DNA from: Burkholderiales bacterium | Lineage (GTDB): Bacteria; Pseudomonadota; Gammaproteobacteria; Burkholderiales; SG8-39 | Reading direction: 5' to 3' | Assembly (NCBI GenBank): GCA_040902335.1 | Contig: JBBDXL010000179.1 | Coordinates: 4,775 to 68,774, forward strand | DNA: 64,000 nucleotides | In this document: positions 1 through 64,000 of the stretch, one piece after another | Layout: every line of letters starts with the position of its first letter | How positions within the stretch are numbered: the first letter of the stretch is position 1 | The notes under the pieces: generated by a model | The model's input: only the letters and a program-made list of their open reading frames with translations | What the model was told of the DNA's origin: nothing | Database searches by the model: none | Made by a program: the position numbers and the translations under genes

Positions 1-800
1 AGCGCCGCCGCCAGCGGCGCGCCGCGGCGCTCGGCGAGCACCATCAGGAAATGCCCGGGCAGCGCCGCGCCGACGCGCAGAAAGAACTCCAGGTTGAGGT
101 ACGGCGGCATCCCGTGCTGGGCGTAGGTGTTGGCGTAGCAGCGGTGGAAAAACGCCCAGTCGCGCTCGCCGATCTGCGCGCCGCGCAGCCAGCGCAGCTG
201 CACGCCCGCCTCCTGCACGCGGCGGCGCTCCTGGCGGATCATCTTGCGCCGCCGGTGGGACAGGCGCGCCAGGAACGCTTCGAAGTCGGCGTAGCCCGCA
301 TTGCGCCAGTGGAACTGCACCGTGCGCCTGAGCAGCATGCCCGCCGCCTGCAGCTCGCGCGCCTCGTGCTCCGGGGCGAACAGCACGTGCAGCGAGGAAA
401 AATCGCGCGCCGCGGCGAGCGCGGCCGCGGCGAGCGCGCCGCGCGCGCGCGCGTCGGCGGCGAGCAGGCGCGGCCCGCTCACCGGCGTGAACGGCACTGC
501 GCACACCAGCTTCGGGTAGTACTCGAGCCCGTGCTGCGCGTAGGCGTCCGCCCAGGCCCAGTCGAACACGTACTCGCCGCGCGAATGCGACTTCACGTAC
601 AGCGGAGCCGCGCCCGCCAGGACGCCGTCGCGCTCGAGCAGCAGGAACTGCGGCTGCCAGCCGGTTCTCGCGCTGGCGCAGCCGCTGTCCGCGAGCGCGC
701 CGAGGAACTCGTGGCGCAGGAACGGGTTGGCGCCGGCAAGCGCGTTCCACTGCGCCGCGGGCACCGCGGCGAGCGAATCGGCGACGCGCAGTCGTTCCAA
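1..800 (-). CDS. GNAT/FemAB-like acyltransferase family protein (DUF482/COG3146-like); 5' end at 800, 3' end runs off the window
   Basis: My reverse translation from TTG at 800 reads LERLRVADSLAAVPAAQWNALAGANPFLRHEFLGALADSGCAS...PLYVKSHSRGEYVFDWAWADAYAQHGLEYYPKLV...RRRKMIRQERRRV. It is absent from the ORF track because it stays open to the window edge. The 51..1229 + ORF is its antisense shadow. Confidence 0.7.
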   Translation of the reverse strand, partial: MERLRVADSLAAVPAAQWNALAGANPFLRHEFLGALADSGCASARTGWQPQFLLLERDGVLAGAAPLYVKSHSRGEYVFDWAWADAYAQHGLEYYPKLVCAVPFTPVSGPRLLAADARARGALAAAALAAARDFSSLHVLFAPEHEARELQAAGMLLRRTVQFHWRNAGYADFEAFLARLSHRRRKMIRQERRRVQEAGVQLRWLRGAQIGERDWAFFHRCYANTYAQHGMPPYLNLEFFLRVGAALPGHFLMVLAERRGAPLAAA

Positions 801-806
801 CGCGGG

Positions 807-1187
807 CTACTTCTCGAGCGCGGCGCGCGAGGCGTCCAGGCCCTTGCGGGCGCGGTCGATGCCCGGATCGAGGGCGAGCGTCCGCTCGAAGCGCGCGATG
901 GCCGCCTCGTGCCGGCCGAGGCGCTGCAGCAGGTAGGCGACGTTGAAGTGCGAGCGCGCATCCTGCGGCTCGAGCGCCAGCACGCGCTCGAACGCCGCGA
1001 TCGCCTGTTCGCACTCGCCGCGCGCCGCGAGCAGGAAGCCGATGCCGCTCCACGCCGGCGCGTGCCGCGGGTCGGCGGCGACGGCACCGCGGAACGCGGC
1101 GAGCGCGCGCGCCGGGCGCCGGGCGCGCGTCAGCACCCGGCCGGCGCCGAACCACAGCCGCGCGCGCAGCGAACCGGTCGTGGCCAT
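807..1187 (-). CDS. TPR-repeat protein
   Basis: 126-aa ORF with tandem TPR-like repeats (AWSGIGFLLAARGECEQAIAAFERVLALEPQDARSHFNVAYLLQRLGRHEAAIARFERTLALDP). Confidence 0.7.
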   Translation of the reverse strand: MATTGSLRARLWFGAGRVLTRARRPARALAAFRGAVAADPRHAPAWSGIGFLLAARGECEQAIAAFERVLALEPQDARSHFNVAYLLQRLGRHEAAIARFERTLALDPGIDRARKGLDASRAALEK

Positions 1188-1210
1188 GCGCCCATTATAG
1201 AATCCCCGCG

Positions 1211-3742
<2,532 letters not shown>

Positions 3743-3753
3743 CACCGCGCGCC

Positions 3754-4734
<981 letters not shown>

Positions 4735-4789
4735 TTATAGATAACAAGGGGCGGCCAGTTTGCTACCATAGCCGAAAGGACCCTCGCCC

Positions 4790-5458
4790 ATGGCGCACCC
4801 GATCTCCTCGGCAGTCCTGCGCACGGTGCCGCTCTTCTCGAGCGTGCCCGAGGAGCAGCTGCGCATGCTCGCCACGGTGGTCACGCGCCGCAGCACGACG
4901 CGCGGCTCGATCATCATGGCCGCGGGCGACCCCACGGATTCGCTGTACATCATCCTGTCGGGCCGCCTCAAGGTGATGATGAGCGACGCCGACGGCAAGG
5001 AAGTCATCCTCAGCATCCTCGGCCCCGGCGAGTTCTTCGGCGAGATGGGTCTCATCGACGACAACCCGCGCTCGGCGAGCGTGGTGGCGATCGAGCCCTG
5101 CGAGCTGCTGGCGATCACGCGCCGCGACTTCAAGAAGTGCATGACGGAAAACGCCGAGATGGCGATGGCGGTGATGCGCGGCCTGGTGCGGCGGCTGCGC
5201 GAGGCCGACCGCAAGATCGGCAGCCTCGCGCTGCTCGACGTCTACGGGCGCGTCGCGCGGCTGCTGCTCGACATGTCCGAGACGGTCGACGGCCAGAAGA
5301 TGGTGACCAAGCGCCTGCCCAAGCAGGACATCGCGAAGATGATCGGCGCCTCGCGCGAGATGGTGAGCCGCGTGATGAAGGACCTGCAGGTCGGCGGCTT
5401 CATCGAGATGCGCGGCTCGACCATCCTGCTGCGCGACAACATCGTGCTGCCGGAGTGA
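4790..5458 (+). CDS. Crp/Fnr-family transcriptional regulator (cNMP-binding domain plus C-terminal HTH)
   Basis: 222 aa. FFGEMGLIDDNPRSASV is cNMP-binding-domain-like and the C-terminal IAKMIGASREMVSRVMKDL is an HTH. Confidence 0.9.
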   Translation: MAHPISSAVLRTVPLFSSVPEEQLRMLATVVTRRSTTRGSIIMAAGDPTDSLYIILSGRLKVMMSDADGKEVILSILGPGEFFGEMGLIDDNPRSASVVAIEPCELLAITRRDFKKCMTENAEMAMAVMRGLVRRLREADRKIGSLALLDVYGRVARLLLDMSETVDGQKMVTKRLPKQDIAKMIGASREMVSRVMKDLQVGGFIEMRGSTILLRDNIVLPE

Positions 5459-5502
5459 GCCGGGCGCGCGTGCGGTAGAATCGGCGGACCCGATGGGCCG
5501 CG

Positions 5503-7779
5503 ATGGCAGCAGCGCAGAAAACCACAGCAGCGCCCCTTCCCGCGAAGCTCGGCAACCTGCTGCGCGAGGCCCGCTGGCTGGTGCTGGCGGGGCTCGCCGG
5601 CTACCTGCTGCTCATCTTCCTGACGTTCGACCGCGCCGACCCGGGCTGGTCGCACAGCGCCGGCGGCACGGCGGCGCATAACGCCGGCGGGCGCGCCGGC
5701 GCCTGGCTCGCCGACCTGCTGCTGTACCTGTTCGGGGTCTCCGCGTACTGGTGGGTGGCGCTGTGCCTGGTGGGCGTGGCCTGGGGCTACCGCGCGCTCG
5801 GGCGCTCGACGCTCGTCGACCGGCGCCCGCTCGCCATCGCGCTGGGCGGCTTCGCCCTGCTGCTGCTCGCCAGCGCCGCGCTCGAGGCGCTGCGCCTGCA
5901 CTCGCTCAGCGCCCAGTTGCCGCTCGCGCCCGGGGGGCTCCTCGGCGACGCCATCGGCGGCGCCGCCGCGAGCGTGCTCGGCTTCACCGGCGCCACGCTG
6001 GTGCTGCTCACCCTCGTGGCGGTGGGCTTCAGCCTGTTCACCGGCGTGTCGTGGCTGGCGGTGGCGGAGCTCGCCGGCGCGCTGCTCGAGCGCGCCGCCG
6101 ATTTCGCGCGGCACGCCTGGGACAGCCGCGCCGACCGGAAGATCGGCAGCATCGCGCGCGAAGAGCGCGAGCTGATGCTCGAGGCCGACCGCAAGCGCGA
6201 GGAGGAGCACCCGCCCCTGGTGATCGCCGCGCCGCCGCCGGAGATCCGCAAATCCGAGCGCGTGCACAAGGAAAAGCAGGCGCCGCTGTTCGAGTCCCTG
6301 CCCGACACGCCGCTGCCGCCGGTGAAGCTGCTCGACGACGGCGGGCACGACGGCGAGCCGCTCAGCGCGGAGTCGCTGGAATTCACCTCGCGCCTGATCG
6401 AGAAGAAGCTCTCCGACTTCGGCGTCTCGGCGAAGGTGCTGGCCGCCTATCCCGGCCCGGTGATCACGCGCTACGAGATCGAGCCCGCCGTCGGCGTGAA
6501 AGGCAGCCAGATCGTCAACCTGGTGAAGGACCTGGCGCGCGCCCTGTCGGTGGTGTCGATCCGCGTGGTCGAGACCATCCCCGGCAAGTCGTGCATGGGC
6601 CTCGAGATCCCGAATCCGCACCGCCAGACCGTGCGCCTGTCGGAGATCCTCGGCTCCGAGGTGTACGCGGACATGCACTCGCCGCTCGCGCTCGCGCTCG
6701 GCAAGGACATCGCCGGCAACCCGGTGGTCGTCGACCTGCAGAAAATGCCGCACCTGCTGGTCGCGGGCACCACCGGCTCGGGCAAGTCGGTGGCCTTGAA
6801 CGCCATGATCCTGTCGTTGCTGTACAAGGCCGAGCCCAAGCAGGTGCGCCTGATCCTCGTCGACCCGAAGATGCTCGAGCTCTCGGTGTACCAGGATATT
6901 CCGCATCTGCTTGCGCCCGTGGTCACCGACATGAAGCAGGCGGCGAACGCGCTCATGTGGTGCGTGGCGGAGATGGAGCGGCGCTACAAGCTCATGTCCT
7001 GGGTGGGCGTGCGCAACCTCTCCGGCTTCAACCACAAGGTGGCCGACGCGCAAAGAGCCGGGCAGCCGCTCGAAGACCCGGCGACGCTCGATTCGGGCGC
7101 GCCGCAGGCGCTCACGCAGCTGCCCTACATCGTCGTCGTCATCGACGAGCTCGCCGACCTGATGATGGTGGTGGGCAAGAAGGTCGAGGAGCTGGTGGCG
7201 CGCCTCGCGCAGAAGGCGCGCGCCTCGGGCATCCATCTCATCGTCGCCACGCAGCGCCCGTCGGTGGACGTGATCACCGGCCTGATCAAGGCCAATATCC
7301 CGACGCGCATCGCTTTCCAGGTGGCGAGCCGCGTCGATTCGCGCACCATCCTCGACCACCAGGGCGCGGAGGCGCTGCTCGGCGCGGGCGACATGCTCTA
7401 CCTGCCGGCGGGCACCGGCCTCGCGCAGCGCGTGCACGGCGCGTTCGTCGGCGATCACGAGGTGCACAAGGTGGTGGACCACCTCAAGTCGCTCGCCTCG
7501 CCCGAGTACCTCGAGCACGTGCTCGATCCCGGCGCCGGCGAGAGCGGCGCCTTCGACGGCGCGAACGGCGAGGGCAGCGAGAAGGACGCGCTCTACGACC
7601 AGGCGGTGGAGATCGTGCTGCGCACGCGCCGGCCGTCGATCTCGCTCGTGCAGCGCCACCTGCGCATCGGCTACAACCGCGCCGCGCGCCTGATCGAGGA
7701 CATGGAGCGCGCGGGGCTGGTGTCGGCGATGCAGTCCAACGGCAACCGCGAGGTGCTGGTGCCCGCGAAGGCGGAGTAG
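5503..7779 (+). CDS. ftsK: DNA translocase FtsK
   Basis: 758 aa. N-terminal TM segments, Walker A GTTGSGKS, ...IDELADLMM..., and a C-terminal gamma wHTH ([24 protein letters not shown]). Confidence 0.95.
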
Positions 7780-7780
7780 G

Positions 7781-8369
7781 GTGCGCGTGCTCCTGCTGGC
7801 GCTCGCGCTCGCGCCCGCGCTCGCGCAAGCGGACCCGATGGAGCGCTTCCGCGAATTCCTGCGCGGCACGCAGAGCGCGCGCGCCACGTTCGAGCAGAAG
7901 GTCTACGACCGCGAGCGGCGCCTGGTGCAGGAATCGAAGGGGACGTTCTCGTTCCTGCGCCCGGGGCGCTTTCGCTGGACTACGGCGCTGCCCTACGAGC
8001 AGCTGATCGTCGGCGACGGCGAGCGCGTCTGGATCCACGACCCGGACCTCAACCAGGTGACGGTGCGCAGGATGGCGCAGGCGCTCGGCTCGACGCCCGC
8101 GGCGCTGCTCGCCGGCGCGGCCGACGTGGAGCGCGCCTTCCAGTTCGCGGATGGCGGGCGCGCCGGGGGCCTCGAATGGCTCGAGGCGACGCCGCGCGAG
8201 AAGGAAGCGGGCTTCGAGCGCATCCGCCTGGGGCTGGGCGCGCAAGGCGTCGAGGCGATGGAACTGCACGATCACTTCGGGCAGACCACGGTGCTGCGCT
8301 TCAGCGCGCTCGAGCGCAACCCGCCGCTCGCGCCGGCCGACTTCCGCTTCGTGCCGCCCAAGGGCGCGG

Positions 8370-8386
<17 letters not shown>
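7781..8386 (+). CDS. lolA: Outer-membrane lipoprotein carrier protein LolA
   Basis: 201 aa with a signal peptide (LLLALALAPALAQA) and LolA-like FxQ...RPGRFRW...DGERVWIHDPDLNQVT. Confidence 0.88.
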
Positions 8387-10945
<2,559 letters not shown>

Positions 10946-10963
10946 TAAAATCCGCCCTGCCGC

Positions 10964-11053
10964 GGAGAGATGGCAGAGTGGTCGATTGCGGCAGACTCGA
11001 AATCTGTTGTACGCGTAAGCGTACCGGGGGTTCGAATCCCTCTCTCTCCGCCA
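10964..11053 (+). tRNA. tRNA-Ser (anticodon CGA), type II with long variable arm, CCA encoded
   Basis: GGAGAGATGGCAGAGTGGTCGATTGCGGCAGACTCGAAATCTGTTGTACGCGTAAGCGTACCGGGGGTTCGAATCCCTCTCTCTCCGCCA. Acceptor stem GGAGAGA/TCTCTCC, anticodon loop CT-CGA-AA, T-loop TTCGAAT. Confidence 0.9.
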
Positions 11054-11057
11054 ACTT

Positions 11058-11513
11058 TCAACTACTTGCGGCTGCATCGCTTCTCGTCACCGAATCGCTG
11101 TTGTGACGAATTTGTGCCGTAAGGCTGAGGCGCGCTGCATGTGCCTTCAGATGCTCGGGGGCGAGGTGCGCATAGCGATTCACCATTTCCAGCGTTTCCC
11201 AACCTCCCAGCTCCTTCAGTACGTAGAGCGGCGTGCCTAGCTGCACGTGCCAGCTCGCCCAGGTGTGGCGCAGATCGTGCCAGCGGAAATTCTCAATGCC
11301 CGTCCGCTCGCACGCCGCCTTCCACTCCTGCTGAGCCCCGTAGCAGTGCCAGGAATCGATCTGGCCGCCATCCGGGCCGACGAAAACGCACCGCAGGTGC
11401 TTCCCGAGCTGCTTGCGAATCACCGCGACCGCGTCATCGTTGAGCGGTAAGCCGATTGCCCTGCGCGCCTTCGCCTGGTCTTTCCGCTTCCCCTCGCGTG
11501 ACGGGGTCGCCAC
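11058..11513 (-). pseudogene. Tyrosine recombinase/phage integrase, C-terminal catalytic fragment only
   Basis: The 151-aa ORF holds only the catalytic end (..FRWHDLRHTWASWHVQLGTPLYVLKELGGWETLEMVNRYAHL), with the HxxR and final Tyr motifs. The roughly 200-250 aa of N-terminal arm/core-binding domains of full integrases are missing. Confidence 0.8.
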
Positions 11514-11549
11514 GACAGACCTTTCTCGATGTTAACTCATTGGTTATCT

Positions 11550-11641
11550 TTACATAAACATATAACTCTTGTATCCATAAACACTAGACTCTTGTGATGA
11601 TATGCAATAAACTCTTGTAACCGTAAACATCTAACTCTTGT
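11550..11641 (+). repeat. Four tandem 23-bp direct repeats (consensus approx nnnnATAAACAnnTAnACTCTTGT) ending on the Fic start codon
   Basis: The ACTCTTGT core occurs at 11565, 11588, 11611 and 11634, an exact 23-bp phase. The region is strongly AT-rich against the ~68% GC background. Confidence 0.85.
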
Positions 11642-13193
11642 GCCCAAGCCCAACGTAAAACTTGCTTCTGCCCTGGATGCTCTGAAGGGCCTCCAACACG
11701 GCGGACTCCAGGCCATCGCTGGACCGAAGCTTTCACGGACGGACCGTGAGGCTCTGCTGCGTGCTGGCTTCCTCAAGGAGGTCATCCGCGGCTGGTACAT
11801 CCCCCGCCGTCCAGACGAGGCAGATGGCGACAGCACCCCTTGGTACGCCAGCATGCGCGAGTTCATTGCCGACTACGCGCAAGAGCGATTCGGCGATCGC
11901 TGGCACGTCAATGCGGAGCAATCAGTCTCACTGCGGTCCGGCGAGAGGACCATTCCGAAGCAGACTCAAATCTGGGCAATTGAGGGCACCAACCAGACTG
12001 TGCAGCTGCTCCACGGTTGCTCGCTTTTCATTTACAAGGCTGTGAAGTTACTGCCTTCTTCGCCCGTGCAGGATTGCGGGGGGCTTCGCCTCGTGGAACT
12101 GCCGGCGGCACTTGTGGCTGCGAGCCCGACGCTCTTCGCACAGAATCCCATCGCGGCGCAGATTGCACTTGGTTCGTTGCCGGATGCTTCAGATCTGCTG
12201 CGGATATTGCTCGATGGGCCGCATCCGTCGGTGGCTGGGCGCCTTGCCGGTGGCTTCCGAGCTATTGGCCGAGAGGCGCTTGCCAATGAAATCTTAGGCG
12301 CTATGCGCGGCGCCGGCCATACTGCAAGCGAAGTAAATCCCTTCGAGAAACCTCGCCCGGCTCTATTGCCCGGCGCGCGATCCGAGTCGCCTTACGTGCA
12401 GCGGCTGCGCTTGATGTGGGCAGAAATGAGGGAGCGAGTAATCCCGGCATTCCCGCACGCGCCAGGGGCGCCAAAGGACATTGATGTACTTCTCAAGGAC
12501 GTGGAGGCGCGCTATGTGACCGATGCCTATCACTCGCTTTCCATAGAGGGTTACCGCGTTAGCGCCACCCTTATTGAGAAAATCCGTGATGGAAATTGGA
12601 GTCCAGATGACGACGAGAAGGATCGCGCGACCCGCGATGCCATGGCGGCGCGCGGCTATTTCGAGACCCATAACCTTGTCAAGGATGATCTCGTACGCGT
12701 GTTCAAGGGCGAAAACGCGGGCACTGTGTTCCGCAACGCCGTCGCCCGCTGGTATCAGGCGCTGTTCACCCCAAGCGTGCAGGCCGGAATCCTCAAGGCC
12801 TCCGGCCTCGCGGGATACCGCAACGATCAAGTGTTCATCCGCGGCGCGCTGCACGTTCCGCTGTCGAAGGAGGCGGTGCGGGATTGCATGCCTGTTCTAT
12901 TCGAGCTTCTCGAAGCAGAAACCGAACCCCAGGTACGCGCCGTCCTCGGTCATTTCCTTTTTGTCCATATCCATCCCTACATGGACGGAAATGGCCGGCT
13001 CGCGAGATTCTTGATGAATTTGATGCTTGTTCCCGCGGGCCATGTTTGGACGGTAATTCCGGTAGAGAGGCGCAAGGACTACATGGACGCGCTCGAGCAG
13101 GCGAGTTCCTTCGCAAACATCGCGCCCTTCGCCGCTTTCATAGCCGACCTGGCGAAAGCGCAGGCGAAGCAGCCGCTCCCGCGGCCGCGCTGA
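11640..13193 (+). CDS. Fic/DOC-family protein (517 aa) with a long N-terminal extension
   Basis: Fic active-site motif HPYMDGNGRLARFL. An inhibitory-helix-type motif S-x-x-x-E-G (SLSIEG) lies upstream in the same polypeptide. The N-terminal ~270 aa contain a wHTH-like segment (SRTDREALLRAGFLKEVIRGWYI). GTG start. Confidence 0.88.
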   Translation: MPKPNVKLASALDALKGLQHGGLQAIAGPKLSRTDREALLRAGFLKEVIRGWYIPRRPDEADGDSTPWYASMREFIADYAQERFGDRWHVNAEQSVSLRSGERTIPKQTQIWAIEGTNQTVQLLHGCSLFIYKAVKLLPSSPVQDCGGLRLVELPAALVAASPTLFAQNPIAAQIALGSLPDASDLLRILLDGPHPSVAGRLAGGFRAIGREALANEILGAMRGAGHTASEVNPFEKPRPALLPGARSESPYVQRLRLMWAEMRERVIPAFPHAPGAPKDIDVLLKDVEARYVTDAYHSLSIEGYRVSATLIEKIRDGNWSPDDDEKDRATRDAMAARGYFETHNLVKDDLVRVFKGENAGTVFRNAVARWYQALFTPSVQAGILKASGLAGYRNDQVFIRGALHVPLSKEAVRDCMPVLFELLEAETEPQVRAVLGHFLFVHIHPYMDGNGRLARFLMNLMLVPAGHVWTVIPVERRKDYMDALEQASSFANIAPFAAFIADLAKAQAKQPLPRPR

Positions 13194-13261
13194 TCGTGGC
13201 GAACAAGTATTTCAGCTATGCTGCGTTGAGAGGCGCCGGAAAACCGGCTGTTAATCCGCGA

Positions 13262-13290
13262 GAATCGCTGTGCCGAATTTGTGCCGTAAG
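13262..13290 (-). pseudogene. Second, tiny remnant of an integrase 3' end
   Basis: GAATCGCTG-TGCCGAATTTGTGCCGTAAG matches 11092..11123, the 3' end of the integrase fragment (..LTAQIRH..), apart from a 3-nt indel. Confidence 0.5.
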
Positions 13291-13402
13291 TGAGATTGGA
13301 CTGCGCTTTTTGACATTTGAAGCGGAAGACAAGGCAAGCGCTGCGAGCTTGATTACATTACGTTTCTGAATTTGGAGAGTTTGGGCCGCTCTCGCCTCCC
13401 GC

Positions 13403-13462
13403 GACTCGAAATCTGTTGTGCGCGTAAGCGTACCGGGGGTTCGAATCCCTCTCTCTCCGCCA
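13403..13462 (+). repeat. Duplicate of the 3' 60 nt of tRNA-Ser(CGA) (att-type direct repeat)
   Basis: GACTCGAAATCTGTTGTGCGCGTAAGCGTACCGGGGGTTCGAATCCCTCTCTCTCCGCCA has 1 mismatch to 10994..11053. It has no 5' half, so it is not a functional tRNA. Confidence 0.88.
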
Positions 13463-13469
13463 TTCCACC

Positions 13470-14315
13470 ATGCGCGCGAACCTGCTGGGTCGCTCTGTCC
13501 TCCTGACCGGAGCCGCGGGCGGCATCGGCCGCGTGCTCGCGAAGGCGTTCCTGCGGGCCGGCGCATCTCTGGTCGCAGGGGACATCGATGCGAAGGGCCT
13601 CGAGGAACTGCAGCAATCCCTGCGCGATCGCGATCGGTTCGCCAGTCTGGTCCTCGACATCGCCGACCCGGCGGCCTGCGAAGCGGCAGTCAAGGACACG
13701 GCCAAGCGCTTCGGCGCGCTCGACATCCTGATCAACAACGGCGCGCTGGGCATGCAGGTACTGCGCGAGACTTGCATGACCGATCTCGTGCGCATCGACG
13801 AGATCACGCCGGAGTTCTGGAACCGAATGGTCACGGTGAACCTGTCCGGCGCGTGGTACCTCACGCACGCCGCGGTTCCGGGGATGCGCGCGCGCGGCTG
13901 GGGCCGGATCATCAACGTCACGACGAGCTTCTTCACGATGCTGCGCGGGCGCTTCCACCCGTACGGCCCGGCCAAGGCGGCCCTGGAAGCGATGTCGGCC
14001 GGGCACGCGAGTGAATTCGCCGGTACCGGGATCACGGTCAACGTCGTGGTGCCGGGCGGGCCGGCCGATACCCCCATGGTGCCGGCGGCCTCGGGAATAC
14101 GCCGTGAGGACCTGATCCCGCCGGCGAGGATGGCGCCGCCCATGCTGTGGCTGTGCACGGGGGACGCCGACGCCGTCACCGGAAAGCGCTACATTGCGGC
14201 GAAGTGGGACGACGCACTGTCCCCTGAGGCGGCGCGGCGCGCGTCCGAGTCGCCGATCGCGTGGCCCGAGCTCGCCGGTGTGCCCGTATGGCCGGGAGGC
14301 AAGCCGCCCGAATGA
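13470..14315 (+). CDS. SDR-family oxidoreductase
   Basis: 281 aa with TGAAGGIGR Rossmann motif and NNGA motif. It starts 8 nt after the tRNA remnant. Confidence 0.85.
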   Translation: MRANLLGRSVLLTGAAGGIGRVLAKAFLRAGASLVAGDIDAKGLEELQQSLRDRDRFASLVLDIADPAACEAAVKDTAKRFGALDILINNGALGMQVLRETCMTDLVRIDEITPEFWNRMVTVNLSGAWYLTHAAVPGMRARGWGRIINVTTSFFTMLRGRFHPYGPAKAALEAMSAGHASEFAGTGITVNVVVPGGPADTPMVPAASGIRREDLIPPARMAPPMLWLCTGDADAVTGKRYIAAKWDDALSPEAARRASESPIAWPELAGVPVWPGGKPPE

Positions 14316-14338
14316 AGCAAACACAAAGGAGGACGCTG

Positions 14339-14770
14339 ATGAGCCAGAGCAAACCCTTGAGCGGCAAGCGCTGGGGCTTCGTGCACAACCTGGCGAGCGA
14401 GGCCAAGTGGACGCCGGGACTGCGCGAGATCTTCGAGTACCGCGACCTCGGCGTGAAGGACGGCACCCGGGGCGATTACGTCGCGCACGTCATCCGCCAC
14501 AACGCCAAGAAGGTCAAGGACCGCGTGCAGGAGTGGCACGTGCACGACTGCACCTTCCAGTTCGTCTATGTGCTGAACGGCTGGGCGACCTTCGACTACG
14601 AGGGCCAGGGCCGGCACACGATCCGCAAGGGCGACATGATCCTGCAGACGCCCGGCATCGCGCACCGCGAGATCGAATGCTCCGAGGATTTCGAGGTGCT
14701 CGAGATCGTCGCGCCCGCCGATTTCGCCACCCGCACGGTCGAGGCGCCGCGGCAGACCGCCGCCGCGTAG
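14339..14770 (+). CDS. Cupin-domain protein
   Basis: Internal ATG 14339 of ORF 14261..14770 is preceded by AGGAGG. The sequence (WHVHDCTFQFVYVLNGWATFDYEG...GIAHREI) is cupin-like. Confidence 0.75.
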   Translation: MSQSKPLSGKRWGFVHNLASEAKWTPGLREIFEYRDLGVKDGTRGDYVAHVIRHNAKKVKDRVQEWHVHDCTFQFVYVLNGWATFDYEGQGRHTIRKGDMILQTPGIAHREIECSEDFEVLEIVAPADFATRTVEAPRQTAAA

Positions 14771-14776
14771 GCCGGA

Positions 14777-15133
14777 TCAGCCGAGCGGCTTGGCGAGGCT
14801 CACCTCATGCCCGTCCGGATCCGTGAGGTGGAAGTAGCGCTCGCCCCACGGCGCGTCCGCGGGCGCCGCGTGCGGTGCGAGCCCGGCCTGCAGCGCGCGG
14901 CGGTACATCGCGTCGACGTCGTCGACGTGGAAGATCACGCGGCCCCACCATGACCAGCGCTGCTCACGTTCCGCTGCAATGAGGTTGAGATACGACGCGC
15001 CCGCCACGAAGCTCGAGAAGCGGGCGTCGCCGTAGCGCAGGACGAATCCGAGCGCCTGGTAGAACGCGACGGCGCGCGCCATGTCGTGCGTGGCGAGTGT
15101 GACGGCGCTCAAGGATCGGATCAGCGCGCTCAT
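14777..15133 (-). CDS. VOC/glyoxalase-family protein
   Basis: The C-terminal 118 aa of ORF 14777..15427 read MSALIRSLSAVTLATHDMARAVAFYQALGF...YFHLTDPDGHEVSL. Confidence 0.85.
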   Translation of the reverse strand: MSALIRSLSAVTLATHDMARAVAFYQALGFVLRYGDARFSSFVAGASYLNLIAAEREQRWSWWGRVIFHVDDVDAMYRRALQAGLAPHAAPADAPWGERYFHLTDPDGHEVSLAKPLG

Positions 15134-15408
15134 GTGAGCCTTGCGCCGATCTCCTTCTCGTACTCCGGAAAATAACGCGCGATCACGGGCAGCTCGAAGC
15201 TCGCCAGGATCGACGTGTTCGGCTCGCGCTCGAGCAGAAACCGGAAGCTCTCCTCGATGACGCGCTCGGGCGCCACCGCGGCGAGCCCGAGCTTCTCGAG
15301 ATAGCCCTCGGGTATCGTGACTTCGTGCGAGCTCGTCGAGCCCGCGCGCACTTCGACTCGCCAGCGGCGGGCGCCGGCGGGTGCGACCGTGATGGACGGC
15401 GTGCTCAC
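15130..15408 (-). CDS. Small conserved hypothetical protein (~92 aa)
   Basis: From GTG at 15408: VSTPSITVAPAGARRWRVEVRAGSTSSHEVTIPEGYLEKLGLAAVAPERVIEESFRFLLEREPNTSILASFELPVIARYFPEYEKEIGARL. 4-nt overlap with the downstream VOC gene. Its first ~11 codons lie inside the 195-bp repeat. Confidence 0.55.
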   Translation of the reverse strand: MSTPSITVAPAGARRWRVEVRAGSTSSHEVTIPEGYLEKLGLAAVAPERVIEESFRFLLEREPNTSILASFELPVIARYFPEYEKEIGARLT

Positions 15409-15571
15409 CGGCGGAATTCTGCAGCAAAACGGGATTAGCATGGCCGCGTGGAGTCTACGGTCCACAGCCTGTTCCCCACGCTGGTGTGGGAGGCGCGGCT
15501 CGCGCGCGAAGCGTGTGCGCCGCTAAACGACGCCATTCTGCGGCGACTCGCCGCGCTGCGCCGCGGCGCGC
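15377..15571 (+). repeat. Left copy of the ~195-bp direct repeat (partner 33835..34031)
   Basis: By-eye alignment gives roughly 85-90% identity, including GGCGGGTGCGACCGTGATG...GGATTAGCATGGCCGCGTGGAGTCTACGGTCCACAGCCT..TTCCCCAC.CTGGTGTGGGAGGCGCGGCTCGCGCG. Confidence 0.85.
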
Positions 15572-15594
15572 GCGAAGAACAAGGCATGATCTGA
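15448..15594 (+). pseudogene. Truncated 5' copy (48 codons) of the TIGR02466-like 2OG-Fe(II) oxygenase gene at 33907
   Basis: VESTVHSLFPTLVWEARLAREACAPLNDAILRRLAALRRGAREEQGMI* compared with MESTVHSLFPTLVWEARLAREAYAPLNDAILRRLAARRRGA... at 33907. Confidence 0.75.
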
Positions 15595-15721
15595 CGGGGG
15601 CACTTACGTTCCTCCGGAAGCACTGTGCAGGCCCGGCTGTTTCGTGGGGACTGGGCTTCGCGACGCTCGGGCTCGGGGGCATGACTGCCTTACTCTGCGC
15701 CCTGGCGCTGCGCCGTTTTTG

Positions 15722-16465
15722 ATGGATTTCCATCCTTCTCGCTACGTGCGCTTCGTGGCCGGCGGCCGGCAGGTAGGCTGGCTGCGGCCGGAGCTCGCGG
15801 CGCGCCTCGCCGCCTGGCCGGCGGTGTTCGACGCGAACCCCGATGCGGTCACCCTGTTGCAAAAGGACGCGCTGGCGCCGGTCGTCGAGCAGCTGGCACA
15901 GGAAGGCTTCATCCGGGGCTGGCGCAGCGAGCGCTACCGCATTTCGGAGCTCTTCGAGATCGAGCGCGCCGCCGCGCGGCCCTTCGGGCTCACCACCTAC
16001 GCCGTGCACGTCAATGGAATTTCCTTCGATAATAAAAACATGTGGGTCGCGAGGCGCAGCACGGAGAAGCCGATCGACCCGGGCATGCTCGACAACCTGG
16101 TCGGCGGCGGCTTGACGGCGGGACTTTCGGTCGAGGAAGTGCTGGTGAAAGAAGCGTGGGAGGAAGCCGGTATCGGCGCCGAGCTGGCACGCAGCGCGAC
16201 GCGCGGCGGTACCGTGCGCATCCTGCGCGAGGTGCCCGAGGGCGTGCAGTCGGAGGTGATCTACGTCTACGACCTCGCGCTGCCCGACGACTTCGAGCCG
16301 CGGAACCAGGACGGAGAAGTTTCGGAGTTCAGGCAGTTGTCTTTTGAAGCAGTTCTCAACTGCCAGGAATTCACGTTCGAAGCGGCGCTAGTCGCGATGG
16401 ACTATTTCAGCCGACGAAGCGAACCCCCCGGGTCTGGGCGCAGAGTCGTGGATCCGTCGACTTGA
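15722..16465 (+). CDS. NUDIX hydrolase family protein
   Basis: From ATG 15722: MDFHPSRYVRFVAGG... with a Nudix-box-like GGGLTAGLSVEEVLVKEAWEEAGI. Confidence 0.8.
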   Translation: MDFHPSRYVRFVAGGRQVGWLRPELAARLAAWPAVFDANPDAVTLLQKDALAPVVEQLAQEGFIRGWRSERYRISELFEIERAAARPFGLTTYAVHVNGISFDNKNMWVARRSTEKPIDPGMLDNLVGGGLTAGLSVEEVLVKEAWEEAGIGAELARSATRGGTVRILREVPEGVQSEVIYVYDLALPDDFEPRNQDGEVSEFRQLSFEAVLNCQEFTFEAALVAMDYFSRRSEPPGSGRRVVDPST

Positions 16466-17408
16466 CGGTGACCGGCCGGCCGTCCAGGACTTCGCGGCAG
16501 CGCTCGAGCGTCTCCGCTTCCAGGCGCGCCATCGCCTCGTAGCTGTAGAAGCCGAGGTGCGGCGAGAGGATCACGTTGTCCATGGCGTAGAGCGGGCTCA
16601 GGGGATGCCCGGAGCGCGCGAGCGGCTCGCTCGAGAAGACATCGAGCGCTGCGCCCGCGATGCGCCTTTCCTGCAACGCGCGCAGCAGCGCCATCTCGTC
16701 CACGATCGCTCCCCGCGACACATTGACCAGGAACGCCGTCGGCTTCATGCAGCACAGCGCCCCCTCTCCGATCAGATGCCGCGTCTCGGGCGTGAGCACG
16801 CAGTGCACTGAGACGAAATCGCACTCCGCGATCATGGTCCGGAGGTCTGTTCGCAGATCGGCGTGCGCGCTCTGCGACACATGCGGGTCGCAGGCAAGCA
16901 CGCGCATCCGGAAGGCCGCGGCCATGCGCGCGAAGCTTGAGCCGATCCGCCCCAGCCCGACGAGACCGACCGTCTTGCCCGCGAGATCGCTCGCCAGCCA
17001 TTCTCGCGCCGGCCAGATCCAGCCTTCGCGGTCCATCGCGCGCTGGATCGGCTTCAGCTTTTTCGCGAGCGCGATGAGCAGCGCAAAGGCGCCTTCGGCG
17101 ACGGTTTCCTCGGCGTACTCGGGCACGTTGACCACCGGGATGCCGCGGCTGCGCGCGGCCGCGATGTCGATCGCGTCAATGCCGACGCCGTACTTGACGA
17201 TGCCCTTGAGCCTCGCCGCGGCCTCGATGGCGCGACGCGTGACCGGCGTGTAGCACATAAGCAGCAATTCGGCTTCGCGCAATTCGCGCAGCAGCTCGTC
17301 TTCGCTGACGCCGCCAGGCAGAAGCACGAGCTCGTGGCCAGCCGCGCGCAGCGCCGAGTCGACGCGCGGCACCTCGAGCTCGCGGTCGGTGCGAACTATC
17401 CTTGCCAC
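16407..17408 (-). CDS. D-isomer-specific 2-hydroxyacid dehydrogenase family protein
   Basis: 333 aa with [16 protein letters not shown] motif and a C-terminal ...NVILSPHLG catalytic His region. Confidence 0.9.
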
Positions 17409-19714
17409 GGTGCCTTGAGCGCGGCCTTCGCCGCCACCACGCGGCCCGAGACCTCGATCTCGTAGCGGCCGGCAAGAACGCCTTGCGCGGTCTCGGGCTT
17501 CGCCGAGTAAACGAATCCCATCGCCACCATGGTGCCGAGCGAGGCGCTGTAGCCCACCGAGGTCAGCTCGCCCACCGGCTTGTCGTCGCGCAGGATCGGC
17601 TCTCCGCCCCAGGCGAACAGTTCCGTCGCGGGGAAGGTGAACATCAGCAGCCGCTTCGCCAGCCCCGGCTTCGGGGGTTCGCGCTTGTCGCGCCTTACCG
17701 CAAACTCAAGCCCGGCCTCGTAAGGCGTGCAGTCCGGGGACAGCTCGGCGCCGAAGGCGCGCCGGCCGGCCTCGATGCGCAGTGCGTCGAGCGCGTAGTA
17801 GCCGCAATCCTTCAACCCGAGGTCGCTGCCGGCATCCCACAACCGGTCGTAGAGGCTCGCCGCATCCTCCACCGGCACATAGAGCTCCCAGCCCGGTCCG
17901 CCGGCATAGGATGCGGGCACGGCTCGCGCCTCGTCTTTCAATGTCAGTCTTGAAAGCAGAGTGCCGGCGTTCGGCCCGAGCACCGAGATCACCGACCAGG
18001 CGTCGCTCACGTCTTCGACGGTGACGTTTTCGTTGCTCCTTATTTGACGGCGAATCCACGCCGCATCGCGCACCGGCTGCGCCGAGCCCGTGACTATGAA
18101 GAACGCATCGTCGCCCCAGCGCTGCACGGTGACGTCGCTCTCGTAGCCGCCCTTGCGGTTGAGCATCGGTGTATAGGTAAGGCTGCCAATGCGGTTCGCG
18201 CAGACCCGCTCGAGCAGGGTCTGCGCGTCCCGCCCGCGCACGAGAAGCTTGCCGAACGAAGTCTGGTCGAACACGCCCGCCGCCCCGCGCACCGCGCGCT
18301 GCTCGGCAATGCAGGCGTCGAGCCAGTTCGGCCGGCCGAGGGTGTATTGAAGTTTTTCGCCAGTAACGGAAAACCAGTTGGCGCGTTCCCAGCCGAACTT
18401 TGATCCGAACAAGGCGCCTTTCGCCTTCAAGCGCCCGTAGAGCGGCGAGACGCGCAGCGGCCGGCCCGATTCCAGCTCGTGGCGCGGCCAGCGCATCGCG
18501 TAATGCAGGCCGAGCGTCTCCACGGTACGCTCCTTGAGCCATTTCGAATCCGCGGCGAACGCGCCGAAGCGCCGGATATCCACCTCGAACAGGTCCATCG
18601 GTGCCTCGCCGCCCGCGATCCACTCGGCAAGCAGCTTCCCCGCGCCGCCGGCGTTGGCGATCCCCGCGGAGTTGAAGCCGGCGGCGACGAAGTAGCTCCT
18701 GAGCTCCGGTGCCTCGCCCAGGATGAAGTTGCCGTCGGGGGTGAAGCTCTCCGGGCCGTTGAGCAGCAGCTTCACGCCCGCGGTCTCGAGCGCAGGCACG
18801 CGATGCATCGCCGCCTCCATCAACGGCTGGAACTGCTCCCAGTCCTCGGGCAGCAGCTGGAACTCGAACTTCTCCGGTATGCCGCCCATCCCCCAGGGCT
18901 TGGCCACCGGCTCGAAGCCGCCCATGACGAGACCGCCGACCTCCTCCTTGAAATAGATGAAGCCGTCGGGATCGCGCATCACCGGCAGCATCGGATGCAC
19001 GCCCGCGATCGGCCCGGTGACGAGGTAGAAGTGCTCGGCCGAGTGCAGCGGGATGTTGACGCCGCTTTGCGCGCCGAGCGCCCGCGCCCATTGCCCGGCG
19101 CAATTGACCAGTACCGAACATTGAACGTCACCCGCCGTGGTCGCTACACCCGTTAGGGCATTGTTATGCAAACGAACGCCCGTCACGCGCACGCCTTCGT
19201 GGATCTTCACGCCCAGATTGCGCGCCCCCTTGGCGAGGCTTTGCGCCAGGTCCGCCGGGTTTGCCTTGCCGTCGGCGGGAAACCAGAGCGCGCCCTGCAG
19301 GTCGTCGATGCGCAGCAGTGGCCATTTCTCCAGCGCTTCGCGCGGCGTGAGCAGCTCGACCTCGATGCCGAAGCTGCGCGCCATCGCCGCCTGGCGCCGG
19401 AACACGATCCAGCGCTCGGGCGTTCGCGCGACATTCACGCTGCCGCAGCGCTTCCATCCGGTGGCGAGGCCGGTTTCCTGCTCCAACGTCGCGTAAAGCT
19501 GCGTGCCGTACTGGCTCATGCGCGTCATCGAGCGGTTCGGCCGCATCTGGCCGACCAGCCCCGCCGCGTGCCAGGTGGTGCCGCAGGTGAGGCGGCCCTG
19601 GTCGAGGAGGACGATGTCGCGCTTGCCGAGCTTCGCCAGGTGGTAGGCGACGCTTATGCCGACGATGCCGCCGCCGATGACGACGATTGCGGCATGCGAA
19701 GGGAGCCCGGTCAT
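17396..19714 (-). CDS. Dimethylglycine/sarcosine-dehydrogenase-like fusion: FAD-dependent oxidoreductase (DAO) domain plus GcvT-type folate-binding aminomethyltransferase domain
   Basis: From ATG 19714: [31 protein letters not shown]...[12 protein letters not shown] (FAD dinucleotide fold), then ...[13 protein letters not shown]...[10 protein letters not shown]...[11 protein letters not shown] (GcvT-like). The part of track ORF 17396..20113 upstream of 19714 is junk. ATGA overlap with the EamA stop. Confidence 0.88.
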
Positions 19715-20568
19715 GCCTTGAGCGCGATCACGCCGGCCGCGACCGCGAGCGCACCGGCGATGCGGCGTGCGCCGAAGGGTTCCTTCAGCAGCCAGGCGCC
19801 GAGCAGCGCCGCGAAGATCACCGAGGTTTCGCGCAGCGCGGCAATCGCGGCGATCGGCGCGCGCGTCATCGCCCACAGGGCGATGCCGTAGGCCACCACC
19901 GAGCCGGCGCCACCCACGAGACCGCGCACCCAGTAGCGGCCCGCGTAATGCAAAAGCTCGCCGCGGCGCCCCCAGGCGACCATCAGCACGTAGGGAAAGC
20001 CGTCGAGAAAAAAGATCCACAGCGCGTAGCTCTCCGCACGACCCGAGAGCCTGACGCCGGCGCCGTCCACGAGGGTATAGGTAGCGATGATGACGGCATT
20101 CGCGAGCGCCCAAGCGGTCGCGCGGCGGTTATGCAGCCACGAGCCACCGCCGGCGAAGCTGATGCCGATGACGCCGGCGCTGATGAGCATGATCCCCGCC
20201 CACATCCACGCACCCGGGATCTCGCCCAGCATCAGCACCCCGAAACCGGCCACCAGAAGCGGGGCGATGCCGCGCATCAGAGGATAGCCGTGCGAGAGAT
20301 CTCCGGCGCGGTAGGTCGCCACCAGCGCGACGAAATAGCCGATATGGATCGCCACCGACGCCGCGAGGTAGGGCCAGCTCTCCGGCGCCGGGAGCGGAAC
20401 GAAAAGCAGAAACGGGACTGCAACCAGGGCGCCGCCGCCCACCACGCCGGCGAGGTCGAGCGCCGGGTCGCTGCTGCCCTTGATCATCGCGTTCCACGCT
20501 GCGTGGAGCAGCGCGGCGCCGAGCACGGCGAGCGTGACCGGAGCCGACAGCCCGGCCGCTTCGCTCAT
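19711..20568 (-). CDS. EamA/DMT-family transporter
   Basis: 285 aa, about 10 hydrophobic segments, two EamA repeats. Confidence 0.85.
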
Positions 20569-21875
20569 GCAGCGATCGCGGCCTCGACGATGTCGAGCGC
20601 GCGGTCGAGCTCTTCTTCCCGGATGATGAGCGGGGGCGCGAGCACCAGCACGCGACCCTGCCCGACCTTGAACGAGAGCCCCTGCGAGAGGCAGCGGTAC
20701 ATGACCTCCTCGGCCAGCGCCGCGTCGTTCAGCTCGATCCCGAGCAGCAGGCCGATGCCGCGCACGTCGGCGACTGCAGGATGCCTCATCTCCCGTAACC
20801 GGGCGAGGGCTCGTTCACCGAGGCGCGTTGCGCGTGCAAGCAGATCCTCGGATTCGACGACCTCGAGCGCGGCAAGTGCCGCGGCGCAGCCGACCGGGCT
20901 CTTCTCGTGCGTGTAGTGGCCGAGCGCGCGCTCGCCCGCGATATCGAGGCCGGCGCGCGCGACGAGCGCCGCCATCGGAAACACGCCCCCGCCGAGGCCT
21001 TTCCCCAGCACCACCATGTCGGGAACGATGCCGTAGCGCTCGAAAGCGAACATCGTTCCGGTACGGCCAAGGCCCACCGCGATCTCGTCGAGGACGAGAA
21101 GCGCGCCGTGACGGTCGCAGGCCGCGCGCAGCTTCTCGTAGTAATCGGGCGGCGGCACCTGCACGTCGGTCGAGCGCACCGTTTCCACCACCACCGCCGC
21201 GACGTCCTCCTCCTTGCCGAGCACGTACTCGACGTAGTCGGCGCAGCGCGCGTTGCAGGCGCCGTTGCAGCCGAAATGGCAGTTGCGCGGATCGCAGGGC
21301 TGCACGTGCTCGGTGCCGGACAGGAGCGGCCCGATGTCGCGGCGAAACAGAGCTTCACCGCCGAGCGAGATCGCGTCCAGGGAGGCGCCGTGGAACGAGT
21401 CCCACATCGAAAGCGTCTTGTGCCGGCCGGTGGCGAGGCGCGCGAGCTTGAGCGCCATGCCGATCGCCTCGGTGCCGCCGGGCGCGAATAGGACCTTCCC
21501 CAGATCGCCGGGCGCAAGGCGTGCGAGCCTGCGCGCAAGGGCGACGGCGGTCTCGTTGGTGTAGCGGCGCGGCGAGAAGGGAAGCGTATCGAGCGCGCGC
21601 TTCACCGCTTCGATCACGCGCGGATGGCCGTGGCCGACCTGGTGCACGCTGTTGCCGTGGAAATCCATCACCCGGCGGCCTTCCAGGTCCTCGAGCCAGA
21701 TTCCCGAGGCCGACTTGAGCGCGCTCAGGCAGGGCGTGGACAGCGACTGGTGCAGGAAATAGCGCGCGTCCTCGGCGAGCAGCGCCCGGGTGGCGGGACC
21801 GAGCTTGTCCGCTTGCCATTGTCCGCGCCGCGGCGAAAGATTGACGTCGCCCTCCGCGGACCGGTCCCTAGGCAT
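20565..21875 (-). CDS. Class-III (omega) PLP aminotransferase-fold enzyme; position suggests a PbfA-type enzyme
   Basis: 436 aa: ...DFHGNSVHQVGHGHPRV..., DEIAVGLGRTGTMFAFE.., GKGLGGG.FPMAA. It sits between phnX and the exporter in the AEP locus. The PbfA assignment is inference from context only. Confidence 0.85.
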   Translation of the reverse strand: MPRDRSAEGDVNLSPRRGQWQADKLGPATRALLAEDARYFLHQSLSTPCLSALKSASGIWLEDLEGRRVMDFHGNSVHQVGHGHPRVIEAVKRALDTLPFSPRRYTNETAVALARRLARLAPGDLGKVLFAPGGTEAIGMALKLARLATGRHKTLSMWDSFHGASLDAISLGGEALFRRDIGPLLSGTEHVQPCDPRNCHFGCNGACNARCADYVEYVLGKEEDVAAVVVETVRSTDVQVPPPDYYEKLRAACDRHGALLVLDEIAVGLGRTGTMFAFERYGIVPDMVVLGKGLGGGVFPMAALVARAGLDIAGERALGHYTHEKSPVGCAAALAALEVVESEDLLARATRLGERALARLREMRHPAVADVRGIGLLLGIELNDAALAEEVMYRCLSQGLSFKVGQGRVLVLAPPLIIREEELDRALDIVEAAIAA

Positions 21876-22242
21876 GCTTTTGGTTGGCCGTGCCGTTGAC
21901 GAATTCCTCGCGCAGGCGCGTCGGCGCGAGCGCCCCCGCCTGCTCGAGGATCGGGTAGGCGACCGAGCAGATGTGCGAGTTGATGCGCTTGAAGTCGTTG
22001 ATGATGTCGAGGTGAAGGGAGCTCGTCTCGATCGACTGCACCGTCTGCCAGGCGAGGCGGTTCAGGTGCGCGTCGCCGTACTGGCGCTCGAGGTTGCGGA
22101 ACTCGACCTTGGTCCCGAGCAGCATCTGCGCGCTCTTCAGGTCGCCGTTGAGGAATACGTTCAGCCCCAGGCGCAGGTTTGCGACCAGGCGCCCCCAAAC
22201 GAGCAGCGCGATTCCCGAGAGGATGCTGACCAGCGTGTGCAT
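21868..22242 (-). pseudogene. Na/Pi-cotransporter (YjbB/NptA-like) C-terminal PhoU-like fragment, 124 aa
   Basis: ..SIETSSLHLDIINDFKRINSHICSVAYPILE.. is the characteristic C-terminal region of ~550-aa Na/Pi cotransporter family proteins. The whole membrane domain is absent. It may still be translated as a stand-alone PhoU-like protein. Confidence 0.55.
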
Positions 22243-22261
22243 CAGGTTCTTGCCTTTGGCG

Positions 22262-23092
22262 TCAGGCCGCTTCCCCGCGTCGGATGCGCGCCTGAATGTC
22301 GTCGATGCAGGGCATGATATCCGCGATGGTATCCACTACATAGTGTGCACCGCATTGCCCCATGCGTGTGCGGGCGCGCTCGCGCTTCACCCGCTGCTCG
22401 GCTTCCGCTAACGCCTGCCACTGCTTGAGCGTCAATCCCACCTCGTTGCCGCTGACCGCGAGCCCGATGGTCCACATTCCGGCGTTCAGGCCCTCCTCGA
22501 CGCCGGGAACGGTGTCGTCGATCTTGACGCAGGCCTGCACCGTGCTCACGCGGAGATTGATCACGTTCTGCAGGCACATATAGGGATAGGGGCGCCCGGC
22601 GGGCACGTCGGCCGCGCAGACCGTGGCGTCCGGCTGGTAGCCCTGGCGCTTCGCGTCTGCGAGATTGATCTTCATCATTTCGGTGAGATAGCCGGTGGTC
22701 GAGCCGATCTTGATGCCGCGCGCGCGCAGCTCCGCGACCGCCTCCAGCGTGCCCGGAATGAGGGCCGAATAGTTGGACAGGCACTCGAGCTGCAGCGGCA
22801 CGAAATCGGCGAACATCGCGCTCACGTCGTCGTCGTCAGGTGTCCGCCCGTGCGCCTCCTGCCAGCGCCGGCGCACCGAGTCGAGCTCGGTGATGCGCTG
22901 GATGTGCACGCGCTTGTGCGCTCCCATGGGCGCGCGCGCCTCCTCGATGGTGATCGGCACCTGCTTGCGCCGGAATACCTCCACGAACACCACTGCCGGC
23001 GCCATGCAGCCGAAGTCCATGGTGGTTCCGGCCCAGTCGAGCAGCACCGCCTCGATCGGCCCGCGGTAGCTGCGCTTATAGCTGAAGTTCAT
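22262..23092 (-). CDS. phnX: Phosphonoacetaldehyde hydrolase (phosphonatase)
   Basis: 276 aa. AVLLDWAGTTMDFGCMAP is the HAD motif I with the phosphonatase-type context. Strong SD GGGGAGGG. Confidence 0.92.
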   Translation of the reverse strand: MNFSYKRSYRGPIEAVLLDWAGTTMDFGCMAPAVVFVEVFRRKQVPITIEEARAPMGAHKRVHIQRITELDSVRRRWQEAHGRTPDDDDVSAMFADFVPLQLECLSNYSALIPGTLEAVAELRARGIKIGSTTGYLTEMMKINLADAKRQGYQPDATVCAADVPAGRPYPYMCLQNVINLRVSTVQACVKIDDTVPGVEEGLNAGMWTIGLAVSGNEVGLTLKQWQALAEAEQRVKRERARTRMGQCGAHYVVDTIADIMPCIDDIQARIRRGEAA

Positions 23093-23155
23093 TCACCCTC
23101 CCCCGCGAGTTAAGTGTATCGTATGTCGCTTGTGGTCCACCAAGGGGAGGGAGTC

Positions 23156-24178
23156 ATGAATAGCTTTCGTTTTGCCCTTATCGCGGCCGCTCTGCTGGCC
23201 GCCGCAGGCACCGGGACGGCGCACGCGAAGACCGACCTGCTCGTCTACACGGCGGTCGAGGCGGACGAGCTCGCCAAGTTCAAGGGCGCGTTCGAAAAGG
23301 CGAACCCCGATATCGAGATCAAATGGGTGCGTGACTCGACCGGCATCGTCACCGCCAAGTTGCTTGCAGAGAAAGCCAACCCGCAGGCCGACATCGTCTG
23401 GGGTCACGCGGCAACGAGCTTGCTGCAGTTGGTGGCCGAGGGTTATTTCCAGCCTTACGCGCCGAAGGGCGTGGAAAAGCTCAGTCCCAAGTTCGTGGAT
23501 CAGCAGCACAAGCCGCCGCTGTGGGTAGGCCAGCGCGCCTATGCCGCGTCGGTGTGCTACAACACCGTCGAGGGCAAGAAGAAGAATCTGCCGGTCCCGA
23601 CATCGTGGCAGGATTTGACGAAGCCCGTTTACAAGGGCAGCGTCGTCATGCCCAATCCGAATTCCTCGGGTACCGGCTTCCTCGACGTCTCGAGCTGGAT
23701 ACAGATCTGGGGTGAGCAGAAGGCCTGGAAGTTCATGGACGGATTGCATGAAAACATCGCGTGGTACACGCACTCCGGATCGAAGCCCTGCAAGCAGGCG
23801 GCGGCGGGCGAGATTCCGATCGGCGTGTCGTTCGATTATCGCGTGGTGAAGTCGATCGAGGAGGGGGCCCCGCTGAAGCTCATCCTCCCGAAGGAAGGCC
23901 TCGGCTGGGAGCTGGAAGCTTTTGCCATCGTCAAGAACACGAACAAGCTCGACGCAGCGCGCAGGCTCGCGGACTGGACGATCACGCCCGAGGCGATGAA
24001 GCTTCATGCCCCCGGTTACTCGATGGTCGCGCTTCCCGGTGTGCCCAACCCGCTCAAGGATTTCCCGAAGCTCGAGGACAAGATGATCAACAACGACTTC
24101 GCGTGGGCCGGCACCAACCGCGAGCGCATCCTGAAGGAGTGGCAGAGGCGCTACGACGCGAAGTCGGAGAAGAAGTAA
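23156..24178 (+). CDS. 2-aminoethylphosphonate-type ABC transporter, periplasmic substrate-binding protein (PhnS2-like)
   Basis: From ATG 23156: MNSFRFALIAAALLAAAGTGTAHA signal peptide, then a Fe3+/AEP-family SBP fold. SD GGGGAGGGAG. Confidence 0.88.
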   Translation: MNSFRFALIAAALLAAAGTGTAHAKTDLLVYTAVEADELAKFKGAFEKANPDIEIKWVRDSTGIVTAKLLAEKANPQADIVWGHAATSLLQLVAEGYFQPYAPKGVEKLSPKFVDQQHKPPLWVGQRAYAASVCYNTVEGKKKNLPVPTSWQDLTKPVYKGSVVMPNPNSSGTGFLDVSSWIQIWGEQKAWKFMDGLHENIAWYTHSGSKPCKQAAAGEIPIGVSFDYRVVKSIEEGAPLKLILPKEGLGWELEAFAIVKNTNKLDAARRLADWTITPEAMKLHAPGYSMVALPGVPNPLKDFPKLEDKMINNDFAWAGTNRERILKEWQRRYDAKSEKK

Positions 24179-24222
24179 CGCGGCCGATACGGTTCGGCGG
24201 GGCCCTTGTTTCCAGCGGCGCC

Positions 24223-25326
24223 ATGGTCATTGAACGCGACACGTCGCCGGGAGCGCCGTACCTGCGGATCGCGGGCCTCACGAAGACGTTCGGCGCCTTC
24301 ACGGCGCTGAAGGACATCTCGCTCGAGGTCTATCAGAGCGAATTCATCTGTTGCCTCGGGCCGTCGGGCTGCGGCAAGACCACATTGCTGCGCTGTATCG
24401 CCGGGCTCGACATCCAGACGAGCGGCCGCGTCGAGCAGGCGGGCCGGGACGTCTCGGGGCTGCCGCCCTCGGAGCGCGATTTCGGCATCGTGTTCCAGTC
24501 CTACGCCTTGTTTCCGAACTTGAGCGTCTTCAAGAACATTGCCTACGGGCTCGAGAACCGCAGGCTCGGCAAGGCCGAGGTCAGGCGGCGGGTGAGAGAG
24601 TTGCTGGAGCTGGTCGGTATGCCGGAGGAGGTGCAGAAGTACCCGGCGCAGCTCTCCGGTGGACAGCAGCAGCGCGTGGCGCTCGTGCGCGCGCTCGCGC
24701 TCTCGCCGGGGCTGCTGTTGCTCGACGAGCCGTTGTCGGCGCTGGATGCGCGGGTGCGGGTGCACCTGCGCCACGAGGTGCGAGGGCTGCAAAGGCGCCT
24801 TGGCGTGACCACGATCATGGTCACCCATGACCAGGAAGAGGCGCTGACGATGGCCGACCGCATCGTGGTGATGAACCGGGGTGTGATCGAGCAGGTCGGT
24901 AGCCCGATCGAGATCTACCGCGAACCGGCGACCGCGTTCGTGGCTGATTTCGTCGGCACGATGAATTTCATGCCTGCCGTCGTTGCCGGCCCGAACAGGG
25001 TCCGGCTGGGCCGGATCGAGCTCGAATGTGCAGGCGGCCTCGACGGGGCGATCCCGGGGGCGCGGGTCACGCTCGCCCTGCGCCCGGAGGACGTGGCCGT
25101 GCGCAACGTGGCGAGCGACGGGGTCAACGGCTTCGCGGCAAGGATCGTGGACATGGAATTTCTCGGCTCCTTCTACCGCGTCCAACTCGCGGCCGACGAC
25201 ATCGACAAGAGCCGAATCACGGCCGATCTCTCGATCAACGATGTGCGCGATCTGTCGCTCGCGCGGGACATGACCATCGCGGTCGCCCTGCCGCGGGAAC
25301 GGATTCGCGTTTTCGCCGGCGGCTAG
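24223..25326 (+). CDS. AEP-type ABC transporter ATP-binding protein (PhnT2-like)
   Basis: From ATG 24223: Walker A GPSGCGKTT, signature LSGGQQQRVAL, Walker B LLLLDEP. Confidence 0.9.
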   Translation: MVIERDTSPGAPYLRIAGLTKTFGAFTALKDISLEVYQSEFICCLGPSGCGKTTLLRCIAGLDIQTSGRVEQAGRDVSGLPPSERDFGIVFQSYALFPNLSVFKNIAYGLENRRLGKAEVRRRVRELLELVGMPEEVQKYPAQLSGGQQQRVALVRALALSPGLLLLDEPLSALDARVRVHLRHEVRGLQRRLGVTTIMVTHDQEEALTMADRIVVMNRGVIEQVGSPIEIYREPATAFVADFVGTMNFMPAVVAGPNRVRLGRIELECAGGLDGAIPGARVTLALRPEDVAVRNVASDGVNGFAARIVDMEFLGSFYRVQLAADDIDKSRITADLSINDVRDLSLARDMTIAVALPRERIRVFAGG

Positions 25327-25337
25327 GCGCCGCACGC

Positions 25338-27044
25338 ATGGCCAACGCCACAGCCGCTCGAGCCGTTCTACCCAGGATTCGCGCCTCCCTGAGCCTCGAC
25401 GACTGGGTCATGCGCGCGGCCGTGGTGGTCCTCGGCCTGTGGCTGCTGGCCGCAGTCATCGTGCCCCTCTACGTGCTGCTGTCCAAGAGTTTTCAGGCGA
25501 AGGGCGGCAGCTTCATCGGTCTTGCGAACTACGTCGAGTATTTCTCCACGCCGGCGCTGTTTTACTCCATCTACAACAGCCTGACGATCGCCGTCATCAG
25601 TACGGTGATCACGATCGCACTGGCGTTCGTTTTCGCCTATGCCCTGACCCGCAGCTGCATGCCGGGCAAGGCGTTCTTCCGCGGCGCCGCCTTCGTCCCG
25701 ATCCTCGCGCCCTCGCTGCTCCCGGGGATCTCCTTCGTCTATCTCTTCGGCAATCAGGGCATGATCAAGGAGCTGCTGATGGGGCACTCGATCTACGGTC
25801 CCATCGGCATCGTCATGGGCGAGGTGTTCTGGACCTTTCCGCATGCGCTGATCATCATCACCACGGCGCTGTCGCTCTCCGATTCCCGGTTGTACGAGGC
25901 GGCCGTGGCTTTGCGCGCGAGCAGGCTTCGGGCCTTCTTCACGGTGACTTTGCCGGGGGCCAAGTACGGTCTGCTCAGCGCCTGCTCGGTGGTGTTCACG
26001 CTGGTGATCACCGACTTCGGCGTGCCGAAGGTGATCGGCGGCCAGTACAACGTGCTCGCCGTCGACGTCTACAAGCAGGTGATCGGCCAGCAAAACTTCG
26101 AGATGGGAGCGGTCGTGGGCATGGTGCTGCTGCTGCCGGCCGTCATCGCCTTCATCGCCGACCGGCTGGTGCAGCGCAAGCAGATTGCGCTGCTATCCGC
26201 GCGCGCCGTGCCCTACGAGCCAAAGCCGAACAAGGCGCTCGACAGCTCCATGTTCATCTTCTGCACCGTCGTCAGCATCCTGATCCTCGGCATCCTCGCG
26301 GCCGCGGCCTTTGCCTCGCTGGTCAAGCTCTGGCCGTACAACCTGACGCTCTCGCTCAAGCACTACCAGTTCGACTTGATGGACGGCGGCAGCTGGGGTG
26401 CGTACTACAACAGTCTCAAGATGGCGCTCTGGACGGCGGTGGTGGGAACGGCCGTGATCTTCAGCGGCGCCTATCTCGTCGAGAAGACCAAGGGGTTCGG
26501 CCGTACACGGTCGTTCGTGCAGTTCATGGCGATCATACCGCTCGCCGTGCCCGGCATCGTGCTCGGACTTTCCTACATCTTCTTCTTCAACGATCCGGCG
26601 AACCCCTTTCACTTCATCTACGGAACGATGGCGATCCTCGTGATCTGCACCATCGTGCACTTCTATACCGTCGCCCATCTCACGGCGGTCACGGCATTGA
26701 AGCAGCTGGATCCGGAGTTCGAGGCGGTCTCGGCCTCGCTCAAGGTGCCGTTCTACAAGACCTTCGCCCGCGTCACCGTGCCCGTGTGCGTACCGGCGAT
26801 CCTGAGCATCTCCATCTATCTGTTCCTCAACGCCATGACCACGGTGTCGGCCGTGGTCTTTCTGTACTCGCCGGACACGGCGCTCGCCTCGGTAGCCGTG
26901 CTGAACATGGACGACGCGGGCGACATCGCCCCGGCGGCGGCCATGGCGATGATGATCGTCTATACCTCGGCCGGCGTGCGTGTGCTGCACGCGCTCGCCA
27001 CGCGCGGCATCGCCCGCAGGACGCAGCGCTGGCGCACGCGCTAG
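25338..27044 (+). CDS. AEP-type ABC transporter fused double permease (PhnU2-like)
   Basis: From ATG 25338: 568 aa with two tandem permease modules, about 12 TM segments. Confidence 0.88.
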
Positions 27045-27063
27045 CTTCAGGGAGCCCCGTGAA

Positions 27064-28203
27064 ATGAAACAACCCATCCTGCTCACCCCCGGCCCGCTCA
27101 CCACCTCGAGCGCGACCAAGCTCGCCATGATGCGCGACTGGGGCTCGCGCGATTCGGGCTTCATCGAGCTCAACCGTCTGGTCCGCGACATGCTGTTGGA
27201 TGTCGTTCATGGAAAGGAAATTCACGTCTGCGTGCCGCTCCAGGGCAGCGGCACCTTCGCCGTCGAGGCGGCGCTCGGCACGCTGGTGCCGCGCGAGGGC
27301 CATGTGCTGGTGCCGCTCAACGGCGCCTACTGCAGGCGCATCGCGCGCATCTGCGCCATCCTCGGCCGGCGCACCACTACTCTCGATTTTCAGGAGGATG
27401 AACCTGTGAAAGCCGCGGACATCGACGCCATCCTGTCCCGCGACCCCTCGATCACGCACGTTGCCCTGGTGCACTGCGAGACCAGCACCGGGGTTCTCAA
27501 TCCTCTAGAAGAGATCGCCGAAAGTGTCGCCCGCCACAAACGCAGCTTGATCGTCGACGCCATGAGCTCGTTCGCGGCGCTCGAGATCGACGCGCGCAAG
27601 ACCCCGTTCGACGCGCTGGTGGCGGCCTCCGGCAAATGCCTCGAAGGCCCGCCGGGAATGGGCTTCGCGCTTGCCCGCCGCGCGGCGCTCGAGAAATGCG
27701 CCGGAAATTCGCCCTCGCTGGTGCTCGACCTCCACGACCAGTGGGTCAACATGGAGAAGACCGCGCAGTGGCGCTTTACGCCGCCGACCGTGGTGCTCGC
27801 CGCGCTGCACGCCGCGCTCGAGCAGTTCGTCGCCGAAGGCGGCCAGCCCGCGCGCCTCGCGCGCTACCGCAGGAACTGCGAGGTGCTGATCGAGGGCATG
27901 ACGCGTCTCGGCTTCAAGCCGTTCCTCGAGCCGCGCCACCAGGCGCCGGTCATCGTGACGTTCCACGCCCCCGCCGATCCGAGCTACGATTTCCAGCGCT
28001 TCTACGACCGCGTGCGCGAGAAGGGCTTCGTGCTCTACCCCGGAAAGCTCACCCAGGTCGACACGCTGCGCGTGGGCTGCATCGGCGCGATCGACGAGAA
28101 CGTCCTGCGCGCCGCGGTGCACGCGATCGCCGACACGCTCGCCGAGCAGGGCATCCGGCTCCATGAATCTGGTTCTGTTCGATCTCGACAATACGCTCCT
28201 TAG
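27064..28203 (+). CDS. phnW: 2-aminoethylphosphonate--pyruvate transaminase
   Basis: From ATG 27064: [15 protein letters not shown]... class-V aminotransferase with the characteristic PhnW N-terminus (..MRDWGSRD..) and ..[13 protein letters not shown] (PLP Lys). Confidence 0.92.
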
Positions 28204-28819
28204 CGGCGACACCGATTTCGAGTGGCTCGCTTTCCTTGTCGAGCAAGGGGTTCTTTCCAGTTCCGACCAGGAAGCAAATGCCGAAATGGATCACCGCTAC
28301 CGCAGCGGCGACGCCGGCGCGCTCGAGTATGTACGCTTCTACCTGGGCTTCTATGCGCCCCACGGCATGGCTGCGCTCCTCGCCTGGCGCGACAAGTTCT
28401 TCCGCACCAGAATCGAGCGGCGAATTTCGCGCGCGGCGCGAGCGCTGGTGGAGTCGCATCGCAACGACCTCGTCGCGATCGTCACCGCGACCAACCGCTT
28501 CCTCACCGAGCCGATCGCCGCGGCGTTCGGCGTCGAGCACCTCATCGCCACCGAGCCCGAGATGGTCGCGGGCCGGTTCACGGGCGAGGTCGCCGGGACG
28601 CCGTGCATGCGCGAGGGCAAGATCGAGCGGCTCGAAGCGTGGCTTGCCTCCCGCGGCAGCTCGCTCGCCGATTACGCCGAGACCTGGTTCTACAGCGATT
28701 CGATCAACGACCTGCCGCTGCTCGAGCGCGTGACGCACCCGGTGGCCGTGGATGCCGACTCAAAGCTCGAGCGGCTCGCGCGCGAGCGGGGGTGGACGAT
28801 ATTGCACCTGCCCCGCTGA
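28163..28819 (+). CDS. HAD-IB family hydrolase/phosphatase (SerB-like)
   Basis: 218 aa with motif [10 protein letters not shown] and C-terminal ..[11 protein letters not shown]. 41-nt overlap with phnW. Confidence 0.85.
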
Positions 28820-29115
28820 CGGCCGGGGGGCGCTGCCGAGCCAAGTGCTCGACGATTTCGAGGAACGCGCTGACGAGCCGCGCGAGTGGCCGCAAAACGC
28901 GGTCCTTCCCCTCATGTACCATCCCATCGCCGACATCGCGCCCTACATTGGCGGCGTGCCGGCGGGCAATCGAGCCCTTTGACGTAAGGAGCATTGCGAT
29001 CGGGCTGCGCTTCGCCTCGGCCTGGAATTCAGCCCTTCGCTTCTTGACGCTTTCTGGAACCCGGAGCGAGACAGCCATGGTCTCGCGTTTGTATCACAAT
29101 TGAGATAGATCGATT

Positions 29116-30483
29116 ATGAGTGAAACGGAAGCTGGGCCGAGGGGAATGCTTCAGCCCGAGCAGCTGCGTACGCTGGTCGGGAAAGGCGAGATCGAAACCG
29201 TCGTCGTCGGCTTCACCGACCACTACGGCCGCCTGCTGGGCAAGCGCTTCGACGCCGAGTTTTTCGTCGAGGAGATCTGCAGCCAGGGGGCGCACGCCTG
29301 CGACTATCTGCTGACGGTCGACATGGAGATGGATCCGGTGCCGGGGTATCGCTTCGCCAACTGGGAGCTCGGCTACGGCGACTTTCATCTGGTGCCCGAC
29401 CTGGGCACGCTGCGCCTCGCGAGCTGGCTCGACAAAAGCGCGCTGGTGCTCTGCGACGTGAAAAGTGAAAAGATGCACGAGTATGTGGCCGTGGCGCCGC
29501 GCTCGATCCTGCGCCGGCAAATCGACGCCGCAAGCGCGCGGGGATACACAGCCTTCGCCGCCTCCGAGCTCGAGCACTACCTCTTCCGCACGAGCTACCG
29601 CGAGGCGGCCCAGCGCGACTACCGTGACCTCGAGCCCGCGGGCTGGTACCTGGAGGACTATCATATCCTGCAGGGCACGCGCACCGAAAGCTTCCACGCC
29701 GCGGCGCGCCGCCACCTGAAGCTCTCGGGCGTGCCGGTCGAGAACTCGAAAGGAGAATGGGGCGCGGGGCAGCACGAGCTGAACGTGCGCTATGCCAGCG
29801 TCCTGGAAATGGCCGACCGCCACGTGGTGTTCAAGCAATGCCTCAAGGAGCTCGCGGAGGCGGCAGGCATGAGCCTCACCTTCATGGCCAAGTTCGCCTC
29901 CGACCGGGCAGGCTCGAGCTGCCACATCCACTTCAGCCTCCGGCGCGATGGGAAGAACGTCTTTGAGAAAGGCGGCGACCTTTTCCGCTGGTTCCTCGCG
30001 GGCTGGATGGCACACGTGCCCGACGTCATGGTGTTCTACGCGCCGACCGTCAATTCGTACAAGCGCTACGTGGACGCCTCCTGGGCGCCGACGCGGCTCG
30101 CCTGGAGCTACGACAACCGCACGGCGGGCTTCCGCGTCGTGGGCGACGGCCCGGGCCTGCGCATCGAATGCCGCATTCCCGGCGCCGACTGCAATCCCTA
30201 CCTCGCTTTCTCCGCCGCGCTCGCCTCGGGCCTTGACGGCATCGCCGGCCGGCTCGAGCCGCCCGCATGCTTCGTCGGCGACGTCTACGCGGCGAAAAGC
30301 CTGCCGCGGGTGCCGCATACGCTCAGCGAAGCAGCAGATCTTTTTTCAAACAGTGATTTTACGAAGCGCGCGTTCGGCGCGGAGGTGGTGGAGCACTACA
30401 CGCATTTCTTTCGCACCGAAGCAGCCGCCTTCGACAAGGCGGTCACCGATTGGGAGCGCAAGCGCTACTTCGAAAGAATATGA
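29116..30483 (+). CDS. Glutamine-synthetase-family enzyme, gamma-glutamyl-amine synthetase type (PuuA/GlnA3/GlnA4-like)
   Basis: 455 aa: ..EWGAGQHELNVRY.. and ..NSYKRY..WAPT...WSYDNRTAGFRV.. GS catalytic motifs. No AT-adenylylation context. Confidence 0.88.
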   Translation: MSETEAGPRGMLQPEQLRTLVGKGEIETVVVGFTDHYGRLLGKRFDAEFFVEEICSQGAHACDYLLTVDMEMDPVPGYRFANWELGYGDFHLVPDLGTLRLASWLDKSALVLCDVKSEKMHEYVAVAPRSILRRQIDAASARGYTAFAASELEHYLFRTSYREAAQRDYRDLEPAGWYLEDYHILQGTRTESFHAAARRHLKLSGVPVENSKGEWGAGQHELNVRYASVLEMADRHVVFKQCLKELAEAAGMSLTFMAKFASDRAGSSCHIHFSLRRDGKNVFEKGGDLFRWFLAGWMAHVPDVMVFYAPTVNSYKRYVDASWAPTRLAWSYDNRTAGFRVVGDGPGLRIECRIPGADCNPYLAFSAALASGLDGIAGRLEPPACFVGDVYAAKSLPRVPHTLSEAADLFSNSDFTKRAFGAEVVEHYTHFFRTEAAAFDKAVTDWERKRYFERI

Positions 30484-31253
30484 GACTCGAACACAAGGTT
30501 GCCCTGATCACCGGCGCCGGCAGCGGCATCGGCCGGCAGACCGCACTGCTTTTTGCCAAGGAAGGCGCGGCGGTGCTCGCGGTCGACGTGAACGAGCAGG
30601 CCGCCGCCGAAACCGTCGTGCTGATCAGGCAGGCGGGCGGCCGCGCCGTCGCCTGCCACGCCGACGTGTCGAAAGCGCGCGACTGCCAGCAGATGGTCGC
30701 CGCGGTCGAGAAGGAGTTCGGCCGGCTCGACGTGCTGTTCAACAACGCCGGCATCATGCACGCCACGGACGACGACGCCGTCTCCACCGACGAGAGCGTC
30801 TGGGACCTGACGCTCGACATCAACGCCAAGGGCGTCTTCCTCGGCTGCAAGTACGGCATCCCGGCGCTGCGCCGCGCAGGCGGCGGCTCGGTCATCAACA
30901 CCGCTTCGTTCGTGGCGCGGCTCGGCGCCGCCACGCCGCAAATCGCCTACACCGCGAGCAAGGGCGCCGTGCTCGCGATGACCCGCGAGCTCGCGGTCGT
31001 CCACGCCCGCCAGGGCATCCGCGTCAACGCGCTCTGCCCGGGGCCGCTGCGCACCGAGCTTCTCATGAGCTACCTCGACACCGAAGAGAAGCGCCAGCGG
31101 CGCCTGGTGCACGTGCCGATGGGGCGCTTCGGCGAGGCGCAGGAAATCGCCTACGCCGCCCTCTACCTCGCCTCCGACGAATCCTCCTTCGTCACCGGCA
31201 CCGAGTTCCTGGTCGACGGCGGCCTCACCGCGGCCTACGTCACGCCGGAATGA
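30480..31253 (+). CDS. SDR-family dehydrogenase
   Basis: From ATG 30480 (ATGA overlap with the GS-like stop): MRLEHKVALITGAGSGIGR..., NNAG, YTASKGAV catalytic YxxxK. Confidence 0.9.
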   Translation: MRLEHKVALITGAGSGIGRQTALLFAKEGAAVLAVDVNEQAAAETVVLIRQAGGRAVACHADVSKARDCQQMVAAVEKEFGRLDVLFNNAGIMHATDDDAVSTDESVWDLTLDINAKGVFLGCKYGIPALRRAGGGSVINTASFVARLGAATPQIAYTASKGAVLAMTRELAVVHARQGIRVNALCPGPLRTELLMSYLDTEEKRQRRLVHVPMGRFGEAQEIAYAALYLASDESSFVTGTEFLVDGGLTAAYVTPE

Positions 31254-31518
31254 GATATCTCGAAGACTTTGCGGTGGGTCAGACCTTCGGCTCCGGCCGG
31301 CTGCGCGTCGACAAACAGCGGGTCATGGCCTTCGCCGCCGAATTCGCCCCGGCGACGAGTTGCACCTCGACATCGAAGTGATGGAGGTGCGGCCGTCGAA
31401 GTCGCGCCCGGAGCAGGGCTTGATCAAGGTCAAGACCACGACGCTCAATCAGGACGGCGAGGCGGTACAGGTCACCATCGGGAATCTGGTCGTGCCATGC
31501 CGCCCGGTGAAAGAATGA
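31250..31518 (+). pseudogene. MaoC-like (R)-hydratase/dehydratase gene with internal deletion and frameshift
   Basis: The N-terminal MRYLEDFAVGQTFGSGRLRVDKQRVMAFAAEF.. runs into a stop at 31381. The C-terminal ..GDELHLDIEVMEVRPSKSRPEQGLIKVKTTTLNQDGEAVQVTIGNLVVPCRPVKE* continues in another frame. The central hot-dog core (I estimate ~70 aa) is missing. ATGA overlaps are kept at both ends. Confidence 0.7.
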
Positions 31519-32882
31519 TCAGCCCGGTCGACGGCTCGGTTTATGTACAGCGCGAGCCGCCCTCCGACGCGGCGATCGAAGCTGCGCTCGCCAAAGCGGC
31601 AGATTCTCAACAAATTTGGAAACGAGTGCCGGTCGCCGAGCGCGCCGCGATCTGCTGCCGCATGGCCGACTGGTGCGTCGAGCGGGCCGACGAGCTTGGC
31701 AGAGAACTGACCTGGCAGATCGGCCGGCCGATCGCGCACAGCCCCCTGGAGCTGCGCCGCGGTTTCCATGAGCGCGCTCAGCACATGTGCGCCATCGCCG
31801 AAGAGGCGTTGGGAGATCTGAATTCAGAGCCCAAACCCGGATTTCGCCGCTTCATCCGCCGCGAGCCGCTCGGCGTGGTGCTGGTGCTCGCGCCCTGGAA
31901 TTACCCCTGGCTCACTTCAGTCAATGCGGTGGTGCCCGCGCTGCTAGCCGGCAACACGGTGCTCCTGAAGATGGCGGCGCAGACACCCCTTGTCGCCGAG
32001 CGCTACCGCCAGGCTTTCGACGCCGCCGGGCTGCCGGAAGGCGCATTCCAGTTCCTGCATCTCGATCACGCTCAGGTGGCGCGCGTCATCGCAGACTCCC
32101 GCATCGGCTTTGTTGCCTTTACCGGCTCGGTCGGCGGCGGGCATGCCGTGCAGCGCGCCGCGGCCGGGCGCTTCATCGCCACCGGGCTCGAGCTCGGCGG
32201 CAAGGATCCCGCCTACGTCCGGGCCGACGCGCCGCTCGAGGCGACCGTCGAAAACCTGGTCGATGGCGCCTACTTCAACTCAGGGCAGTCCTGTTGTGCG
32301 GTGGAACGCATTTACGTCCACAAGAATGTTCTTAAGAACTTCGTGGAAGGCTTCGTCGAGCTCACCAGGCAGTACCGGCTCGGCAATCCGCTCGATCCGC
32401 AAACCACGCTCGGGCCGCTGGTGCGCAAGGAAGCCGCCGACAACGTGCGCGCGCAGATCCGCGACGCGCTGGACAAAGGGGCCAGGGCGCTTCTCGACAC
32501 GAGAGGCGATAAAGCGGGCACCCCGTATCTTCCCCCGCAGGTGCTGGTCGATGTCCATCACGGCATGGCGGTGATGGCCGATGAGACCTTCGGGCCGGTG
32601 GTCGGTATCCAGCGCGTCGAGAACGACGAGGAAGCGATCGCGCTCATGAACGACAGCCGCTACGGGTTGACGGCCTCGATCTGGACCTGCAACGTCGAGG
32701 CCGCCATCCGGATCGGCGATCGCGTCGAGACCGGCACCTGGTTCATGAATCGCTGCGACTACCTCGATCCTGCGCTCGCCTGGACCGGAGTCAAAGACTC
32801 GGGGCGCGGCTGCACGCTTTCCCGGCTGGGGCTCGAAACTTTCACCCGACCGAAGTCGTTTCACCTGCGGCTGAGCCTGTGA
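31515..32882 (+). CDS. NAD(P)-dependent aldehyde dehydrogenase
   Basis: From ATG 31515: MISPVDGSVYVQ... with ..LELGGKDPAYV.. and ..FNSGQSCCAVERIYV.. (catalytic Glu and Cys motifs). Confidence 0.9.
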   Translation: MISPVDGSVYVQREPPSDAAIEAALAKAADSQQIWKRVPVAERAAICCRMADWCVERADELGRELTWQIGRPIAHSPLELRRGFHERAQHMCAIAEEALGDLNSEPKPGFRRFIRREPLGVVLVLAPWNYPWLTSVNAVVPALLAGNTVLLKMAAQTPLVAERYRQAFDAAGLPEGAFQFLHLDHAQVARVIADSRIGFVAFTGSVGGGHAVQRAAAGRFIATGLELGGKDPAYVRADAPLEATVENLVDGAYFNSGQSCCAVERIYVHKNVLKNFVEGFVELTRQYRLGNPLDPQTTLGPLVRKEAADNVRAQIRDALDKGARALLDTRGDKAGTPYLPPQVLVDVHHGMAVMADETFGPVVGIQRVENDEEAIALMNDSRYGLTASIWTCNVEAAIRIGDRVETGTWFMNRCDYLDPALAWTGVKDSGRGCTLSRLGLETFTRPKSFHLRLSL

Positions 32883-32903
32883 TAGATTGCCTGCGCCCTA
32901 ACG

Positions 32904-33045
32904 CCTCGCGTGGGAGAGACCGACTCCGGCCGGCGCCGAAGGGGTAACGCGCCCCGCAAAACTCTCAGGCAATAGGACCGCGCGAGGCTGGGCACTCTGG
33001 AGAGAAGGCCCGAGCGGCCTCGCCGAAGGCTACAAGCTGAAAAAA
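32904..33045 (+). promoter_or_regulatory. Glycine riboswitch: one complete aptamer (32904..32987) followed by a partial second aptamer (about 32991..33045)
   Basis: Aptamer 1 has P1 CCTCGCG/CGCGAGG, GGGAGAG, GCGCCGAAGGGG-TAACGCG-CCCC, and AAACTCTCAGGCAATAGGAC. The second unit has CACTCTGGAGAG, hairpin AGGCC-CGAG-CGGCCT and CGCCGAAGG but lacks the 3' CTCAGGCA..GGAC half. The ATG of the downstream gene is at 33053. Confidence 0.78.
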
Positions 33046-33052
33046 CCGGGCT

Positions 33053-33763
33053 ATGCACATCGGCCTGCTTGAATGCGATAACGTCGCCGGACGCTTTTCC
33101 CATATCGAGGGCGGCTATCGCGAGATGTTCGCCGCGCTGCTGCCCGGCGCGCGATTCAGCTATTACGAGGCGTGGAAGAACGAGCTGCCCGCGAGCGCGG
33201 ACGCCTGCGGCGCATGGGTGTGCAGCGGATCGCAGTATTCGGTCTACGACAAGATGGAATGGGTCGGCGCCCTGTCGCGGCTCGTGCAGACGTTGCATGA
33301 AGAAAAGCGACCCTACGTCGGCATCTGCTTCGGCCACCAGATGCTGGCGCAGGCGCTGGGCGGCGAGGTGGCGCGCGCCGCGCGGGGATGGGGAGTGGGC
33401 GTCCACGACGTGCAGGTCCTGCGGCAGGAACCGTGGATGCAGCCGCCCCAATCACATTTCCGCATCCATCACATGCACGCGGATCAGGTGCAGCGGCTGC
33501 CGCCGGACAGCGTGGTGCTTGGAAGCAGCGCCCACTGCGAGGTGGCGATGTTCCGCGTCGGCGACTCGATGCTCGGCATCGAAGGGCATCCGGAATTCAC
33601 CGCGGCATTCAGCGAGGCGCTGATCCGGGCCCGCGCCGACCGTATCGGCGTCGAGCGCGTGCAGGCCGGGCTCGCCAGCCTTGGCCAGCCAACGGACGGC
33701 GCCGTTGTCGGGCGATGGATCGCGCAGTTCCTGGAACGGAAGGATGCGGGATCGTCGGTCTGA
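33053..33763 (+). CDS. Class-I glutamine amidotransferase-like protein (GATase1; gamma-glutamyl hydrolase candidate)
   Basis: 236 aa: ..PYVGICFGHQMLAQALGG.. (nucleophile Cys elbow) and ..GIEGHPEF.. (His/Glu). Confidence 0.85.
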   Translation: MHIGLLECDNVAGRFSHIEGGYREMFAALLPGARFSYYEAWKNELPASADACGAWVCSGSQYSVYDKMEWVGALSRLVQTLHEEKRPYVGICFGHQMLAQALGGEVARAARGWGVGVHDVQVLRQEPWMQPPQSHFRIHHMHADQVQRLPPDSVVLGSSAHCEVAMFRVGDSMLGIEGHPEFTAAFSEALIRARADRIGVERVQAGLASLGQPTDGAVVGRWIAQFLERKDAGSSV

Positions 33764-33798
33764 TGCGGCGCCGATTCAGGCGGTGGCTGCGGCGAGAG

Positions 33799-33867
33799 CT
33801 ACGCGGTCGAATTCACGGTGCGCAATCCGGCGAGGGCGGGTGCGACCGTGATGAAGCGGGCGCTCAT
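33799..33867 (-). pseudogene. 22-codon remnant of the small hypothetical gene found intact at 15130..15408
   Basis: MSARFITVAPALAGLRTVNSTA* compared with VSTPSITVAPAGARRWRV... at 15408. It lies partly in the right copy of the direct repeat. Confidence 0.6.
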
Positions 33868-34031
33868 CGGCGGGATTTTGCGGCAAAACCGGATTAGCAT
33901 GGCCGCGTGGAGTCTACGGTCCACAGCCTCTTCCCCACACTGGTGTGGGAGGCGCGGCTCGCGCGTGAAGCGTATGCGCCGCTGAACGACGCCATTTTAC
34001 GCCGGCTCGCCGCGCGGCGCCGCGGCGCGCC
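33835..34031 (+). repeat. Right copy of the ~195-bp direct repeat (partner 15377..15571)
   Basis: See the left copy. Same orientation, 18.46 kb apart. Confidence 0.85.
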
Positions 34032-34536
34032 GGACCCGCCGGCGGGCGCCGGCTGGCAGTCGGGCGTGGCGCTCCACCGCCACGAGGAGCTCGCGCCGCT
34101 CCTCGCCGCGATCGACCGGCTGGCGAAAGGGGTGCTCGAGTTCCTGCGCATCGGCGAGTGCGAGGCGCCGCGCATCACCGGCTGCTGGGCGAACGTGAAC
34201 GCGCCCGGCGCCGCGCACCGCATGCACGCGCACCCGAACAACTTCCTCTCGGGGGTGTACTACGTGCGGGTGCCGGCGGGGGCGGACACCATCAATTTTC
34301 ACGACCCGCGGCCGCAGGCGGCGGTGCTGCGACCGCCCGTCACCGAGCTCGCCGCCCAGAACACCGACCAGGTGGTGGTGCGCGTCGCCGAGGGCACGCT
34401 GCTCCTGTTCCCGGCCTGGCTCGCGCATTCGGTGGATGCCAACGCGAGCGGCGAGACGCGCGTCAGCGTCAGCTTCAACCTGATGTTCCCGCGCTTTGCC
34501 GAGACCCTCGCGCAGCCGCTGTGGGGTGAGGACTAG
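33907..34536 (+). CDS. TIGR02466-like putative 2OG-Fe(II) oxygenase family protein
   Basis: 209 aa, GTG start. ..GCWANVNAPGAAHRMHAHPNNFLSGVYYV...LFPAWLAHSV...SFNL is typical of this family. Confidence 0.78.
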   Translation: MESTVHSLFPTLVWEARLAREAYAPLNDAILRRLAARRRGAPDPPAGAGWQSGVALHRHEELAPLLAAIDRLAKGVLEFLRIGECEAPRITGCWANVNAPGAAHRMHAHPNNFLSGVYYVRVPAGADTINFHDPRPQAAVLRPPVTELAAQNTDQVVVRVAEGTLLLFPAWLAHSVDANASGETRVSVSFNLMFPRFAETLAQPLWGED

Positions 34537-34682
34537 GGGCACCCGCGCGCGTTTGCTGCACCGCTCGTCCGGGGCGCGTGCGCCATTCGTCAGCTTCCGG
34601 CGCAAGATTCTGTAGCGGCACGGCATTCGTTCCTCGCCCCGCACGCCCCGGCGCGCGACGCTGGCGGCGCAGGAGGTGGCAC

Positions 34683-35003
34683 ATGAACGCGCTACAGCAC
34701 AGTACCGAGTTCATCGGGCTGGAGTCCGATCTGGCCGCGCGCCTAGAGGCGCTGTTCCAGCGCTGCCCGGCGCTGCACGGCTTCTCGGTGCAGCCCGGCT
34801 CGAGCGTGACGCGCGAGCGGGTAGTCCTGGACCTGCAGCCCGATCTGTATCTCGCCGACGTTGTCTGGCACCAGCCGCTGAACGGCGAGCAGGCCGCGAC
34901 GCTGGTCGGCGAGATCTCGCAGGCGCTGCTCGAGCTGGTGGACGAGCAGCCGGACGCGATCGAGCTGCTGCGCGGCCGCACCTTCGCCAGTGTCCTGCAT
35001 TGA
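34683..35003 (+). CDS. Hypothetical protein (106 aa, acidic)
   Basis: Internal ATG 34683 of ORF 34578..35003 is preceded by AGGAGG. Codon usage is consistent with neighbouring genes. I recognised no domain. Confidence 0.5.
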   Translation: MNALQHSTEFIGLESDLAARLEALFQRCPALHGFSVQPGSSVTRERVVLDLQPDLYLADVVWHQPLNGEQAATLVGEISQALLELVDEQPDAIELLRGRTFASVLH

Positions 35004-35012
35004 GGAGGGCAT

Positions 35013-35600
35013 ATGCTGAAACATGCACTCGTCGCGATTGTGCTGATCCTGGGCGCCAGCACGTCCGACGCGCAGGACCTGGGCAAGCCGCTCGTCCTGG
35101 TGGCCAAGCCGGAGCTGCAGGGCCCGTACAACCACACGGCGCTGCTCGTCGTGCCGATGGACGGCCGGCACATCGGCTTCATCCTCAACCGCGCCACCGA
35201 GGTGACGCTCGGGTCGCTGTTTCCCGAGCACGCGCCCTCGGCCAAGGTCGCCGACCCGATCTTCTTCGGCGGTCCCGAGCGCGTCAACGCGATCTTCGCC
35301 ATCGTGGCGCGCAATCCAGGTGCGCCGTCGGTGCGCCTGTTCGGCGATCTGCACGTCACCGCGCAGGCGGAAGTGGTCGACCGCATCATCGAGCAAACGC
35401 CGAATGACGCGCGCTACTTTGCCGGGTTCGTCGGCTGGAGCCCGGGCGAGCTCGCCGCCGAGCTCGAGGCCGGCTACTGGTACACGGCCGACCCCGACGC
35501 GGCCCTGGTTTTCAGCGACGACACCGGTACCATGTGGGAGGCGCTGATCAAGCGCCTGGGCAAGCGCCCGGCGCCGGCCAAGGGCATGCAGGAGGCATAG
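35013..35600 (+). CDS. YqgE/AlgH (UPF0301/DUF179) family protein with an N-terminal signal-peptide-like segment
   Basis: ..GFILNR...FFGGP...YFAGFVGWSPGELAAELEAGYWY.. is AlgH-like. The N-terminus MLKHALVAIVLILGASTSDAQ looks like a Sec signal peptide. Confidence 0.82.
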   Translation: MLKHALVAIVLILGASTSDAQDLGKPLVLVAKPELQGPYNHTALLVVPMDGRHIGFILNRATEVTLGSLFPEHAPSAKVADPIFFGGPERVNAIFAIVARNPGAPSVRLFGDLHVTAQAEVVDRIIEQTPNDARYFAGFVGWSPGELAAELEAGYWYTADPDAALVFSDDTGTMWEALIKRLGKRPAPAKGMQEA

Positions 35601-35636
35601 CGCGGCCCCGCGGTAAACTTCTCCCCTGGAAGTTCG

Positions 35637-35662
35637 AGCGCCCCTCACGGGGCGCTTTTTTT
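35637..35662 (+). terminator. Rho-independent terminator
   Basis: AGCGCCCC-TCAC-GGGGCGCT stem-loop followed by a T7 run, 37 nt after the AlgH-like stop. Confidence 0.85.
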
Positions 35663-35670
35663 CGTTTACC

Positions 35671-38001
35671 GTGGACGCCGAGATGAACGCACCCGAAATC
35701 CAGTTCGACCCCGAAGCCGCGCGCTTCGGCGCCTCGCGCACGCAAAAGCGCCTCGAAGACGACCGGCTGCTCGTCGGCAAGGGGCTCTACAGCGACGACC
35801 GGCGCTTCGACAACGAGGCGGCGCTGGTTGTCGTGCGCTCGCCCCACGCGCACGCGAAGATCCAGTCCGTGGAGCTCGCCGCGGTGCGCGCCGCACCGGG
35901 CGTGATCGCCGCCTGGACGCTCGCCGAGCTCGACGCCGACGGCGTGAAGCACATCCCGGTGCCGCCGCTTTTCAAGCGCGCCGACGGCCAGCCGATGTCC
36001 GCACCGCTGCGTACGCCGCTCGCCGGCGAGCGCGCGCTCTACGTCGGGCATCCGGTGGTGGCGGTGGTGGCGCAGACGCGCGTGCAGGCGCAGGACGCCG
36101 CCGAGCTCGCCGAGATCGAGTACGAAGACCTGCCCTGCGTGGTCGAACCGCGCGCGGCGGTGAAGCCGGGCGCGCCGCAGCTGTGGCCCGACGCGCCCGG
36201 CAACGTCGCCGCCGAGACGCGCTACGGCAAGGCGGACGAGACCGCGGCGGCGTTCGAGCGCGCCGCGCACGTCACCCGTATCGAGCTGCACAACCAGCGC
36301 CTGATTGCGGTGGCGATGGAGCCGCGCTGCTCGATTGGCGTGCACGAGAAGGGCCGCACCACGGTATACACGCAATGCCAGCAGCCCACCGGCGCGCGCG
36401 ATCTGCTGGCCGCGGCGCTGGGTGGCAAGCCCGCGGACTTCCGCATCGTCAACGGCGACATCGGCGGCGGCTTCGGCATGAAGACCGGGCTGACGCCCGA
36501 AGAGGTGCTGGTGGCCTATGCGGCGAAGAAGCTCGGGCGGCCGGTGCGCTGGCGCGGCGAGCGCAGCGAAGAGTTCCTCGCCGCGCACATGGGTCGCGAC
36601 ATGCACTTCCAGGCCGCGCTCGCGCTCGATGCGCACGGGCGCATCCTCGCGCTGCGCATTCACTCGCTCGGCAACATGGGCGCCGTGCCGGTGGGCTCCT
36701 CGGCCATTATCCCGCTCATGCTGATGGCCAAGGTGGCGACGTCCGTCTACCGCGTCCCAGTAGTGGACTACCACTTGCAGGGCGTACTCACCAACACCAT
36801 GGCTACGGGCGCGTACCGCGGTGCGGGCCGCCCCGAGGGCAACTTCCTCATCGAACGCCTGGTGGAGAAGGCCGGTCGGGAGATGGGCATCGACCCGGTG
36901 AGCATGCGCCGGCGCAACCTGCTGCAGCCGGCGGACTTCCCCTACACGACGCACGCGGGCGAGATCTACGACACGGGCGACTTCCCGCGCATGCTCGACG
37001 GGCTGCTGGAAGTCGCGGACTGGAAAGGCTATGCGGCGCGCGCCGAGCAATCGGAGCGGCGCGGCAAGCTGCGCGGCCGCGGTCTCTCGGCCTACCTCGA
37101 ATGGACCGGCGCACTGCCCACCGAGACCGTCGACATCGAGGTCGATGCCGAAGGGCAGGTCACGGTGTTCTCCGGGACGCAGGCCATGGGGCAAGGGCTC
37201 GAGACCACGTACGTGCAGCTCATCACCGAGGTGCTGCAGATCCCTGCCGGGGCGGTGACGATCGTGCAGGGCGACACCGACCGCGCCAACGGCGTCGGCA
37301 GCGTCGGTTCGCGCTCGGCGTTCGTCGGCGGCTCGGCGGTGGTGGCGGCGGGGCGCACGCTCATCGTTCGCGGCAAGGAGCTCGCCGCCGACGCGCTGGA
37401 GACGGCGGCTGCGGACATCGAGCTCCGCGACGGGCGCTTCGTCGTCGCCGGCACGGACAAGTCCGTAGGCCTGGCGCAACTTGCCGCGCGCCAGCCGGAA
37501 AGGCGCGTGCGCGTTTCGGCGACGCAGACGCCCTCGACGCCGTCGTGGCCGAACGGCGCCCAGGCCTGCGAGGTGGAGATCGATCCCGAGACGGGCGAGG
37601 TGGCGCTCGCGCGCCTCTCGAGCCTCGATGACATCGGCCGCATCATCAACCACGCCATCGTCGAAGGCCAGATCCAGGGCGGCATGGCGCAGGGCGTGGG
37701 ACAGGCGCTCTACGAGCAGGCGGTGTACGACCCGGAGTCGGGGCAGCTGCTGTCGGGCTCGCTCATGGACTACTGCGTGCCGCGCGCCGACCAGTTCCCG
37801 CCGATGACGAACGCCTTCGACGAGAGCGTGCCTTGCACGACCAACCTCCTCGGGGTGAAGGGCTGCGGCGAGATCGGCACCATCGGCGCGGTGCCCGCGG
37901 TGGTACACGCAGTGCTCGACGCGCTTTCCGGCTTCGGCGTTACGCATCTGGAGATGCCGCTCACGCCGGAGAAGGTCTGGCGCGCGATGCGCCGCAGCTG
38001 A
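35671..38001 (+). CDS. Xanthine-dehydrogenase/CO-dehydrogenase-family molybdopterin-binding large subunit (CoxL-like)
   Basis: 776 aa: ..HAHAKI.., ..GGGFG.K.., ..TGAYRGAGRPEG.., ..GQGLETT.., ..LGVKGCGEIG... The start is GTG 35671 or ATG 35683. Confidence 0.9.
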   Translation: MDAEMNAPEIQFDPEAARFGASRTQKRLEDDRLLVGKGLYSDDRRFDNEAALVVVRSPHAHAKIQSVELAAVRAAPGVIAAWTLAELDADGVKHIPVPPLFKRADGQPMSAPLRTPLAGERALYVGHPVVAVVAQTRVQAQDAAELAEIEYEDLPCVVEPRAAVKPGAPQLWPDAPGNVAAETRYGKADETAAAFERAAHVTRIELHNQRLIAVAMEPRCSIGVHEKGRTTVYTQCQQPTGARDLLAAALGGKPADFRIVNGDIGGGFGMKTGLTPEEVLVAYAAKKLGRPVRWRGERSEEFLAAHMGRDMHFQAALALDAHGRILALRIHSLGNMGAVPVGSSAIIPLMLMAKVATSVYRVPVVDYHLQGVLTNTMATGAYRGAGRPEGNFLIERLVEKAGREMGIDPVSMRRRNLLQPADFPYTTHAGEIYDTGDFPRMLDGLLEVADWKGYAARAEQSERRGKLRGRGLSAYLEWTGALPTETVDIEVDAEGQVTVFSGTQAMGQGLETTYVQLITEVLQIPAGAVTIVQGDTDRANGVGSVGSRSAFVGGSAVVAAGRTLIVRGKELAADALETAAADIELRDGRFVVAGTDKSVGLAQLAARQPERRVRVSATQTPSTPSWPNGAQACEVEIDPETGEVALARLSSLDDIGRIINHAIVEGQIQGGMAQGVGQALYEQAVYDPESGQLLSGSLMDYCVPRADQFPPMTNAFDESVPCTTNLLGVKGCGEIGTIGAVPAVVHAVLDALSGFGVTHLEMPLTPEKVWRAMRRS

Positions 38002-38006
38002 TTCCG

Positions 38007-38683
38007 ATGCGCGACGGGGCGAGCCGCGTTCTCGGTTACGCCGTCCTCGCGTCGTTCCTGCTGCACGCGCTGTTGTTCCTTGTCCTGCCCGCGGCGCGCG
38101 AGTTCACCGCGCCGGTGCCGCCCGAGGCGGAGCCGCTCGTCGCGCGCGTCGAGCAGCTCGAGCCGCCGCCTGCGCCTGCGCCCGCCGTCGTACCCGAAGA
38201 ACGTAAGCCGGCACCCCAAGCGCCCGTGCGCGTCGTCAAGCCGGCACCTGCGCCGGCGCCCGTTGCCGAACCTGTAGCGGAGCCCGCACCCCCTAAACCC
38301 GATCCCGTCGCGCTGGCGCCGCAGCCTTCGCCCGCGCAACCGGCGCCGGCGCCGACCGCGCCCGCACCCGCGCCGCCGCCTGCCCTCGATCCGCGCATCC
38401 GCAGCGACTACGCACAGCGCATCAACGAAGCGGCCGAGCGCGACAAAGTCTATCCGCGCGTCGCCATCGACAACAACTGGCAGGGCGAGGTCGGCCTGGT
38501 GATGGCGATCGGGAGCGACGGCCGCATCGCGTCGCTGCGCGTCACGAAGAGCTCGGGCCACCGCGTGCTCGACGACCAGGCGCTCGAGATGTTCGCGCGC
38601 GCCAAGCCGCGCGTGCGCATGCCCGCGGCGCTGCGCGGCCGGGAGTTCGAGCTGGAGCTGCGCGCGGTGTTTCGCCTCGAGCG

Positions 38684-38687
<4 letters not shown>
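38007..38687 (+). CDS. tonB: Energy transducer TonB
   Basis: From ATG 38007: N-terminal TM segment, Pro/Ala-rich spacer, and C-terminal TonB domain (..YPRVAIDNNWQGEVGLVMAIGSDGRIASLRVTKSSGHRVLDDQALE..). Confidence 0.85.
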
Positions 38688-39751
<1,064 letters not shown>

Positions 39752-39792
39752 GAAGGCCTGTATTGTACGGCAACGAGGAACAATAATCGTTC

Positions 39793-41445
39793 TTGTTAGA
39801 ATGCCGAGTGCTTTCTATTCAATCGGTTAGGCGCGGAGGGCAGATCCTCGCGATCGCGGTGGCCTTGCTGCTCGCGCTGCCGATGCTGATCGTCGCCGCG
39901 AGCGTGCTGCAGCCGGCGGGCGAAGCGTGGCGCCACATCGCGGACACGCTGCTCGCCCGCTACACGCTTAATACGGCGCTGCTCGTCGCGCTGGTGGCCT
40001 GCGGGGTGATGTCGATCGGCGTGATCTCCGCGTGGCTCGTCGCGACCTACCGCTTTCCCGGCGTGCGCGTGCTCGAGTGGGCGCTGGTGCTGCCGCTCGC
40101 GGTGCCCGCGTACGTCATGGCGTACGCCTACACCGACTGGCTGCAATTCACGGGCCCCGTGCAGGGCGCGCTGCGCGCGCTCACCGGCTGGGGCGCGCGC
40201 GAGTACTGGTTCCCGGAGATCCGCTCCCTTGGCGGCGCGGCCGTCGTGCTCTCGCTCGCGCTCTACCCCTACGTGTATCTCATCGCGCGCGCCGCATTCC
40301 GCGACCTGCCGAGAAGCGCCATCGAGGCCGGGCGACTGGCCGGCTACTCCGCCTGGGGCAGCTTCGGGCGCGTCGCGCTGCCGCTGGCGCGGCCCGCGGT
40401 GGCCGCCGGCACCGCGCTCGCGCTGATGGAGACCCTCGCCGACTTCGGCACGGTGTCGTACTTCGCGCTGGAAGTGTTCACCACCGGGATCTTCAAGGCC
40501 TGGTTCGGCATGGGCGACGCCACGGCCGCCTCGCAGCTCGCCACTTGCCTGCTGGGCTTCGTGGTCCTGGTGGTCGCGCTCGAGCGGGTCACGCGCGGGC
40601 GCGCCGCCTTTCATGCCACGGCGCCCGCCAAGCCCGTCCCGGCGCAGCGCCTGCGCGGCGCTCGCGCGGCGCTCGCCAGCCTTGCCTGTGCGCTTCCCGT
40701 CCTGATGGGGTTCGTGCTGCCCGCCGGGATCCTCGTCGGGCTCGCGGCCTCGAGTCCGGAGGCCCGCGCCGAGGCGCGGCTGCTCGCGCTCGTCGGCAAC
40801 AGCTTCACGCTCGCCGGGGTGACCGCGCTCGCCGCGGTGCTGCTCGCCGTGGCGCTGGCCTACGCCGCGCGGCTCTCGAAGAGCCGCGTTGCCGCCGCCG
40901 CGAACCGGGTCGCGGCGCTCGGCTACGCCGTCCCCGGTGCGGTGATCGCCGTGGGCGTGCTGGTGCCGCTCGGCCGCCTGGACAACTGGCTCGCCGGCGC
41001 GCTCGAGGACCTGACCGGGGCGCGGGTGGGGCTGCTGTTCACGGGCACCATCGCCGCGCTCGTCTACGCGCTGCTGGTGCGCTTTCTGGCGGTGGCCCTG
41101 CAGACCACGGAAGCGGGGCTCGCGCGCATCACGCCGAGCATGGAAGACGCCGCGCGCAGCCTCGGCGCCTCGCCCGCGGCGGCGCTCGCGCGCGTGCACG
41201 CGCCGCTGCTCGCGCCCAGCCTCGCCACCGCGGCGCTGCTCGTGTTCGTGGACGTGATGAAGGAGCTGCCCGCGACGTTCGCGCTGCGGCCCTTCAATTT
41301 CGACACCTTGGCCGTGGAAGCCTACCACCTGGCGCAGGACGAGCGGCTCGCGGAAGCCGCCGTGCCATCGCTGGTGATCGTCGCCGTGGGCTTGGTGCCG
41401 CTCGCGGCGCTCGCGCGGCGCTACTTCCAGGCGACGCGGTCGTAG
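39793..41445 (+). CDS. fbpB: Fe(3+) ABC transporter permease (fused double permease)
   Basis: 550-aa two-module permease (..EAGRLAGYSAWGSFGRVALPLARPA.. and ..EDAARSLGASPAAALARVHAPLL..). The start is TTG 39793 or GTG 39808. It lies on the opposite strand to fbpA and fbpC. Confidence 0.88.
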   Translation: MLECRVLSIQSVRRGGQILAIAVALLLALPMLIVAASVLQPAGEAWRHIADTLLARYTLNTALLVALVACGVMSIGVISAWLVATYRFPGVRVLEWALVLPLAVPAYVMAYAYTDWLQFTGPVQGALRALTGWGAREYWFPEIRSLGGAAVVLSLALYPYVYLIARAAFRDLPRSAIEAGRLAGYSAWGSFGRVALPLARPAVAAGTALALMETLADFGTVSYFALEVFTTGIFKAWFGMGDATAASQLATCLLGFVVLVVALERVTRGRAAFHATAPAKPVPAQRLRGARAALASLACALPVLMGFVLPAGILVGLAASSPEARAEARLLALVGNSFTLAGVTALAAVLLAVALAYAARLSKSRVAAAANRVAALGYAVPGAVIAVGVLVPLGRLDNWLAGALEDLTGARVGLLFTGTIAALVYALLVRFLAVALQTTEAGLARITPSMEDAARSLGASPAAALARVHAPLLAPSLATAALLVFVDVMKELPATFALRPFNFDTLAVEAYHLAQDERLAEAAVPSLVIVAVGLVPLAALARRYFQATRS

Positions 41446-42443
41446 AGCTTCTGCGCGGCGGGCTGGTTGCGCCCGAGCACCGCGACGTTGATCGGGTCGT
41501 ACTTGAACGCGCCCAGCTGCGCCAGCACCGGGTTGTCGACGCGCACGCCCGGCACCACCGGCCACTCGTTGTTGCCGTCGGCGAAATAGCGCTGCGCCGC
41601 GTCGCTCGCCAGGTACTCGAGGAACTTCACCGCGGCGGCGCGGTGCGGCGCGTGCTTCAACACGCCGGCGCCGGAGACGTTGACGTGCGCGCCTCGGCCC
41701 GCCTGATTGGGAAATACGATGCCGACCTTCTCGGCGACCGTGCGCTCGTCGGCCTTCGCCGAGCGCGCGAGGCGCGCGTAGTAGTAATGGTTGCTGATCG
41801 CCACGTCGCACTCGCCCGCGGCCACGGCCTTCAGCTGGTCGGTGTCGCCGCCCTTCGGCTCGCGCGCCATGTTGGCGCGCACGGCCTTCGCCCAGCCTTC
41901 CGCTTGCGCTTCGCCCAGCTGCTCGATGAGCGAGCCCATGAGCGACAGGTTGTAGATATTCGAGGACGAGCGCACGCAGATGCGGCCTTTCCACTTCGGC
42001 TCGGCAAGCGACTCGTACGTCGGCACCTCCGCGGGCTGCACGCGGTCCCTGGCATAGGCGATGACCCGCGCGCGCATGGAAAACCCGTACCAGTGCCCGC
42101 CCGGCTCGCGGAAGCTCGCCGGAATGCGCGCATCGAGCACCGCCGACTTGACCGGCTGGAACAGCCCCATCTGCTCGGCACGCCACAGGCGGCCCGCGTC
42201 CACCGTGATCAGGACGTCGGCGGGGCTGCGCTCGCCCTCGCTCCTGATGCGCGCGATCAGGGCGTCCTCGCCCGCTTCGATGCGGTTGATGCTGATGCCG
42301 GTCTGCCGGGTGAAGCCGGCGTACAGGGCCTCGTCGGTCTGATAGTGGCGGGAAGAGTAGAGGTTGAGAACGTCGTCCTGGGCAAGGACGGGAGCCGAGA
42401 ATGCCAGGGCGGAAATGAGAATAAAAGTTTTAAGAACAGACAT
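41421..42443 (-). CDS. fbpA: Fe(3+) ABC transporter periplasmic substrate-binding protein
   Basis: From ATG 42443: MSVLKTFILISALAFSAPVLA signal peptide, then DDVLNLYSSRHYQTDEALY... (FbpA/HitA-like). The track ORF start at 42500 is the TTG of the -35 box. Confidence 0.9.
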   Translation of the reverse strand: MSVLKTFILISALAFSAPVLAQDDVLNLYSSRHYQTDEALYAGFTRQTGISINRIEAGEDALIARIRSEGERSPADVLITVDAGRLWRAEQMGLFQPVKSAVLDARIPASFREPGGHWYGFSMRARVIAYARDRVQPAEVPTYESLAEPKWKGRICVRSSSNIYNLSLMGSLIEQLGEAQAEGWAKAVRANMAREPKGGDTDQLKAVAAGECDVAISNHYYYARLARSAKADERTVAEKVGIVFPNQAGRGAHVNVSGAGVLKHAPHRAAAVKFLEYLASDAAQRYFADGNNEWPVVPGVRVDNPVLAQLGAFKYDPINVAVLGRNQPAAQKLYDRVAWK

Positions 42444-42467
42444 TTGGGCCTCGCATGGGAACAAGGC

Positions 42468-42520
42468 GCAAATGATAATGGCTCTCATCAAAAGAGTCAA
42501 CGGTAATGAGAACTCTTATT
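42468..42520 (-). promoter_or_regulatory. fbpA promoter (TTGACT-N17-TATCAT) overlapped by two Fur-box-like sites
   Basis: On the minus strand the -35 TTGACT is at 42500..42495 and the -10 TATCAT at 42477..42472. GCAAATGATAATGGCTCTC (42468..42486) matches 13/19 to GATAATGATAATCATTATC. GGTAATGAGAACTCTTATT (42502..42520) matches 12/19 on the reverse complement. Confidence 0.55.
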
Positions 42521-42525
42521 GAAAA

Positions 42526-43011
42526 CTATAGCCGGGCTGGCCGAATGCGCCGCGCGCCATCGAAGCGCCGCATCCAGTAGGTGCCATCGATCGGCTCGAC
42601 GCGCACCGGCGCGCCGGTCTTCGGCGCGTGCACGAAGCGCCCGTCGCCGAGGTAGATGCCGACGTGCGAGAAGGGGCGGTTGAGCGTGTTGTAGAAGACG
42701 AGGTCCCCCGCGCGCAGTTCCGATAGACTGACGCGCACCCCGAACTCGCTCTGCGCGCGGGCGTTGTGCGGCAGCTCGATGCCGTAGGCCTCGCGGAACA
42801 CATGCGCCACCAGGCCGCTGCAATCGAAGCCCGACTCGGGCGACTTGCCCCCGTAACGGTAGTCCACCCCGAGCGAGAGCAGCGTCTGCAGCAGCGCCTC
42901 GGCGCGCTGCTCGCTCATCGGCCCGGTGTCGGCCGGGGGCAGCTTCGGGGGCAAGCTCGTGCACCCCAACGGAACCGCTAAAAACAATAAATACATGTGC
43001 TTGCGAATCAT
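42526..43011 (-). CDS. NlpC/P60 (C40) family peptidoglycan endopeptidase lipoprotein
   Basis: 161 aa with lipobox LAVPLGC, ..GFDCSGLVAHVF.. catalytic Cys and ..SHVGIYLGDGRFVHAP.. His. Confidence 0.9.
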   Translation of the reverse strand: MIRKHMYLLFLAVPLGCTSLPPKLPPADTGPMSEQRAEALLQTLLSLGVDYRYGGKSPESGFDCSGLVAHVFREAYGIELPHNARAQSEFGVRVSLSELRAGDLVFYNTLNRPFSHVGIYLGDGRFVHAPKTGAPVRVEPIDGTYWMRRFDGARRIRPARL

Positions 43012-43039
43012 ACCTAAAGTAATCTAGTCCAGCCCGGTA

Positions 43040-43789
43040 ATGAAAGCAACTACTTACATTTCGCTGCTCCTTTGCTGCTGCGTGGCCTGGGCGCAGGCGA
43101 GCCTCGAGGTGATCGAGCTGCGCCACGCCACTGCCGAGCAGGTGCTGCCGGCGCTACGGCCGCTGCTCGAGCCCGGGGGAGTGCTGACCGGACAGCGCAG
43201 CCAGCTCATCGTGCGCACGAGCGCGCGCAACCTGGCGGAGCTGCGCCGGGCGCTGGAAATCCTCGATGCGCCGGCGCGGCGGCTGGTGATCTCGGTGAGA
43301 TTCGACAGCGCCGGCTCGTCGGCGGAATCGGCAATCGAGGCGGGCGGGCGCATCTCGAGCCGCGGATCGCGCATCGATGCCCGTGTCACGGAGTCCCGAT
43401 CGGCCGCGACCGAGCGCGTGGACCAGCGCCTGCAGGTCCTTGAAGGCGGGCGCGCAGTCATCGCCGAGGGTACGAGCCGGCCCCTGCAATTGCGCGACGG
43501 CGTCCTGGTTCAGGACATCGTCACCGGCTTCGAGGTGGTGCCCAGGGTTGTGGGCGACACCGTGATGCTCGAAGTCGCGCCGCAGCGCCAATCCCCGGGC
43601 GTCGCGCCGGGCACCGTGCAGACCCTGGGCAGCGCCAGCACGATCCGCGCGCGCTTGGGCGAGTGGGTGGAGCTCGCCGGCGGCGACGAACGCGCGGCCC
43701 GCGACGAGCGCGGCATCCTTTCCCGCTCGCGCGGCGGCAGCAGCGGCGCCCGGCGCATCTGGGTGAAAGTGGACGAGGTCCGTCCCTGA
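43040..43789 (+). CDS. Short secretin-like protein (signal peptide plus Secretin_N/NolW-like domain plus partial secretin core)
   Basis: 249 aa with signal peptide MKATTYISLLLCCCVAWAQA. LEVIELRHATAEQVLPALRPLL...LIVRTSARNLAELRRALEILD is NolW-like. ..VLEGGRAVIAEG...FEVVPRVVGDTVMLEV...ARLGEWVELAGG resembles only the first part of a secretin C-domain. Confidence 0.65.
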   Translation: MKATTYISLLLCCCVAWAQASLEVIELRHATAEQVLPALRPLLEPGGVLTGQRSQLIVRTSARNLAELRRALEILDAPARRLVISVRFDSAGSSAESAIEAGGRISSRGSRIDARVTESRSAATERVDQRLQVLEGGRAVIAEGTSRPLQLRDGVLVQDIVTGFEVVPRVVGDTVMLEVAPQRQSPGVAPGTVQTLGSASTIRARLGEWVELAGGDERAARDERGILSRSRGGSSGARRIWVKVDEVRP

Positions 43790-43809
43790 GCACGGCGGCG
43801 GCGCGAGCG

Positions 43810-45720
43810 ATGCAGCGGCTGTTCGCCGAGGGCGGACCGCTCGCAGCGCAGATTCCGGGATATCGCTTGCGTGCGCAGCAACTCGAGCTTGCGCGCGCCA
43901 TGCTCGAGGCCATCGAGCGCGACGCGCCTTTCGTTGCCGAGGCCGGCACCGGCACGGGCAAGACGCTCGCCTACCTCGTGCCGGCGCTCCTCGCCGGCGG
44001 CAAGGTGATCGTGTCGACGGGCACCAAGACGCTTCAGGACCAGCTGCACGACCGCGATCTGCCCGCGGTGCGCAAAGCGCTCGCGAGCGGCGCGGTCACC
44101 GCGCTGCTCAAAGGGCGCGCCAACTATGTGTGCCTGCACCGCCTGGAGCGTGCGACGCTCGCGGCGCGCCTCGGCAGCCGCGAGGAGGCGGCGCAACTGC
44201 GGCGGATCGAGCGCTTCGCCGCGGCGAGCGCGAGCGGCGACCGCGCCGAGCTGCCCGACGTGCCCGAGGACGCACCCGCGTGGCAGCACGCCACCTCGAC
44301 GCGAGAGAACTGCCTCGGCCAGGAATGCCCGCGCTACCAGGACTGCTTCGTGATGAAGGCGCGCCGCGCCGCCCTCGCCGCCGACGTCGTGGTCGTGAAC
44401 CACCATCTCTTCTTCGCCGACGTGGTGCTGCGCGACGAGGGCGTCGCCGAGCTGCTGCCGGCCTGCAATACCATCGTCCTGGACGAAGCACACCAGCTTC
44501 CGGACACGGCGCGCCTGTTCTTCGGCGAGATTCTGGCGAGCGGCCGGCTCACGGAGCTCGCGCGCGACGCGCGGCTCGAGCTCGTCGCCGCGGGCGGCGC
44601 CGCGCCCGAGCTCGAGCGCCCCGCCGCGCGCCTGGATAAAGCGGCACGCGACCTGCGGCTCGCTTTCGCCGAGGAGCCGGTACGCATGGCGTGGTCGCAG
44701 GCCGCGGCGCGGCCGGGGTTCGCCGGCGCCCTGGCGGAGCTCGGCGATGCACTCGCGGCGCTCGCCGCGGCGCTCGCCGCGCAGGCCGAGCGGAGCGAAG
44801 GCCTCAAGTCCTGCGCGCAGCGCGCCGCCGCAGCGCAGGAGCTGCTGGCCCGGCTCGCCGGCGCGCAGGACGAGAAACGGGTGCGCTGGGTGGAGGTGTT
44901 CCCGCACGCGGTACAGCTGCACCTCACCCCCCTTTCCTGCGCCGAGCTGTTCCAGCGCCAGCTCGAGGAGGCGCCGCGCGCCTGGATCTTCACCTCGGCG
45001 ACGCTCGCCATCGGCGGCGACTTCTCGCACTACCAGCGCGAGATGGGGCTGGAGGCGGCGACGGCGCGCAGCTGGCCGAGCCCTTACGACTTCGCCAGCC
45101 AAGCACTGCTCTATGTGCCTATGGCGATGCCCGATGACCCGAACGATCCCGGGTTCACCGAGGCGGTGGTGAACGCCGCGCTGCCGGTGATCGAGGCGAG
45201 CCGCGGGCGCGCGTTCCTGCTCTTCACGACGCTGCGCGCGCTGCGCCGCGCGCACCAGCTGCTGCGCGACGAGCTGCCGTATCCGCTCCTCGTACAGGGC
45301 ACCGGCTCGAGGAGCGAGCTGCTCGAGCGCTTCCGGCGCCTGGGCAATGCCGTTCTGCTCGGCAGTGCTTCGTTCCGCGAGGGCGTGGACGTGCGCGGCG
45401 AGGCGCTGTCCGTGGTGGTGATCGACAAGCTGCCCTTCGCACCGCCCGACGACCCGGTGCTCGCGGCGCGGATCGACGCGCTGCGCGCCGCCGGCGGCAA
45501 CCCGTTCACCGAGTTCCAGCTGCCGCAGGCGATCCTGCAGCTCAAGCAGGGTGCGGGGCGCCTCATCCGCGATGAAACGGACCGCGGCGTGCTCATGCTG
45601 TGCGATCCGCGCCTGTACTCGCGCCCCTACGGGCGGCTGGTGCGCGAGAGCCTGCCGCCGATGAAACCGACGCGCGAGCTGGCGGAAGTGCGCGCGTTTC
45701 TCGCTAGAATCGGCGCATGA
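43810..45720 (+). CDS. yoaA: DinG-family ATP-dependent DNA helicase, YoaA type
   Basis: From ATG 43810 (636 aa): ..AQIPGYRLRAQQLELARAM...VAEAGTGTGKTLAYLVPAL..., DEAH box (LDEAHQL), and four Cys of an Fe-S cluster (C..C..C..C between LKGRANYVCLHRL and CPRYQDCF). Confidence 0.88.
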   Translation: MQRLFAEGGPLAAQIPGYRLRAQQLELARAMLEAIERDAPFVAEAGTGTGKTLAYLVPALLAGGKVIVSTGTKTLQDQLHDRDLPAVRKALASGAVTALLKGRANYVCLHRLERATLAARLGSREEAAQLRRIERFAAASASGDRAELPDVPEDAPAWQHATSTRENCLGQECPRYQDCFVMKARRAALAADVVVVNHHLFFADVVLRDEGVAELLPACNTIVLDEAHQLPDTARLFFGEILASGRLTELARDARLELVAAGGAAPELERPAARLDKAARDLRLAFAEEPVRMAWSQAAARPGFAGALAELGDALAALAAALAAQAERSEGLKSCAQRAAAAQELLARLAGAQDEKRVRWVEVFPHAVQLHLTPLSCAELFQRQLEEAPRAWIFTSATLAIGGDFSHYQREMGLEAATARSWPSPYDFASQALLYVPMAMPDDPNDPGFTEAVVNAALPVIEASRGRAFLLFTTLRALRRAHQLLRDELPYPLLVQGTGSRSELLERFRRLGNAVLLGSASFREGVDVRGEALSVVVIDKLPFAPPDDPVLAARIDALRAAGGNPFTEFQLPQAILQLKQGAGRLIRDETDRGVLMLCDPRLYSRPYGRLVRESLPPMKPTRELAEVRAFLARIGA

Positions 45721-46682
45721 AGATCCTCATCACGGGCGGCGGCGGTTTCCTCGGCTTCAGGCTCGCCAGGGCGCTCGTCGCCCGCGGGCAACTGGGCGGC
45801 AAGCCAATCACTTCGATCACCTTGCTCGATGGCGCCTTTCCGGACGCGGCGGCGAAGGAGCCGCGCCTGAATGTGGTCACGGGGGACATCTCGGACGCGA
45901 GGACGCTGGCGCAAGTCTGCCCGCCGGACACCGACGCCGTGTTCCACCTCGCGGCGGTGGTGAGCGGCGCGGCCGAGGCCAACTTCGATCTCGGCATGCG
46001 CGTGAACCTCAAGGGTACGGAGCTGCTGCTGGCGCAGATGCGCAAGTGCGCCAAGCCGCCGCGGCTGGTCTACACCAGCTCGGTGGCGGCGTTCGGCGGC
46101 GAGCTGCCGGCGGTGCTGGACGATTCGACCATCGCCAACCCGCAGACCTCCTACGGCACGCAGAAAGTGATCGGCGAGTACCTCGTGAGCGACTATTCCA
46201 GGAAGGGCTTCATCGACGGACGGTCTCTGCGGCTGCCCACCATCGTGGTGCGCGCGGGCAAGCCGAACGCGGCCGCGTCCTCGTTCGCGAGCGGCATGCT
46301 GCGCGAGCCGCTGAACGGCGTCGTCTCCGAATGCCCGGTGGGGCCGGACACCGGCGTATGGATGCTCTCGCCGGGGCGCGTGGTCGAGGCTTTCCTGCAC
46401 GCCTGGGAACTCCCGGCCGCGGCCTGGGGCACGCAGCGCTGGCTGAACCTGCCCGGCATCACGGCGAGCGTCGCGCAGATGATCGAGGCGCTGAAGAAGG
46501 TGGCGGGCCCCAAGGTTGCGGCGCTGGTGTCCTACGAGCCGGACGCCCGCATCCAGGCCATCGTGGAGACCTGGCCGGTGAACTTCAGGACGCCGCGCGC
46601 GCTGGCGATGGGCTTCGCCCCGGATCGCGACGTCGAGTCGATCATCCGCGACTACGTCGCGGACGAAGGCCTCGGGATCTGA
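45717..46682 (+). CDS. NAD-dependent epimerase/dehydratase (extended SDR) family protein
   Basis: 321 aa: MKILITGGGGFLG.., ..YGTQK.. catalytic YxxxK. ATGA overlap with the yoaA stop. Confidence 0.85.
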   Translation: MKILITGGGGFLGFRLARALVARGQLGGKPITSITLLDGAFPDAAAKEPRLNVVTGDISDARTLAQVCPPDTDAVFHLAAVVSGAAEANFDLGMRVNLKGTELLLAQMRKCAKPPRLVYTSSVAAFGGELPAVLDDSTIANPQTSYGTQKVIGEYLVSDYSRKGFIDGRSLRLPTIVVRAGKPNAAASSFASGMLREPLNGVVSECPVGPDTGVWMLSPGRVVEAFLHAWELPAAAWGTQRWLNLPGITASVAQMIEALKKVAGPKVAALVSYEPDARIQAIVETWPVNFRTPRALAMGFAPDRDVESIIRDYVADEGLGI

Positions 46683-47489
46683 TCACCAATCCGGGTCCCA
46701 GATACGCCACCACGAGACGTCGCGCTTCACCGGGCCCTTGAAGTAGGGGCTGTCGGGGAAGTTGCGGCGCATGACGCGTTCGGCGTCGGCGCGCAGGTCC
46801 TCGACGCCCAGCGCCTCGTAGGCGCGCATCATGATGAACAGCGCCTCTTCGGTGGCCGGCGCCTGCGGGTAGTCGGCCAATGCGGTCTGCGCGCGATTGG
46901 CGGCGGCGAGCCAGGCGCCGCGCTTCATGTAGAAGCGCGCCACGTGCACCTCGTGCCGCGCGAGCGAATTCACCAGGTAGCGCATGCGCGCCGCCGAGTC
47001 CTCGGCGTACTTCGAGCCCGGAAAGCGGGTCACCACCTCGCGGAACGCGGCGAAGGCCTCGCGCGCCGCCTTCGGGTCGCGCTCGGCGAGGTCCGGGTCG
47101 GAAAGGATGGCGAACAGGCCCGAGTTCTCGGTGAAGTTGATCAGTCCCTTCAGGTAGTACGCGTAGTCGAGCACCTCATGGTTGGGATAGAGCTTGATGA
47201 AGCGGTCGACGGCGGCGATGGCCGCGGCGCGCTCGTCGAACTTCCAGTGCGCGTAGGCGACGTCGAGCTGCGCCTGCTGCGCGAAGCGCCCGTACGGAAA
47301 GCGCGCCTCGAGCTTCTCCAGGTACTTGATGGCCTTCGCCCAGTCGCGCTCCTTCATGGCGCCGCGCGCCTCGCCGTGCAGGCGCTCGACCGACCAGCCG
47401 GCAGTCTCGTCGGGCGCTTCCTGCGTGCCGCTGCAGCCGGCGAGCGCCAGCGCGGCGGCGGCGGCGAGAGCAAGTACACTTGTTCGCAT
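46683..47489 (-). CDS. bamD: Outer membrane protein assembly factor BamD
   Basis: 268 aa with lipobox LALAGC and TPR-like repeats (..AIKYLEKLEARFPYGRFAQQAQLDVAYAHWK..). Confidence 0.92.
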   Translation of the reverse strand: MRTSVLALAAAAALALAGCSGTQEAPDETAGWSVERLHGEARGAMKERDWAKAIKYLEKLEARFPYGRFAQQAQLDVAYAHWKFDERAAAIAAVDRFIKLYPNHEVLDYAYYLKGLINFTENSGLFAILSDPDLAERDPKAAREAFAAFREVVTRFPGSKYAEDSAARMRYLVNSLARHEVHVARFYMKRGAWLAAANRAQTALADYPQAPATEEALFIMMRAYEALGVEDLRADAERVMRRNFPDSPYFKGPVKRDVSWWRIWDPDW

Positions 47490-47550
47490 GGGGCGCGATT
47501 ATACGGACGCGGACGACCACGCCGGCTGGGACGCGAGCTTCGTCGCGCCG

Positions 47551-48450
47551 ATGAGCGCCGAGGCGCCGCGCGCGCTGGCCGGACTGCGCTTGGACCAGGC
47601 GCTGGCGCGCATGTTCCCGCAGTACTCGCGGAGCCGCCTGCAGGCCTGGCTCGCCGCGGGCCACATCACCGTCGACGGCGCGGGCGCCGCGGCCCGCACC
47701 CTGGTGCGCGGCGGCGAGCGCGTGGCGCTCGCGCCGCCTGCGGCGCCCGATGCGGCGCCGCGCGCGCAGCGCATGCCCCTCAAAGTGGTCTACGAGGACG
47801 ACGAGCTGGCGGTCATCGACAAGCCGGCCGGGCTGGTAGTGCACCCGGGCGCCGGCCAGCCGGACCGCACGCTCATGAACGCGCTGCTCGCGCACGCGCC
47901 GCAGCTCGCCGGCGTGCCGCGCGCCGGCATCGTGCACCGCCTCGACAAGGACACCACCGGGCTCATCGTGGTGGCGAAGACGCTCGAGGCGCAGACCAGC
48001 CTCGTGCGGCAGCTCGGCGAGCGCAGCATGCGCCGCGTGTACTGGGCGGTGGTGCAGGGCGACCCGCCGGCGAGCGGCGTCATCGATGCGCCGGTGGGGC
48101 GCGATGCGCGCGCGCGCACGCGCATGGCGGTCACGCGCCGCGGCAAGGACGCGGTGACGCGCTACCGCGTGCTCGAGCGCTACGGGCGCGCGGCGCTGGT
48201 CGAATGCCGCCTGGAAACCGGGCGCACGCACCAGATCCGCGTGCATTTCCAGCACATCCGCCACCCGATCGTCGGCGAGGCGACCTACCGTCGCGGCACG
48301 CGCCACGGGATCGCGTTCACGCGCCAGGCGCTGCACGCGGTCGAGCTCTCGCTGACGCATCCGCGAACCGGCAAGCCGATGACCTGGCGCACCGAGCCGC
48401 CCGCCGACTTCCGCGGCCTGCTCAAGCGCTTGCGCGATGATCGTCCCTGA
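47551..48450 (+). CDS. rluD: 23S rRNA pseudouridine synthase RluD
   Basis: S4 domain (LRLDQALARMFPQYSRSRLQAWL..) followed by ..GIVHRLDKDTTGLIVVAKT.. catalytic Asp motif. I prefer the start at ATG 47551. The alternative ATG 47488 would overlap the bamD start codon. Confidence 0.88.
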   Translation: MSAEAPRALAGLRLDQALARMFPQYSRSRLQAWLAAGHITVDGAGAAARTLVRGGERVALAPPAAPDAAPRAQRMPLKVVYEDDELAVIDKPAGLVVHPGAGQPDRTLMNALLAHAPQLAGVPRAGIVHRLDKDTTGLIVVAKTLEAQTSLVRQLGERSMRRVYWAVVQGDPPASGVIDAPVGRDARARTRMAVTRRGKDAVTRYRVLERYGRAALVECRLETGRTHQIRVHFQHIRHPIVGEATYRRGTRHGIAFTRQALHAVELSLTHPRTGKPMTWRTEPPADFRGLLKRLRDDRP

Positions 48451-49078
48451 TTGGCCGGCAGCGCAACGCGTGCGCGCGCTCCTCACCACGCGCGGCGAGG
48501 GTGACCCGCCGCTGCCCGCCGCGCCCGTGTGGCTCAGGCAGGTGCACGGCAGGCGCGTCGTCGACGCGGAGCGGGCAGGCGAGCGGCCGCAGGCGGATGC
48601 GTCGGTGGCGAGGCGAGCGCACGTGGTCTGCGCGGTGCAGGCGGCGGACTGCATGCCGGTGCTCTTCGCCGACGAGGACGGATCGGTGGTCGGCGCCGCG
48701 CACGCGGGCTGGCGCGGGCTCGCCGCCGGGGTGATCGAGGCGACCGTGGACGAGATGCGCGTCCCGGCCCGCACGCTCATGGCCTGGCTCGGGCCCGCCA
48801 TCGGGCCGGCGCACTACGAGGTGGGCGCCGAAGTGCGCGACGCGTTCCTCGCGCGCGATGCCCGTGCCGCGGCTGCATTCGTCCCCAATCGCCCCGGGCA
48901 CTGGCTGCTCGACCTTTACGCCGTGGCGCGCCAGCGGCTCGCCGCGCGCGGCGTGAGCCGCGTCTACGGCGGGGGCTTCTGCACCTACAGCGACGCGGCT
49001 CGCTTTCCCTCGTGGCGGCGCGATCGCACGCGCGAGCGCATCGCCGCGTTCGTGTGGTTAGAATCGCGCTCCCCATGA
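48437..49078 (+). CDS. pgeF: Peptidoglycan editing factor PgeF (YfiH/laccase-domain protein)
   Basis: 213 aa: ..QVHG..., ..ADCMPVLF.., ..AHAGWRGLAAGV.. are the conserved His/Cys/His motifs. Confidence 0.9.
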   Translation: MIVPDWPAAQRVRALLTTRGEGDPPLPAAPVWLRQVHGRRVVDAERAGERPQADASVARRAHVVCAVQAADCMPVLFADEDGSVVGAAHAGWRGLAAGVIEATVDEMRVPARTLMAWLGPAIGPAHYEVGAEVRDAFLARDARAAAAFVPNRPGHWLLDLYAVARQRLAARGVSRVYGGGFCTYSDAARFPSWRRDRTRERIAAFVWLESRSP

Positions 49079-49836
49079 CCCTCACCTGGATCGTGCTGGC
49101 GTGCCTGGCGGGCGGCGTGCTCTCAGTCGGCGCCGCCGCGTTCGCGCTGGTGCTGCGCGCGACTTGGGTGCCGATGCTCGTGTCCTTCGCCATCGGCACG
49201 CTGCTCGGCGCGGCCTTCCTCGAGGTCGTCCCGCACGCCTTCGAGGCCGGGGACGCGCACCAGGCGGCGGCCGCGATCCTCGCCGGCATCCTGGGCTTCT
49301 TCCTGCTGGAGAAGCTCCTGCTGTGGCGGCACTCGCACGAGCACGGCGAGGAGGGCGGGCCCACGCACCATCAGGAGCACGCGCGTGCCGGCACGCTCAT
49401 CCTGATCGGCGACACGGTGCACAACTTCATCGACGGCGTGCTCATCGCGGCGGCCTTCCTGCAGAGCCCTGAGCTCGGGCTGGTGACCGCGATCGCCATC
49501 GTCGCGCACGAGATCCCGCAGGAGGTGGGCGATTTCCTCGTGCTGCTGCACTCGGGCTATTCGAAGGCGAGGGCCTTCGCCCTGAACGTCGTGTCCTCGA
49601 TGGGCAGCGTGGTAGGCGGCGTGCTGGGCTACTTCGCGCTGCAGCGGTTCGAGGACTGGGAGCCTGCGCTCCTCGGGATCGTCGCGGCGAGCATGATCTA
49701 CGTGGCGGTGGCTGACCTGATCCCGGGCCTGCACAAGCGGCCCGAACTGCGGGCGACCGCGCAGCAGGCACTGCTGATCACCGCCGGAGTGGCGGTGATC
49801 GGTCTGGTTCGCATGCTGGTGGCGGACGCGCACTAG
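49075..49836 (+). CDS. ZIP-family metal (zinc/iron) permease
   Basis: From ATG 49075 (ATGA overlap with the pgeF stop): a His-rich loop HSHEHGEEGGPTHHQEH, ..HNFIDGV.. and ..HEIPQEVGDF.. ZIP signatures. Confidence 0.9.
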   Translation: MTLTWIVLACLAGGVLSVGAAAFALVLRATWVPMLVSFAIGTLLGAAFLEVVPHAFEAGDAHQAAAAILAGILGFFLLEKLLLWRHSHEHGEEGGPTHHQEHARAGTLILIGDTVHNFIDGVLIAAAFLQSPELGLVTAIAIVAHEIPQEVGDFLVLLHSGYSKARAFALNVVSSMGSVVGGVLGYFALQRFEDWEPALLGIVAASMIYVAVADLIPGLHKRPELRATAQQALLITAGVAVIGLVRMLVADAH

Positions 49837-49865
49837 CGTACGGTGGGCCAACGGCCCACCCTACG
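49837..49865 (+). terminator. Hairpin after the ZIP gene (weak terminator candidate)
   Basis: CGTA-C-GGTGGGCC-AAC-GGCCCACC-C-TACG. The downstream tract is only partly T-rich (GTGTTTG). It argues that phaC starts downstream of 49843. Confidence 0.4.
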
Positions 49866-51633
49866 GCGGGTGTTTGACCGGCCCCGTTTGTGCGGCGCAA
49901 AATACCCGCCCTTGAGTTCGCCCCAGCCACAGTCAGCCGCCGCCTTCCTCGCCGCCATCGCCCAGTCCGGCAATGACGCGGCGCAGAACTGGCTGCGCCT
50001 CGCCGCCAGCGCGCCCGCCCCGGGCACTCCGGCCGGCTACCTCGCGCGCCTGGCCGCGGACGGCGAGCGCGCCGGCGCGCTGCAGGCGCAGTACCTGGAC
50101 AAGCAGAGAAAGCTCTGGCAGGCGCTCGCCGCCGGCATGCGCGAGGCGGGCGTGCGCGCCGCGCCCGGCGACCGGCGCTTCGCGGCGCGCGAGTGGCGCG
50201 AGGACCCCTATTACAGCTACCTGCAGCAGTCCTATCTGCTCGCCGCCGAGTACCTGGAGCAGCTGGTCGAGGCCTCGGCGCTCGAAGGCCAGGCCAAGGA
50301 GCGGCTGCGCTTCAGCGTGCGCCAGTGGGTGGACGCGGTCAGTCCGGCGAACTTCGCCGCCACCAATCCCGAGGTGCTGCGCCTCGCGCGGGAAACGCGC
50401 GGCGAGAGCCTAACGCGCGGCCTCGCGCACCTGATCGCCGACGCGGGCCGCGGCCGCATCGGCCAGAGCGACGAGTCGGCGTTCGAGGTCGGCCGCAACC
50501 TCGCTGTCACGCCGGGCACGGTGATCCACGAGAACGAGCTGATGCAGCTCATCCAGTACGCGCCGTCGAGCGCCGAGGTGGCGCGGCGCCCGCTGGTGAT
50601 GGTGCCGCCCTGCATCAACAAGTACTACATCCTCGACCTGCAGCCCGAGAACTCGTTCGTACGCTACGCCGTGGCCGAGGGCCACACGGTGTTCATGGTG
50701 TCCTGGAGGAACGTCGGGCCCGAGCAGGGCGGCTACGGCTGGGACGACTACCTGGAAATGGGCGTGCTCGAAGCGCTGCGCGCCGCGCGCGCGATCACGA
50801 AGTCGGACCGCGTGAACGCGCTCGGCTTTTGCGTAGGCGGCACGCTGCTCGGCGCCGCGCTCGCGGTGCTGGCGGCGAAGGGCGAGGACCTGGTGGAGAG
50901 CGCCACCTACCTCACCACCATGCTCGATTTTTCCGACACCGGCCAGATCGGCCTGTTCGTGGACGAGACGAGCGTCGCGGCGCGCGAAGCGACGCTCGGG
51001 CGCGGCGGCATCCTGCCCGGCGCAGAGCTGGCGACGGTGTTCTCCGCGCTCCGCGCCAACGACCTCATCTGGCCCTACGTGGTGAACAACTACCTGAAGG
51101 GCGGCACGCCGCCGGCGTTCGACCTCCTGTACTGGAACGCCGACAGCACCAACCTGCCCGGGCCGATGGTCTGCTGGTACCTGCGCCACACGTACCTGGA
51201 GAACGCGCTGCGCACGCCGGGCGCGGTCACGAACCTCGGCGTGCAGGTGGATCTGGGCAAGGTGGACCGGCCGAGCTTCATCGTCGCCACGCGCGAGGAT
51301 CACATCGTGCCCTGGCGCTCGGCCTACCGCTCCGTGCAGCTCCTCGGCGGCGAGAAGACGTTCGTGCTCGGCGCCGCCGGCCACGTCGCCGGCGTCATCA
51401 ACCCGGCGGCGAAGAAGCGCCGCAGCTACTGGGCGGGCGCACCGTATCCCGCGGACCCGCAGGCGTGGCTCGCGCGTGCGGCCGAGCGCCCGGGGAGCTG
51501 GTGGCCGCAATGGGCCGCGTGGCTCGGCAGCTACCAGGGCGGCAAGCGCAAGGCGCCGCGCAAGCCGGGCAATGCCCGCTTCCGGGCGATCGAGCCGGCG
51601 CCCGGCCGCTACGTGAAGCAGAAGGCAAACTAG
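49843..51633 (+). CDS. phaC: Class I poly(R)-hydroxyalkanoate synthase
   Basis: ..RRFAAREWREDPYYSYLQQSYLL.., ..PPCINKYYILDLQPENSFV.., lipase-box GFCVGG, ..DHIVPW.., C-terminal ..AIEPAPGRYVKQKA. The start is uncertain: in-frame GTG 49843, GTG 49870 or TTG 49912. Confidence 0.92.
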   Translation: MGQRPTLRRVFDRPRLCGAKYPPLSSPQPQSAAAFLAAIAQSGNDAAQNWLRLAASAPAPGTPAGYLARLAADGERAGALQAQYLDKQRKLWQALAAGMREAGVRAAPGDRRFAAREWREDPYYSYLQQSYLLAAEYLEQLVEASALEGQAKERLRFSVRQWVDAVSPANFAATNPEVLRLARETRGESLTRGLAHLIADAGRGRIGQSDESAFEVGRNLAVTPGTVIHENELMQLIQYAPSSAEVARRPLVMVPPCINKYYILDLQPENSFVRYAVAEGHTVFMVSWRNVGPEQGGYGWDDYLEMGVLEALRAARAITKSDRVNALGFCVGGTLLGAALAVLAAKGEDLVESATYLTTMLDFSDTGQIGLFVDETSVAAREATLGRGGILPGAELATVFSALRANDLIWPYVVNNYLKGGTPPAFDLLYWNADSTNLPGPMVCWYLRHTYLENALRTPGAVTNLGVQVDLGKVDRPSFIVATREDHIVPWRSAYRSVQLLGGEKTFVLGAAGHVAGVINPAAKKRRSYWAGAPYPADPQAWLARAAERPGSWWPQWAAWLGSYQGGKRKAPRKPGNARFRAIEPAPGRYVKQKAN

Positions 51634-51651
51634 GAAAACGAGGAGCAAGCC

Positions 51652-52827
51652 ATGGAAGACATCGTCATCGTCGGCGCAGCCCGCAGCGCCATCGGCAAGT
51701 TCGGGGGCACGCTGGCGAAGACGCCCGCGTCGGACCTCGGCGCGCACATCATGCGCAAGCTGCTCGAGCGCTCCGGCGTGCGTCCCGAGCAGGTCTCCGA
51801 GGTGATCCTCGGCCAGGTGCTCGCCGCGGGCGTCGGCCAGAACCCGGCGCGCCAGGCGGCGATCAAGGCGGGACTACCGGACATGATCCCGGCCATGACC
51901 ATCAACAAGGTGTGCGGCTCGGGGCTGAAGGCGGTGATGCTCGCCGCGCAATCGGTGGCCAACGGCGACTCCGACCTGGTGGTCGCGGGCGGCCAGGAGA
52001 ACATGAGCATCGCGCCGCACGTGCTGAACGGCTCGCGCGACGGCTTTCGCATGGGCGACGCGAAGATAATCGACTCGATGATCGTCGACGGCCTGTGGGA
52101 CGCGTTCAACCAGTACCACATGGGCGTCACCGCGGAGAACGTGGCCAAGGAATACGCCGTGACGCGCGAGGAGCAGGACGAGTTCGCGGTCAAGAGCCAG
52201 AACAAGACCGAGGCCGCGCAGAAGGCGGGGCGCTTCAAGGACGAGATCATCCCCTTCGAGATCCCGTCGAGGAAGGGGCCGGTGGTGTTCGCCGACGACG
52301 AGTACCCGCGCCACGGTGCGACGCTCGAGGCGATGAAGGGCCTGAAGCCGGCTTTCGACAACAACGGCACGGTGACCGCGGCGAACGCCTCGGGCATCAA
52401 CGACGGCGCCGCCATGGTGCTGGTGACGAGCGCGCGCAAGGCCAGGGAGCTCGGCTTGAAGCCGATCGCGCGCATCAAGGCCTTTGCCTCGGCGGGCGTC
52501 GATCCGAAGTACATGGGCATGGGCCCGGTGCCCGCCTCCAAGCGCTGCCTGGCGCGCGCCGGCTGGGAGCCGAAGGACCTCGAGCTGATGGAGATCAACG
52601 AGGCCTTTGCCTCGCAGGCTATCGCCGTCAACCGGCAGATGGGCTGGGATACCTCCAGGGTGAACGTCAACGGCGGCGCCATCGCGCTCGGGCATCCGAT
52701 CGGCGCCTCGGGCTGTCGCATCCTGGTGACGCTCCTGCACGAGATGCAAAAGCGCGACGCGAAGAAGGGCCTGGCGTCGCTGTGCATCGGCGGCGGCATG
52801 GGCGTGGCGCTGGCGGTGGAGCGATGA
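51652..52827 (+). CDS. phaA: Acetyl-CoA acetyltransferase (beta-ketothiolase)
   Basis: 391 aa: ..[11 protein letters not shown].. active-site Cys, ..[17 protein letters not shown].., ..CIGGGMG.. Confidence 0.93.
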
Positions 52828-53615
52828 GCGCGGTGCTGGAGCGGGAGAACGCCGCCGGGGAGCAGGGGCGGCCGGCGACGACGCGCGTCGCGTTCGTCTC
52901 CGGCGGCATGGGCGGCATCGGCACGGCGATCTGCCGGCGCCTGGGCGCCGCGGGGCACACGGTGGTCGCGGGCTGCCTGCCGGACTACGACAAGAAGGCC
53001 GAGTGGCTGGCGGCGATGCGCAGTGAAGGCTGGCGCGTGCACGCCGCCGAGGGCGACGTCGCAGAATTCGAGAGCTGCGCGGAAATGTTCTACCACGTGC
53101 GCTCGGTGGTGGGCCCGGTGGAGATCCTCGTCAACAACGCCGGCATCACGCGCGACAGCATCTTCAAGCGCATGACCGAGCAGGACTGGATGGCGGTGAT
53201 CAACACCAATCTCAACAGCGTGTTCAACGTCACGCGCCAGGTGATCGACGGCATGAGCGAGCGCGGCTGGGGGCGCATCGTCAACATCTCCTCGGTGAAC
53301 GCCATCAAGGGGCAGTTCGGGCAGACCAACTACTCGGCGGCGAAGGCCGGCATGGCGGGCTTCTCCAAGGCGCTGGCGCAGGAGGTGGTGAGGAAGGGCG
53401 TCACCGTGAACACCGTCTCGCCGGGCTACGTCGAGACCGACCTGGTGAAGGCGATTCGCCCGGAGATCCGCGAGAGAATCGTCGCCTCGATCCCGATGGG
53501 GCGCCTGGCGCAGCCCGCAGAAGTCGCCGCGGTGGTGGCGTTCCTCGTCTCCGAGGACGCGGGCTACATCACCGGCGCCAACATCTCGGTGAACGGCGGC
53601 ATGCACATGATGTAG
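52824..53615 (+). CDS. phaB: Acetoacetyl-CoA reductase paralogue 1 (with a ~17-aa N-terminal extension)
   Basis: From ATG 52824 (ATGA overlap with the phaA stop): ..[15 protein letters not shown].., NNAGITRD, ..[12 protein letters not shown].., ..[12 protein letters not shown]. Confidence 0.88.
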
Positions 53616-53645
53616 TAGACTCGTTTCGGAGGAGGAGGGGACAAC

Positions 53646-54392
53646 ATGGCGCAGCAGCGGATCGCCGTCGTCACCGGCGGCATGGGCGGTTTGGGCGAGT
53701 CGATCTCGACCAAGATGGCCGACGCCGGCTACAAGGTGGTAGTGACCTACTCGCCGTCCAACACCAAGTACAAGGCCTGGCTCGACGAGATGAAGTCGCA
53801 GGGCTACGGCTTCGGCGGCTACCCGGTGGACGTGGCGAATTTCGACGACTGCGCCGCGAAGACGCAGAGAATCATCGCCGAAGTCGGTGCCGTCGACATC
53901 CTCGTCAACAACGCCGGCATCACGCGCGACATGACGTTCAAGAAGATGGGCAAGGCGGACTGGGACGCCGTCATGCGCACCAACCTCGATTCGTGCTTCA
54001 ACATGACCAAGCAGGTGATGGACGGCATGACCGAGCGGGGCTGGGGAAGGGTGATCAACGTGTCGTCGGTCAATGGGCAGAAAGGCGCCTTCGGCCAGAC
54101 CAACTACTCGGCGGCGAAGGCCGGCATCCACGGCTTCACCAAGGCGCTGGCGCTGGAAGTGGCGAAGAAGAACGTCACCATCAACACCATCTCCCCGGGC
54201 TACATCGGCACCAAGATGGTGACCGCGATTCCCAAGGAGATCCTCGATTCGAAAATCCTGCCGCAGATTCCCGTCGGGCGGCTCGGCAAGCCCGACGAAG
54301 TGGCGGGACTGATCATCTATCTGTGCTCGGAAGAGGCCGCGTTCGTGACCGGGGCGAACATCTCGATCAACGGCGGCCAGCACATGTATTAA
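53646..54392 (+). CDS. phaB: Acetoacetyl-CoA reductase paralogue 2
   Basis: 248 aa: MAQQRIAVVTGGMGGLG.., NNAGITRD, ..[12 protein letters not shown].., ..GANISINGGQHMY. Confidence 0.92.
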   Translation: MAQQRIAVVTGGMGGLGESISTKMADAGYKVVVTYSPSNTKYKAWLDEMKSQGYGFGGYPVDVANFDDCAAKTQRIIAEVGAVDILVNNAGITRDMTFKKMGKADWDAVMRTNLDSCFNMTKQVMDGMTERGWGRVINVSSVNGQKGAFGQTNYSAAKAGIHGFTKALALEVAKKNVTINTISPGYIGTKMVTAIPKEILDSKILPQIPVGRLGKPDEVAGLIIYLCSEEAAFVTGANISINGGQHMY

Positions 54393-54408
54393 GGAGTAGA
54401 CTTTCCCC

Positions 54409-55008
54409 ATGGCCGCCAACCCCGACGACGCGAAATCCGGCAGCCCCTCGCGGCTGATCAAGAAGTACCCCAACCGGCGCCTGTATGACACCAAGACCTC
54501 GAGCTACATCACGCTCGCGGACGTGAAGCAGATGGTCCTCAAGCAGGAGGAGTTCCGCGTCGTCGACGCGAAGTCGGGCGACGACCTGACGCGCCCGATC
54601 CTGCTGCAGATCATCCTCGAGGAGGAATCGGGCACGGTGCCGATGTTCTCCTCCGACCTGCTGTCGCAGATGATCCGCTCCTACGGCGGCGCCATGCAGG
54701 GCTTCATGGGCTCGTACCTGGAGAAGAACCTCGAGGCCTTCCAGCAGATGCAGAAGGCGCTGCAGGACCAGTCGCATAAGATCTACGGCGACAATTCGCG
54801 CGCCTCGCAGGACCTGTGGGCGCAGTTCATGAACCTGCAGGGTCCGGCGATGCAGAGCCTGATGCAGGCCTACATCGAGCAGAGCCAGAAGGTGTTCTCG
54901 CAGTTCCAGGACCAGATGCAGAACCAGGCGCGCAACATGTTCGCGGGCTTCTCCCTCCCGGGCTTCCCGGCGCAGCCGCAGAGCAAGTCCGAGCCCGAAA
55001 AGAAGTAG
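54409..55008 (+). CDS. phaR: Polyhydroxyalkanoate synthesis repressor PhaR
   Basis: 199 aa. IKKYPNRRLYDTKTSSYITLADVKQMV is the hallmark PhaR N-terminus. Confidence 0.92.
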   Translation: MAANPDDAKSGSPSRLIKKYPNRRLYDTKTSSYITLADVKQMVLKQEEFRVVDAKSGDDLTRPILLQIILEEESGTVPMFSSDLLSQMIRSYGGAMQGFMGSYLEKNLEAFQQMQKALQDQSHKIYGDNSRASQDLWAQFMNLQGPAMQSLMQAYIEQSQKVFSQFQDQMQNQARNMFAGFSLPGFPAQPQSKSEPEKK

Positions 55009-55060
55009 GGGTTCCCACGGCAGCTCGTGCCGTCCTCAGGGCCGGCTTCGGGAGACTCAC

Positions 55061-56245
55061 ATGAGCACACGCGAAGTAGTGGTATTGGGCGGCGCACGCA
55101 CGGCGATCGGCGACTACGGCGGCTCGCTCAGGGATTTCCCGCCGACGAAGCTCGGGGCGATCGCGATCAAGGAGGCGCTTGCGCGCGCCAAGGTGGATCC
55201 GGCCACGGTGGGGCACGTGGTAATGGGCAGCGTGATCCACGGCGAGGCACGCGACATGTACCTGTCGCGCGTCGCCGCGATCGACGCCGGCCTGCCGGTG
55301 GGCACGCCGTGCCTGACGGTGAACCGGCTCTGCGGCAGCGGGCTGCAGGCGATCGTCTCGGCGGCGCAGCACATCTTGCTCGGCGACACCGATACCGTGG
55401 TGGGCGGCGGCGCCGAGAGCATGAGCCGCGCGGCCTACTTCCTGCCCACGGGCCGCTGGGGGCAGAGAATGGGCGACACCTACGCCATCGACGCCATGAC
55501 CGGCGCGCTGCACGATCCCTTCGGCCACGGCCACATGGGCGTCACCGCCGAGAACGTCGCCGCCAAATACGGCTTCACGCGCGAGCAGCAGGACGCCTTC
55601 GCCGTGGAGTCGCACAGGCGCGCGGCGAATGCGCTGGAGAAGGGCTACTTCAAGGAGCAGATCGTCTCCATCGAAGTGAAATCCAGGAAGGGCGTCGAGC
55701 AGGTGACGCGCGACGAGCACGTGCGCCCGGGCGCGACGATGGAAGACCTGGCGAAGCTGAAAGCCGTGTTCAAGAAGGACGGCACCGTGACCGCGGGCAA
55801 CGCTTCCGGCATCAACGACGCGGGCGCGGCCATCGTCCTGATGGAGGCGGGCGCGGCGGCGAAGCAGGGCTTGAAGCCGCGCGCGCGGCTCGTCGCGTAC
55901 GCGCACGCCGGCGTGGAGCCCCAGCTGATGGGCCTCGGTCCGATCCCGGCGGTGAAGCGCGTGTTCGAAAAATCGGGCCTCAAGCCCGCCGACATGGACG
56001 TCGTCGAATCGAACGAGGCGTTCGCCGCGCAGGCGATGGCGGTGACCAAGGACCTCGGCCTCGACCCGGCGAAGGTGAACCCGAACGGCGGTGCCGTGGC
56101 GCTCGGCCACCCGATCGGCGCTACCGGCGCAATACTGACGGTGAAGGCCCTGTACGAGCTGGAGCGCACGCAGAAGCGCTACGCGCTGGTCACCATGTGC
56201 ATCGGCGGCGGGCAGGGGATCGCGGCGATCTTCGAGCGCATTTAA
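55061..56245 (+). CDS. Second acetyl-CoA C-acyltransferase (BktB-like thiolase)
   Basis: 394 aa: ..NRLCGSGLQAI.., ..[17 protein letters not shown].., ..CIGGGQG.. Confidence 0.9.
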   Translation: MSTREVVVLGGARTAIGDYGGSLRDFPPTKLGAIAIKEALARAKVDPATVGHVVMGSVIHGEARDMYLSRVAAIDAGLPVGTPCLTVNRLCGSGLQAIVSAAQHILLGDTDTVVGGGAESMSRAAYFLPTGRWGQRMGDTYAIDAMTGALHDPFGHGHMGVTAENVAAKYGFTREQQDAFAVESHRRAANALEKGYFKEQIVSIEVKSRKGVEQVTRDEHVRPGATMEDLAKLKAVFKKDGTVTAGNASGINDAGAAIVLMEAGAAAKQGLKPRARLVAYAHAGVEPQLMGLGPIPAVKRVFEKSGLKPADMDVVESNEAFAAQAMAVTKDLGLDPAKVNPNGGAVALGHPIGATGAILTVKALYELERTQKRYALVTMCIGGGQGIAAIFERI

Positions 56246-56313
56246 ATGCGGACAGTCCCCGTTTAGGGGCTGGCGTGCGGATTACTGCGGTGCCTTGGTT
56301 TGTTTTTCTATGA

Positions 56314-56360
56314 TCTCGCCTTTTCCGGCCGGAAGATTCACCCGGCCGGAAAAGGCGAGA
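56314..56360. repeat. Perfect 19-bp inverted repeat with a 9-nt loop
   Basis: TCTCGCCTTTTCCGGCCGG-aagattcac-CCGGCCGGAAAAGGCGAGA lies between the thiolase and patatin genes. It has no canonical downstream U-tract on either strand. Confidence 0.85.
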
Positions 56361-56388
56361 CGTATTTGAAAGGCCAAATCCCCGCGAT

Positions 56389-57285
56389 ATGCAAAAACCG
56401 CGACGACCCAAGATCGGCCTCGCCCTCGGCGCCGGCGGCGCGCGCGGCTGGGCGCACATCGGCGCCATTCACGCGCTGAACGAACAGGGCATCCGGCCCG
56501 ACATCGTCTGCGGCACCTCGATGGGCTCGCTGGTGGGCGCGGCCTATGCCGCGGGCGAGCTCGAGCGCCTGGAGGAGTGGGCGCTGACGCTCGGCTGGCG
56601 CGATGTCTTCGGCCTCATGGATTTCACCTGGCACGGCGGTCTCATCCGCGGCAAGAGGCTGTTCGAGTTCATGCGCGCGCGCTTCGGGCTGCAGGACATC
56701 GGTGCGCTGCCGCTGCCCTACGGCGCGGTGGCTACCGAGCTCGCCACGGGGCGCGAGGTGTGGCTGCGCGAGGGGCACGTGCTCGATGCCGTGCGCGCCT
56801 CCATCGCCATCCCGGGCGTGTTCGCGCCGGTACTGCGTAACGGCGAGCTGCTGGTCGACGGCGCGCTCGTCAACCCGGTGCCGGTCTCCATGTGCCGCGC
56901 GCTCGGCGCCGATCTCGTCATCGCCGTCGATCTCGGCTGGGCGAAGCTCGGCTATTACCGCGAGCGCGCGCGCGAGCGGGCAGACGAAGCGGAGCCCGGC
57001 AAGGCGGCCTGGTGGAGCCGGTTCCTGCCGGCGCGGGGGGCGGAGATCGCGGACGAGAGCCCCGACATGCCTTCGGCGCTCGCCGTGTTCTTCTCCAGCT
57101 TCGACATCATGCAGGTGCGCGTCGGCCGCAGCCGTTTGGCGGGCGAGCCCGCCGACGCGCTCATCACGCCGATCCTGCCGGATTTCGCCATGATGGACTT
57201 CCACCGCGCGCGCGAGGCGATCGACGAAGGCAAGGCCGCGGCCGAGCGCGCGCGCCCGGTGCTCGAGCACCTGATCGGCGCGTAG
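56389..57285 (+). CDS. Patatin-like phospholipase (RssA-like)
   Basis: 298 aa: GLALGAGGARG oxyanion motif, GTSMGS nucleophile elbow, ..DGALVNPVP.. catalytic Asp. Confidence 0.9.
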   Translation: MQKPRRPKIGLALGAGGARGWAHIGAIHALNEQGIRPDIVCGTSMGSLVGAAYAAGELERLEEWALTLGWRDVFGLMDFTWHGGLIRGKRLFEFMRARFGLQDIGALPLPYGAVATELATGREVWLREGHVLDAVRASIAIPGVFAPVLRNGELLVDGALVNPVPVSMCRALGADLVIAVDLGWAKLGYYRERARERADEAEPGKAAWWSRFLPARGAEIADESPDMPSALAVFFSSFDIMQVRVGRSRLAGEPADALITPILPDFAMMDFHRAREAIDEGKAAAERARPVLEHLIGA

Positions 57286-57306
57286 TCGGGGACAGACGTC
57301 ATTTGT

Positions 57307-57843
57307 GTGGCGGGGGTCGCCGCCTTCGGCGAGGTGCTGCCCTGGGCGGAAACCGCGGGCGTGGTGCTGATCAGCGCCGGCATCCTCGCCTTCGCCACGC
57401 ATCGTTCGCCCGACCCGGTTGCACTGCGCAAGTCGCTCGCCTTCGCGCTCGGCAACGCCTGCGTCATCGCCGCCTACACGCTGATCGACGCCAAGGGGGC
57501 GCGCGTCTCGGGCGCGCCGGTCGCCTACGCGATGGGGTTCTTCGTCGCCAACGGCCTCGTGATGTTCGCCATCGGCTGTCTGCAGCGCGGCGCCGCGGCG
57601 CCGCGCCACATCCTGCGCCGCTGGCGCCTGACCTTCGTCGGCGGCGCCTGCGCCGCGCTCGCCTATGCCATCGCGCTCTGGGCGATGACCCTCGCGCCGG
57701 TGGCGCTGGTCGCGGTGCTGCGCGAGACCTCGGTGGTCTTTGCCGCCGCGCTCGGCGCGCTGTTTCTCAGGGAACCGTTCACCGCGCGGCGGGTGGCGGC
57801 GACGCTGGTAGTGCTCGCCGGGCTGGTGGCGCTGCGGTTCTAG
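57307..57843 (+). pseudogene. 5'-truncated EamA/DMT transporter gene (178 codons; paralogue of 19711..20568)
   Basis: It aligns by eye with residues ~105-285 of the 285-aa EamA protein (..ALWAMTLAPVALVAVLRETSVVFAAALGALFLREPF.. versus ..[36 protein letters not shown]..). The first EamA repeat is missing and a stop lies immediately upstream. GTG start. It may still be expressed as a half-transporter. Confidence 0.6.
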
Positions 57844-58460
57844 CCCGCTACCAGCGCGTCGTTCACCACGCGCACCTTGTCGCCCGCGCGCCAGGTCGGC
57901 GCCTGCTCCTGCGACAACGTGCGCAGCGTGCCGTCCTCCATGCGCACGGTGATGTCGTAGCGCTTGGTGGTGCGTGCGCTCTTCTCGACCTGGTGGCCGA
58001 TAATCGCCCCGCCGGCCGCGCCGATCACGCGCGCCACCTTCTTCCTGCTGCCGGAGCCCACTTGGTTGCCGATCACGGCGCCGGCGATGCCGCCGGCCAC
58101 GGCGCCCGCCCCGGTGGCCTCGCCCTTGACGTCCACTTCCTGCACCGCCTCGACCACGCCGCACTCCGGACACTTGGGCATGACAGCGGGCGCGGGCGCG
58201 ACTTTCGGTGCCGCTGCCACCTGCGCAGGCTTGGGCGCCGCCGCCTTCGGCCGCGCCGGCTTCGCCTCCGCCGCCTTCGGCGGCGCAACTTTCGCTTCCG
58301 CGGCCTTGGGGGCGTCCGCAAGCCCCTCCGTCTTCGCCGAGCCGCTCGTCCCCGGCAGCACGCCGGTGAATGCCGCTACGCCGACGCCGGCAAGGACGAT
58401 AACCGCGACCGACGCCGCCGCGACCAGCGGATGGATGCGTGATTTCGCATCGCTTTGCAT
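57840..58460 (-). CDS. Glycine-zipper 2TM domain membrane protein with a Pro/Ala/Lys-rich linker
   Basis: 206 aa with an N-terminal TM segment, PKAAEAK-type low-complexity repeats, and GAVAGGIAGAVIGNQVGSG...IGAAGGAIIGH glycine zippers. Confidence 0.8.
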   Translation of the reverse strand: MQSDAKSRIHPLVAAASVAVIVLAGVGVAAFTGVLPGTSGSAKTEGLADAPKAAEAKVAPPKAAEAKPARPKAAAPKPAQVAAAPKVAPAPAVMPKCPECGVVEAVQEVDVKGEATGAGAVAGGIAGAVIGNQVGSGSRKKVARVIGAAGGAIIGHQVEKSARTTKRYDITVRMEDGTLRTLSQEQAPTWRAGDKVRVVNDALVAG

Positions 58461-58517
58461 GACTTGCTCCCGATCAACGTGACATCCCCCTACTAACGCG
58501 CAGCATACACCGCGCGT

Positions 58518-59990
58518 TTACGCCTCGGGCCGCATGTGCGGGAATAAAATCACATCCCGGATCGACGGGCTGTCGGTGAGGAGCATCACCAGGCGGTCCA
58601 CGCCCAGCCCCGCGCCCGCCGTGGGCGGCAGTCCCACCTCGAGCGCGCGGATGTAGTCGGCGTCGTAGTACATGGCCTCGGGGTCCCCCGCGTCCTTGCG
58701 CGCCGCCTGCTCGCGGAAGCGCTCGGCCTGGTCCTCGGGGTCGTTCAGCTCGGAGAAACCGTTGGCGATCTCCTTCGTGTCGACGAACAGCTCGAAGCGG
58801 TCGGTGAGCCCAGGGTCGGAATCCTTGCTGCGCGCGAGCGGCGAGACCTCCGCCGGGAAGTCGAGCACGAAGGTCGGCTCGACGAGGTGCTTCTCCGCCA
58901 CCGCCTCGAACAGCATCAATTGGAGGGCGCCCCAGCCCCGGTCGTCCTTGTGCTCCACGCCGAGCTCCTTCAACTTCCCCGAGAGGAACTTGCGATCGCG
59001 CAGGTCGCCGTCGACGCCTTGGCGGCGCAGGGCCTCCGGGATGGACAGGCGCGCGAACGGCCGGCCGAAGTCGATGCTGCGCCCCTGGTAGGCGACGCGC
59101 GCCTCGCCGCGCGCGGCGAGCGCGGCGTTCCGCACCAGCGTCTCGGTGAGCCCGATCATGTACTCGAAGTCCTGGTAGGCGCAGTACCACTCGAGCATGG
59201 TGAACTCGGGGTTGTGGCGCGTGGAGATGCCCTCGTTCCTGAAGTTGCGGTTGATCTCGAACACGCGCTCGATGCCGCCCACCACCAGGCGCTTCAGGTA
59301 CAGCTCGGGCGCGACCCTGAGGTAGAGGTCCATGTCGAGCGCGTTGTGGTGCGTGCGGAAAGGCCGCGCCACCGCGCCGCCGGGGATCGGCTGCATCATC
59401 GGCGTCTCGACTTCCAGGTAGTGCTCGGCGATCAGCGTGTCGCGCAGCGACTGCACGATCTTCGAGCGCGCGGCGAACACGTTCCGCGACTCCGGGTTGA
59501 CGATCAGGTCGACGTAGCGCTGGCGGTAGCGCAGCTCCTGGTCGGCGAGGCCGTGGAACTTCTCGGGCAGCGGGCGCAGCGCCTTCACCAGCAGCCGCAG
59601 CGTGCTTGCGTTGACGGTGAGCTCGCCCTTGTTGGTCTTGAACAGCGCCCCTTCCACGCCGACGATGTCGCCGAGGTCCCAGTGCTTGAAGGCCTCGTGC
59701 TGGGCTTCGCCGGCGACGTCGTTCGCCACGTACACCTGGATGCGGCCGCTGCCGTCCTGCAGGGTGGCGAAGCTCACCTTGCCCATGACGCGCTTCAGCA
59801 TCATGCGGCCGGCGATCCTGACCGTCACGCCTTCCTTCTCCAGCGCCGCCTTTTCGAGGGCACCGTACCTTAGCGCAAGCTCCCCCGCGTGATGCGCGGG
59901 GCGCCAGTCGTTGGGGAACGCCTCGCCCTTCGCGCGCAGCGCCTTCAGCTTCTCGCGGCGCTCCTCGACGAGCTTGTTTTCTTCTTCCAT
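58518..59990 (-). CDS. lysS: Lysyl-tRNA synthetase (class II)
   Basis: From ATG 59990: [19 protein letters not shown]..., OB-fold, then the class-II core (..[18 protein letters not shown].., ..[11 protein letters not shown]..). 1-nt overlap with the prfB stop (TGATG). Confidence 0.95.
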
Positions 59991-61094
59991 CACACCCCCT
60001 GTTTGAGGCTCGCCTCGATGAAGTCGTCGAGCTCGCCGTCGAGCACCGCCTGCGTATGGCCTTTCTCCACGCCGGTGCGCAGGTCCTTGATGCGCGACTG
60101 GTCGAGGACGTAGCTGCGGATCTGGTGGCCCCAGCCGATGTCGGTCTTCGAGTCTTCCAGCTTCTGGCGCTCGGCCTCTTTCTTGCGCATCTCCAGCTCG
60201 AACAGCTTGGATTTGAGCATGGCGAGCGCCTCCGCGCGGTTCCTGTGCTGCGAGCGGTCGTTCTGGCACTGCACCACGATGCCGGTGGGCAGGTGCGTCA
60301 TGCGGATCGCCGAGTCGGTCTTGTTGACGTGCTGGCCGCCGGCGCCCGAGGCGCGGTAGGTATCGACGCGGATGTCCGCGGGGTTGAGCTCGACTTCCAC
60401 CGTTTCGTCCACCTCGGGGTAGACGAAGACGCTGGCGAACGAGGTATGGCGCCGGGCATTGGCGTCGAAAGGGGACTTGCGCACCAGTCGGTGCACGCCG
60501 GTCTCGGTCCTGAGCGTACCGAAGGCGTACGCGCCGTTGACTTTCAGCGAGGCGCTCTTGATGCCCGCCACCTCGCCCTCGGTCTGCTCGAGGATCTCCA
60601 CCTTGTAGCCCTTGCGGTCGCAGAACTTGAGGTACATGCGCTCGAGCATCGAGGCCCAGTCCTGCGCCTCGGTGCCGCCCGAGCCCGCCTGGATGTCGAT
60701 GAAGCAGGCGTTGGGGTCGAGGGGATTGCTGAACATGCGCCGGAACTCGAGTTGCTGCACCTGCTTTTCCAGCCCCGCCGCGTCCTTTTCCACGCCCTCG
60801 AGCGTCGCCTCGTCGTTTTCCGACCGGCCGAGCTGGAACAGCTCGGCGGCGTCGGCGAGGCCGCGGTCGATCCCGGTGATCGATTCGACGGTGGCCGCCA
60901 GGTTCTTCTTTTCGCGCCCCAGCTCCTGGGCGCGCTTCGGGTCGGACCAGACCTTCGGGTCCTCGAGCAGCTTGTTGACCTCTACGAGGCGCTCTTCCTT
61001 GGCGTCGAAGTCAAAGGTACCTCCTCAGCTCCGCGGACCGTGCTTTCAGGTCTTTGAGCTTGTCGGCGAGGGCGTTGAGGCGTTCGGCTTCCAT
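59990..61094 (-). CDS. prfB: Peptide chain release factor 2, two frames joined by a programmed +1 frameshift
   Basis: Frame 0 (61094..61014) reads [27 protein letters not shown], then an in-frame TGA at 61013..61011. The +1 frame from 61012 reads [25 protein letters not shown]... and continues into track ORF 59990..60793 (..[16 protein letters not shown].. GGQ motif). Total 367 aa. Confidence 0.95.
61010..61027 (-). promoter_or_regulatory. RF2 autoregulatory +1 frameshift site
   Basis: The minus strand reads GAGGAGGTACCTTTGAC: an SD-like AGGAGG, a 3-nt spacer, and the slippery CTT TGA C. Confidence 0.9.
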
Positions 61095-61105
61095 GCGGGG
61101 CGGGA

Positions 61106-61210
61106 TTATAGCGGGGGGAGGAGGTCTTGCTGCTGAACGCTGCGGGCGGTGTGGCCGGGGAGCTCGGACTGCAGCTCCGACGGCAGGGACTCGTCAAGCA
61201 GGATGCGCAT
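61106..61210 (-). pseudogene. N-terminal 34-codon remnant of a DUF5615/PIN-like (Mut7-C-type) toxin gene
   Basis: My translation is MRILLDESLPSELQSELPGHTARSVQQQDLLPPL*. The MRILLDE.LP... start is typical of the toxin partner of DUF433 antitoxins, which is normally >100 aa. It overlaps the DUF433 gene end by 17 nt. Confidence 0.5.
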
Positions 61211-61412
61211 CCGGCGCGAGCGCCTCGCGCGCCTGCTCGAGCGCGGCGACCGCCTGCTCGCGCGTCACGGCAGGGAAGGACTTCAGGAAGTCGTCGAGCG
61301 AATCGCCGGCTTCAAGATAGTCGAAAAGGTTCTTTACCGGGACGCGCGTGCCGTAGAAGACGGGAACGCCGCCCTGGATGTCTGGGTCGCTGTGGATGAC
61401 GGGAAGCGCCAT
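61194..61412 (-). CDS. DUF433-domain protein (antitoxin-like)
   Basis: From ATG 61412: MALPVIHSDPDIQGGVPVFYGTRVPVKNLFDYLEAGDSLDDFLKSFPAVTREQAVAALE. Confidence 0.8.
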   Translation of the reverse strand: MALPVIHSDPDIQGGVPVFYGTRVPVKNLFDYLEAGDSLDDFLKSFPAVTREQAVAALEQAREALAPDAHPA

Positions 61413-61510
61413 GTCGTCGTTCCGCCGATGTCTCAAGCGCGCATGATACTCCCAGCGAACTTATAGCCTGAGCCGGGAGCGGCGGTAGGACTCAGGCGGG
61501 GCGAATCTAC

Positions 61511-61647
61511 CGGGGATCTACTTCCGGCGAGCCCAGCGCGGCTCGCGCCCGGGCGATTGCATCCGCCGCCGAAGTGAGCTTGGAGCGGCCTTCCTCGATG
61601 TCCTTGATCCGCCGCTCGACCTCGGCCGCCCAGGCTTCCTCGATCTC
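61511..61647 (-). pseudogene. Deletion-derivative copy of the ParE/antitoxin module at 62758..63171 (antitoxin 3' half only, toxin excised)
   Basis: 61511..61529 equals 62758..62776 (19/19). 61534..61647 equals 63058..63171 (112/114). The ~281 bp carrying the toxin ORF are absent, and there is no start codon for the antitoxin remnant (..EIEEAWAAEVERRIKDIEEGRSKLTSAADAIARARAAL..). Confidence 0.8.
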
Positions 61648-61737
61648 ACGCTCGGCGGTACGCGGCCCGCGTGGCGTGAGCCGGGTTTACATTTTACTCA
61701 ACGCCGGGCACTGCCAGCCCGTCCGTTCGACCTAAAG

Positions 61738-61971
61738 TTAGCCGACTGCGTGCTGCAGGGATCGAACAGCGATCAAGTCGCGATCGTCTACGTGGCGTAT
61801 ATCGTCCGAACGCAGTGTGACAAGGGCTTGAGTTCGGCCCGAGGCTGCGACGAATTCAACTTCGAAATGGTCAGGATCGTGGGCTTCGACAATCGCGCCT
61901 AGATCACCGACGCGCAGACCCGCCTCCGGCACATCACGCTTGAGCACAACTGTATCGAGAAGCTTGAACAT
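61738..61971 (-). CDS. DUF4926-domain protein
   Basis: 77 aa: MFKLLDTVVLKRDVPEAGLRVGDLGAIVEAHDPDHFEVEFVAASGRTQALVTL. Confidence 0.8.
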   Translation of the reverse strand: MFKLLDTVVLKRDVPEAGLRVGDLGAIVEAHDPDHFEVEFVAASGRTQALVTLRSDDIRHVDDRDLIAVRSLQHAVG

Positions 61972-61974
61972 AAA

Positions 61975-62307
61975 TCACCTCGGAAAGGCGGTGACAAATC
62001 GGGGTGAGTCTTCGTTCGCCCGAATGATCCAAACGGTCTTGACATCAGCCGAACGTCCCGACGGCCCTGTCAGAATACCACCGACCTCGAATATCCGGCC
62101 AAATGCGCTCGGTTTGCCTGGCGCAGCCGGACTGGAACGTGCCAGTGCCAACAGATCGTCGCGCAACAATTCCCAGTGATCCGTGGAGTAGCCAAGAGTA
62201 ACGAAGAATGCGGCCTTGAACCGCCCCACTGGATGAGCTTCCGACAAAAGGTAGTCGCGCACCTTCGCTATGTCGATTACTGCACGGTCCGGATTCGGGA
62301 GGCTCAA
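61975..62307 (-). CDS. DUF6883-like protein (usual upstream partner of DUF4926 genes)
   Basis: 110 aa: ..KVRDYLLSEAHPVGRFKAAFFVTLGYSTDHWELLRDDL... 3-nt gap to the DUF4926 gene. Confidence 0.7.
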   Translation of the reverse strand: MSLPNPDRAVIDIAKVRDYLLSEAHPVGRFKAAFFVTLGYSTDHWELLRDDLLALARSSPAAPGKPSAFGRIFEVGGILTGPSGRSADVKTVWIIRANEDSPRFVTAFPR

Positions 62308-62331
62308 GTCAGGACTCGAATGGCTGCGACA

Positions 62332-62709
62332 TCATTTCTGCGGCTCAAATAATTCGACGCAGTTGCCCGCAGGATCGTCCAGCAGAATCTGTTTGCCACC
62401 TCTTCCGACGACAATGTCGTTGCGGAAGTGCGCTCCAGTATCGCGAAGCGATTTGACGAAGCTCTCAAGGTCGTCAACTTCGAGCTGAATACGGTTCCAG
62501 CCGCCGGGTTGAGGCTTGCTCCCTTCCGCCATAGCCTGTCCTGCGCCACCGGCGCCTGGGACGTTTAGGAGCAGTCGCAGTTCGCCTCTGGAAAGCATTG
62601 CGAATCCCGGCGCAGGCTTCATCCCCAGGCTGAATCCAAGATGCTTCGTGTAAAACGACACTGCCTTGTCCACGTCGTCCACGATGTAGCGAACGCTTAC
62701 CGTAGCCAT
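62332..62709 (-). CDS. VOC/glyoxalase-family protein
   Basis: From ATG 62709: MATVSVRYIVDDVDKAVSFYTKHLGF...DDPAGNCVELFE. Confidence 0.8.
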   Translation of the reverse strand: MATVSVRYIVDDVDKAVSFYTKHLGFSLGMKPAPGFAMLSRGELRLLLNVPGAGGAGQAMAEGSKPQPGGWNRIQLEVDDLESFVKSLRDTGAHFRNDIVVGRGGKQILLDDPAGNCVELFEPQK

Positions 62710-62764
62710 GATCTTGCTCTCCTTCGACCGCACTCATCCAAGGTCGACAAACGCTATCGGGGAT

Positions 62765-63055
62765 CTACTTCCGGCGGGCCCAATACTCCGGCCTTCTTGC
62801 ATGGTGGGCAAGGGCAACCACCCGCAGTTCCTCGCCCCGTACGTAATAAACGACGCTAAAGGGAAATCTTCTTAGGGGCAGGCGGCGCCGCTTTCTCCAA
62901 GGAGCACCTAGTTGCGGATGTGCGCAAAGCAGCGCGAGCGCCCTCTCGAACTCCGTGATGAAGGCGGTCCCGAGGTCGGCGCCGCCTTCCCGGGCATAGT
63001 AGAGGGCTCCTTCGGTCAGCTCCCGATCTGCTTCGGGGCCGACCGACGGATTCAT
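62765..63055 (-). CDS. ParE/RelE-family type II toxin
   Basis: From ATG 63055: MNPSVGPEADRELTEGALYYAREGGADLGTAFITEFERALALLCAHPQLGAP...FPFSVVYYVRGEELRVVALAHHARRPEYW. ATGA overlap with the antitoxin stop. Confidence 0.8.
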   Translation of the reverse strand: MNPSVGPEADRELTEGALYYAREGGADLGTAFITEFERALALLCAHPQLGAPWRKRRRLPLRRFPFSVVYYVRGEELRVVALAHHARRPEYWARRK

Positions 63056-63276
63056 TTCAGCGCGGCTCGCGCCCGGGCGATTGCTTCCGCCGCCGAAGTG
63101 AGCTTGGAGCGGCCTTCCTCGATGTCCTTGATCCGCCGCTCGACCTCGGCCGCCCAAGCTTCCTCGATCTCCGAATCCTCGAACAGGCTCGCGATAAGTC
63201 GATCCGCGAGCTGGGCGCGCTCCTCGGCCGTGAGCTTCAGCGCTTCCTCTTCGATCAACTTCAGTTGGCTGGACAT
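63052..63276 (-). CDS. Addiction-module antitoxin (TIGR02574-like)
   Basis: 74 aa: ..LKLTAEERAQLADRLIASL....EIEEAWAAEVERRIKDIEEGRSKL. Confidence 0.8.
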   Translation of the reverse strand: MSSQLKLIEEEALKLTAEERAQLADRLIASLFEDSEIEEAWAAEVERRIKDIEEGRSKLTSAAEAIARARAALK

Positions 63277-63283
63277 GATTGGG

Positions 63284-63499
63284 TTACCCCCGCCTGGGGG
63301 AGATCATACGCCTGCCGGTTCGCGGTCCGATCCGCCAAAACGCGGGCGCGCCGCGCTCAGCACGGGCCGGTTGCAGCAGCTGACTGCCGATCACGGCCGA
63401 CGAGATCACCAGATTGTCGTCACGCAGCAGGCTGATGATAGTGCGCGCGCGCGCGGTGTTCGGGAGGGCGAGCAGGAGGAGGAGGAAGAGCAGCCTCAC
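63284..63499 (-). CDS. Small hypothetical protein with a signal-peptide-like N-terminus
   Basis: From GTG 63499 (GTGA overlap with the DUF1272 stop): VRLLFLLLLLALPNTARARTIISLLRDDNLVISSAVIGSQLL... Support is weak. Confidence 0.3.
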   Translation of the reverse strand: MRLLFLLLLLALPNTARARTIISLLRDDNLVISSAVIGSQLLQPARAERGAPAFWRIGPRTGRRMISPRRG

Positions 63500-63744
63500 G
63501 CCGCCCTCTTGCAGCCGTCGGGCTTGTGGATGCGCTCGGTCGAGGCGGGGTACGTGGTCAGCTTTTCCCCGGGTCTTCTCGGGCGCTGCAGCAGCTCGCC
63601 GCCGCAGTTCGGGCATGTGCATTTCAGGATTTGCGTGACGCAGTTGCGGCAGAAGGTGCATTCGAAGGAACAGATGAAGGCGTCCGTCGAATCGGGCGGG
63701 AGGTCGAGGTTGCAGCATTCGCAGGAGGGGCGGAGTTGGAGCAT
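63496..63744 (-). CDS. DUF1272-domain Cys-rich (zinc-ribbon-like) protein
   Basis: 82 aa: MLQLRPSCECCNLDLPPDSTDAFICSFECTFCRNCVTQILKCTCPNCGGELLQRPRRP. Confidence 0.8.
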   Translation of the reverse strand: MLQLRPSCECCNLDLPPDSTDAFICSFECTFCRNCVTQILKCTCPNCGGELLQRPRRPGEKLTTYPASTERIHKPDGCKRAA

Positions 63745-63836
63745 GCGGGTTTCCGTAACAATCAGTATGCGTTAGGTCGAGGTGTCCACATTATTGGCTG
63801 AGGTTCTGCGTGCTCCTGCGAGCTGCAGTTAGGGGT

Positions 63837-64000
63837 TCACAAATCGTGTGGCCCATAGAGCTGCTCGATCGTCTTGAGTGTGTTCTCAAACAGACGGCGT
63901 GCTTCCTCTCTCTCAACACTGCGCCGAGCATGAAGAACGGCGGATAGGTCGGCGTAAAGAGCGGTTAATTGTTGACGAAGCTTACCGGACGACACCCTGT
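63837..64000 (-). CDS. Partial hypothetical ORF (C-terminal 53 codons), 5' end off-window
   Basis: My translation is ..SGKLRQQLTALYADLSAVLHARRSVEREEARRLFENTLKTIEQLYGPHDL*. GC is lower than the chromosome background. I recognised no domain. Confidence 0.35.
   Translation of the reverse strand, partial: RVSSGKLRQQLTALYADLSAVLHARRSVEREEARRLFENTLKTIEQLYGPHDL

What the first reader, a model, noticed from the sequence alone, without database searches (positions are those of the whole stretch)
11550..13193. Four phased 23-bp iteron-like repeats run into the start codon of a long Fic protein with an AbiEi-like wHTH N-terminus and an internal inhibitory motif
The core ACTCTTGT recurs at exactly 23-bp intervals (11565, 11588, 11611, 11634), each time preceded by (A/G)TAAAC(A). 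The last copy supplies the GTG start of the Fic ORF. The 517-aa protein has the Fic active site HPYMDGNGRLARFL and an S-x-x-x-E-G motif (SLSIEG), the class-II intramolecular inhibitory helix signature. Its ~270-aa N-terminal region includes ..SRTDREALLRAGFLKEVIRGWYI.., which looks like the winged-helix of AbiEi-type antitoxin/regulator domains. Inference: this is a single-polypeptide, self-inhibited and self-regulating AMPylator in which the N-terminal domain binds the iterons, analogous to AbiEi autoregulation. It would be a candidate toxin or defence-type module on the islet remnant. Alternatively the repeats are a remnant replication or partition site of the lost element.
Basis: partly seen in the sequence, partly recalled or inferred. 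Interest (0 to 1): 0.7.

Follow-up and report, generated by a model that had tools for sequence, protein, structure and literature searches.

The report
Self-repressing AbiEi-Fic fusion with operator repeats
The four 23-bp repeats are most likely the operator on which this gene's own product sits: a protein whose front half has the predicted fold of a DNA-binding AbiEi antitoxin and whose back half is a self-inhibited Fic enzyme. The same gene-plus-repeat unit recurs in many bacteria and on plasmids, and I found no paper describing it.

Summary
ACTCTTGT occurs four times in the 64 kb, all between 11565 and 11641 at exact 23-nt steps. The last copy contains the GTG start of a 517-aa Fic protein.

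- Residues 1-240 model confidently (pLDDT 91.6). Their only significant structural matches are the two solved AbiEi-family antitoxins, Rv2827c and S. agalactiae AbiEi. Both are monomers that each bind a 23-bp repeat over their own promoter.
- No sequence profile detects this domain.
- The C-terminal half is a class II Fic, closest to FICD. Its inhibitory motif SLSIEG and catalytic motif HPYMDGNGRLAR are intact.
- In 38 of 44 orthologous loci (46-88% identity, several phyla, plasmids included) the upstream DNA has its best self-similarity at a 23- or 24-bp lag; most show 3-6 visible direct repeats. Control regions show this in about 10% of cases.
- The repeat core changes with the protein clade, not with the host.
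- No neighbouring gene is conserved.
- Promoter-like hexamers lie inside the arrays.

Best reading: a single-gene, autorepressed, autoinhibited AMP-transferase module carried on islands and plasmids. DNA binding, toxicity and any defence role are untested. Replication, partition and integrase-site readings are rejected. I rate it a new variant of known kinds.

The parts
11553..11644 (+). Array of four head-to-tail 23-bp units: 11553-11575, 11576-11598, 11599-11621 and 11622-11644. Each ends in the core ACTCTTGT (11565, 11588, 11611, 11634). Proposed operator.
   Evidence: The same array is seen in close relatives (alignment A6).
11585..11590 (+). -35-like hexamer TAGACT, formed by unit 2. Inferred.
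   Evidence: 8 of 12 hexamer positions match, with a 17-nt spacer. Unit 2 reads TAGACT in 6 of the 8 aligned relatives.
11608..11613 (+). -10-like hexamer TAAACT, formed by unit 3. Inferred. It would put the transcription start near 11620, so unit 4 would lie in a roughly 19-nt leader.
   Evidence: A at hexamer position 2 and T at position 6 are invariant in 8 relatives; L001 reads TAAAAT. An alternative -10 at 11598-11603 (TGATAT) aligns with a perfect TATAAT in L057.
11640..13193 (+). 517-aa ORF encoding the AbiEi-like / Fic fusion protein. GTG start, stop codon at 13191-13193.
11640..11813 (+). Residues 1-58: predicted winged helix-turn-helix. Helices 4-20 and 33-42 (candidate recognition helix LSRTDREALLRA), then a beta-hairpin wing at 45-55 (FLKEVIRGWYI). 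Net charge +5.
   Evidence: Conserved basic residues: K7, R33, R36, R50, R57.
11814..12323 (+). Residues 59-228: AbiEi-type C-terminal domain. One long helix (66-84), a row of strands (108-152) and six helices (154-224).
   Evidence: The topology matches the published description of the AbiEi C-terminal domain (PMC7319586). Conserved R83, K133, R150, R201, R207, R211, R223.
12534..12551 (+). Inhibitory-helix motif SLSIEG (residues 299-304; Glu303). This is the class II Fic signature.
   Evidence: Aligned with FICD TVAIEG. S299, L300, S301 and E303 invariant; I302 and G304 at least 90% conserved. Weak VbhA hit at 291-312.
12390..13190 (+). Residues 251-517: Fic (Fido) domain region, closest to FICD/HYPE.
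   Evidence: Pfam Fic 46.2 bits against a cut-off of 24. PDB phmmer hit to FICD, E 5e-16. Foldseek hit to FICD, E 2.7e-8.
12972..13007 (+). Catalytic Fic motif HPYMDGNGRLAR (residues 445-456).
   Evidence: H445, P446, G450, N451, G452, R453 and R456 are invariant and D449 is at least 90% conserved in 42 orthologues.
10964..11053 (+). tRNA-Ser(CGA). Its last 60 nt (10994-11053) are the left copy of the islet's direct repeat. Context only.
11058..11513 (-). C-terminal 151-aa fragment of a tyrosine integrase; the N-terminal two thirds are missing. Context only.
   Evidence: Pfam Phage_integrase, profile positions 60-171 of 172.
13403..13462 (+). Second copy of the tRNA-Ser 3' end (59 of 60 nt identical). 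Right border of the 2.35-kb islet. Context only.

Best explanation
The repeats are the operator of the gene they precede.

The protein has two halves. Residues 1 to about 230 form a complete AbiEi-type antitoxin/repressor module: a winged helix-turn-helix plus the AbiEi C-terminal domain. Residues from about 250 to 517 form a class II Fic AMP-transferase. Its active site (HPYMDGNGRLAR) is predicted to be blocked by its own inhibitory helix (SLSIEG, Glu303).

By analogy with AbiEi and Rv2827c, which bind as monomers with one monomer per 23-bp repeat, I infer that one N-terminal module occupies each 23-bp unit, head to tail. In the window this would cover the -35-like element (unit 2), the -10-like element (unit 3), and the short leader with the GTG start (unit 4). 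That would shut off the protein's own transcription and possibly translation initiation.

The gene would then be a stand-alone module with two brakes on a potentially toxic enzyme: promoter autorepression and intramolecular inhibition. It is carried by genomic islands and plasmids. Here it sits in a decayed 2.35-kb islet at tRNA-Ser.

What is shown: the repeats, their conservation and co-variation with the protein, the predicted folds, the motifs, and the lack of partner genes. What is inferred: binding, repression, stoichiometry, promoter position, toxicity, the trigger and the target.
For: Repeats are real and non-random.

Fold of the N-terminal module.
- The model of residues 1-240 has pLDDT 91.6 and pTM 0.85.
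- Its Foldseek PDB hits are Rv2827c (E 6.8e-5) and AbiEi (E 2.2e-4 and 5.4e-4). Nothing else scores below E 0.15.
- The next hit, ANT(2'')-Ia, is an adenylyltransferase. The AbiEi structure paper reports the same kind of next-best matches for AbiEi itself.
- The topology matches the published AbiEi description: wHTH, then one helix, a strand row and six helices.

What is known of AbiEi proteins. AbiEi and Rv2827c are monomers. Each binds a 23-bp repeat overlapping its own promoter and autorepresses (PMC3985639; PMC7319586).

Arrays at orthologues.
- The best self-similarity lag (tested range 15-34) of the 220 nt upstream is 23 or 24 in 38 of 44 orthologous loci. In 33 of 44 the identity at that lag is at least 0.58.
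- Controls: shuffled sequence 4 of 44; coding sequence 3 of 44; upstream regions of neighbouring ORFs 28 of 269, and 8 of 269 at the 0.58 threshold.
- Most loci show 3-6 copies and a few show 2. Plasmids of Agrobacterium, Variovorax and Sulfitobacter are included.

Co-variation. The repeat core differs between protein clades: ACTCTTG, ACTATTGCG, TAGTG, AAGCGAA, AACCTAA, AAAAGCT, AAAAACG, CCCTAGC. It follows the protein tree across host phyla.

No partner. No neighbouring gene is conserved within 4 kb on either side.

Promoter. Promoter-like hexamers lie inside the arrays in many loci. The 23-bp unit equals the -35 to -10 start-to-start distance (6 + 17).

Fic half. Pfam Fic scores above its cut-off. 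FICD is the best solved relative by sequence and by predicted fold. Key residues of both motifs are invariant and the rest at least 90% conserved.

Precedent. CccR is a class II Fic that represses its own promoter through an attached DNA-binding domain (PMC9755527).
Against: - No binding, repression or toxicity data exist for any member.
- No sequence profile links the N-terminus to AbiEi: no Pfam AbiEi model at E up to 10, and no PDB sequence hit. The link rests on a predicted structure with moderate TM-scores (0.44-0.55).
- Known AbiEi operators are inverted repeats. These arrays are direct repeats.
- The candidate recognition helix is almost identical (SRTHRERL) in clades with different cores, so the specificity determinants are not explained.
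- The consensus promoter scan found nothing in the window at its default stringency. The promoter assignment rests on 8-of-12 matches.
- The window-clade start codon has no Shine-Dalgarno sequence.
- Of the 55 representatives that are at least 480 aa long, 12 lack the canonical Fic motif. By my reading of the printed C-termini, about eight have a degenerate motif, three look frameshifted and one is unclear. Enzymatic activity is therefore not essential in every lineage.
Confidence: 0.65

Rival explanations
1. The protein is mainly a transcription factor and the Fic half is a regulatory or sensing domain, not a toxin. The array is its operator, but the module's job is to control other genes, or only itself. 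No growth-arresting or defence activity exists.
For: About eight full-length family representatives have degenerate Fic motifs, so catalysis is dispensable in some lineages. The Fic half is closest to FICD, a reversible regulatory AMPylase/deAMPylase, not to known Fic toxins. [quoted passage not shown]
Against: No other copy of the operator pattern exists in the 64-kb window. No conserved neighbour could be a regulated target. In the window protein and the 42 aligned orthologues, the key residues of both motifs are invariant and the rest at least 90% conserved. The family sits on plasmids and islands, typical of selfish or defence cargo.
Confidence: 0.15
2. The array is a promoter-architecture element, or the site of some other host protein, and the Fic protein does not bind it. 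Examples would be phased bends or a nucleoid-protein or global-regulator site. The N-terminal module would then act only as an intramolecular antitoxin.
For: The arrays are A+T-rich and contain the promoter-like hexamers. In AbiE systems the AbiEi C-terminal domain alone gives antitoxicity. The recognition helix barely changes while the cores change.
Against: A host factor would not need a core that changes with the Fic clade and stays the same across Alpha-, Beta- and Gammaproteobacteria and Acidobacteria. The cores are G+C-containing specific words, not A-tracts. The unit length equals the site size of the only characterised relatives of the N-terminal fold. No conserved second gene exists.
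Confidence: 0.1
3. The repeats are iterons or a centromere-like site left from a lost plasmid or island replicon.
For: Direct repeats of about 22-23 bp are the classic look of iterons. The locus is a decayed mobile islet.
Against: Arrays of the same kind sit immediately upstream of the orthologous gene at 38 of 44 loci, in unrelated chromosomal contexts. No rep or par gene is conserved nearby. The position relative to the start codon is kept. On large plasmids the gene is not at the replication region, although L054 lies near a RepB-related gene.
Confidence: 0.03
4. The repeats are arm-type binding sites of the neighbouring tyrosine integrase.
For: They lie 40 nt from the truncated integrase gene. 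Arm-type sites are direct repeats near int.
Against: No integrase gene is conserved next to the orthologues, and a tRNA gene lies within the fetched stretch in only 9 of 43 loci, yet the arrays are there. Array position is tied to the Fic start codon, not to the att sites.
Confidence: 0.02

Closest known systems
AbiEi / Rv2827c (COG5340) antitoxin-repressors of AbiE systems (described as type IV; a 2026 preprint proposes type VII)
   Same: Same predicted two-domain fold: a wHTH plus a C-terminal domain of one helix, a strand row and six helices. The operator unit is about 23 bp and overlaps the protein's own promoter. Multiple units are used; Rv2827c has four. Both are carried on mobile elements.
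   Different: No detectable sequence similarity. Here the module is fused in one chain to its presumed effector. That effector is a Fic domain, not a DUF1814 nucleotidyltransferase (AbiEii). The operator units are direct, contiguous, head-to-tail repeats in 3-6 copies, not inverted pairs.
CccR of Yersinia pseudotuberculosis, and SoFic-type class II Fic proteins with a C-terminal wHTH
   Same: A class II Fic with an intramolecular inhibitory helix is joined to a DNA-binding domain. CccR represses its own promoter by binding near -35 and -10, and has no separate immunity or antitoxin gene.
   Different: The domain order is reversed (DNA-binding module at the N-terminus here). The DNA-binding fold is different (full AbiEi module versus a simple HTH). 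CccR binds palindromes as a dimer. The SoFic models match only the Fic core here (NCBIfam 29.5 bits against a 550-bit cut-off).
FICD/HYPE (metazoan class II Fic)
   Same: It is the best solved relative of the Fic half by sequence (E 5e-16) and by predicted fold (E 2.7e-8). The inhibitory helix motif aligns (TVAIEG versus SLSIEG).
   Different: FICD has a membrane anchor and TPR repeats and no DNA-binding module. About 20% identity. Its target (BiP) is absent from bacteria.
Iteron-binding plasmid initiators (RepA/pi type)
   Same: In both cases monomeric winged-helix proteins bind (known for the initiators, proposed here) to phased direct repeats of about 22-23 bp next to their own gene.
   Different: No replication context and no Rep fold. 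The array overlaps the promoter and start codon of the gene. The unit is also found in chromosomes.

Membership tests
Fic/Fido domain proteins (Pfam PF02661) | Fic domain profile match above the curated cut-off | tested here: met
   46.2 bits against a cut-off of 24, residues 391-463.
Fic/Fido domain proteins (Pfam PF02661) | Catalytic motif HxFx(D/E)GN(G/K)RxxR | tested here: met
   HPYMDGNGRLAR at 445-456, with F replaced by Y. H445, P446, G450, N451, G452, R453 and R456 are invariant and D449 is at least 90% conserved in 42 orthologues.
Class II Fic proteins | Inhibitory helix motif (S/T)xxxE(G/N) in the same chain, N-terminal to the Fic core | tested here: met
   SLSIEG at 299-304 lies in a predicted helix (292-302). 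It is aligned by phmmer with the TVAIEG motif of FICD. S299 and E303 are invariant; G304 is at least 90% conserved.
Class II Fic proteins | Autoinhibition relieved by mutating the Glu, giving an active AMPylase | not testable with these tools
   Needs E303G and H445A proteins and an AMPylation or toxicity assay.
AbiEi / COG5340 antitoxins | Two-domain fold: N-terminal wHTH plus the AbiEi C-terminal domain | tested here: met
   Prediction only. Model pLDDT 91.6. The only Foldseek hits with E below 0.1 are 1zel (Rv2827c) and 6y8q (AbiEi), with TM 0.44-0.55 over 230-266 columns.
AbiEi / COG5340 antitoxins | Match to the family's sequence profiles (Pfam AbiEi models) | tested here: not met
   No AbiEi model for the window protein at E up to 1, nor for any of 42 orthologous N-termini at E up to 10. 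A profile search of PDB sequences finds neither 1zel nor 6y8q.
AbiEi / COG5340 antitoxins | Encoded next to a DUF1814 nucleotidyltransferase toxin (AbiEii) | tested here: not met
   No conserved neighbour in 42 loci. In the window the islet holds only the integrase fragment and this gene.
AbiEi / COG5340 antitoxins | Negative autoregulation through about 23-bp repeats that overlap the protein's own promoter | tested here: inconclusive
   Arrays of 23/24-bp units that overlap promoter-like hexamers are present and conserved. The units are direct rather than inverted, and binding was not tested.
SoFic-type proteins (NCBIfam NF046030; PADLOC SoFic) | Full-length match including the C-terminal wHTH | tested here: not met
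   NCBIfam 29.5 bits against a 550-bit cut-off. The PADLOC SoFic model matches only residues 295-511, to model positions 60-266 of 361.
Iteron-type replication origin | Adjacent cognate rep gene and origin features | tested here: not met
   No rep or par gene in the islet and none conserved next to the orthologues. DnaA boxes and an unwinding element were not looked for.

The most novel reading that the evidence does not exclude
The head-to-tail array is more than an operator: it is a template that lines up 3-6 copies of the enzyme. The Fic activity would then be switched by DNA-bound oligomerisation, or by the fused AbiEi-type antitoxin domain. Possible parallels are FICD, which from my own recollection switches between AMPylation and deAMPylation with its oligomeric state (not checked here), and AbiEi, which a 2026 preprint reports drives self-modification of its nucleotidyltransferase toxin. 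This would make the gene a single-chain toxin-antitoxin-operator device. Release from DNA would both derepress and activate it; the cue could be loss or dilution of the element, competing DNA, or infection. The clade-specific cores would also form a natural set of orthogonal repressor/operator pairs.
Probability: 0.15. Interest if true: 0.8.

Novelty: new variant of a known kind. Interest (0 to 1): 0.6.

Why it matters
According to the CccR paper, class II Fic proteins are about 80% of all Fic proteins, yet almost nothing is known about how they are controlled or what they do in bacteria.

This family is large. The N-terminal module alone finds 1,099 cluster representatives at 50% identity, and the gene is on 79 plasmid records. 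Every annotated copy listed among the 25 best plasmid hits, and every source name given in the protein searches, reads only 'Fic family protein', 'Fic/DOC family' or 'hypothetical protein'.

Three things follow if the reading is right.
- The AbiEi antitoxin fold is not tied to nucleotidyltransferase toxins. It can be wired in cis to a different nucleotide-transferring enzyme.
- Every member comes with a readable operator. Regulation can therefore be tested with a gel shift and a reporter, and operator specificity has diversified in a traceable way.
- The family may offer a set of naturally orthogonal repressor/operator pairs.

Tried and rejected
- Sequence-profile searches of the N-terminus found nothing: Pfam on 42 orthologues, an HMM against PDB sequences, NCBIfam and PADLOC. 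Only structure prediction gave a lead.
I used alignments of permitted database proteins instead (A2, A4).
- The whole-protein fold search was dominated by Fic hits, with AbiEi only at rank 50. I therefore modelled and searched the N-terminus alone.
- The metagenome scan for ACTCTTG-N16-ACTCTTG-N16-ACTCTTG was meant to test whether the array occurs only next to this gene. Of 120 loci, 13 were followed at once by the Fic family and 11 lay too close to a contig end to tell. Of the other 96, 12 belong to an unrelated array next to a 174-176-aa protein. The sampled remainder looked like generic 23-bp tandem repeats or satellites that happen to contain the 7-mer. The pattern is too loose, so the scan says nothing about exclusivity.
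- RNA readings were rejected. No Rfam family matches in the array, and the predicted folding energy is no better than shuffles (z = 0.09).
- The default promoter scan found no site in the window. Looser matching and comparison with relatives were needed.
- I tried to fetch a known abiE plasmid (DQ534432) for a profile-profile comparison with real AbiEi sequences. It is not in the collection.
- I looked for other architectures of the N-terminal module. Of ten atypical representatives, six carry Fic, three have no Pfam hit, and one (P0241) carries pentapeptide repeats.
- Literature searches for AbiEi, COG5340 or Rv2827c together with Fic found no description of this fusion.
Full report
1. THE OBSERVATION

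ACTCTTGT starts at 11565, 11588, 11611 and 11634. These are its only occurrences on either strand of the 64-kb window, against 0.49 expected by chance. The longer pattern TAAACA-N4-ACTCTTGT, with up to two mismatches, hits only these four sites against 0.02 expected. Tandem Repeats Finder gives period 23 and 3.9 copies at 11553-11641. The repeat finder gives spacings of 23, 23, 23.

Copies 1, 2 and 4 share the upstream half-element (C/G)ATAAACA. Copy 3 does not.

The GTG at 11640 lies inside the fourth core and is the first start codon after the stop at 11598. It is the true start. Homologues are 515-518 aa. Orthologues that start with ATG align residue for residue from position 1 (M-P/A-x-P-x-E-K-L-A...).

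2. CONTEXT IN THE WINDOW

- serS ends at 10945.
- tRNA-Ser(CGA) is at 10964-11053.
- A 151-aa C-terminal fragment of a tyrosine integrase lies at 11058-11513 on the minus strand.
- The array and the Fic gene follow.
- A second copy of the last 60 nt of the tRNA, 59 of 60 identical, is at 13403-13462.

The gene therefore sits in a decayed 2.35-kb islet. G+C falls to 43% over the array, against 60-70% around it.

3. THE PROTEIN

C-terminal half.
- Pfam sees only a Fic domain (residues 391-463, 46.2 bits) and a sub-threshold VbhA-antitoxin hit at 291-312, which is the inhibitory-helix region.
- The best solved relative is FICD/HYPE, by sequence (E 5e-16) and by fold of the full-length model (E 2.7e-8; pLDDT 81.6).
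- In the phmmer alignment, SLSIEG pairs with the TVAIEG inhibitory motif of FICD.
- In 42 orthologues S299, L300, S301, E303, H445, P446, G450, N451, G452, R453 and R456 are invariant. I302, G304, Y447, M448 and D449 are at least 90% conserved.
- This is a class II Fic with an intact active site.

N-terminal half.
- It has no hit in Pfam, NCBIfam or PDB sequences, even when 42 orthologues or their profile are used.
- Modelled alone, residues 1-240 give pLDDT 91.6 and pTM 0.85.
- The PDB fold search returns Rv2827c (1zel, E 6.8e-5, TM 0.55) and S. agalactiae AbiEi (6y8q, E 2.2e-4 and 5.4e-4). The next hit, at E 0.15, is the adenylyltransferase ANT(2'')-Ia.
- The predicted topology fits that paper's description: a wHTH (helices 4-20 and 33-42, hairpin 45-55), then one helix (66-84), a row of strands (108-152) and six helices (154-224).
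- Basic residues are conserved in both sub-domains: K7, R33, R36, R50, R57, R83, K133, R150, R201, R207, R211, R223. In AbiEi, basic residues in both domains are required for DNA binding.

4. THE REPEATS IN RELATIVES

Loci examined. A genome scan gave 53 loci with relatives of 46-88% identity. Three plasmid loci and one metagenome locus were added later.

Periodicity.
- Nearly all loci show phased direct repeats just upstream of the start codon on inspection.
- The best self-similarity lag between 15 and 34 nt in the 220 nt upstream is 23 in 11 loci and 24 in 27 loci, of 44 in total.
- Shuffled sequences give 23 or 24 in 4 of 44. Coding sequence gives 3 of 44.
- Upstream regions of 269 neighbouring ORFs give 28, and only 8 at identity of 0.58 or more. 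The Fic genes give 33 of 44 at that threshold.
- Most arrays have 3-6 units and a few have 2. They end between 1 nt inside the start codon and about 60 nt upstream of it.

The core differs by clade.
- Window clade: ACTCTTG. The close relative L002 has ACTATTGT.
- Paraburkholderia: ACTATTGCG.
- The large betaproteobacterial clade: (A/T)TAGTG, ACTAG or AGTAG.
- A clade spanning Alpha-, Beta- and Gammaproteobacteria and Acidobacteria: AAGCGAA or AACCTAA.
- Pseudomonadales: TAAAAGCT.
- An Agrobacterium pAt plasmid: AAAAACG.
- A Variovorax plasmid: CCCTAGC.

The core follows the protein tree, not the host. No ORF within 4 kb on either side is shared by more than three loci. A tRNA gene lies within the fetched stretch in 9 of 43 loci.

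The unit of inheritance is therefore 'array plus gene'. The only conserved candidate for the array-binding factor is the gene's own product.

5. PROMOTER

In many 24-bp clades a good sigma-70 pair brackets one repeat core. Examples are TTGACA-17-GATAAT, 11 of 12 positions, in L018, and TCGACA-17-TACAAC in L029, L030, L032, L038, L039 and L050.

In the window clade the hexamers are made from the repeats themselves. Unit 2 reads TAGACT (-35-like, 11585-11590). Unit 3 reads TAAACT (-10-like, 11608-11613). The spacer is 17 nt. Across eight relatives, position 2 of the -10-like hexamer is always A and position 6 always T. The unit length of 23 equals 6 + 17.

This would place the transcription start near 11620 and unit 4 in the leader, over the GTG. 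An alternative -10 at 11598-11603 aligns with a perfect TATAAT in L057.

Both assignments are inferences. The default scan found no promoter. Either way the promoter lies inside the array, so occupancy would repress.

6. MECHANISM PROPOSED

AbiEi and Rv2827c are monomers. Each binds one 23-bp repeat, overlaps its own promoter and autorepresses; Rv2827c uses four repeats within 131 bp.

By analogy, one N-terminal module would bind per 23-bp unit. Here the modules would sit head to tail and contiguous, covering about 92 bp from upstream of -35 to the start codon.

The Fic half is held inactive by Glu303. The result would be a one-gene module with transcriptional and enzymatic brakes.

CccR, a class II Fic with a C-terminal HTH, is an experimentally shown precedent for self-repression of a Fic toxin that has no separate immunity gene.

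Whether the AbiEi-type C-terminal domain also controls the Fic domain is open. In AbiE systems that domain alone neutralises the toxin. A 2026 preprint reports that AbiEi binds AbiEii and drives its auto-phosphorylation.

The trigger and the target are unknown.

7. RIVALS

- Iteron or partition remnant: rejected. The array accompanies the gene into unrelated chromosomal sites with no rep or par gene conserved nearby.
- Integrase arm sites: rejected for the same reason.
- RNA element: rejected. No Rfam hit in the array, and folding z = 0.09.
- Host-factor site or promoter architecture only: unlikely, because the core tracks the protein clade across phyla.
- Regulator without toxin function: not excluded. 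Of 55 representatives at least 480 aa long, 12 lack the canonical Fic motif. By my reading of the printed C-termini, about eight have a degenerate motif, three look frameshifted and one is unclear.

8. DISTRIBUTION AND NOVELTY

- The N-terminal module alone finds 1,099 cluster representatives (50% identity) at E up to 1e-3. Among the best 150, 55 are at least 480 aa long; the shorter ones mostly look like fragments or frameshifted calls. Of ten atypical representatives scanned, six carry Fic.
- It is on 79 PLSDB plasmids, 42 of them predicted conjugative: Rhizobium, Bacteroides, Agrobacterium, Vibrio, Sulfitobacter and others. It is in no phage record.
- The annotated copies among the 25 best plasmid hits are labelled 'Fic family protein'. 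Protein sources call family members 'Fic family protein', 'Fic/DOC family' or 'hypothetical protein'.
- The closest relative (92% identity) lies in an integrase-bearing island whose gene content I read as defence-like.
- Literature searches combining AbiEi, COG5340 or Rv2827c with Fic found no description of this fusion or of its operator arrays.

I file it as a new variant of known kinds (AbiEi-type autorepressor; class II Fic). It is a member of the Fic family. It is a structural relative, but not a sequence-profile member, of the AbiEi family.

9. LIMITS

- Nothing here shows binding, repression or toxicity.
- The AbiEi link rests on a predicted structure.
- The residues that read the variable core are not identified. 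The candidate recognition helix is nearly the same in clades with different cores.
- The metagenome pattern scan was uninformative about exclusivity.

Noticed in passing
window 13216-13300 (- strand); compare 11102-11123 with 13269-13290: A second remnant of an integrase 3' end (..SLTAQIRHSDS.., against ..SLTAQIRHNSDS.. in the 11058-11513 fragment; 21 of 22 nt identical). It lies to the left of the right-hand tRNA copy. The islet therefore looks like the product of several deletions, or of tandem islands.
   Followed up: partly
metagenome loci L072, L082, L098, L118, L120, L122, L124, L131, L139, L141, L148, L156: An unrelated array: cggttc(c/g)ggcAACTCTTG, three to four copies at 23-bp steps. 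It sits next to a divergently transcribed 174-176-aa protein (MPEPQVNSSPF...GYLRTL...). It may be an iteron-type site of another element. It was caught only because it shares the 7-mer.
   Followed up: no
family representatives P0159, P0174, P0190, P0212, P0215, P0222, P0240, P0266: Full-length members of the AbiEi-like/Fic family with degenerate catalytic motifs, for example HPYVDRNNLIGR and YPYTKGNGQLGR. Some lineages appear to have lost enzymatic activity while keeping the architecture.
   Followed up: no
L041:5001-6044 and L046:5001-5702: Truncated copies of the gene (348 and 234 aa before a stop). L046 keeps four repeats upstream; L041 keeps two. They are probably pseudogenes.
   Followed up: no
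all loci: The repeat period is 23 bp in the window clade (at least about 70% identity) and in L015. It is 24 bp in nearly all other clades.
   Followed up: partly
S. agalactiae abiE operator as printed in PMC3985639, compared with L013-L026 and L036-L047: The AbiEi half-site AAAATTGTAGTGTAAAAGCAACA contains GTAGTG and TAAAAGC. These are the repeat cores of two clades of this Fic family. It may be chance; significance was not assessed.
   Followed up: no
contig of P0001 (92% identical protein): There the gene lies in an integrase-bearing island. Neighbours include a ResIII helicase, HTH_3 proteins, DUF6932, a weak M78-peptidase hit (ImmA/IrrE-type family by my recollection) next to an HTH protein, and a ThiF-family protein. 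I read this as a defence-island-like neighbourhood.
   Followed up: no
window 11622-11642 and the same position in L001, L002, L008, L009, L010, L044, L057: In the window clade the last repeat core supplies the GTG start and there is no Shine-Dalgarno sequence. In other clades an ATG follows the array by 2-60 nt, often with a purine-rich stretch before it.
   Followed up: partly

Follow-up and report, generated by a model that had tools for sequence, protein, structure and literature searches.

The window analysed here is a 64-kb stretch of DNA in which an 18,257-bp insert (15572..33828) is flanked by two direct copies of a 202-nt sequence, at 15370..15571 on the left and 33829..34030 on the right. 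The initial annotation had described this repeat by eye as about 195 bp long and 85-90% identical, and the exact pairwise alignment that it proposed bears out the description: the copies align over 202 nt without gaps, with 180/202 positions identical (89.1%), longest identical runs of 39, 26 and 19 nt, and a start-to-start spacing of 18,459 bp. The most conserved core of the repeat, GGATTAGCATG, occurs in these two copies only. By BLAST, the window contains just two copies of the repeat, and 28 related loci contain a single orthologous copy each; the repeat is therefore not the dispersed multicopy element that the annotation had named as a counter-possibility.

Each copy spans the 5′ ends of two divergent genes, whose start codons are separated by just 39 bp. 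The left copy comprises the 5′ end of a small ORF, the 39-bp intergenic region and codons 1-41 of an oxygenase gene. On this side the small ORF (15130..15408, minus strand) is intact; it encodes 92 aa without family match, its stop codon overlaps the glyoxalase start (ATGA), and it shares 84-93% amino acid identity with orthologues in relatives, some of which lack it. The oxygenase is represented on the left by a stub (15448..15594, plus strand) of 48 codons, 41 of them homologous and 7 foreign, followed by a stop. On the right the situation is the opposite: the oxygenase gene (33907..34536, plus strand) is intact, with 209 aa that match PF13759 / 2OG-FeII_Oxy_5 and TIGR02466, while the small ORF is reduced to a stub (33799..33867, minus strand) of 22 codons, 13 homologous and 9 in insert DNA. 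The translations thus confirm the reciprocal truncations reported earlier. Because the 202-bp target stretch flanks the insert on both sides, both genes keep their own start and upstream region, and neither is lost. Since a scan of both repeat copies found no sigma-70 promoters, the idea that the promoters of both genes were preserved comes solely from the 39-bp spacing.

The insert is gene-dense, with intergenic gaps below 300 bp and a metabolic or transport family for every gene. The order is NUDIX/DUF4743, 2-hydroxyacid dehydrogenase, DAO-GCV_T oxidase, phn_DUF6 EamA, PbfA, PhoU-like, PhnX, phnS2 ABC transporter, PhnW, HAD, glutamine-synthetase-like, SDR, a MaoC remnant, aldehyde dehydrogenase and GATase. 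Family models delimit a 2-aminoethylphosphonate catabolic core (20565..28203; enzyme roles from PMC8154272), made up of PbfA (20565-21875, minus strand), PhnX (22262-23092, minus strand), the phnS2/ABC/permease genes (23114-27044, plus strand) and PhnW (about 27064-28203, plus strand). PbfA, PhnX, PhnW and phnS2 score above the NCBIfam equivalog cut-offs. The block is predicted from these assignments to cover uptake and breakdown of 2-aminoethylphosphonate and of its hydroxylated form, and it also carries amine-handling (gamma-glutamyl-type) genes. No integrase, transposase or other recombinase emerged when all insert genes were scanned against Pfam and NCBIfam, and the insert has no terminal repeats and no inverted repeat pairing its two ends.

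The left end of the imported block is the 3′ remnant of an MFS_1 gene (15627..15719, plus strand), consisting of its last 30 codons and sharing 83-87% amino acid identity with the MFS C-termini found upstream of NUDIX in L182 and L183. In L182 the MFS gene is whole and lies in an ordinary chromosomal region in the order LeuA, MFS, NUDIX, 2HADH, DAO, EamA, PbfA, with which the first 6.4 kb of the insert (15625-21990) is colinear at 79.8% identity. The right end of the insert lies 65 bp beyond the GATase gene. The truncated MFS end and the colinearity with L182 mark the insert as a segment of ordinary chromosomal DNA and not a self-mobile element. Plasmid searches that used the entire insert or the left junction as query returned either gene-level matches of ~75% to 2-aminoethylphosphonate transporters or nothing, and the block was found on none of the plasmids.

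The comparison of base composition and codon usage that the initial annotation had suggested places the insert below its surroundings, with a GC content of 66.4% vs about 70.5% in the flanks and a GC3 of 0.864 vs 0.919 in the backbone (Mann-Whitney p = 1.7e-5). The insert also shows early decay, in the form of spacer deletions and of a MaoC-like remnant (31254..31510, plus strand), an internally deleted gene that is missing from contigs L172-L175, otherwise 99% identical. The claim that the insert holds three damaged genes stands in part: the MFS 3′ remnant, the MaoC-like remnant and decayed spacer DNA (28843-29056) are present, but the long overlapping ORFs (DAO/GCV_T, ABC, permease) are undamaged; their length reflects start calls placed too far upstream in high-GC DNA.

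At least 13 metagenome contigs from several related lineages, at ~86-92% DNA identity, carry the locus without the insert. In L082-L086, L090, L092-L094 and L101, the small ORF is directly divergent from a full oxygenase gene; in L091 and L095-L098, which have no small ORF, it is the glyoxalase gene that is directly divergent from the oxygenase. Downstream, L091 and L081 continue like the window into p106/p141, and L081 further through AlgH and XDH. The empty site predicted by the initial annotation thus exists, and the relatives do not all share the occupied arrangement. With a divergence of 8% or more, none of the empty sites is isogenic with the window. A search of genome contigs with the oxygenase returned relatives at most 64% identical, in which the neighbourhood is not shared. 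L087 and L088 were set aside as empty-site relatives: their oxygenases are 73-76% identical, but their contexts are unrelated. As for the occupied site, ten contigs are 97-99.7% identical to the window: L172-L177 carry the right junction, and L178-L181 end within the right repeat. Among independent assemblies, the right junction is the one reproduced. Occupied and empty haplotypes are present in the same metagenome projects.

The 22 differences between the repeat copies are mostly changes in the right copy. In its live oxygenase half, 5/6 changes are synonymous, and changes are densest in the dead small-ORF stub. The left copy behaves as a normally constrained orthologue, while the right copy looks relaxed and has 3-4 intergenic states in common with L086/L090. 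In a test for two population alleles, which a foreign circle would lead one to expect, the rebuilt "circle" and "recipient" alleles matched no relative better than the unrecombined copies did.

The two junctions differ in structure. The left one contains a filler (15572..15626) of ~55 nt, the first ~20 nt of which resemble the boundary between the mgsA end and the serS start 5.9 kb upstream and share GGCGCGC with it at the join. The snippet matches positions 888-914 of L082 at 25/27, a score that reaches only the 95th percentile of random queries (empirical p ~0.05) and is a weak lead. The right junction shows an ambiguous CCGGCG/GGCG overlap. Two copies of a 17-nt motif lie close to the limits of the duplicated segment: its left edge (15370-15376) falls inside M1 (15365..15381, plus strand, CGGCGGGCGCCGGCGGG), and M2 (34040..34056, plus strand, CGGCGGGCGCCGGCTGG) sits 9 nt past its right edge. 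M1 and M2 are in direct orientation, 16/17 identical and 216 bp apart as reckoned for the empty site, and the exact motif occurs nowhere else in the window. The inverted-repeat score around the boundaries exceeds that of 5000/5000 random window pairs, and the direct-repeat score gives p = 0.004. In addition, L081 has lost SDR, cupin, glyoxalase and most of the small ORF through a deletion whose endpoint (~15374) falls inside M1, at most about 6 nt away from where the duplicated segment has its edge. A shared ancestry of the L081 junction and the right junction, considered through TCGAAYTCAC left of the boundary, was dropped (p = 0.115). It is tempting, if doubtful, to see in the GC-rich 17-nt quasi-palindrome CGGCGGGCGCCGGCKGG a recurrent, enzyme-independent fragile or joining site. 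If this were true, short hairpin-forming motifs in coding DNA could set where non-mobile DNA is captured or lost.

Altogether, these findings make it very probable that the block was gained by a recombinase-independent insertion with target duplication. An insertion with duplication of the target region had been put forward in the initial annotation and is supported by the low copy number of the repeat, the existence of empty sites, and the lower GC and GC3 of the insert. The ancestral order would have been serS, tRNA-Ser, SDR, cupin, glyoxalase and small ORF, then the divergent oxygenase, p141, AlgH and XDH. An 18,257-bp chromosomal piece, reaching from inside an MFS gene to 65 bp past the GATase gene, would have been joined into the shared 5′ region of the small ORF and the oxygenase gene. 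The most likely route would be a RecA-type (Campbell-type) single crossover, in which a circularised molecule of non-replicating DNA, carrying the block and one copy of the 202-bp target, recombined with the chromosome. The ends of the circle's 202-bp copy would have lain at or next to motif copies that resemble preferred points of breakage or joining. After insertion, the copies would have diverged to their present 22 differences, and the insert would have begun to decay. In E. coli conjugation experiments, single crossovers with circular molecules left duplications of 109-950 bp flanking the insert in 56/60 clones (PMC3240628); the 202-bp repeat falls within this range and is long enough for RecA-type exchange. 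Insertion-duplication without a recombinase, the RecA-type single crossover included, has in our judgement about an even chance of being what took place. A single crossover nevertheless needs a circle that already holds the 202-bp piece, which moves the question of origin back one step.

The alternative that fares best, possible but clearly behind the insertion-duplication just described, is a one-step replicative template switching of the MMBIR/FoSTeS type, in which replication would have stalled just before M2, the nascent end would have switched through microhomology first to a short stretch of the mgsA/serS boundary and then to the 18-kb block, and copying would have resumed on the chromosome at M1 in place of M2, so that 202 bp were copied a second time. 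The positions of the breakpoints agree with such a course, as the left copy stops 9 nt before the expected M2 and the right copy begins inside M1. The complex left junction, with its filler and possibly templated snippet joined at GGCGCGC, suits template switching and a single crossover equally well; the ambiguous overlap at the right junction may likewise speak for switching, and the pattern of divergence is compatible with two initially identical copies. Against it stand the modest rank of the snippet match among random queries and the fact that, for bacteria, single-crossover integration is better documented than the processive copying of 18 kb by template switching.

It is unlikely that the arrangement arose in two steps, with a tandem duplication of ~216 bp formed by slippage or unequal exchange between M1 and M2, and a later break at the hybrid motif that captured the block and removed ~14 nt. 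Tandem duplication between short repeats is frequent, M1 and M2 bracket the duplicated segment almost exactly as direct repeats, and M1 served as a breakpoint in the independent event of L081; the duplication step would moreover have been neutral, because both genes remain intact. However, the duplication junction and the point of insertion would have to lie no more than ~14 nt apart, which would be a coincidence if the hybrid motif were not itself fragile, and none of the relatives compared carries the duplication without the insert.

Loss of an ancestral block by recombination between the repeats, which would yield exactly the empty site and for which identical runs of 39 and 26 nt are available, is very improbable. 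Repeats with reciprocal stubs themselves require an insertion-duplication, and empty sites are found across many lineages, some of them more distant and some lacking the small ORF, within which the insert-bearing genomes appear nested and not basal. The MFS gene is truncated here and intact in a different chromosomal context in L182/L183, and the GC3 of the insert is unlike that of the backbone.

Two further readings are extremely unlikely. In the first, the insert would be a site-specific integrative element, attaching at the 202-bp repeat and either moved by an integrase in trans or left over from an island at tRNA-Ser; direct repeats do flank the insert, and a tRNA-Ser (10964-11053) and a truncated integrase (11058-11513) lie 4.3 kb to its left, but these belong to a separate 2.4-kb Fic island with its own 60-bp tRNA repeat, no third tRNA copy is found near 33.8 kb, the insert has no recombinase gene and ends in a truncated ordinary gene, and the repeat, which covers the 5′ ends of two genes, greatly exceeds known core sites in length. 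The initial annotation was right that the two insert borders themselves have no integrase, transposase or tRNA. In the second, the 68.8-kb source contig from NCBI would be a chimera joined through the repeat, as its possible origin in a metagenome bin and the short contigs of other samples that break inside the repeat might suggest, but both junctions run from the repeat into unique sequence, the right one recurs in six independent assemblies (L172-L177), a 20.3-kb contig that carries a full NUDIX gene starts, by arithmetic, near window position 15230, and the copies differ from each other at 22 sites.

The event is of a known kind, a clear-cut yet rather commonplace acquisition of genes without any mobile-element enzyme, and does not reveal a new kind of system. 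It offers a well-resolved natural case of a soil betaproteobacterium gaining a useful catabolic block without mobile-element machinery, and it illustrates how an insertion between two genes can leave both unharmed when the divergent 5′ region that they share is duplicated. With both haplotypes represented in the same metagenome projects, it could become possible to relate the gain to the availability of phosphorus or nitrogen.

In its cargo, the insert resembles hydrolytic 2-aminoethylphosphonate clusters (PhnW, PhnX, PbfA and a transporter; PMC8154272, PMC10590968), whose family models it matches; here, however, the genes are joined to gamma-glutamyl-type genes inside an insertion, and the function of the cluster is a predicted one. 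In the manner of its insertion, it is like tRNA-linked integrase islands, such as the Fic island at tRNA-Ser in the window, in that the DNA looks foreign and the flanking direct repeats restore whatever gene or genes were interrupted. Unlike these, it has no integrase or tRNA target, and it has arbitrary ends, with a truncated MFS gene at one of them. In integrase islands the flanking repeats consist of a short attachment core, most often taken from a tRNA or another gene at its 3′ end, whereas here 202 bp extend across two divergent 5′ ends. Integrative elements also have defined ends that recur in other hosts, while the left end of the insert is a remnant of a gene that is whole in L182. Transposons and composite IS elements carry a transposase and terminal inverted repeats, both absent here, and duplicate 2-14 bp of target instead of 202 bp. 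Homology-facilitated illegitimate recombination and transformation-induced merodiploidy (PMC3240628, PMC3784515) also involve uptake of non-mobile DNA, which is joined through microhomology or short homology and leaves a duplication behind as a by-product; yet homology-facilitated events classically delete the recipient DNA between anchor and join, which is duplicated here, and the merodiploids described are tandem duplications of 100-900 kb bounded by IS-derived repeats. Campbell-type insertion-duplication (PMC3240628) likewise leaves direct copies of one continuous target segment, a few hundred bp long, on both sides of the insert, with reciprocal gene truncations, no element-encoded enzyme and no specific ends. 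The present case differs from it in being a natural and old event (copies 11% diverged) with a putative circle, and in having segment ends that coincide with a 17-nt quasi-palindrome.

The insert at 15572-33828 (18,257 bp) is flanked by a direct repeat of 202 nt, aligned without gaps by MAFFT and a repeat finder (15370-15571 and 33829-34030), whose two copies are 89.1% identical, differ at 22 sites and start 18,459 bp apart. BLAST finds this unit only twice in the 64-kb window, and 28 related loci have one orthologous copy apiece. In translation, the left side holds a whole small ORF (15130-15408, minus strand, 92 aa) and a stub of the oxygenase gene (15448-15594), with 41 homologous codons followed by seven foreign codons and a stop. 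On the right side, it is the small ORF that is reduced to a stub (33799-33867, 13 homologous codons), while the oxygenase gene (33907-34536) is complete, its product matching PF13759 and TIGR02466. The exact pairwise alignment and the two translated stubs bear out the direct repeats with reciprocal gene truncations described in the initial annotation. The small ORF has no family match in Pfam or NCBIfam, and its stop overlaps the glyoxalase start (ATGA).

Pfam and NCBIfam matches place MgsA, serS (9668-10945) and tRNA-Ser(CGA) (10964-11053) in the left flank, followed, after an island at the tRNA, by SDR, cupin, and the minus-strand glyoxalase and small ORF. After the left repeat copy, filler and an MFS remnant, the insert genes start with NUDIX/DUF4743, then, on the minus strand, 2-hydroxyacid dehydrogenase, DAO-GCV_T, phn_DUF6 EamA, PbfA, PhoU-like and PhnX; the second part comprises phnS2 with its ABC and permease components, PhnW, HAD, glutamine-synthetase-like, SDR, a MaoC remnant, aldehyde dehydrogenase and GATase. 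The putative aminoethylphosphonate role of this cargo follows from equivalog matches and from published work on such genes (PMC8154272, PMC10590968). No recombinase gene was found in the insert with Pfam and NCBIfam, and the insert is gene-dense, without room for one. Beyond the right repeat copy lie the oxygenase, p141, AlgH, XDH, TonB and an ABC system.

Two other patches of the window are of low GC. A separate 2.4-kb island (10964-13462, 58.7% GC) sits at the 3′ end of tRNA-Ser(CGA), with 60 bp of that tRNA end directly repeated at its borders (10994-11053 and 13403-13462). Its genes are a truncated tyrosine integrase, of which only the C-terminal catalytic part is left (11058-11513, minus strand), and one for a Fic-domain protein of 517 aa (11640-13193). 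At the same tRNA, the related metagenome contig L091 carries an AbiEi/AbiEii island instead, and the 3′ 60 nt of its tRNA (254-313) are 100% identical to the window copy at 13403-13462. The right end (61975-63157, 58-63% GC), possibly acquired as well, encodes a DUF6883 protein, a ParE-type toxin and a second member of the glyoxalase family.

Species-representative genomes offer only relatives of at most 64% identity, without synteny, and the informative set for the empty site consists of metagenome proteins and contigs (L-numbers). The predicted empty site, with a full oxygenase directly divergent from the small ORF, is present in L082-L086, L090, L092-L094 and L101 (~86-92% DNA identity). 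In L091 and L095-L098, the small ORF is precisely absent and the glyoxalase is divergent from the oxygenase; the deletion spans the glyoxalase start codon to the small-ORF start codon, each preceded by GCTCAT. The 92-aa small ORF is a presence/absence polymorphism among relatives. Downstream gene order in L091 and L081 matches the window into p106, and in L081 on through AlgH and XDH. In L082, L086, L090 and L095, the oxygenase and p141 are separated by a 3-kb DctPQM (TRAP transporter) cassette, which is absent from the window (34537-34560), L081 and L091. Past serS, the locus is a cassette mosaic; from the gene orders of the relatives, its backbone is serS, tRNA, (FMN reductase), SDR, cupin, glyoxalase, (small ORF), oxygenase, (DctPQM), p141, AlgH and XDH, optional elements being bracketed. 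Between serS and the tRNA, L082 carries a TPP-enzyme gene and L081 an FMN-reductase gene, which follows the tRNA in L091.

Only the window's own population was found to carry the 18.3-kb block; its ten contigs, which stem from samples of JGI, ENA and Logan, are 97-99.7% identical to the window. The right junction is present in L172-L177, and four short Logan contigs (L178-L181) end inside the repeat. A JGI contig of this occupied set (Ga0395804_0002864, 20,324 bp) carries a full NUDIX gene and, by coordinate arithmetic, should start near window position 15230, past the left junction. A variant of the NUDIX gene is present on a 26,719-bp contig, and a JGI contig of 6,376 bp encodes a small ORF with 97% identity to that of the window. 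Empty-site contigs L092-L094 and occupied contigs L176 and L177 come from the same JGI samples (Ga0214471, Ga0214472), and a second JGI series (Ga03957xx-Ga03958xx) supplies, from sibling samples, further contigs of both kinds.

The insert has lower GC than the flanks (66.4% vs ~70.5%) and lower mean GC3 (0.864 vs 0.919; Mann-Whitney p = 1.7e-5). Together with the empty sites in relatives, this comparison of base composition supports the proposed insertion with target-region duplication; the observation is real, and the interpretation first given to it is supported. At the left junction, ~55 nt of filler separate the end of the repeat (15571) from an MFS remnant (15627-15719), which encodes the final 30 codons of a transporter and is 83-87% identical to the C-terminus of an MFS gene that overlaps the NUDIX start in contigs L182 and L183. 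From 15625 to 21990, the window is colinear with L182 (79.8% identity), where LeuA, MFS, NUDIX, 2HADH, DAO-GCV_T, EamA and PbfA follow one another in an ordinary chromosomal setting. The remnant and this colinearity thus show the insert to be a chromosome chunk cut within a gene, not an element with defined ends. Plasmid searches returned no plasmid carrying the block. The insert is also decaying: an internally deleted MaoC-like dehydratase remnant (31254-31510), between SDR and aldehyde dehydrogenase, is lost in the 99%-identical L172-L175, from which 182 bp of spacer kept in the window within 28843-29056 (two segments, 63 + 119 bp) are also absent. From the NUDIX start codon on (15721-16582), the Logan contig L185 shares 98.7% identity with the window, and in its positions 1-137 (versus window 15585-15721) unrelated ~50% GC DNA replaces the MFS remnant and repeat; either the block has a second context, or a near-identical strain has received a further insertion.

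The first ~20 nt of the filler (GCGAAGAACAAGGCATGATC) resemble the boundary between the mgsA end and the serS start, 5.9 kb upstream, and match the L082 version of that boundary at 25/27 positions, with GGCGCGC common to both at the join. Because random 62-nt queries equal this score in 5% of cases, such an origin is only a lead. At the right junction, 65 nt separate the GATase stop from 33829, where homology restarts, and are identical in 10/10 related contigs. The stronger result concerns the target. A GC-rich quasi-palindromic 17-mer (CGGCGGGCGCCGGCKGG) has only two exact copies in the window: M1 (15365-15381), inside which the left duplication edge falls, and M2 (34040-34056), 9 nt beyond the right duplication edge. 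The best inverted-repeat score around the boundaries exceeded that of 5000/5000 random window pairs of the same spacing, and the best direct-repeat score gave p = 0.004. Small-ORF codons (15354-15385, APAGARRW) and oxygenase codons (34031-34062, PPAGAGW) form the arms of an inverted repeat of ~31 nt. The arms are ~85% complementary, allowing for two gaps of 1 nt, and would bracket the duplicated segment in the empty site.

L081 lacks SDR, cupin, glyoxalase and most of the small ORF, and its deletion endpoint (~15374) falls inside M1, within ~6 nt of the right copy's edge. In this contig (1-1000), the small-ORF stub begins 15 bp after the tRNA. Its junctions overlap by only a few nt, for which reason an assembly chimera seems unlikely. 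A possible match between the sequences left of the L081 and right-copy junctions is not significant. The near-coincidence of the two breakpoints is therefore read as a common hotspot, not as common ancestry, and remains partly unexplained.

At 16 of the 22 sites that differ, it is the right copy that has the rare or unique state, and at the other 6 it is the left. In relatives, divergence of the 202-bp region is typically about half that of the small-ORF body. The left copy keeps to this rule (4.5-7.4% vs 10.8-11.7%, three nearest relatives), whereas the right copy is more diverged than the remainder of its own gene (8.9-11.4% vs 7.5-9.7%, 4/6 relatives). Changes are densest in the dead small-ORF stub of the right copy, while 5/6 changes in its live oxygenase half are synonymous. 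This pattern is consistent with in-place divergence of two copies that are subject to different constraints. Three to four intergenic states of the right copy are common to L086 and L090 and could stem from later allelic exchange. Circle and recipient alleles rebuilt as a hypothesis matched the relatives no better, and the copy-divergence data do not discriminate between in-place duplication and a single crossover in which one copy was foreign.

Site-specific integration and transposition are excluded by the lack of a recombinase, the arbitrary ends, the 202-bp duplication and the lack of terminal inverted repeats; what remains is recombinase-independent insertion-duplication. Single-crossover integration of a circularised fragment into the chromosome is ranked first, because it would directly give the observed anatomy and, in E. 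coli conjugation experiments, gave duplications of 109-950 bp in 56/60 clones (PMC3240628). Second comes a one-step template switch, with a stall at M2 and resumption at M1, and third a tandem duplication between M1 and M2, with the block later captured at the hybrid motif. Because the divergent starts of the small ORF and oxygenase are only 39 bp apart, an insertion here without duplication would presumably cut a gene or part it from its upstream region; promoter scans of both copies found nothing. The event is of a known kind. The one unusual detail of the present case is its motif-framed breakpoints.

Follow-up and report, generated by a model that had tools for sequence, protein, structure and literature searches.

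A two-armed AEP-utilization locus in an uncultured Burkholderiales bacterium with a DMGDH-like fusion flavoenzyme as candidate N-methyl-AEP demethylase

Organization of the AEP locus

The window, i.e. the whole stretch of 64,000 nt analyzed here, derives from an uncultured Burkholderiales bacterium and harbors, at 15.6–28.8 kb, a locus for utilizing the natural phosphonate 2-aminoethylphosphonate (AEP), arranged in two divergent arms (Table 1). Its source is described as a soil bacterium. The plus arm consists of phnS2T2U2-phnW, while the minus arm comprises phnX, a Na/Pi-transporter remnant, pbfA, a DMT permease gene, and the genes for a 772-aa DAO+GcvT fusion protein (hereafter the fusion) and a 2-hydroxyacid dehydrogenase. 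All genes named in an earlier, sequence-only reading were recovered with unchanged coordinates, and the core phnW/phnX pathway and AEP ABC importer it had recognized were confirmed, with PhnX, PhnW, and PhnS2/T2/U2 scoring above their NCBIfam cut-offs. PhnW additionally matched a second model (TIGR02326, 473.5 bits; cut-off 400.8), and phnX is 87.5% identical at the DNA level to that of a sibling locus (L009).

Table 1. Features of the AEP locus and its borders (positions relative to the first nucleotide of the window).
Feature	Coordinates	Strand	Evidence
DUF4743+NUDIX hydrolase	15644..16465	+	Pfam PF15916 + PF00293
D-2-hydroxyacid-dehydrogenase-family protein, 333 aa, probable PbfF	16407..17408	-	PF02826 + PF00389
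DAO + FAO_M + GCV_T + GCV_T_C fusion, 772 aa, DMGDH-like flavoenzyme, proposed N-methyl-AEP demethylase	17396..19714	-	Pfam
EamA/DMT-family permease, 285 aa	19711..20568	-	PF00892
PbfA, class-III aminotransferase fold	20565..21875	-	NF049939 equivalog, 657.6 bits (cut-off 525)
Na/Pi cotransporter remnant, 124 codons	21868..22242	-	PhoU domain + TIGR01013 C-terminus matches
PhnX, phosphonoacetaldehyde hydrolase, 276 aa	22262..23092	-	TIGR01422, 347.7 bits (cut-off 220)
Divergent intergenic region, 63 bp	23093..23155		Two Shine-Dalgarno sequences + TGGTCCACCA palindrome
PhnS2 (AepS), AEP ABC-transporter substrate-binding protein	23156..24178	+	TIGR03261, 491.6 bits (cut-off 392.75)
PhnT2 (AepT), ABC ATPase	24223..25326	+	TIGR03265, 522 bits (cut-off 457.7)
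PhnU2 (AepU), fused ABC permease	25338..27044	+	TIGR03262, 837.8 bits (cut-off 593.25)
PhnW, AEP:pyruvate aminotransferase, 379 aa	27064..28203	+	NF010006, 555.4 bits (cut-off 296)
HAD-IB hydrolase	28163..28819	+	PF12710; TIGR01490 above cut-off

The sequence-only reading had phnX directly adjoin the gene for the PLP enzyme. Instead, a 124-codon ORF separates the two, and the 8-nt overlap with the start of pbfA belongs to this ORF. Residues 1–17 of its product align with residues 1–17 (82% identity), and residues 18–124 with residues 451–557 (85%), of an intact 557-aa protein encoded in L001. Judging from this alignment, the ORF is a Na/Pi cotransporter gene after in-frame deletion of approximately codons 18–450, with start and PhoU-like tail retained; intact versions occupy the equivalent position in L001, L005, L006, and L008. 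Overlaps along the minus arm do exist as proposed, yet measure 8, 4, 4, and 13 nt rather than 4–8 nt, and the fusion gene overlaps start or stop codons of both its operon neighbors.

At one border, the HAD-IB gene overlaps the phnW 3′ end by 41 nt, a pairing also present in L003; its product scored 252.7 bits against the Pseudomonas-type histidinol-phosphatase model (below the cut-off of 280). At the other, the convergent NUDIX and pbfF-like genes overlap at their 3′ ends. In every clade-A locus read on the downstream side, the NUDIX gene is a neighbor of the fusion gene or of pbfF; in L002 and L003 it is co-directional with, and overlaps, the final operon gene.

Direct reading of the spacer between phnX and the transporter genes found CCCTCCCC...GGGGAGGG as previously described. 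This spacer lacks the putative PhnR operator of sibling loci, and neither a sigma-70-like promoter nor an Rfam match was called within it. No regulator gene lies inside or beside the cluster, and phnR, phnA, and phnY are absent from the entire window. The claim that the usual LysR regulator is missing was hence right about the absence, but a GntR-type PhnR, not a LysR protein, would be expected in this lineage.

PbfA and a probable PbfF

In line with the sequence-only reading, the class-III PLP enzyme qualifies as PbfA by its equivalog score (Table 1), and its full-length identity to the products of the genes that occupy the pbfA position in Vibrio and Azospirillum is 50–56%. The 333-aa protein, by contrast an unexplained extra in that reading, reached no equivalog cut-off in NCBIfam. 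In the description by Ruffolo et al. (2025; PMC12366243), PbfF belongs to pfam02826, is never found without pbfA, and acts as a racemase of 2-amino-1-hydroxyethylphosphonate (HAEP); Mesorhizobium ciceri is among the species they list with pbfF. The window protein shares 61% identity over 334 aa with the product of the M. ciceri gene directly downstream of pbfA, a comparison made with the gene at the pbfF position and not with the characterized M. plurifarium sequence. On the strength of this identity, the putative dehydrogenase is most likely PbfF, an NAD-dependent (S)→(R)-1-hydroxy-2-aminoethylphosphonate racemase. In sibling loci, the PbfF-like gene co-occurs with pbfA or with an HD oxygenase gene.

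A DMGDH-like fusion with a remodeled GcvT domain

The fusion has strong Pfam matches to DAO (5.7e-74) and GCV_T (9.5e-63), and reached no NCBIfam equivalog cut-off. Rat and human DMGDH align with its residues 7–745 (E=3e-137), and its closest solved relatives are DMGDH and DMGO. Equivalents of H48, H225, Y259, D552, Y651, and E658 of DMGO (dimethylglycine oxidase) are all kept: the histidine that binds FAD covalently, the dyad of His225 and Tyr259, and, at the folate site, Asp552, Tyr651, and Glu658. These features bear out the earlier description of the enzyme as DMGDH-like. Its identity to the characterized single-domain PbfC is only ~30%.

Both domains are under purifying selection (dN/dS of ~0.18 for DAO and ~0.23 for GcvT), and the GcvT domain is present in all full-length orthologues aligned, across the Alpha-/Betaproteobacteria divergence. 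Within the window's clade, GcvT evolves faster (66–74% identity vs. 80–90% for DAO), carries a 23-residue deletion, and has GELGWE changed to GGPGxE; another 11 residues are missing from the window's subclade, and close relatives differ at the Trp of GWE (W/T/R/Y/A/C). In T-proteins, the deleted hairpin presumably carries aromatic residues of the folate pocket. Owing to the two deletions, folate coupling is less certain in this clade, a weaker case than the sequence-only reading assumed. In an AF2 model of the fusion, the GcvT part was confident (pLDDT 75–96) and the substrate pocket poorly modeled.

The neighboring permease does belong to the EamA family as proposed, while its label as an exporter is not established. 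Its best NCBIfam match, TIGR03340 ('phosphonate utilization associated putative membrane protein'), reached 169 bits (below the cut-off of 288). The permease gene adjoins the fusion gene in every clade-A and clade-B locus with phosphonate genes and enough upstream sequence read, and is its invariant upstream partner in Betaproteobacterial loci.

Conserved linkage to phosphonate genes

Fusion orthologues form a single clade in a neighbor-joining tree, apart from a 39–43% paralogue. Scoring phnW, phnA, phnY, phnX, pbfA, phnS2/U2, or an HD oxygenase gene at most 10 kb from the orthologue as linkage, 45 of 85 loci from Alpha- and Betaproteobacteria were phosphonate-linked, including all 11 loci of the window's clade for which 2 kb or more of upstream sequence was available. 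The enzyme is thus encoded next to phosphonate-degradation clusters of at least 45 other bacterial species. Linked taxa were Casimicrobiaceae, Rubrivivax, Mesorhizobium, Aminobacter, Sinorhizobium (pSymB), Shinella, Rhizobium, Roseovarius, Rhodovulum, Variibacter, and one Paraburkholderia subclade. The fusion gene is variously an operon member, transcribed divergently from phnW, or located upstream of LysR-NaPi-phnW, and phnW is found in nearly all loci with enough visible context, although not within 10 kb in some sibling loci, e.g. L001. This conserved neighborhood strongly backs the proposed part of the fusion in phosphonate catabolism. No phosphonate-linked locus contained a stand-alone PF01266 ORF of at least 250 aa (PbfB/C/D type); pbfD has been reported from related Mesorhizobium clusters.

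By contrast, ~27 species of Paraburkholderia, plus a few others, carry orthologues that have no phosphonate gene at this distance. In genomes of Alphaproteobacteria and Paraburkholderia, the fusion gene is paired with its own DeoR regulator gene and is therefore a separable module. This DeoR partner is only 32–36% identical in the unlinked Paraburkholderia subclade vs. 50% in the linked one, suggesting divergence of the unlinked group.

Function of the fusion and competing explanations

To our knowledge, all characterized DAO+GcvT fusions (DMGDH, SarDH, DMGO, and MabO) are N-demethylases. Published work also backs this activity (PMC5082570). On balance, we lean towards a two-armed AEP cluster in which three ancillary enzymes broaden the range of substrates, with the fusion demethylating N-methyl-AEP and PbfF acting as racemase. 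PhnS2T2U2, PhnW, PhnX, and PbfA, as members of characterized families, import AEP, transaminate it to phosphonoacetaldehyde (PAA), cleave PAA into acetaldehyde and phosphate, and convert (R)-1-hydroxy-AEP to PAA, respectively; PbfF, by orthology, would turn (S)- into (R)-hydroxy-AEP, rendering it usable by PbfA. Based on gene context and family chemistry, the function best supported for the fusion is conversion of N-methyl-AEP to AEP by N-demethylation. It would be an amine dehydrogenase or oxidase with covalently bound flavin, of the same type as dimethylglycine dehydrogenase, and would oxidize the N-methyl C–N bond of N-methyl-AEP; N,N-dimethyl-AEP and N-methyl-hydroxy-AEP are further possible substrates. 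In the GcvT domain, tetrahydrofolate would take up the one-carbon unit, which would otherwise, with folate unbound, leave as formaldehyde, and the remaining primary amine, AEP, would proceed to PhnW. The DMT permease may carry the methylated substrate. If true, methylated phosphonates can enter the AEP pathway through the fusion. The sequence-only reading considered such tetrahydrofolate-dependent demethylation undemonstrated, and our literature search likewise found no description of a DAO+GcvT enzyme in phosphonate clusters.

Family chemistry does not fix the regiochemistry, because PbfC, whose nearest characterized relatives are also N-demethylases, cleaves the other C–N bond to yield PAA and methylamine (PMC10590968). 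Further points that speak against the favored reading are the GcvT deletions and altered motif, the sibling loci with no phnW within 10 kb, the unlinked orthologues, and the separable DeoR-fusion module. A PbfC-like fusion, oxidizing N-methyl-AEP at C2–N directly to these products with GcvT as a structural or vestigial part, would fit PbfC's kinship with MabO, SarDH, and DMGDH, the deletions, altered motif, and faster evolution of GcvT in the window's clade, and the absence of phnW near the fusion gene in L001. Ruffolo et al. moreover list 'pbfC' for clusters in which we found only the fusion, which their paper appears to have labeled as such. We nonetheless regard this as unlikely, given the low identity to the 43–46 kDa single-domain PbfC, the retention of GcvT under constraint and of its Asp, Tyr, and Glu, and the near-ubiquity of phnW. 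Quite improbable, too, is demethylation without folate in the Burkholderiales clade, the remodeled GcvT domain serving merely as a reaction chamber from which formaldehyde is released: DMGDH-type enzymes do turn over in this way without tetrahydrofolate (PMC5082570), and both the lost residues and the variable Trp would agree, but key folate-site residues and purifying selection persist and GcvT is the confident part of the structural model.

Alternatively, the fusion might be an ordinary sarcosine or dimethylglycine dehydrogenase that acts after C–P cleavage, e.g. on sarcosine or dimethylglycine formed from N-methylated hydroxy-AEP by an HD oxygenase of the PhnZ/TmpB type, or on glycine-betaine catabolites. 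The catalytic residues shared with DMGDH and DMGO would suit this role, and a PhnZ-type gene (TIGR03276, 225.8 bits; cut-off 214.6) sits directly upstream of the EamA and fusion genes in L003, L004, L011, L015, L017, and L041. The window and most linked loci, however, lack an HD oxygenase, and their hydrolytic routes yield no N-methylglycine; where a second paralogue exists, it is this paralogue rather than a fusion-clade member that adjoins a GbcA-like oxygenase; and PbfC and PbfD do not accept sarcosine, so phosphonate-specific members of the superfamily exist. We thus rate this possibility as rather unlikely. Least probable is a hitch-hiker with an unrelated substrate (N-methyltaurine or another methylamine) whose linkage reflects shared genomic-island ancestry. 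The DeoR-fusion pair of S. meliloti does lie between taurine (tauABC-xsc-pta) and AEP clusters, and the pair stands alone in the unlinked Paraburkholderia species. Yet tau, xsc, and pta genes adjoin the fusion in S. meliloti only, phosphonate linkage is found repeatedly, and differently arranged, in both Alpha- and Betaproteobacteria, and the low DeoR identity points to divergence of the unlinked group.

Comparison with known systems

Next to the fusion and phosphonate genes, L001, Aminobacter, and Shinella have genes for a GbcA-like Rieske oxygenase and for a second DAO+GcvT paralogue. In enzyme types and order, this set matches the GbcAB-DMGDH-SarDH route from glycine betaine via dimethylglycine and sarcosine to glycine. 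At 355–360 bits, below the GbcA cut-off of 670, the Rieske protein is not GbcA itself. Neither gene occurs in the window, and a substrate link of this set to trimethyl-AEP is speculation.

Like PbfF (PMC12366243), the 333-aa protein belongs to pfam02826, and its gene shares an AEP cluster with pbfA. Unlike PbfF, which was reported from Alphaproteobacteria only and usually adjoins pbfA, it stems from a Betaproteobacterium and is encoded two genes away from pbfA; in L004, the PbfF-like gene accompanies an HD oxygenase gene instead.

The fusion has the same four-domain architecture as DMGDH, SarDH, DMGO, and 4-methylaminobutanoate oxidase (the JGI annotation of its relatives), and retains the His for covalent FAD attachment, the His/Tyr dyad, and the folate-site Asp, Tyr, and Glu. 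It differs in forming a separate orthologous clade tied to phosphonate clusters and, in the window's clade, in lacking 23 + 11 GcvT residues; known substrates of these enzymes bear a carboxylate, whereas its presumed substrate would bear a phosphonate.

PbfB, PbfC, and PbfD (Zangelmi et al. 2023; PMC10590968) and the fusion are PF01266 flavoenzymes of phnWX or phnWYA clusters, mutually exclusive in the loci read, and the fusion probably serves the same purpose of letting N-methyl-AEP enter the pathway. Azospirillum PbfC is a distant relative at only ~30% identity, and in contrast to PbfC and PbfD, single-domain proteins of 43–46 kDa that yield PAA and methylamine, the fusion is ~84 kDa in size with a folate domain and has AEP and a one-carbon unit as predicted products. 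It would thus fill the cluster role of the stand-alone PbfB/C/D through demethylation instead of methylamine release.

Organization of the AEP catabolic locus

ORF listing and translation placed two divergent gene strings on either side of a 63-bp spacer (23093..23155), with a G+C content of 64–69% across the locus. Successive genes of the minus-strand string overlap by 8, 4, 4 and 13 nt. All five proteins of the hydrolytic PhnW–PhnX pathway for 2-aminoethylphosphonate (AEP) and of the PhnS2T2U2 transporter surpassed NCBIfam equivalog cut-offs, and their genes are clustered. The sequence-only reading of the locus, i.e. an AEP cluster extended by a class-III PLP enzyme, an FAD/GcvT fusion, an EamA permease and a 2-hydroxyacid dehydrogenase, therefore holds up, apart from minor amendments to overlap lengths and to which genes adjoin. 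The window locus is a bona fide cluster for AEP catabolism. Among its ancillary enzymes, PbfA and the probable PbfF are of kinds already described, while the 772-aa protein (hereafter the fusion) is a third, uncharacterised one that is widely distributed and linked to phosphonate genes by context.

Coordinates of the window cluster and of associated genes in relatives' loci that carry fusion orthologues (L numbers)
Locus	Feature	Coordinates	Strand	Basis
Window	phnS2	23156..24178	+	above NCBIfam equivalog cut-off
Window	phnT2	24223..25326	+	above NCBIfam equivalog cut-off
Window	phnU2	25338..27044	+	above NCBIfam equivalog cut-off
Window	phnW	27064..28203	+	above NCBIfam equivalog cut-off
Window	HAD-IB hydrolase	28163..28819	+	
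Window	phnX	22262..23092	-	above NCBIfam equivalog cut-off
Window	124-codon ORF, Na/Pi cotransporter gene remnant	21868..22242	-	
Window	class-III PLP enzyme (PbfA)	20565..21875	-	NF049939
Window	EamA/DMT permease	19711..20568	-	
Window	772-aa DAO+FAO_M+GCV_T+GCV_T_C fusion	17396..19714	-	Pfam domains
Window	D-2-hydroxyacid-dehydrogenase-family protein	16407..17408	-	PF02826
L001	Rieske oxygenase and DAO+GcvT paralogue	1..2811		
L020	Rieske oxygenase and DAO+GcvT paralogue	3471..8211		
L087	Rieske oxygenase and DAO+GcvT paralogue	17433..21159		
L002	alanine dehydrogenase, just upstream of EamA and fusion	8046..9161		
L007	alanine dehydrogenase, just upstream of EamA and fusion	about 8053		
L009	alanine dehydrogenase, just upstream of EamA and fusion	about 769		
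L020	DeoR-family regulator	8284..9072		
L034	DeoR-family regulator	9117..9911		
L042	DeoR-family regulator	8772..9719	-	
L051	DeoR-family regulator	8930..9712	-	
L084	DeoR-family regulator	11067..11852		

The 124-codon ORF is what remains of a Na/Pi cotransporter gene after an internal, in-frame deletion: its residues 1–17 match residues 1–17 of the intact 557-aa cotransporter of L001 (a Burkholderiales MAG), and its residues 18–124 match residues 451–557. The remnant still overlaps the pbfA start by 8 nt, and an intact cotransporter gene occupies its position in L001, L005, L006 and L008. Truncation by insertion of phnX was considered and rejected in favor of the internal deletion. From 22192 down to 15627 the window is collinear with L001 at 78% DNA identity, and its phnX is 87.5% identical to that of L009. 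The cluster is thus assembled, mosaic-like, from modules that recur in relatives.

The left arm of the relatives' loci usually opens with a GntR-type regulator gene (TIGR03338, phnR_burk; 303.8 bits, cut-off 271.5). A conserved palindrome upstream of phnR in sibling loci, ATTGTTGACAAT (L002, about 3295–3320; also L007, L008, L013 and L019), may be the operator of this regulator. Searches within the window returned no phnR, phnA or phnY, and the 63-bp spacer lacks the ATTGTTGACAAT palindrome, carrying a different one, TGGTCCACCA (23133..23142). L003 is likewise devoid of a GntR-type regulator. A promoter scan from 15.4 to 29.2 kb gave no sigma-70-like sites and an Rfam search of the window cluster no matches.

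The EamA permease had a single NCBIfam match, the phosphonate-associated DMT membrane protein model TIGR03340 (phn_DUF6), at 169.3 bits and thus below the cut-off of 288.15. A partial second EamA-like match, 44% identical to the cluster permease over 175 aa, lies distant from the cluster (57313..57837, +). The HAD-IB hydrolase gene shares 41 nt with the 3′ end of phnW, a pairing also seen in L003, and its product scored just under the Pseudomonas-type histidinol-phosphatase model (252.7 bits vs. a cut-off of 280).

Several features surround the cluster. It is flanked by genes for a glutamine-synthetase-like protein and an aldehyde dehydrogenase (29116..30483 and 31269..32882, both +), and in the downstream flanks of L002 and L003 their counterparts are joined by an Fe-ADH gene, in L003 also by a class-I amidotransferase gene. 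This set resembles gamma-glutamylation genes of amine catabolism, and its synteny appears conserved in the window's lineage. A DUF4743+NUDIX hydrolase gene (window 15644..16465, +; L002 13313..14161; L003 12325..13176) adjoins the fusion or pbfF in all loci of the window clade (clade A, Burkholderiales) for which the downstream flank could be inspected. In the window the two are convergent; in L002 and L003 the hydrolase gene runs in the same direction and overlaps the last operon gene. The hydrolase had no NCBIfam matches; CMP-AEP or another nucleotide-activated phosphonate would be a purely conjectural substrate. Between 10001 and 14000, the G+C content falls to ~0.615, compared to 0.65–0.74 in nearly all of the remaining window; this segment, which contains a Fic/DOC-domain ORF (11640..13193), may have been horizontally acquired.

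PbfA and a predicted PbfF

The class-III PLP enzyme scored 657.6 bits against the PbfA lyase equivalog NF049939 (cut-off, 525), its residues 8–435 aligning to positions 2–440 of the 442 in the model. The gene sits in a hydrolytic AEP cluster, 386 nt downstream from phnX on the same strand. By family membership, PbfA would be the entry point for (R)-1-hydroxy-2-aminoethylphosphonate (R-HAEP), as a lyase yielding phosphonoacetaldehyde (PAA) and ammonia.

PbfF has been defined as a pfam02826 protein of AEP clusters that always also hold pbfA, and was shown to be an NAD-dependent racemase converting (S)- to (R)-1-hydroxy-2-aminoethylphosphonate; no dehydrogenase with a different established function reaches 36% identity to the characterised enzyme (Mesorhizobium plurifarium, CDX32929), and Mesorhizobium ciceri is among the species listed (Ruffolo et al. 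2025, PMC12366243). The 2-hydroxyacid dehydrogenase of the window matched PF02826 (2.6e-56) and stayed under all cut-offs for PGDH, GhrB, LDH and similar enzymes, the best NCBIfam model being PGDH (245 bits vs. 454). Over 334 residues it shares 61% identity with the M. ciceri gene directly downstream of pbfA, at the pbfF position. In the window, the pbfF-like gene and pbfA share one operon; in sibling loci, it accompanies either pbfA or, in L004, a gene for a PhnZ-type HD oxygenase. PhnZ-type HD oxygenases also act on R-HAEP. Most likely, then, the window protein is PbfF, a predicted racemase of S-HAEP to R-HAEP, with which the locus extends a protein reported from Alphaproteobacteria only (PMC12366243) to Betaproteobacteria.

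Domains and conserved residues of the fusion

Four Pfam domains passed their cut-offs in the fusion: DAO (residues 10–365), FAO_M (369–423), GCV_T (425–672) and GCV_T_C (687–766). It reached none of the NCBIfam equivalog cut-offs. Among proteins of solved structure, those closest to it are dimethylglycine dehydrogenase of rat and human (DMGDH; E=3e-137, residues 7–745) and Arthrobacter dimethylglycine oxidase (DMGO); its nearest relatives overall come from uncultured soil Burkholderiales.

To assign residue equivalences, we aligned the fusion to 1PJ5 with HMMER and compared 86 orthologues and paralogues in a MAFFT alignment. The motif TTWHAAG, invariant in the orthologues shown, aligns with DMGO His48 (human DMGDH His91), the site of covalent 8-alpha-FAD attachment, and AEH(F)Y and GFIYFKEE align with the catalytic dyad His225 and Tyr259. 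Equivalents of DMGO Asp552, Tyr651 and Glu658, which we take from the DMGO and T-protein literature to be folate-site residues, are kept as well. In all window-clade members of 75–99% identity, 23 residues immediately preceding the Y-x-G-E-L-G-W-E motif are missing, a hairpin that carries aromatic folate-pocket residues in T-proteins; across the clade this motif has become Y-x-G-G-P-G-x-E (GGPGWE in the window protein), and the window subclade additionally lacks an 11-residue F-I-G-R-E-A-L segment. Pairwise Nei–Gojobori dN/dS among eight clade members was 0.11–0.24 for the DAO half and 0.14–0.33 for the GcvT half (omega ~0.23); selection therefore maintains both halves. AlphaFold2, run on 45 close homologues, gave a model of low overall quality (mean pLDDT 59, pTM 0.44; pLDDT <50 in the DAO substrate region) that was confident over most of the GcvT part.

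The fusion recurs beside phosphonate genes

Using tblastn with the window proteins and the L001 PhnA, PhnY, PhnR and Na/Pi cotransporter, we mapped 85 fusion loci from three long metagenome contigs, 80 species-representative genome loci and two rhizobial megaplasmids. In a neighbor-joining tree, all proteins of 52–99% identity formed one clade, apart from a 39–43% paralogue. At least one core phosphonate gene lies within 10 kb of the fusion in 45 of the 85 loci. Linkage was found in 11/11 window-clade loci having at least 2 kb of upstream sequence, with the order phnA–phnY or phnX, (NaPi), (pbfA, HD oxygenase or alanine dehydrogenase), EamA, fusion, (pbfF), where brackets denote optional genes. 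Six of 10 loci of a Casimicrobiaceae/Rubrivivax group are linked, as are 9/11 of one Paraburkholderia/Pandoraea group and 19/23 of the Alphaproteobacteria, the last including Mesorhizobium, Aminobacter, Sinorhizobium pSymB, Shinella, Rhizobium, Roseovarius, Rhodovulum and Variibacter. No phosphonate gene was seen within 10 kb in a second Paraburkholderia subclade of 27 species, in Aquabacterium or in a handful of others. Recurring in at least three arrangements and in two bacterial classes, the linkage is better explained by a common function than by inherited synteny.

Alphaproteobacterial and Paraburkholderia fusion genes invariably have the gene of a DeoR-family regulator as their neighbor; this regulator is 50% identical between phosphonate-linked Paraburkholderia and Aminobacter and only 32–36% identical in the unlinked Paraburkholderia subclade. 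As members of this family are known to respond to sugar phosphates, a phosphonate would make chemical sense as effector. In S. meliloti, tau, xsc and pta genes adjoin the DeoR–fusion pair; a link to taurine or N-methyltaurine was rejected, as these genes are absent from all other loci.

The fusion is distinct from PbfC

PbfB, PbfC and PbfD were defined as PF01266 enzymes of AEP clusters; purified PbfC and PbfD measure 43–46 kDa (Fig. S9 therein) and oxidise N-methyl-AEP to PAA and methylamine (Zangelmi et al. 2023, PMC10590968). The fusion shares with them a recurrent siting in AEP degradation clusters, but PbfC and PbfD are single-domain proteins, whereas the fusion comprises 772 aa with a C-terminal GcvT part. 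For instance, the pbfC of Azospirillum sp. B510, located between phnX and pbfA on plasmid pAB510a, encodes a DAO-only protein of ~415 aa with 29.6–29.8% identity to the DAO half of the fusion over ~400 aa. On this ~30% identity and the different architecture, we rejected the fusion as an orthologue or clade member of PbfC, the one member of the PbfB/C/D trio used for comparison. None of the 85 fusion loci contained a stand-alone PF01266 ORF of at least 250 aa.

A 'pbfC' gene is nevertheless listed for M. ciceri, Shinella zoogloeoides, Rhodovulum euryhalinum and other clusters (Ruffolo et al., PMC12366243). In the loci of these three species (L034, L087 and L053, respectively), the sole PF01266 gene encodes a fusion of ~820 aa, so the fusion gene had probably been seen already and lumped with pbfC, and the label in these clusters is probably a mis-assignment. 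In the literature searched, the latest item being a September 2026 paper by this group, we found no discussion of the folate domain and no test of the fusion; searches for the S. meliloti locus tags, 'PbfE' and a GcvT/folate link to phosphonates gave nothing relevant.

A candidate AEP-regenerating demethylase

Invertebrate lipids and glycans commonly contain N-methylated aminophosphonates, which PhnW cannot use. To our knowledge, PbfB, PbfC and PbfD are their only known rescuers, discarding the nitrogen as methylamine. Family membership establishes a core route in which PhnS2T2U2 take up AEP, PhnW transaminates it to PAA, PhnX hydrolyses PAA, and R-HAEP enters via PbfA; by orthology, PbfF would racemise S-HAEP. 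Into this route the fusion would probably feed by oxidising the N-methyl group of N-methyl-AEP, perhaps also of dimethyl-AEP or N-methyl-HAEP, passing the one-carbon unit to tetrahydrofolate and returning the primary amine to PhnW. This demethylase role, drawn from gene context and family chemistry, fits the folate domain being kept under selection, the presence of phnW wherever enough context is visible, and the alanine dehydrogenase of some sibling clusters. The latter is bona fide (TIGR00518, 480 bits; cut-off, 392) and would recycle the alanine formed by PhnW to pyruvate and ammonia. The fusion is a DMGDH-family enzyme that probably acts on a new substrate class, standing in for PbfB/C/D with another reaction.

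The main rival to demethylation is cleavage of the other C–N bond of N-methyl-AEP. PbfC cleaves this bond, a precedent for kinship to demethylases not fixing regiochemistry, and the GcvT deletions of the window clade make the folate argument less secure for the window enzyme in particular; the selection on the GcvT half speaks for demethylation. Alternatively, the substrate might be a carboxylate, e.g. sarcosine or dimethylglycine formed downstream of an HD oxygenase. Such a substrate would fit the six loci carrying an HD oxygenase gene, but not the window or most other loci, and the gene context of the fusion favors a phosphonate over dimethylglycine or sarcosine.

If confirmed, an AEP-regenerating demethylase, whether or not folate captures the methyl carbon, would bring a new reaction to phosphonate catabolism and, if folate is used, would link the latter to one-carbon metabolism. 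It would also assign a first function to a clade of 'FAD-dependent oxidoreductase / GcvT family' proteins that is both large and well delimited and has a member encoded on S. meliloti pSymB, and would correct the apparent mislabelling as pbfC. As the substrates of PbfC and PbfD and coupled assays are already published, the prediction is directly testable.

Parallels with glycine-betaine catabolism

In L001, three Aminobacter genomes and Shinella, a GbcA-like Rieske oxygenase gene and a gene for the 39–43% DAO+GcvT paralogue lie right beside the fusion and phosphonate genes; Aminobacter adds a Fer2 reductase gene. The Rieske protein most resembles the glycine-betaine monooxygenase GbcA but scored 355–360 bits against the GbcA model NF058607, below the cut-off of 670. 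The window contains no Rieske oxygenase, second paralogue or Fer2 reductase. Speculatively, this set suggests a stepwise demethylation of trimethyl-AEP. The Rieske oxygenase would convert 2-(trimethylammonio)ethylphosphonate to N,N-dimethyl-AEP, the paralogue would convert the latter to N-methyl-AEP, and the fusion would yield AEP, with the one-carbon units of the last two steps entering folate metabolism and AEP proceeding via PhnW and PhnX or via PhnW, PhnY and PhnA. We regard it as unlikely that the fusion is the last enzyme of such a complete route for methylated aminophosphonates, of which the window would keep only the final step. Were it true, it would constitute a third route for trimethyl-AEP, beside TmpAB, and would occur widely among Alpha- and Betaproteobacteria of soil and rhizosphere. 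As a set, the Rieske oxygenase, paralogue and fusion of these relatives mirror the enzymes that take betaine through dimethylglycine and sarcosine to glycine.

Follow-up and report, generated by a model that had tools for sequence, protein, structure and literature searches.

The window, a 64,000-nucleotide stretch of a Burkholderiales contig, holds a conserved catabolic operon (29146-33763) made up of a GS-like ligase, an SDR dehydrogenase, an aldehyde dehydrogenase (ALDH) and a hydrolase with the class-I GATase fold (GATase1) that resembles gamma-glutamyl peptidase 1 (GGP1), with a glycine riboswitch aptamer lying before the last gene (Table 1). The GS-like, SDR and ALDH genes, a wrecked MaoC gene, the aptamer and the class-I GATase gene were all found where the original prediction, made from the sequence alone, had placed them, on the + strand. 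The translational coupling by ATGA overlaps that it described exists between the GS-like and SDR genes, where the SDR start overlaps the GS stop, and at both ends of the MaoC remnant, but not at the HAD phosphatase gene, which is uncoupled from the GS-like gene and separated from it by a spacer of 296-326 nt.

Table 1. Features of the cassette and its upstream neighbour, in window positions.
Feature	Position	Strand	Basis
HAD-IB phosphatase	28163..28819	+	PF12710
GS-like gamma-glutamyl-amine ligase, predicted gamma-glutamylethanolamide synthetase	29146..30483	+	PF00120, 306 bits
SDR dehydrogenase, predicted gamma-glutamylethanolamide dehydrogenase	30480..31253	+	PF13561, PF00106
MaoC-dehydratase pseudogene	31250..31518	+	sequence reading, alignment to intact MaoC of related locus L088
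Aldehyde dehydrogenase, predicted gamma-glutamyl-aminoacetaldehyde dehydrogenase	31515..32882	+	PF00171, 394 bits
Glycine riboswitch aptamer, corresponding to aptamer 1 of a probable earlier tandem	32901..32990	+	RF00504, 65.6 bits
5' half of a second glycine aptamer, truncated	32995..33029	+	near-identity to first half of L171 aptamer 2
A-rich junction (23 nt) directly 5' of the GATase1 start	33030..33052	+	sequence
Stand-alone class-I GATase-fold hydrolase, predicted gamma-glutamylglycine hydrolase	33053..33763	+	PF00117

The GS-like reading frame opens at 29116, and homologues and the gene call of the same protein place its likely start at M11 (29146). The protein scores below the NCBIfam cut-offs for true GS (225 versus 429) and for PuuA (191.7 bits versus 650), and matches PDB 11zs at 461 bits and PDB 5DM3 at 380 bits (~48% identity, a level that leaves substrate specificity unfixed). 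The latter structure is Csal_0679 of C. salexigens, which comes from an ethanolamine cluster and adjoins the ethanolamine-binding protein Csal_0678, and the pathway is reported as demonstrated (PMC10132767; PMC6529630). In related loci the SDR gene (68-90% identity) also stands beside the GS gene, and the ALDH gene (61-82%) lies immediately 5' of GATase1. The ALDH reached no cut-off among the NCBIfam equivalog models (223 versus 850 for PuuC). Compared with the intact 151-aa MaoC of relatives, the MaoC remnant has lost ~181 internal nt and carries a frameshift; an intact gene (149-151 aa) holds the same position in three related loci (L167, L168 and L173), and MaoC is cleanly missing from the same-species contigs L081, L082 and L084. 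Deletional decay is ongoing at this locus, in the MaoC remnant and in spacer debris, and accords with the riboswitch relic described below. The catalytic triad of GATase1 (Cys92/His179/Glu181) is unchanged in 20 homologues. Its top sequence match in the PDB is gamma-glutamyl peptidase 1 (E = 7e-20), and its AF2 model (pLDDT 93.8) has the same enzyme as first Foldseek match (9k7i; TM 0.91, full length, rmsd 2.1 A over 242 columns); against PF07722 (Peptidase_C26) it scores 21.7 bits, with a cut-off of 20.5.

The four-gene operon is widespread. A tblastn survey recovered GS, SDR, ALDH and GATase1 in synteny at 25 or more loci of other species, which belong to Betaproteobacteria, Rhodospirillaceae, Acidimicrobiia and Gemmatimonadaceae. 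The genes mostly overlap or stand close, and in relatives the cassette is flanked by yhbY and greA-carBA. Accessory genes vary by lineage (MaoC, CoA-transferase, penicillin amidase, 2OG oxygenase), and in one locus (L169) glcDEF-like C2 genes lead directly into GS-SDR. Of the larger set that the original prediction had proposed to look for in other genomes, these four genes do co-occur elsewhere; outside this species the HAD gene does not join them (tblastn, E <= 1e-20), and the riboswitch does so only in L171 among 171 loci. The HAD gene overlaps the 3' end of phnW (27064-28203) by 41 nt, and its best NCBIfam match is histidinol-phosphatase of the Pseudomonas type (252.7 bits versus a cut-off of 280). 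Neither it nor the AEP genes occur in cassette loci outside this species (tblastn, E <= 1e-20). The HAD gene, the tail of a phnS2T2U2-phnW operon, is like the AEP locus a neighbour of the cassette and unrelated to it. Its proposed membership of the pathway was therefore not retained, nor was the idea that the AEP locus and the cassette form one salvage island, given the lack of co-conservation and the position of the relatives' cassette between yhbY and greA-carBA.

Gamma-glutamylation of ethanolamine has been described for the Csal_0678 cluster of C. salexigens and for A. tumefaciens C58 (Vetting et al. 2015, as cited in PMC10132767), and gamma-glutamyl ethanolamine routes for S. coelicolor GlnA4 (SCO1611-1615; PMC6529630) and Phaeobacter (MED193_10026-10056; PMC10132767). 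The window cassette shares with this pathway the succession of ATP-dependent GS-like ligation, alcohol oxidation, aldehyde oxidation and hydrolysis to glutamate and glycine, as well as a homologous GS-like enzyme and an ALDH of PF00171. In contrast, its alcohol dehydrogenase is an SDR (PF00106/PF13561) and not an Fe-ADH (PF00465), and its hydrolase a GGP1-like PF00117 protein and not an FGase (PF05013) (PMC9397018 Table 2). No TRAP/EAT or other ethanolamine transporter and no regulator lies beside the cassette in the window or in the relatives inspected, where the neighbourhood is a housekeeping one, and this counts against ethanolamine. The Puu (E. coli), Pau (P. aeruginosa) and Ipu (isopropylamine/alaninol) systems likewise combine a GS-like ligase, an ALDH and a Cys-His-Glu gamma-glutamyl hydrolase, but the window proteins miss the PuuA, PuuC and GS equivalog cut-offs widely, an SDR replaces the PuuB-type oxidase or P450, and the hydrolase is not a typical PuuD-type Peptidase_C26.

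GGP1 itself is a plant enzyme whose substrates are glutathione conjugates, in the synthesis of glucosinolates and camalexin. The Arabidopsis thaliana protein (PDB 9k7i-9k7l) is, like GATase1, a stand-alone enzyme, and cleaves a gamma-glutamyl amide bond, an activity predicted for the window protein; their identity is only 24% and they have no operon context in common. The glnA4 region of M. tuberculosis (Rv2857c-Rv2860c) may hold the same four families in a different gene order, Rv2858c being the ALDH aldC and Rv2857c an SDR. There, Rv2860c is the GS-like GlnA4Mt (PMC11841054) and Rv2859c encodes an amidotransferase (PMC6754383).

Judged from these resemblances, conversion of ethanolamine to glycine is the best-supported candidate chemistry. 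The ligase would join glutamate to ethanolamine at the expense of ATP, the SDR and then the ALDH would carry out the two oxidations, of the alcohol and of the aldehyde it yields, with the amine kept protected, and GATase1 would split gamma-glutamylglycine into glutamate and glycine. This is the route of the original prediction, which the similarity to Csal_0679 and the fit to GGP1 favour. It is not a new pathway: published work describes ethanolamine being turned into glycine by way of gamma-Glu-glycine in C. salexigens, A. tumefaciens, S. coelicolor (GlnA4) and Phaeobacter (PMC6529630, PMC9397018, PMC10132767). Most likely, the cassette is a variant of that pathway in which an SDR stands in for the Fe-ADH and a GGP1-like GATase1 for the FGase-family hydrolase, both non-homologously.

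The aptamer begins 18 nt past the ALDH stop, in an intercistronic position, and its RF00504 score is far beyond chance (gathering score 32; E = 2e-11 for the whole window). Behind it lies half of a second aptamer, comprising the 5' strand of P1 (CUCUGGAGAG), the P2 hairpin and CGCCGAAGG, and cut after J2/3; Rfam gave no match to a second glycine aptamer in 32700-33300 at E <= 10, and this half would not by itself make a functional aptamer. The element is not conserved along with the cassette: Rfam found no riboswitch in 27 close loci, and a motif search among 171 loci returned only same-species contigs and L171, a related betaproteobacterial MAG.

Locus L171 reads GS-SDR-ALDH, tandem glycine riboswitch, gcvH-gcvP-gcvT, GATase1, the riboswitch and gcvHPT sitting exactly between ALDH and GATase1; a GcvP motif was found in this locus alone among 177. 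The tandem is complete (64 and 52.9 bits). Tandem glycine riboswitches are known upstream of gcv glycine-cleavage operons, and L171 has this classic arrangement before gcvH. The window element shares a full aptamer 1, but it is intercistronic and its downstream gene is GATase1. The window is colinear with L171 from 32861 to 33029, through the ALDH 3' end, leader, aptamer 1, linker and aptamer 2 as far as CGCCGAAGG, and homology ends at 33029. What follows in L171, namely the remainder of aptamer 2, its expression platform and the gcv genes, is missing at this point of the window, so that the break is most likely a deletion scar. The window aptamer would then be what is left, at the 5' end, of a tandem glycine riboswitch, and would not have been gained in order to regulate the hydrolase. 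A gcvH-gcvP-gcvT block headed by a tandem riboswitch would have been inserted at the ALDH/GATase1 junction, as in L171, and a deletion in the window lineage would have taken everything from the 3' half of aptamer 2 through the expression platform to the gcv genes. The plain junction of relatives is ctgTAATGcac, and the window flanks fit the same sequence. Against a deletion, L171 (GS 78%, ALDH 73%, GATase 61% identity) is not the nearest relative of the window cassette: a closer MaoC-bearing clade (87/82/70%) has no riboswitch, and neither have L171's own nearest relatives, so that the history requires recombination or repeated loss. An alignment of the junction to the 3' end of L171 gcvT did not reveal where the proposed deletion stops on its 3' side.

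It is rather doubtful that the aptamer that survives has kept any regulatory role. A functional singlet glycine riboswitch, with the half aptamer as a ghost aptamer and translational control of the gamma-glutamylglycine hydrolase from the intercistronic region, is possible though the less probable reading; it is close to the original prediction and would not conflict with the element having arisen through a deletion. The core of the aptamer is undamaged and scores highly (65.6 bits, and 58.8 bits in the variant of same-species contigs), and the arrangement is fixed in six same-species contigs, which come from different samples and show only 3 SNPs over 170 nt, a near-invariance also compatible with kept function. 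The retained piece of aptamer 2 resembles the aptamer remnants that reportedly stabilise singlets, and in the MFE fold its GCCGA pairs with a UCGGC shortly after the coding region begins, so that the start codon falls between the paired strands. Shuffled sequence, however, folds equally well (z = -0.24 to -0.27), the expression platform of the L171 type is wholly absent, and the 23-nt junction before GATase1 contains no terminator (terminator scan), no clear Shine-Dalgarno sequence and no recognisable anti-Shine-Dalgarno. Four of the six contigs carry an A-to-G change at a strongly conserved bulged A, at a cost of ~7 bits, and among the loci searched the arrangement turned up in one species only.

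An unlikely alternative is that the cassette handles another substrate (3-aminopropanol to beta-alanine, alaninol to alanine, or 4-aminobutanol or a polyamine to GABA) and that the gcv/riboswitch insertion in L171 is incidental. The SDR and the ALDH have generic family matches, and the models on which the ALDH scores best are succinate-semialdehyde and aminobutyraldehyde dehydrogenases, all below cut-off; the best NCBIfam model of GATase1 is PRK05665, a family that includes P. aeruginosa PauD2; and the missing ethanolamine transporter and the varying accessory genes also suit another substrate. Nevertheless, the GS-like protein is far nearer Csal_0679 than the PuuA model, the cassette has no amine oxidase gene, and C2 genes are fused to it in L169. 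In L171 an entire gcvHPT block and its riboswitch sit precisely between ALDH and GATase1, which supports glycine as the product, the end product that the original prediction had proposed.

That a riboswitch was inserted alone before GATase1, L171 independently gaining gcvHPT behind a similar element, is very improbable: the two lineages are not sisters and the 3' end-point is not traceable, but leader, linker and the P2 stem of aptamer 2 are nearly identical at the same junction, and the window's aptamer 2 stops mid-structure where L171 continues to a full aptamer, growth from half to complete being far less likely than truncation.

With modest confidence, we infer an operon that would convert ethanolamine to glycine via gamma-glutamyl intermediates, its riboswitch being a probable relic of deletion. 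Were the aptamer still to work as a singlet riboswitch, the release of glycine would be tied to the cellular glycine level.

The gene families of the stretch running from the HAD-IB gene to the class-I GATase gene (GATase1) were borne out by Pfam and NCBIfam searches. The inventory of genes and aptamer in the original prediction, including its 'wrecked MaoC', proved correct (Pfam, NCBIfam, Rfam and MaoC alignment), and its interpretation held in part.

Coordinates of the cassette, the 2-aminoethylphosphonate (AEP) locus and nearby features in the window
Feature	Position	Strand	Remark
tRNA gene	10964-11050		87 nt, long variable arm, 57.7 bits
FAD-oxidoreductase ORF	17396-20113	-	GcvT-like folate-binding C-terminal domain; dimethylglycine/sarcosine-dehydrogenase-like
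DUF6 membrane protein	19711-20568	-	AEP locus
PbfA, (R)-1-hydroxy-2-AEP ammonia-lyase	20565-21875	-	AEP locus
PhnX phosphonatase	22262-23092	-	AEP locus
phnW	27064-28203	+	PRK13479, 556 bits
HAD-IB gene	28163-28819	+	41-nt overlap with phnW
HAD-GS spacer	28820-29145	+	296-326 nt, depending on GS start
GS-like gene	ORF opens 29116; start M11 = 29146	+	homologues and gene call begin at M11
SDR gene	30480-31253	+	ATGA overlap with GS stop
MaoC fragment	31250-31518	+	ATGA overlap at either end
ALDH gene	31515-32882	+	PF00171, 394 bits
ALDH-GATase1 spacer	170 nt	+	holds glycine aptamer
Glycine aptamer	32901-32990	+	Rfam RF00504
GATase1 gene	33053-33763	+	PF00117
TIGR02466-family gene	33907-34536		2OG-Fe(II) oxygenase-like, PF13759; 143 nt 3' of GATase1

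An alignment of GATase1 homologues served as query and brought in 80 loci from genomes and 80 from metagenomes, which were probed by tblastn with the window proteins; more than 1,000 GATase1 and ~8,000 GS-like homologues were scored. The GS-SDR-ALDH-GATase1 cassette is real and widely conserved: in loci with GATase1 of at least ~45% identity and a sufficiently long contig, homologues of GS (61-87% identity), SDR (68-90%) and ALDH (61-82%) lay just upstream of GATase1. Carriers comprised Betaproteobacteria/Burkholderiales, a Rhodospirillaceae MAG, many Acidimicrobiia/Actinomycetota and a Gemmatimonadaceae MAG, and the cassette is very frequent among the Betaproteobacteria and Acidimicrobiia of soil. 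Current annotation of its proteins goes no further than 'glutamine synthetase' or 'GMP synthase-like amidotransferase'. In Burkholderiales MAGs it is flanked by yhbY (beside ftsJ/ftsH/lhr) and greA-carBA-dapB. A plasmid search for cultured carriers gave best GATase1 matches below 40% identity. The original prediction had treated five genes and a riboswitch as one set; four of the genes, GS to GATase1, are co-conserved, but the HAD gene and the riboswitch are not (tblastn, Rfam).

Several lineage-specific insertions were seen in the fetched loci: a 764-aa penicillin-amidase-family hydrolase (L106, 1504-3798), which might act on an N-acyl conjugate to free the amine substrate, a 2OG-Fe(II) oxygenase gene (L010, 2982-3977), and genes for a DUF3015 protein, an Lnb_N protein and an alpha/beta hydrolase (L170, 4301-7622) within the cassette, and a family-III CoA-transferase gene ahead of ALDH (L172, 1-655). 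Four loci of Acidimicrobiia/Actinomycetota (L019, L111, L112, L140) lack ALDH at the SDR-GATase1 junction, giving the order GS-SDR-GATase1. Six marine gammaproteobacterial loci (L026, L037, L046, L055, L119, L129) carry a distant relative, with GS at ~30% and ALDH at 53-60% identity, then a ~1.2-kb gap and GATase1 at ~40%, and no SDR match; this relative may serve a different amine by a gamma-glutamyl pathway. Downstream in the window, the TIGR02466-family gene is followed by a 106-aa ORF that matches no family, a YqgE/AlgH (DUF179) gene and one of the molybdopterin aldehyde-oxidase type; all of them are kept in contigs of the same species and are not found beside the cassette in relatives.

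Upstream of the cassette lies a complete AEP system (PhnS2T2U2, PhnW, PhnX, PbfA and the DUF6 membrane protein), of which the HAD gene, overlapping phnW, is an unusual partner. The HAD and PhnW proteins had no tblastn match in cassette loci except on two contigs of the window species (L081, L084), and membership of either in the cassette was rejected, as neither occurs in the cassette locus of any other species. The proposal that the phosphatase feeds the cassette finds no co-conservation outside the window species. Likewise, as both proteins are absent beside the cassettes of other species, the idea of a lipid head-group salvage island is left with an adjacency peculiar to the window species (tblastn). 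The best family of the HAD protein was the Pseudomonas-type histidinol-phosphatase equivalog (252.7 bits, below the cut-off of 280); it may be a housekeeping histidinol-phosphatase or an AEP-related phosphatase.

The GS-like protein missed the NCBIfam cut-offs for GS type I (225 against 429), GS type III (217 against 470) and PuuA (191.7 against 650), and is accordingly predicted not to be a normal ammonia-dependent GS, in agreement with the original reading. Among solved structures its best relatives were 11zs at 461 bits and 5DM3 at 380 bits (~48% identity across 442 residues). The Foldseek library describes 5DM3 as Csal_0679, a 'glutamine synthetase' from Chromohalobacter salexigens. Because the AF2 model of the GS-like protein was poor (shallow alignment, pLDDT 38), its structural scores were disregarded and only the entry description was used from the Foldseek result; a literature search on 5DM3 returned nothing usable. 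In published work, Csal_0679 adjoins the ethanolamine-binding TRAP protein Csal_0678, and genes are named for an ethanolamine gamma-glutamylase, a gamma-glutamylethanolamide dehydrogenase, a gamma-glutamylacetaldehydeamide dehydrogenase and a gamma-glutamylglycine amidohydrolase (PMC10132767). For Streptomyces coelicolor, published studies report GlnA4 as a demonstrated gamma-glutamylethanolamide synthetase and propose the same route (PMC6529630; PMC9397018). The gamma-glutamyl ethanolamine route put forward in the original prediction is thus an already described pathway; it is also the best-supported chemistry for the cassette.

Compared with this pathway (Csal, Atu, SCO GlnA4 and MED193), the cassette has a similar ligase, homologous to Csal_0679 and not a true GS, and an ALDH of the same family, PF00171. 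In contrast, the published clusters combine PF00120 and PF00171 with the Fe-ADH PF00465 and the FGase-family hydrolase PF05013 (PMC9397018, Table 2), whereas here an SDR (PF13561/PF00106) stands as an analogue, not a homologue, of the Fe-ADH, and a GGP1-like PF00117 protein takes the place of the hydrolase. The known pathway also has an adjacent uptake system and regulator, whereas the cassette flanks in the window, L081-L086 and L167-L177 yielded no ethanolamine uptake system (TRAP EtoVWX or EAT permease) or dedicated regulator. The cassette differs from the Puu/Pau system, too: besides PuuA, it misses the PuuC model (223 against 850), the PuuD-type Peptidase_C26 family PF07722 is marginal (21.7 bits), and there is no PuuB-type oxidase gene. 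From these comparisons, the cassette likely acts like the known ethanolamine pathway with two non-homologous replacements (SDR and GATase1), and is apparently an enzyme-replacement variant undescribed so far.

For the hydrolase, the Cys92/His179/Glu181 triad is invariant in the homologue alignment, Arabidopsis gamma-glutamyl peptidase 1 (GGP1) is the closest sequence in the PDB (E = 7e-20), and the model (pLDDT 93.8) superposes on GGP1 over its full length (TM 0.91, rmsd 2.1 A). Together, these three lines are best read as predicting a stand-alone gamma-glutamyl-amide hydrolase, not an amidotransferase subunit.

Two loci bear on the product. In L171, a Betaproteobacteria MAG (GCA_052388315.1), the gene order is GS, SDR, ALDH, a 268-nt spacer, gcvH, gcvP, gcvT and GATase1; an entire tandem glycine riboswitch (64.0 and 52.9 bits, Rfam) lies in this spacer, followed by an AGGAG Shine-Dalgarno before gcvH. 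No other fetched locus carries GcvP. The placement of gcv genes and a glycine sensor between ALDH and the hydrolase lends indirect, guilt-by-association support to glycine as the product, and makes the L171 operon a natural 'metabolic fusion', an assay-free pointer to glycine. In L169 (9733-16296) the cassette is split, with ALDH-GATase1 on one strand and GS-SDR on the other, the latter directly 3' of glycolate-oxidase-like glcD/glcE/glcF genes (the glcF-like gene and GS overlap by 4 nt); this adjacency indirectly points to C2 metabolism. On the basis of the gcv insertion, the glcDEF adjacency and the homology to Csal_0679, we consider ethanolamine to glycine the probable conversion; other amino alcohols are possible substrates.

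The single glycine aptamer of the window scored 65.6 bits, against a gathering score of 32 (Rfam; E = 2e-11 for the whole window). The same 170-nt spacer, with three SNPs, occurs in L081-L085, five contigs of the window species with identical GATase1, where an aptamer variant scores 58.8 bits. Among these six population copies the SNPs lie at window positions 32925, 32967 and 32985; one is in the P2 loop, and another, in L084 only, turns the U-A pair at the outer end of P1 into U-C. The survey upstream of GATase1 consisted of a regular-expression scan of L001-L080, Rfam searches of 27 loci and a motif scan of all fetched loci. No glycine aptamer was found by Rfam in the 27 closest loci from other species, and the motif scan recovered the riboswitch only in the window species and L171; a conserved riboswitch-GATase1 pair was therefore rejected. 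Close relatives have no such spacer, ALDH ending within or directly before the GATase1 start (e.g., ctgTAATGcac in L088). The riboswitch proves to be lineage-specific and cut short (Rfam, motif scan and L171 alignment), and is most likely not a new regulatory pairing with the hydrolase gene. A literature search for glycine riboswitches paired with glutamine amidotransferases returned nothing usable.

Colinearity of the window with L171 begins in the final codons of ALDH, takes in the leader (TAGATT...GCCCTA.CGCCT), aptamer 1, the linker GAGGCTGGGC.CTCTGGAGAG, the P2 hairpin of aptamer 2 (AAGGCC...GGCCT) and CGCCGAAGG, and ends at window position 33029. There the second aptamer is cut off: its 3' half is missing, as are the expression platform and gcvH, gcvP and gcvT of L171. 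Before the GATase1 ATG, 23 A-rich nucleotides are left, and their likeness to the 3' end of L171 gcvT is limited to TACAAG...AAA. The remnant gave no Rfam match at E <= 10. On the simplest reading, a deletion within a riboswitch-gcvHPT insertion would have joined half of the riboswitch to GATase1, and the window riboswitch is most likely a relic of that deletion. Since a complete aptamer is not plausibly rebuilt from half of one, the change ran from tandem to truncated. Identity to L171 is 78% for GS, 79% for SDR, 73% for ALDH and 61% for GATase1, against 87%, 84%, 82% and 70% to a MaoC-bearing clade that has no riboswitch; the nearest GATase1 relatives of L171 itself (72-74%) have a plain ALDH-GATase1 junction. 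MaoC thus ties the window to one clade and the riboswitch ties it to a second, which implies that cassettes recombined or that precise losses occurred more than once.

Whether the surviving aptamer still regulates is doubtful. All sampled copies in the population have it with an intact core, and the retained half-aptamer resembles the ghost aptamers of singlet glycine riboswitches. However, no platform is recognisable: scans near the aptamer found no terminator or promoter, GATase1 has no clear Shine-Dalgarno, and predicted folds of the spacer are no better in energy than shuffles (z ~ -0.25), so that no mechanism could be read by folding. Moreover, four of the six copies carry an A-to-G change, costing ~7 bits, at the strongly conserved bulged A of CUCAGGC (position 32967). 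It is unlikely, in our estimate, that the proposed deletion, of 4-5 kb, created a working singlet glycine riboswitch, with the half-aptamer as ghost aptamer, gating GATase1 translation within the operon. If true, this would catch in the act the origin of singlet glycine riboswitches and of new riboswitch-gene pairings, and would be the first riboswitch to sense the end product of a gamma-glutamylation pathway.

Further decay is seen elsewhere at the cassette locus, in the loss of MaoC and in spacer differences. Relative to the intact 151-aa gene of relatives, the window MaoC lacks ~181 internal bases and is frameshifted. The species holds two alleles, this pseudogene and a clean deletion in L081, L082 and L084 (99-100% identical proteins), where SDR and ALDH overlap by 4 nt and SDR is one residue longer (junction at 6440-6480 of L081). 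Two additional segments, of ~63 and ~118 nt, occur in the HAD-GS spacer of the window in comparison with L081 (4212-4355) and L084 (2089-2232), neither of which contains them. An origin of this debris from a decayed yhbY, the gene ahead of GS in relatives, found no support (no BLASTP alignment, weak DNA alignment). The locus illustrates cleanly how a riboswitch decays or is possibly reborn, and is a caution for genome scans, in that a high-scoring aptamer before an unusual gene may be a deletion relic, not a new regulon member.

The glnA4 region of Mycobacterium tuberculosis looks similar to the cassette in composition, with Rv2858c, which we take to be an ALDH (aldC), and Rv2857c, presumably an SDR; a literature search on these two genes with glnA4 returned nothing usable. 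In published work, the function of Rv2860c (GlnA4Mt) is called unclear (PMC11841054) and Rv2859c is given as an amidotransferase (PMC6754383). By analogy, the ethanolamine-to-glycine annotation possibly extends to this region. For the soil bacteria in which the cassette is so common, the link to ethanolamine and glycine provides a testable function.
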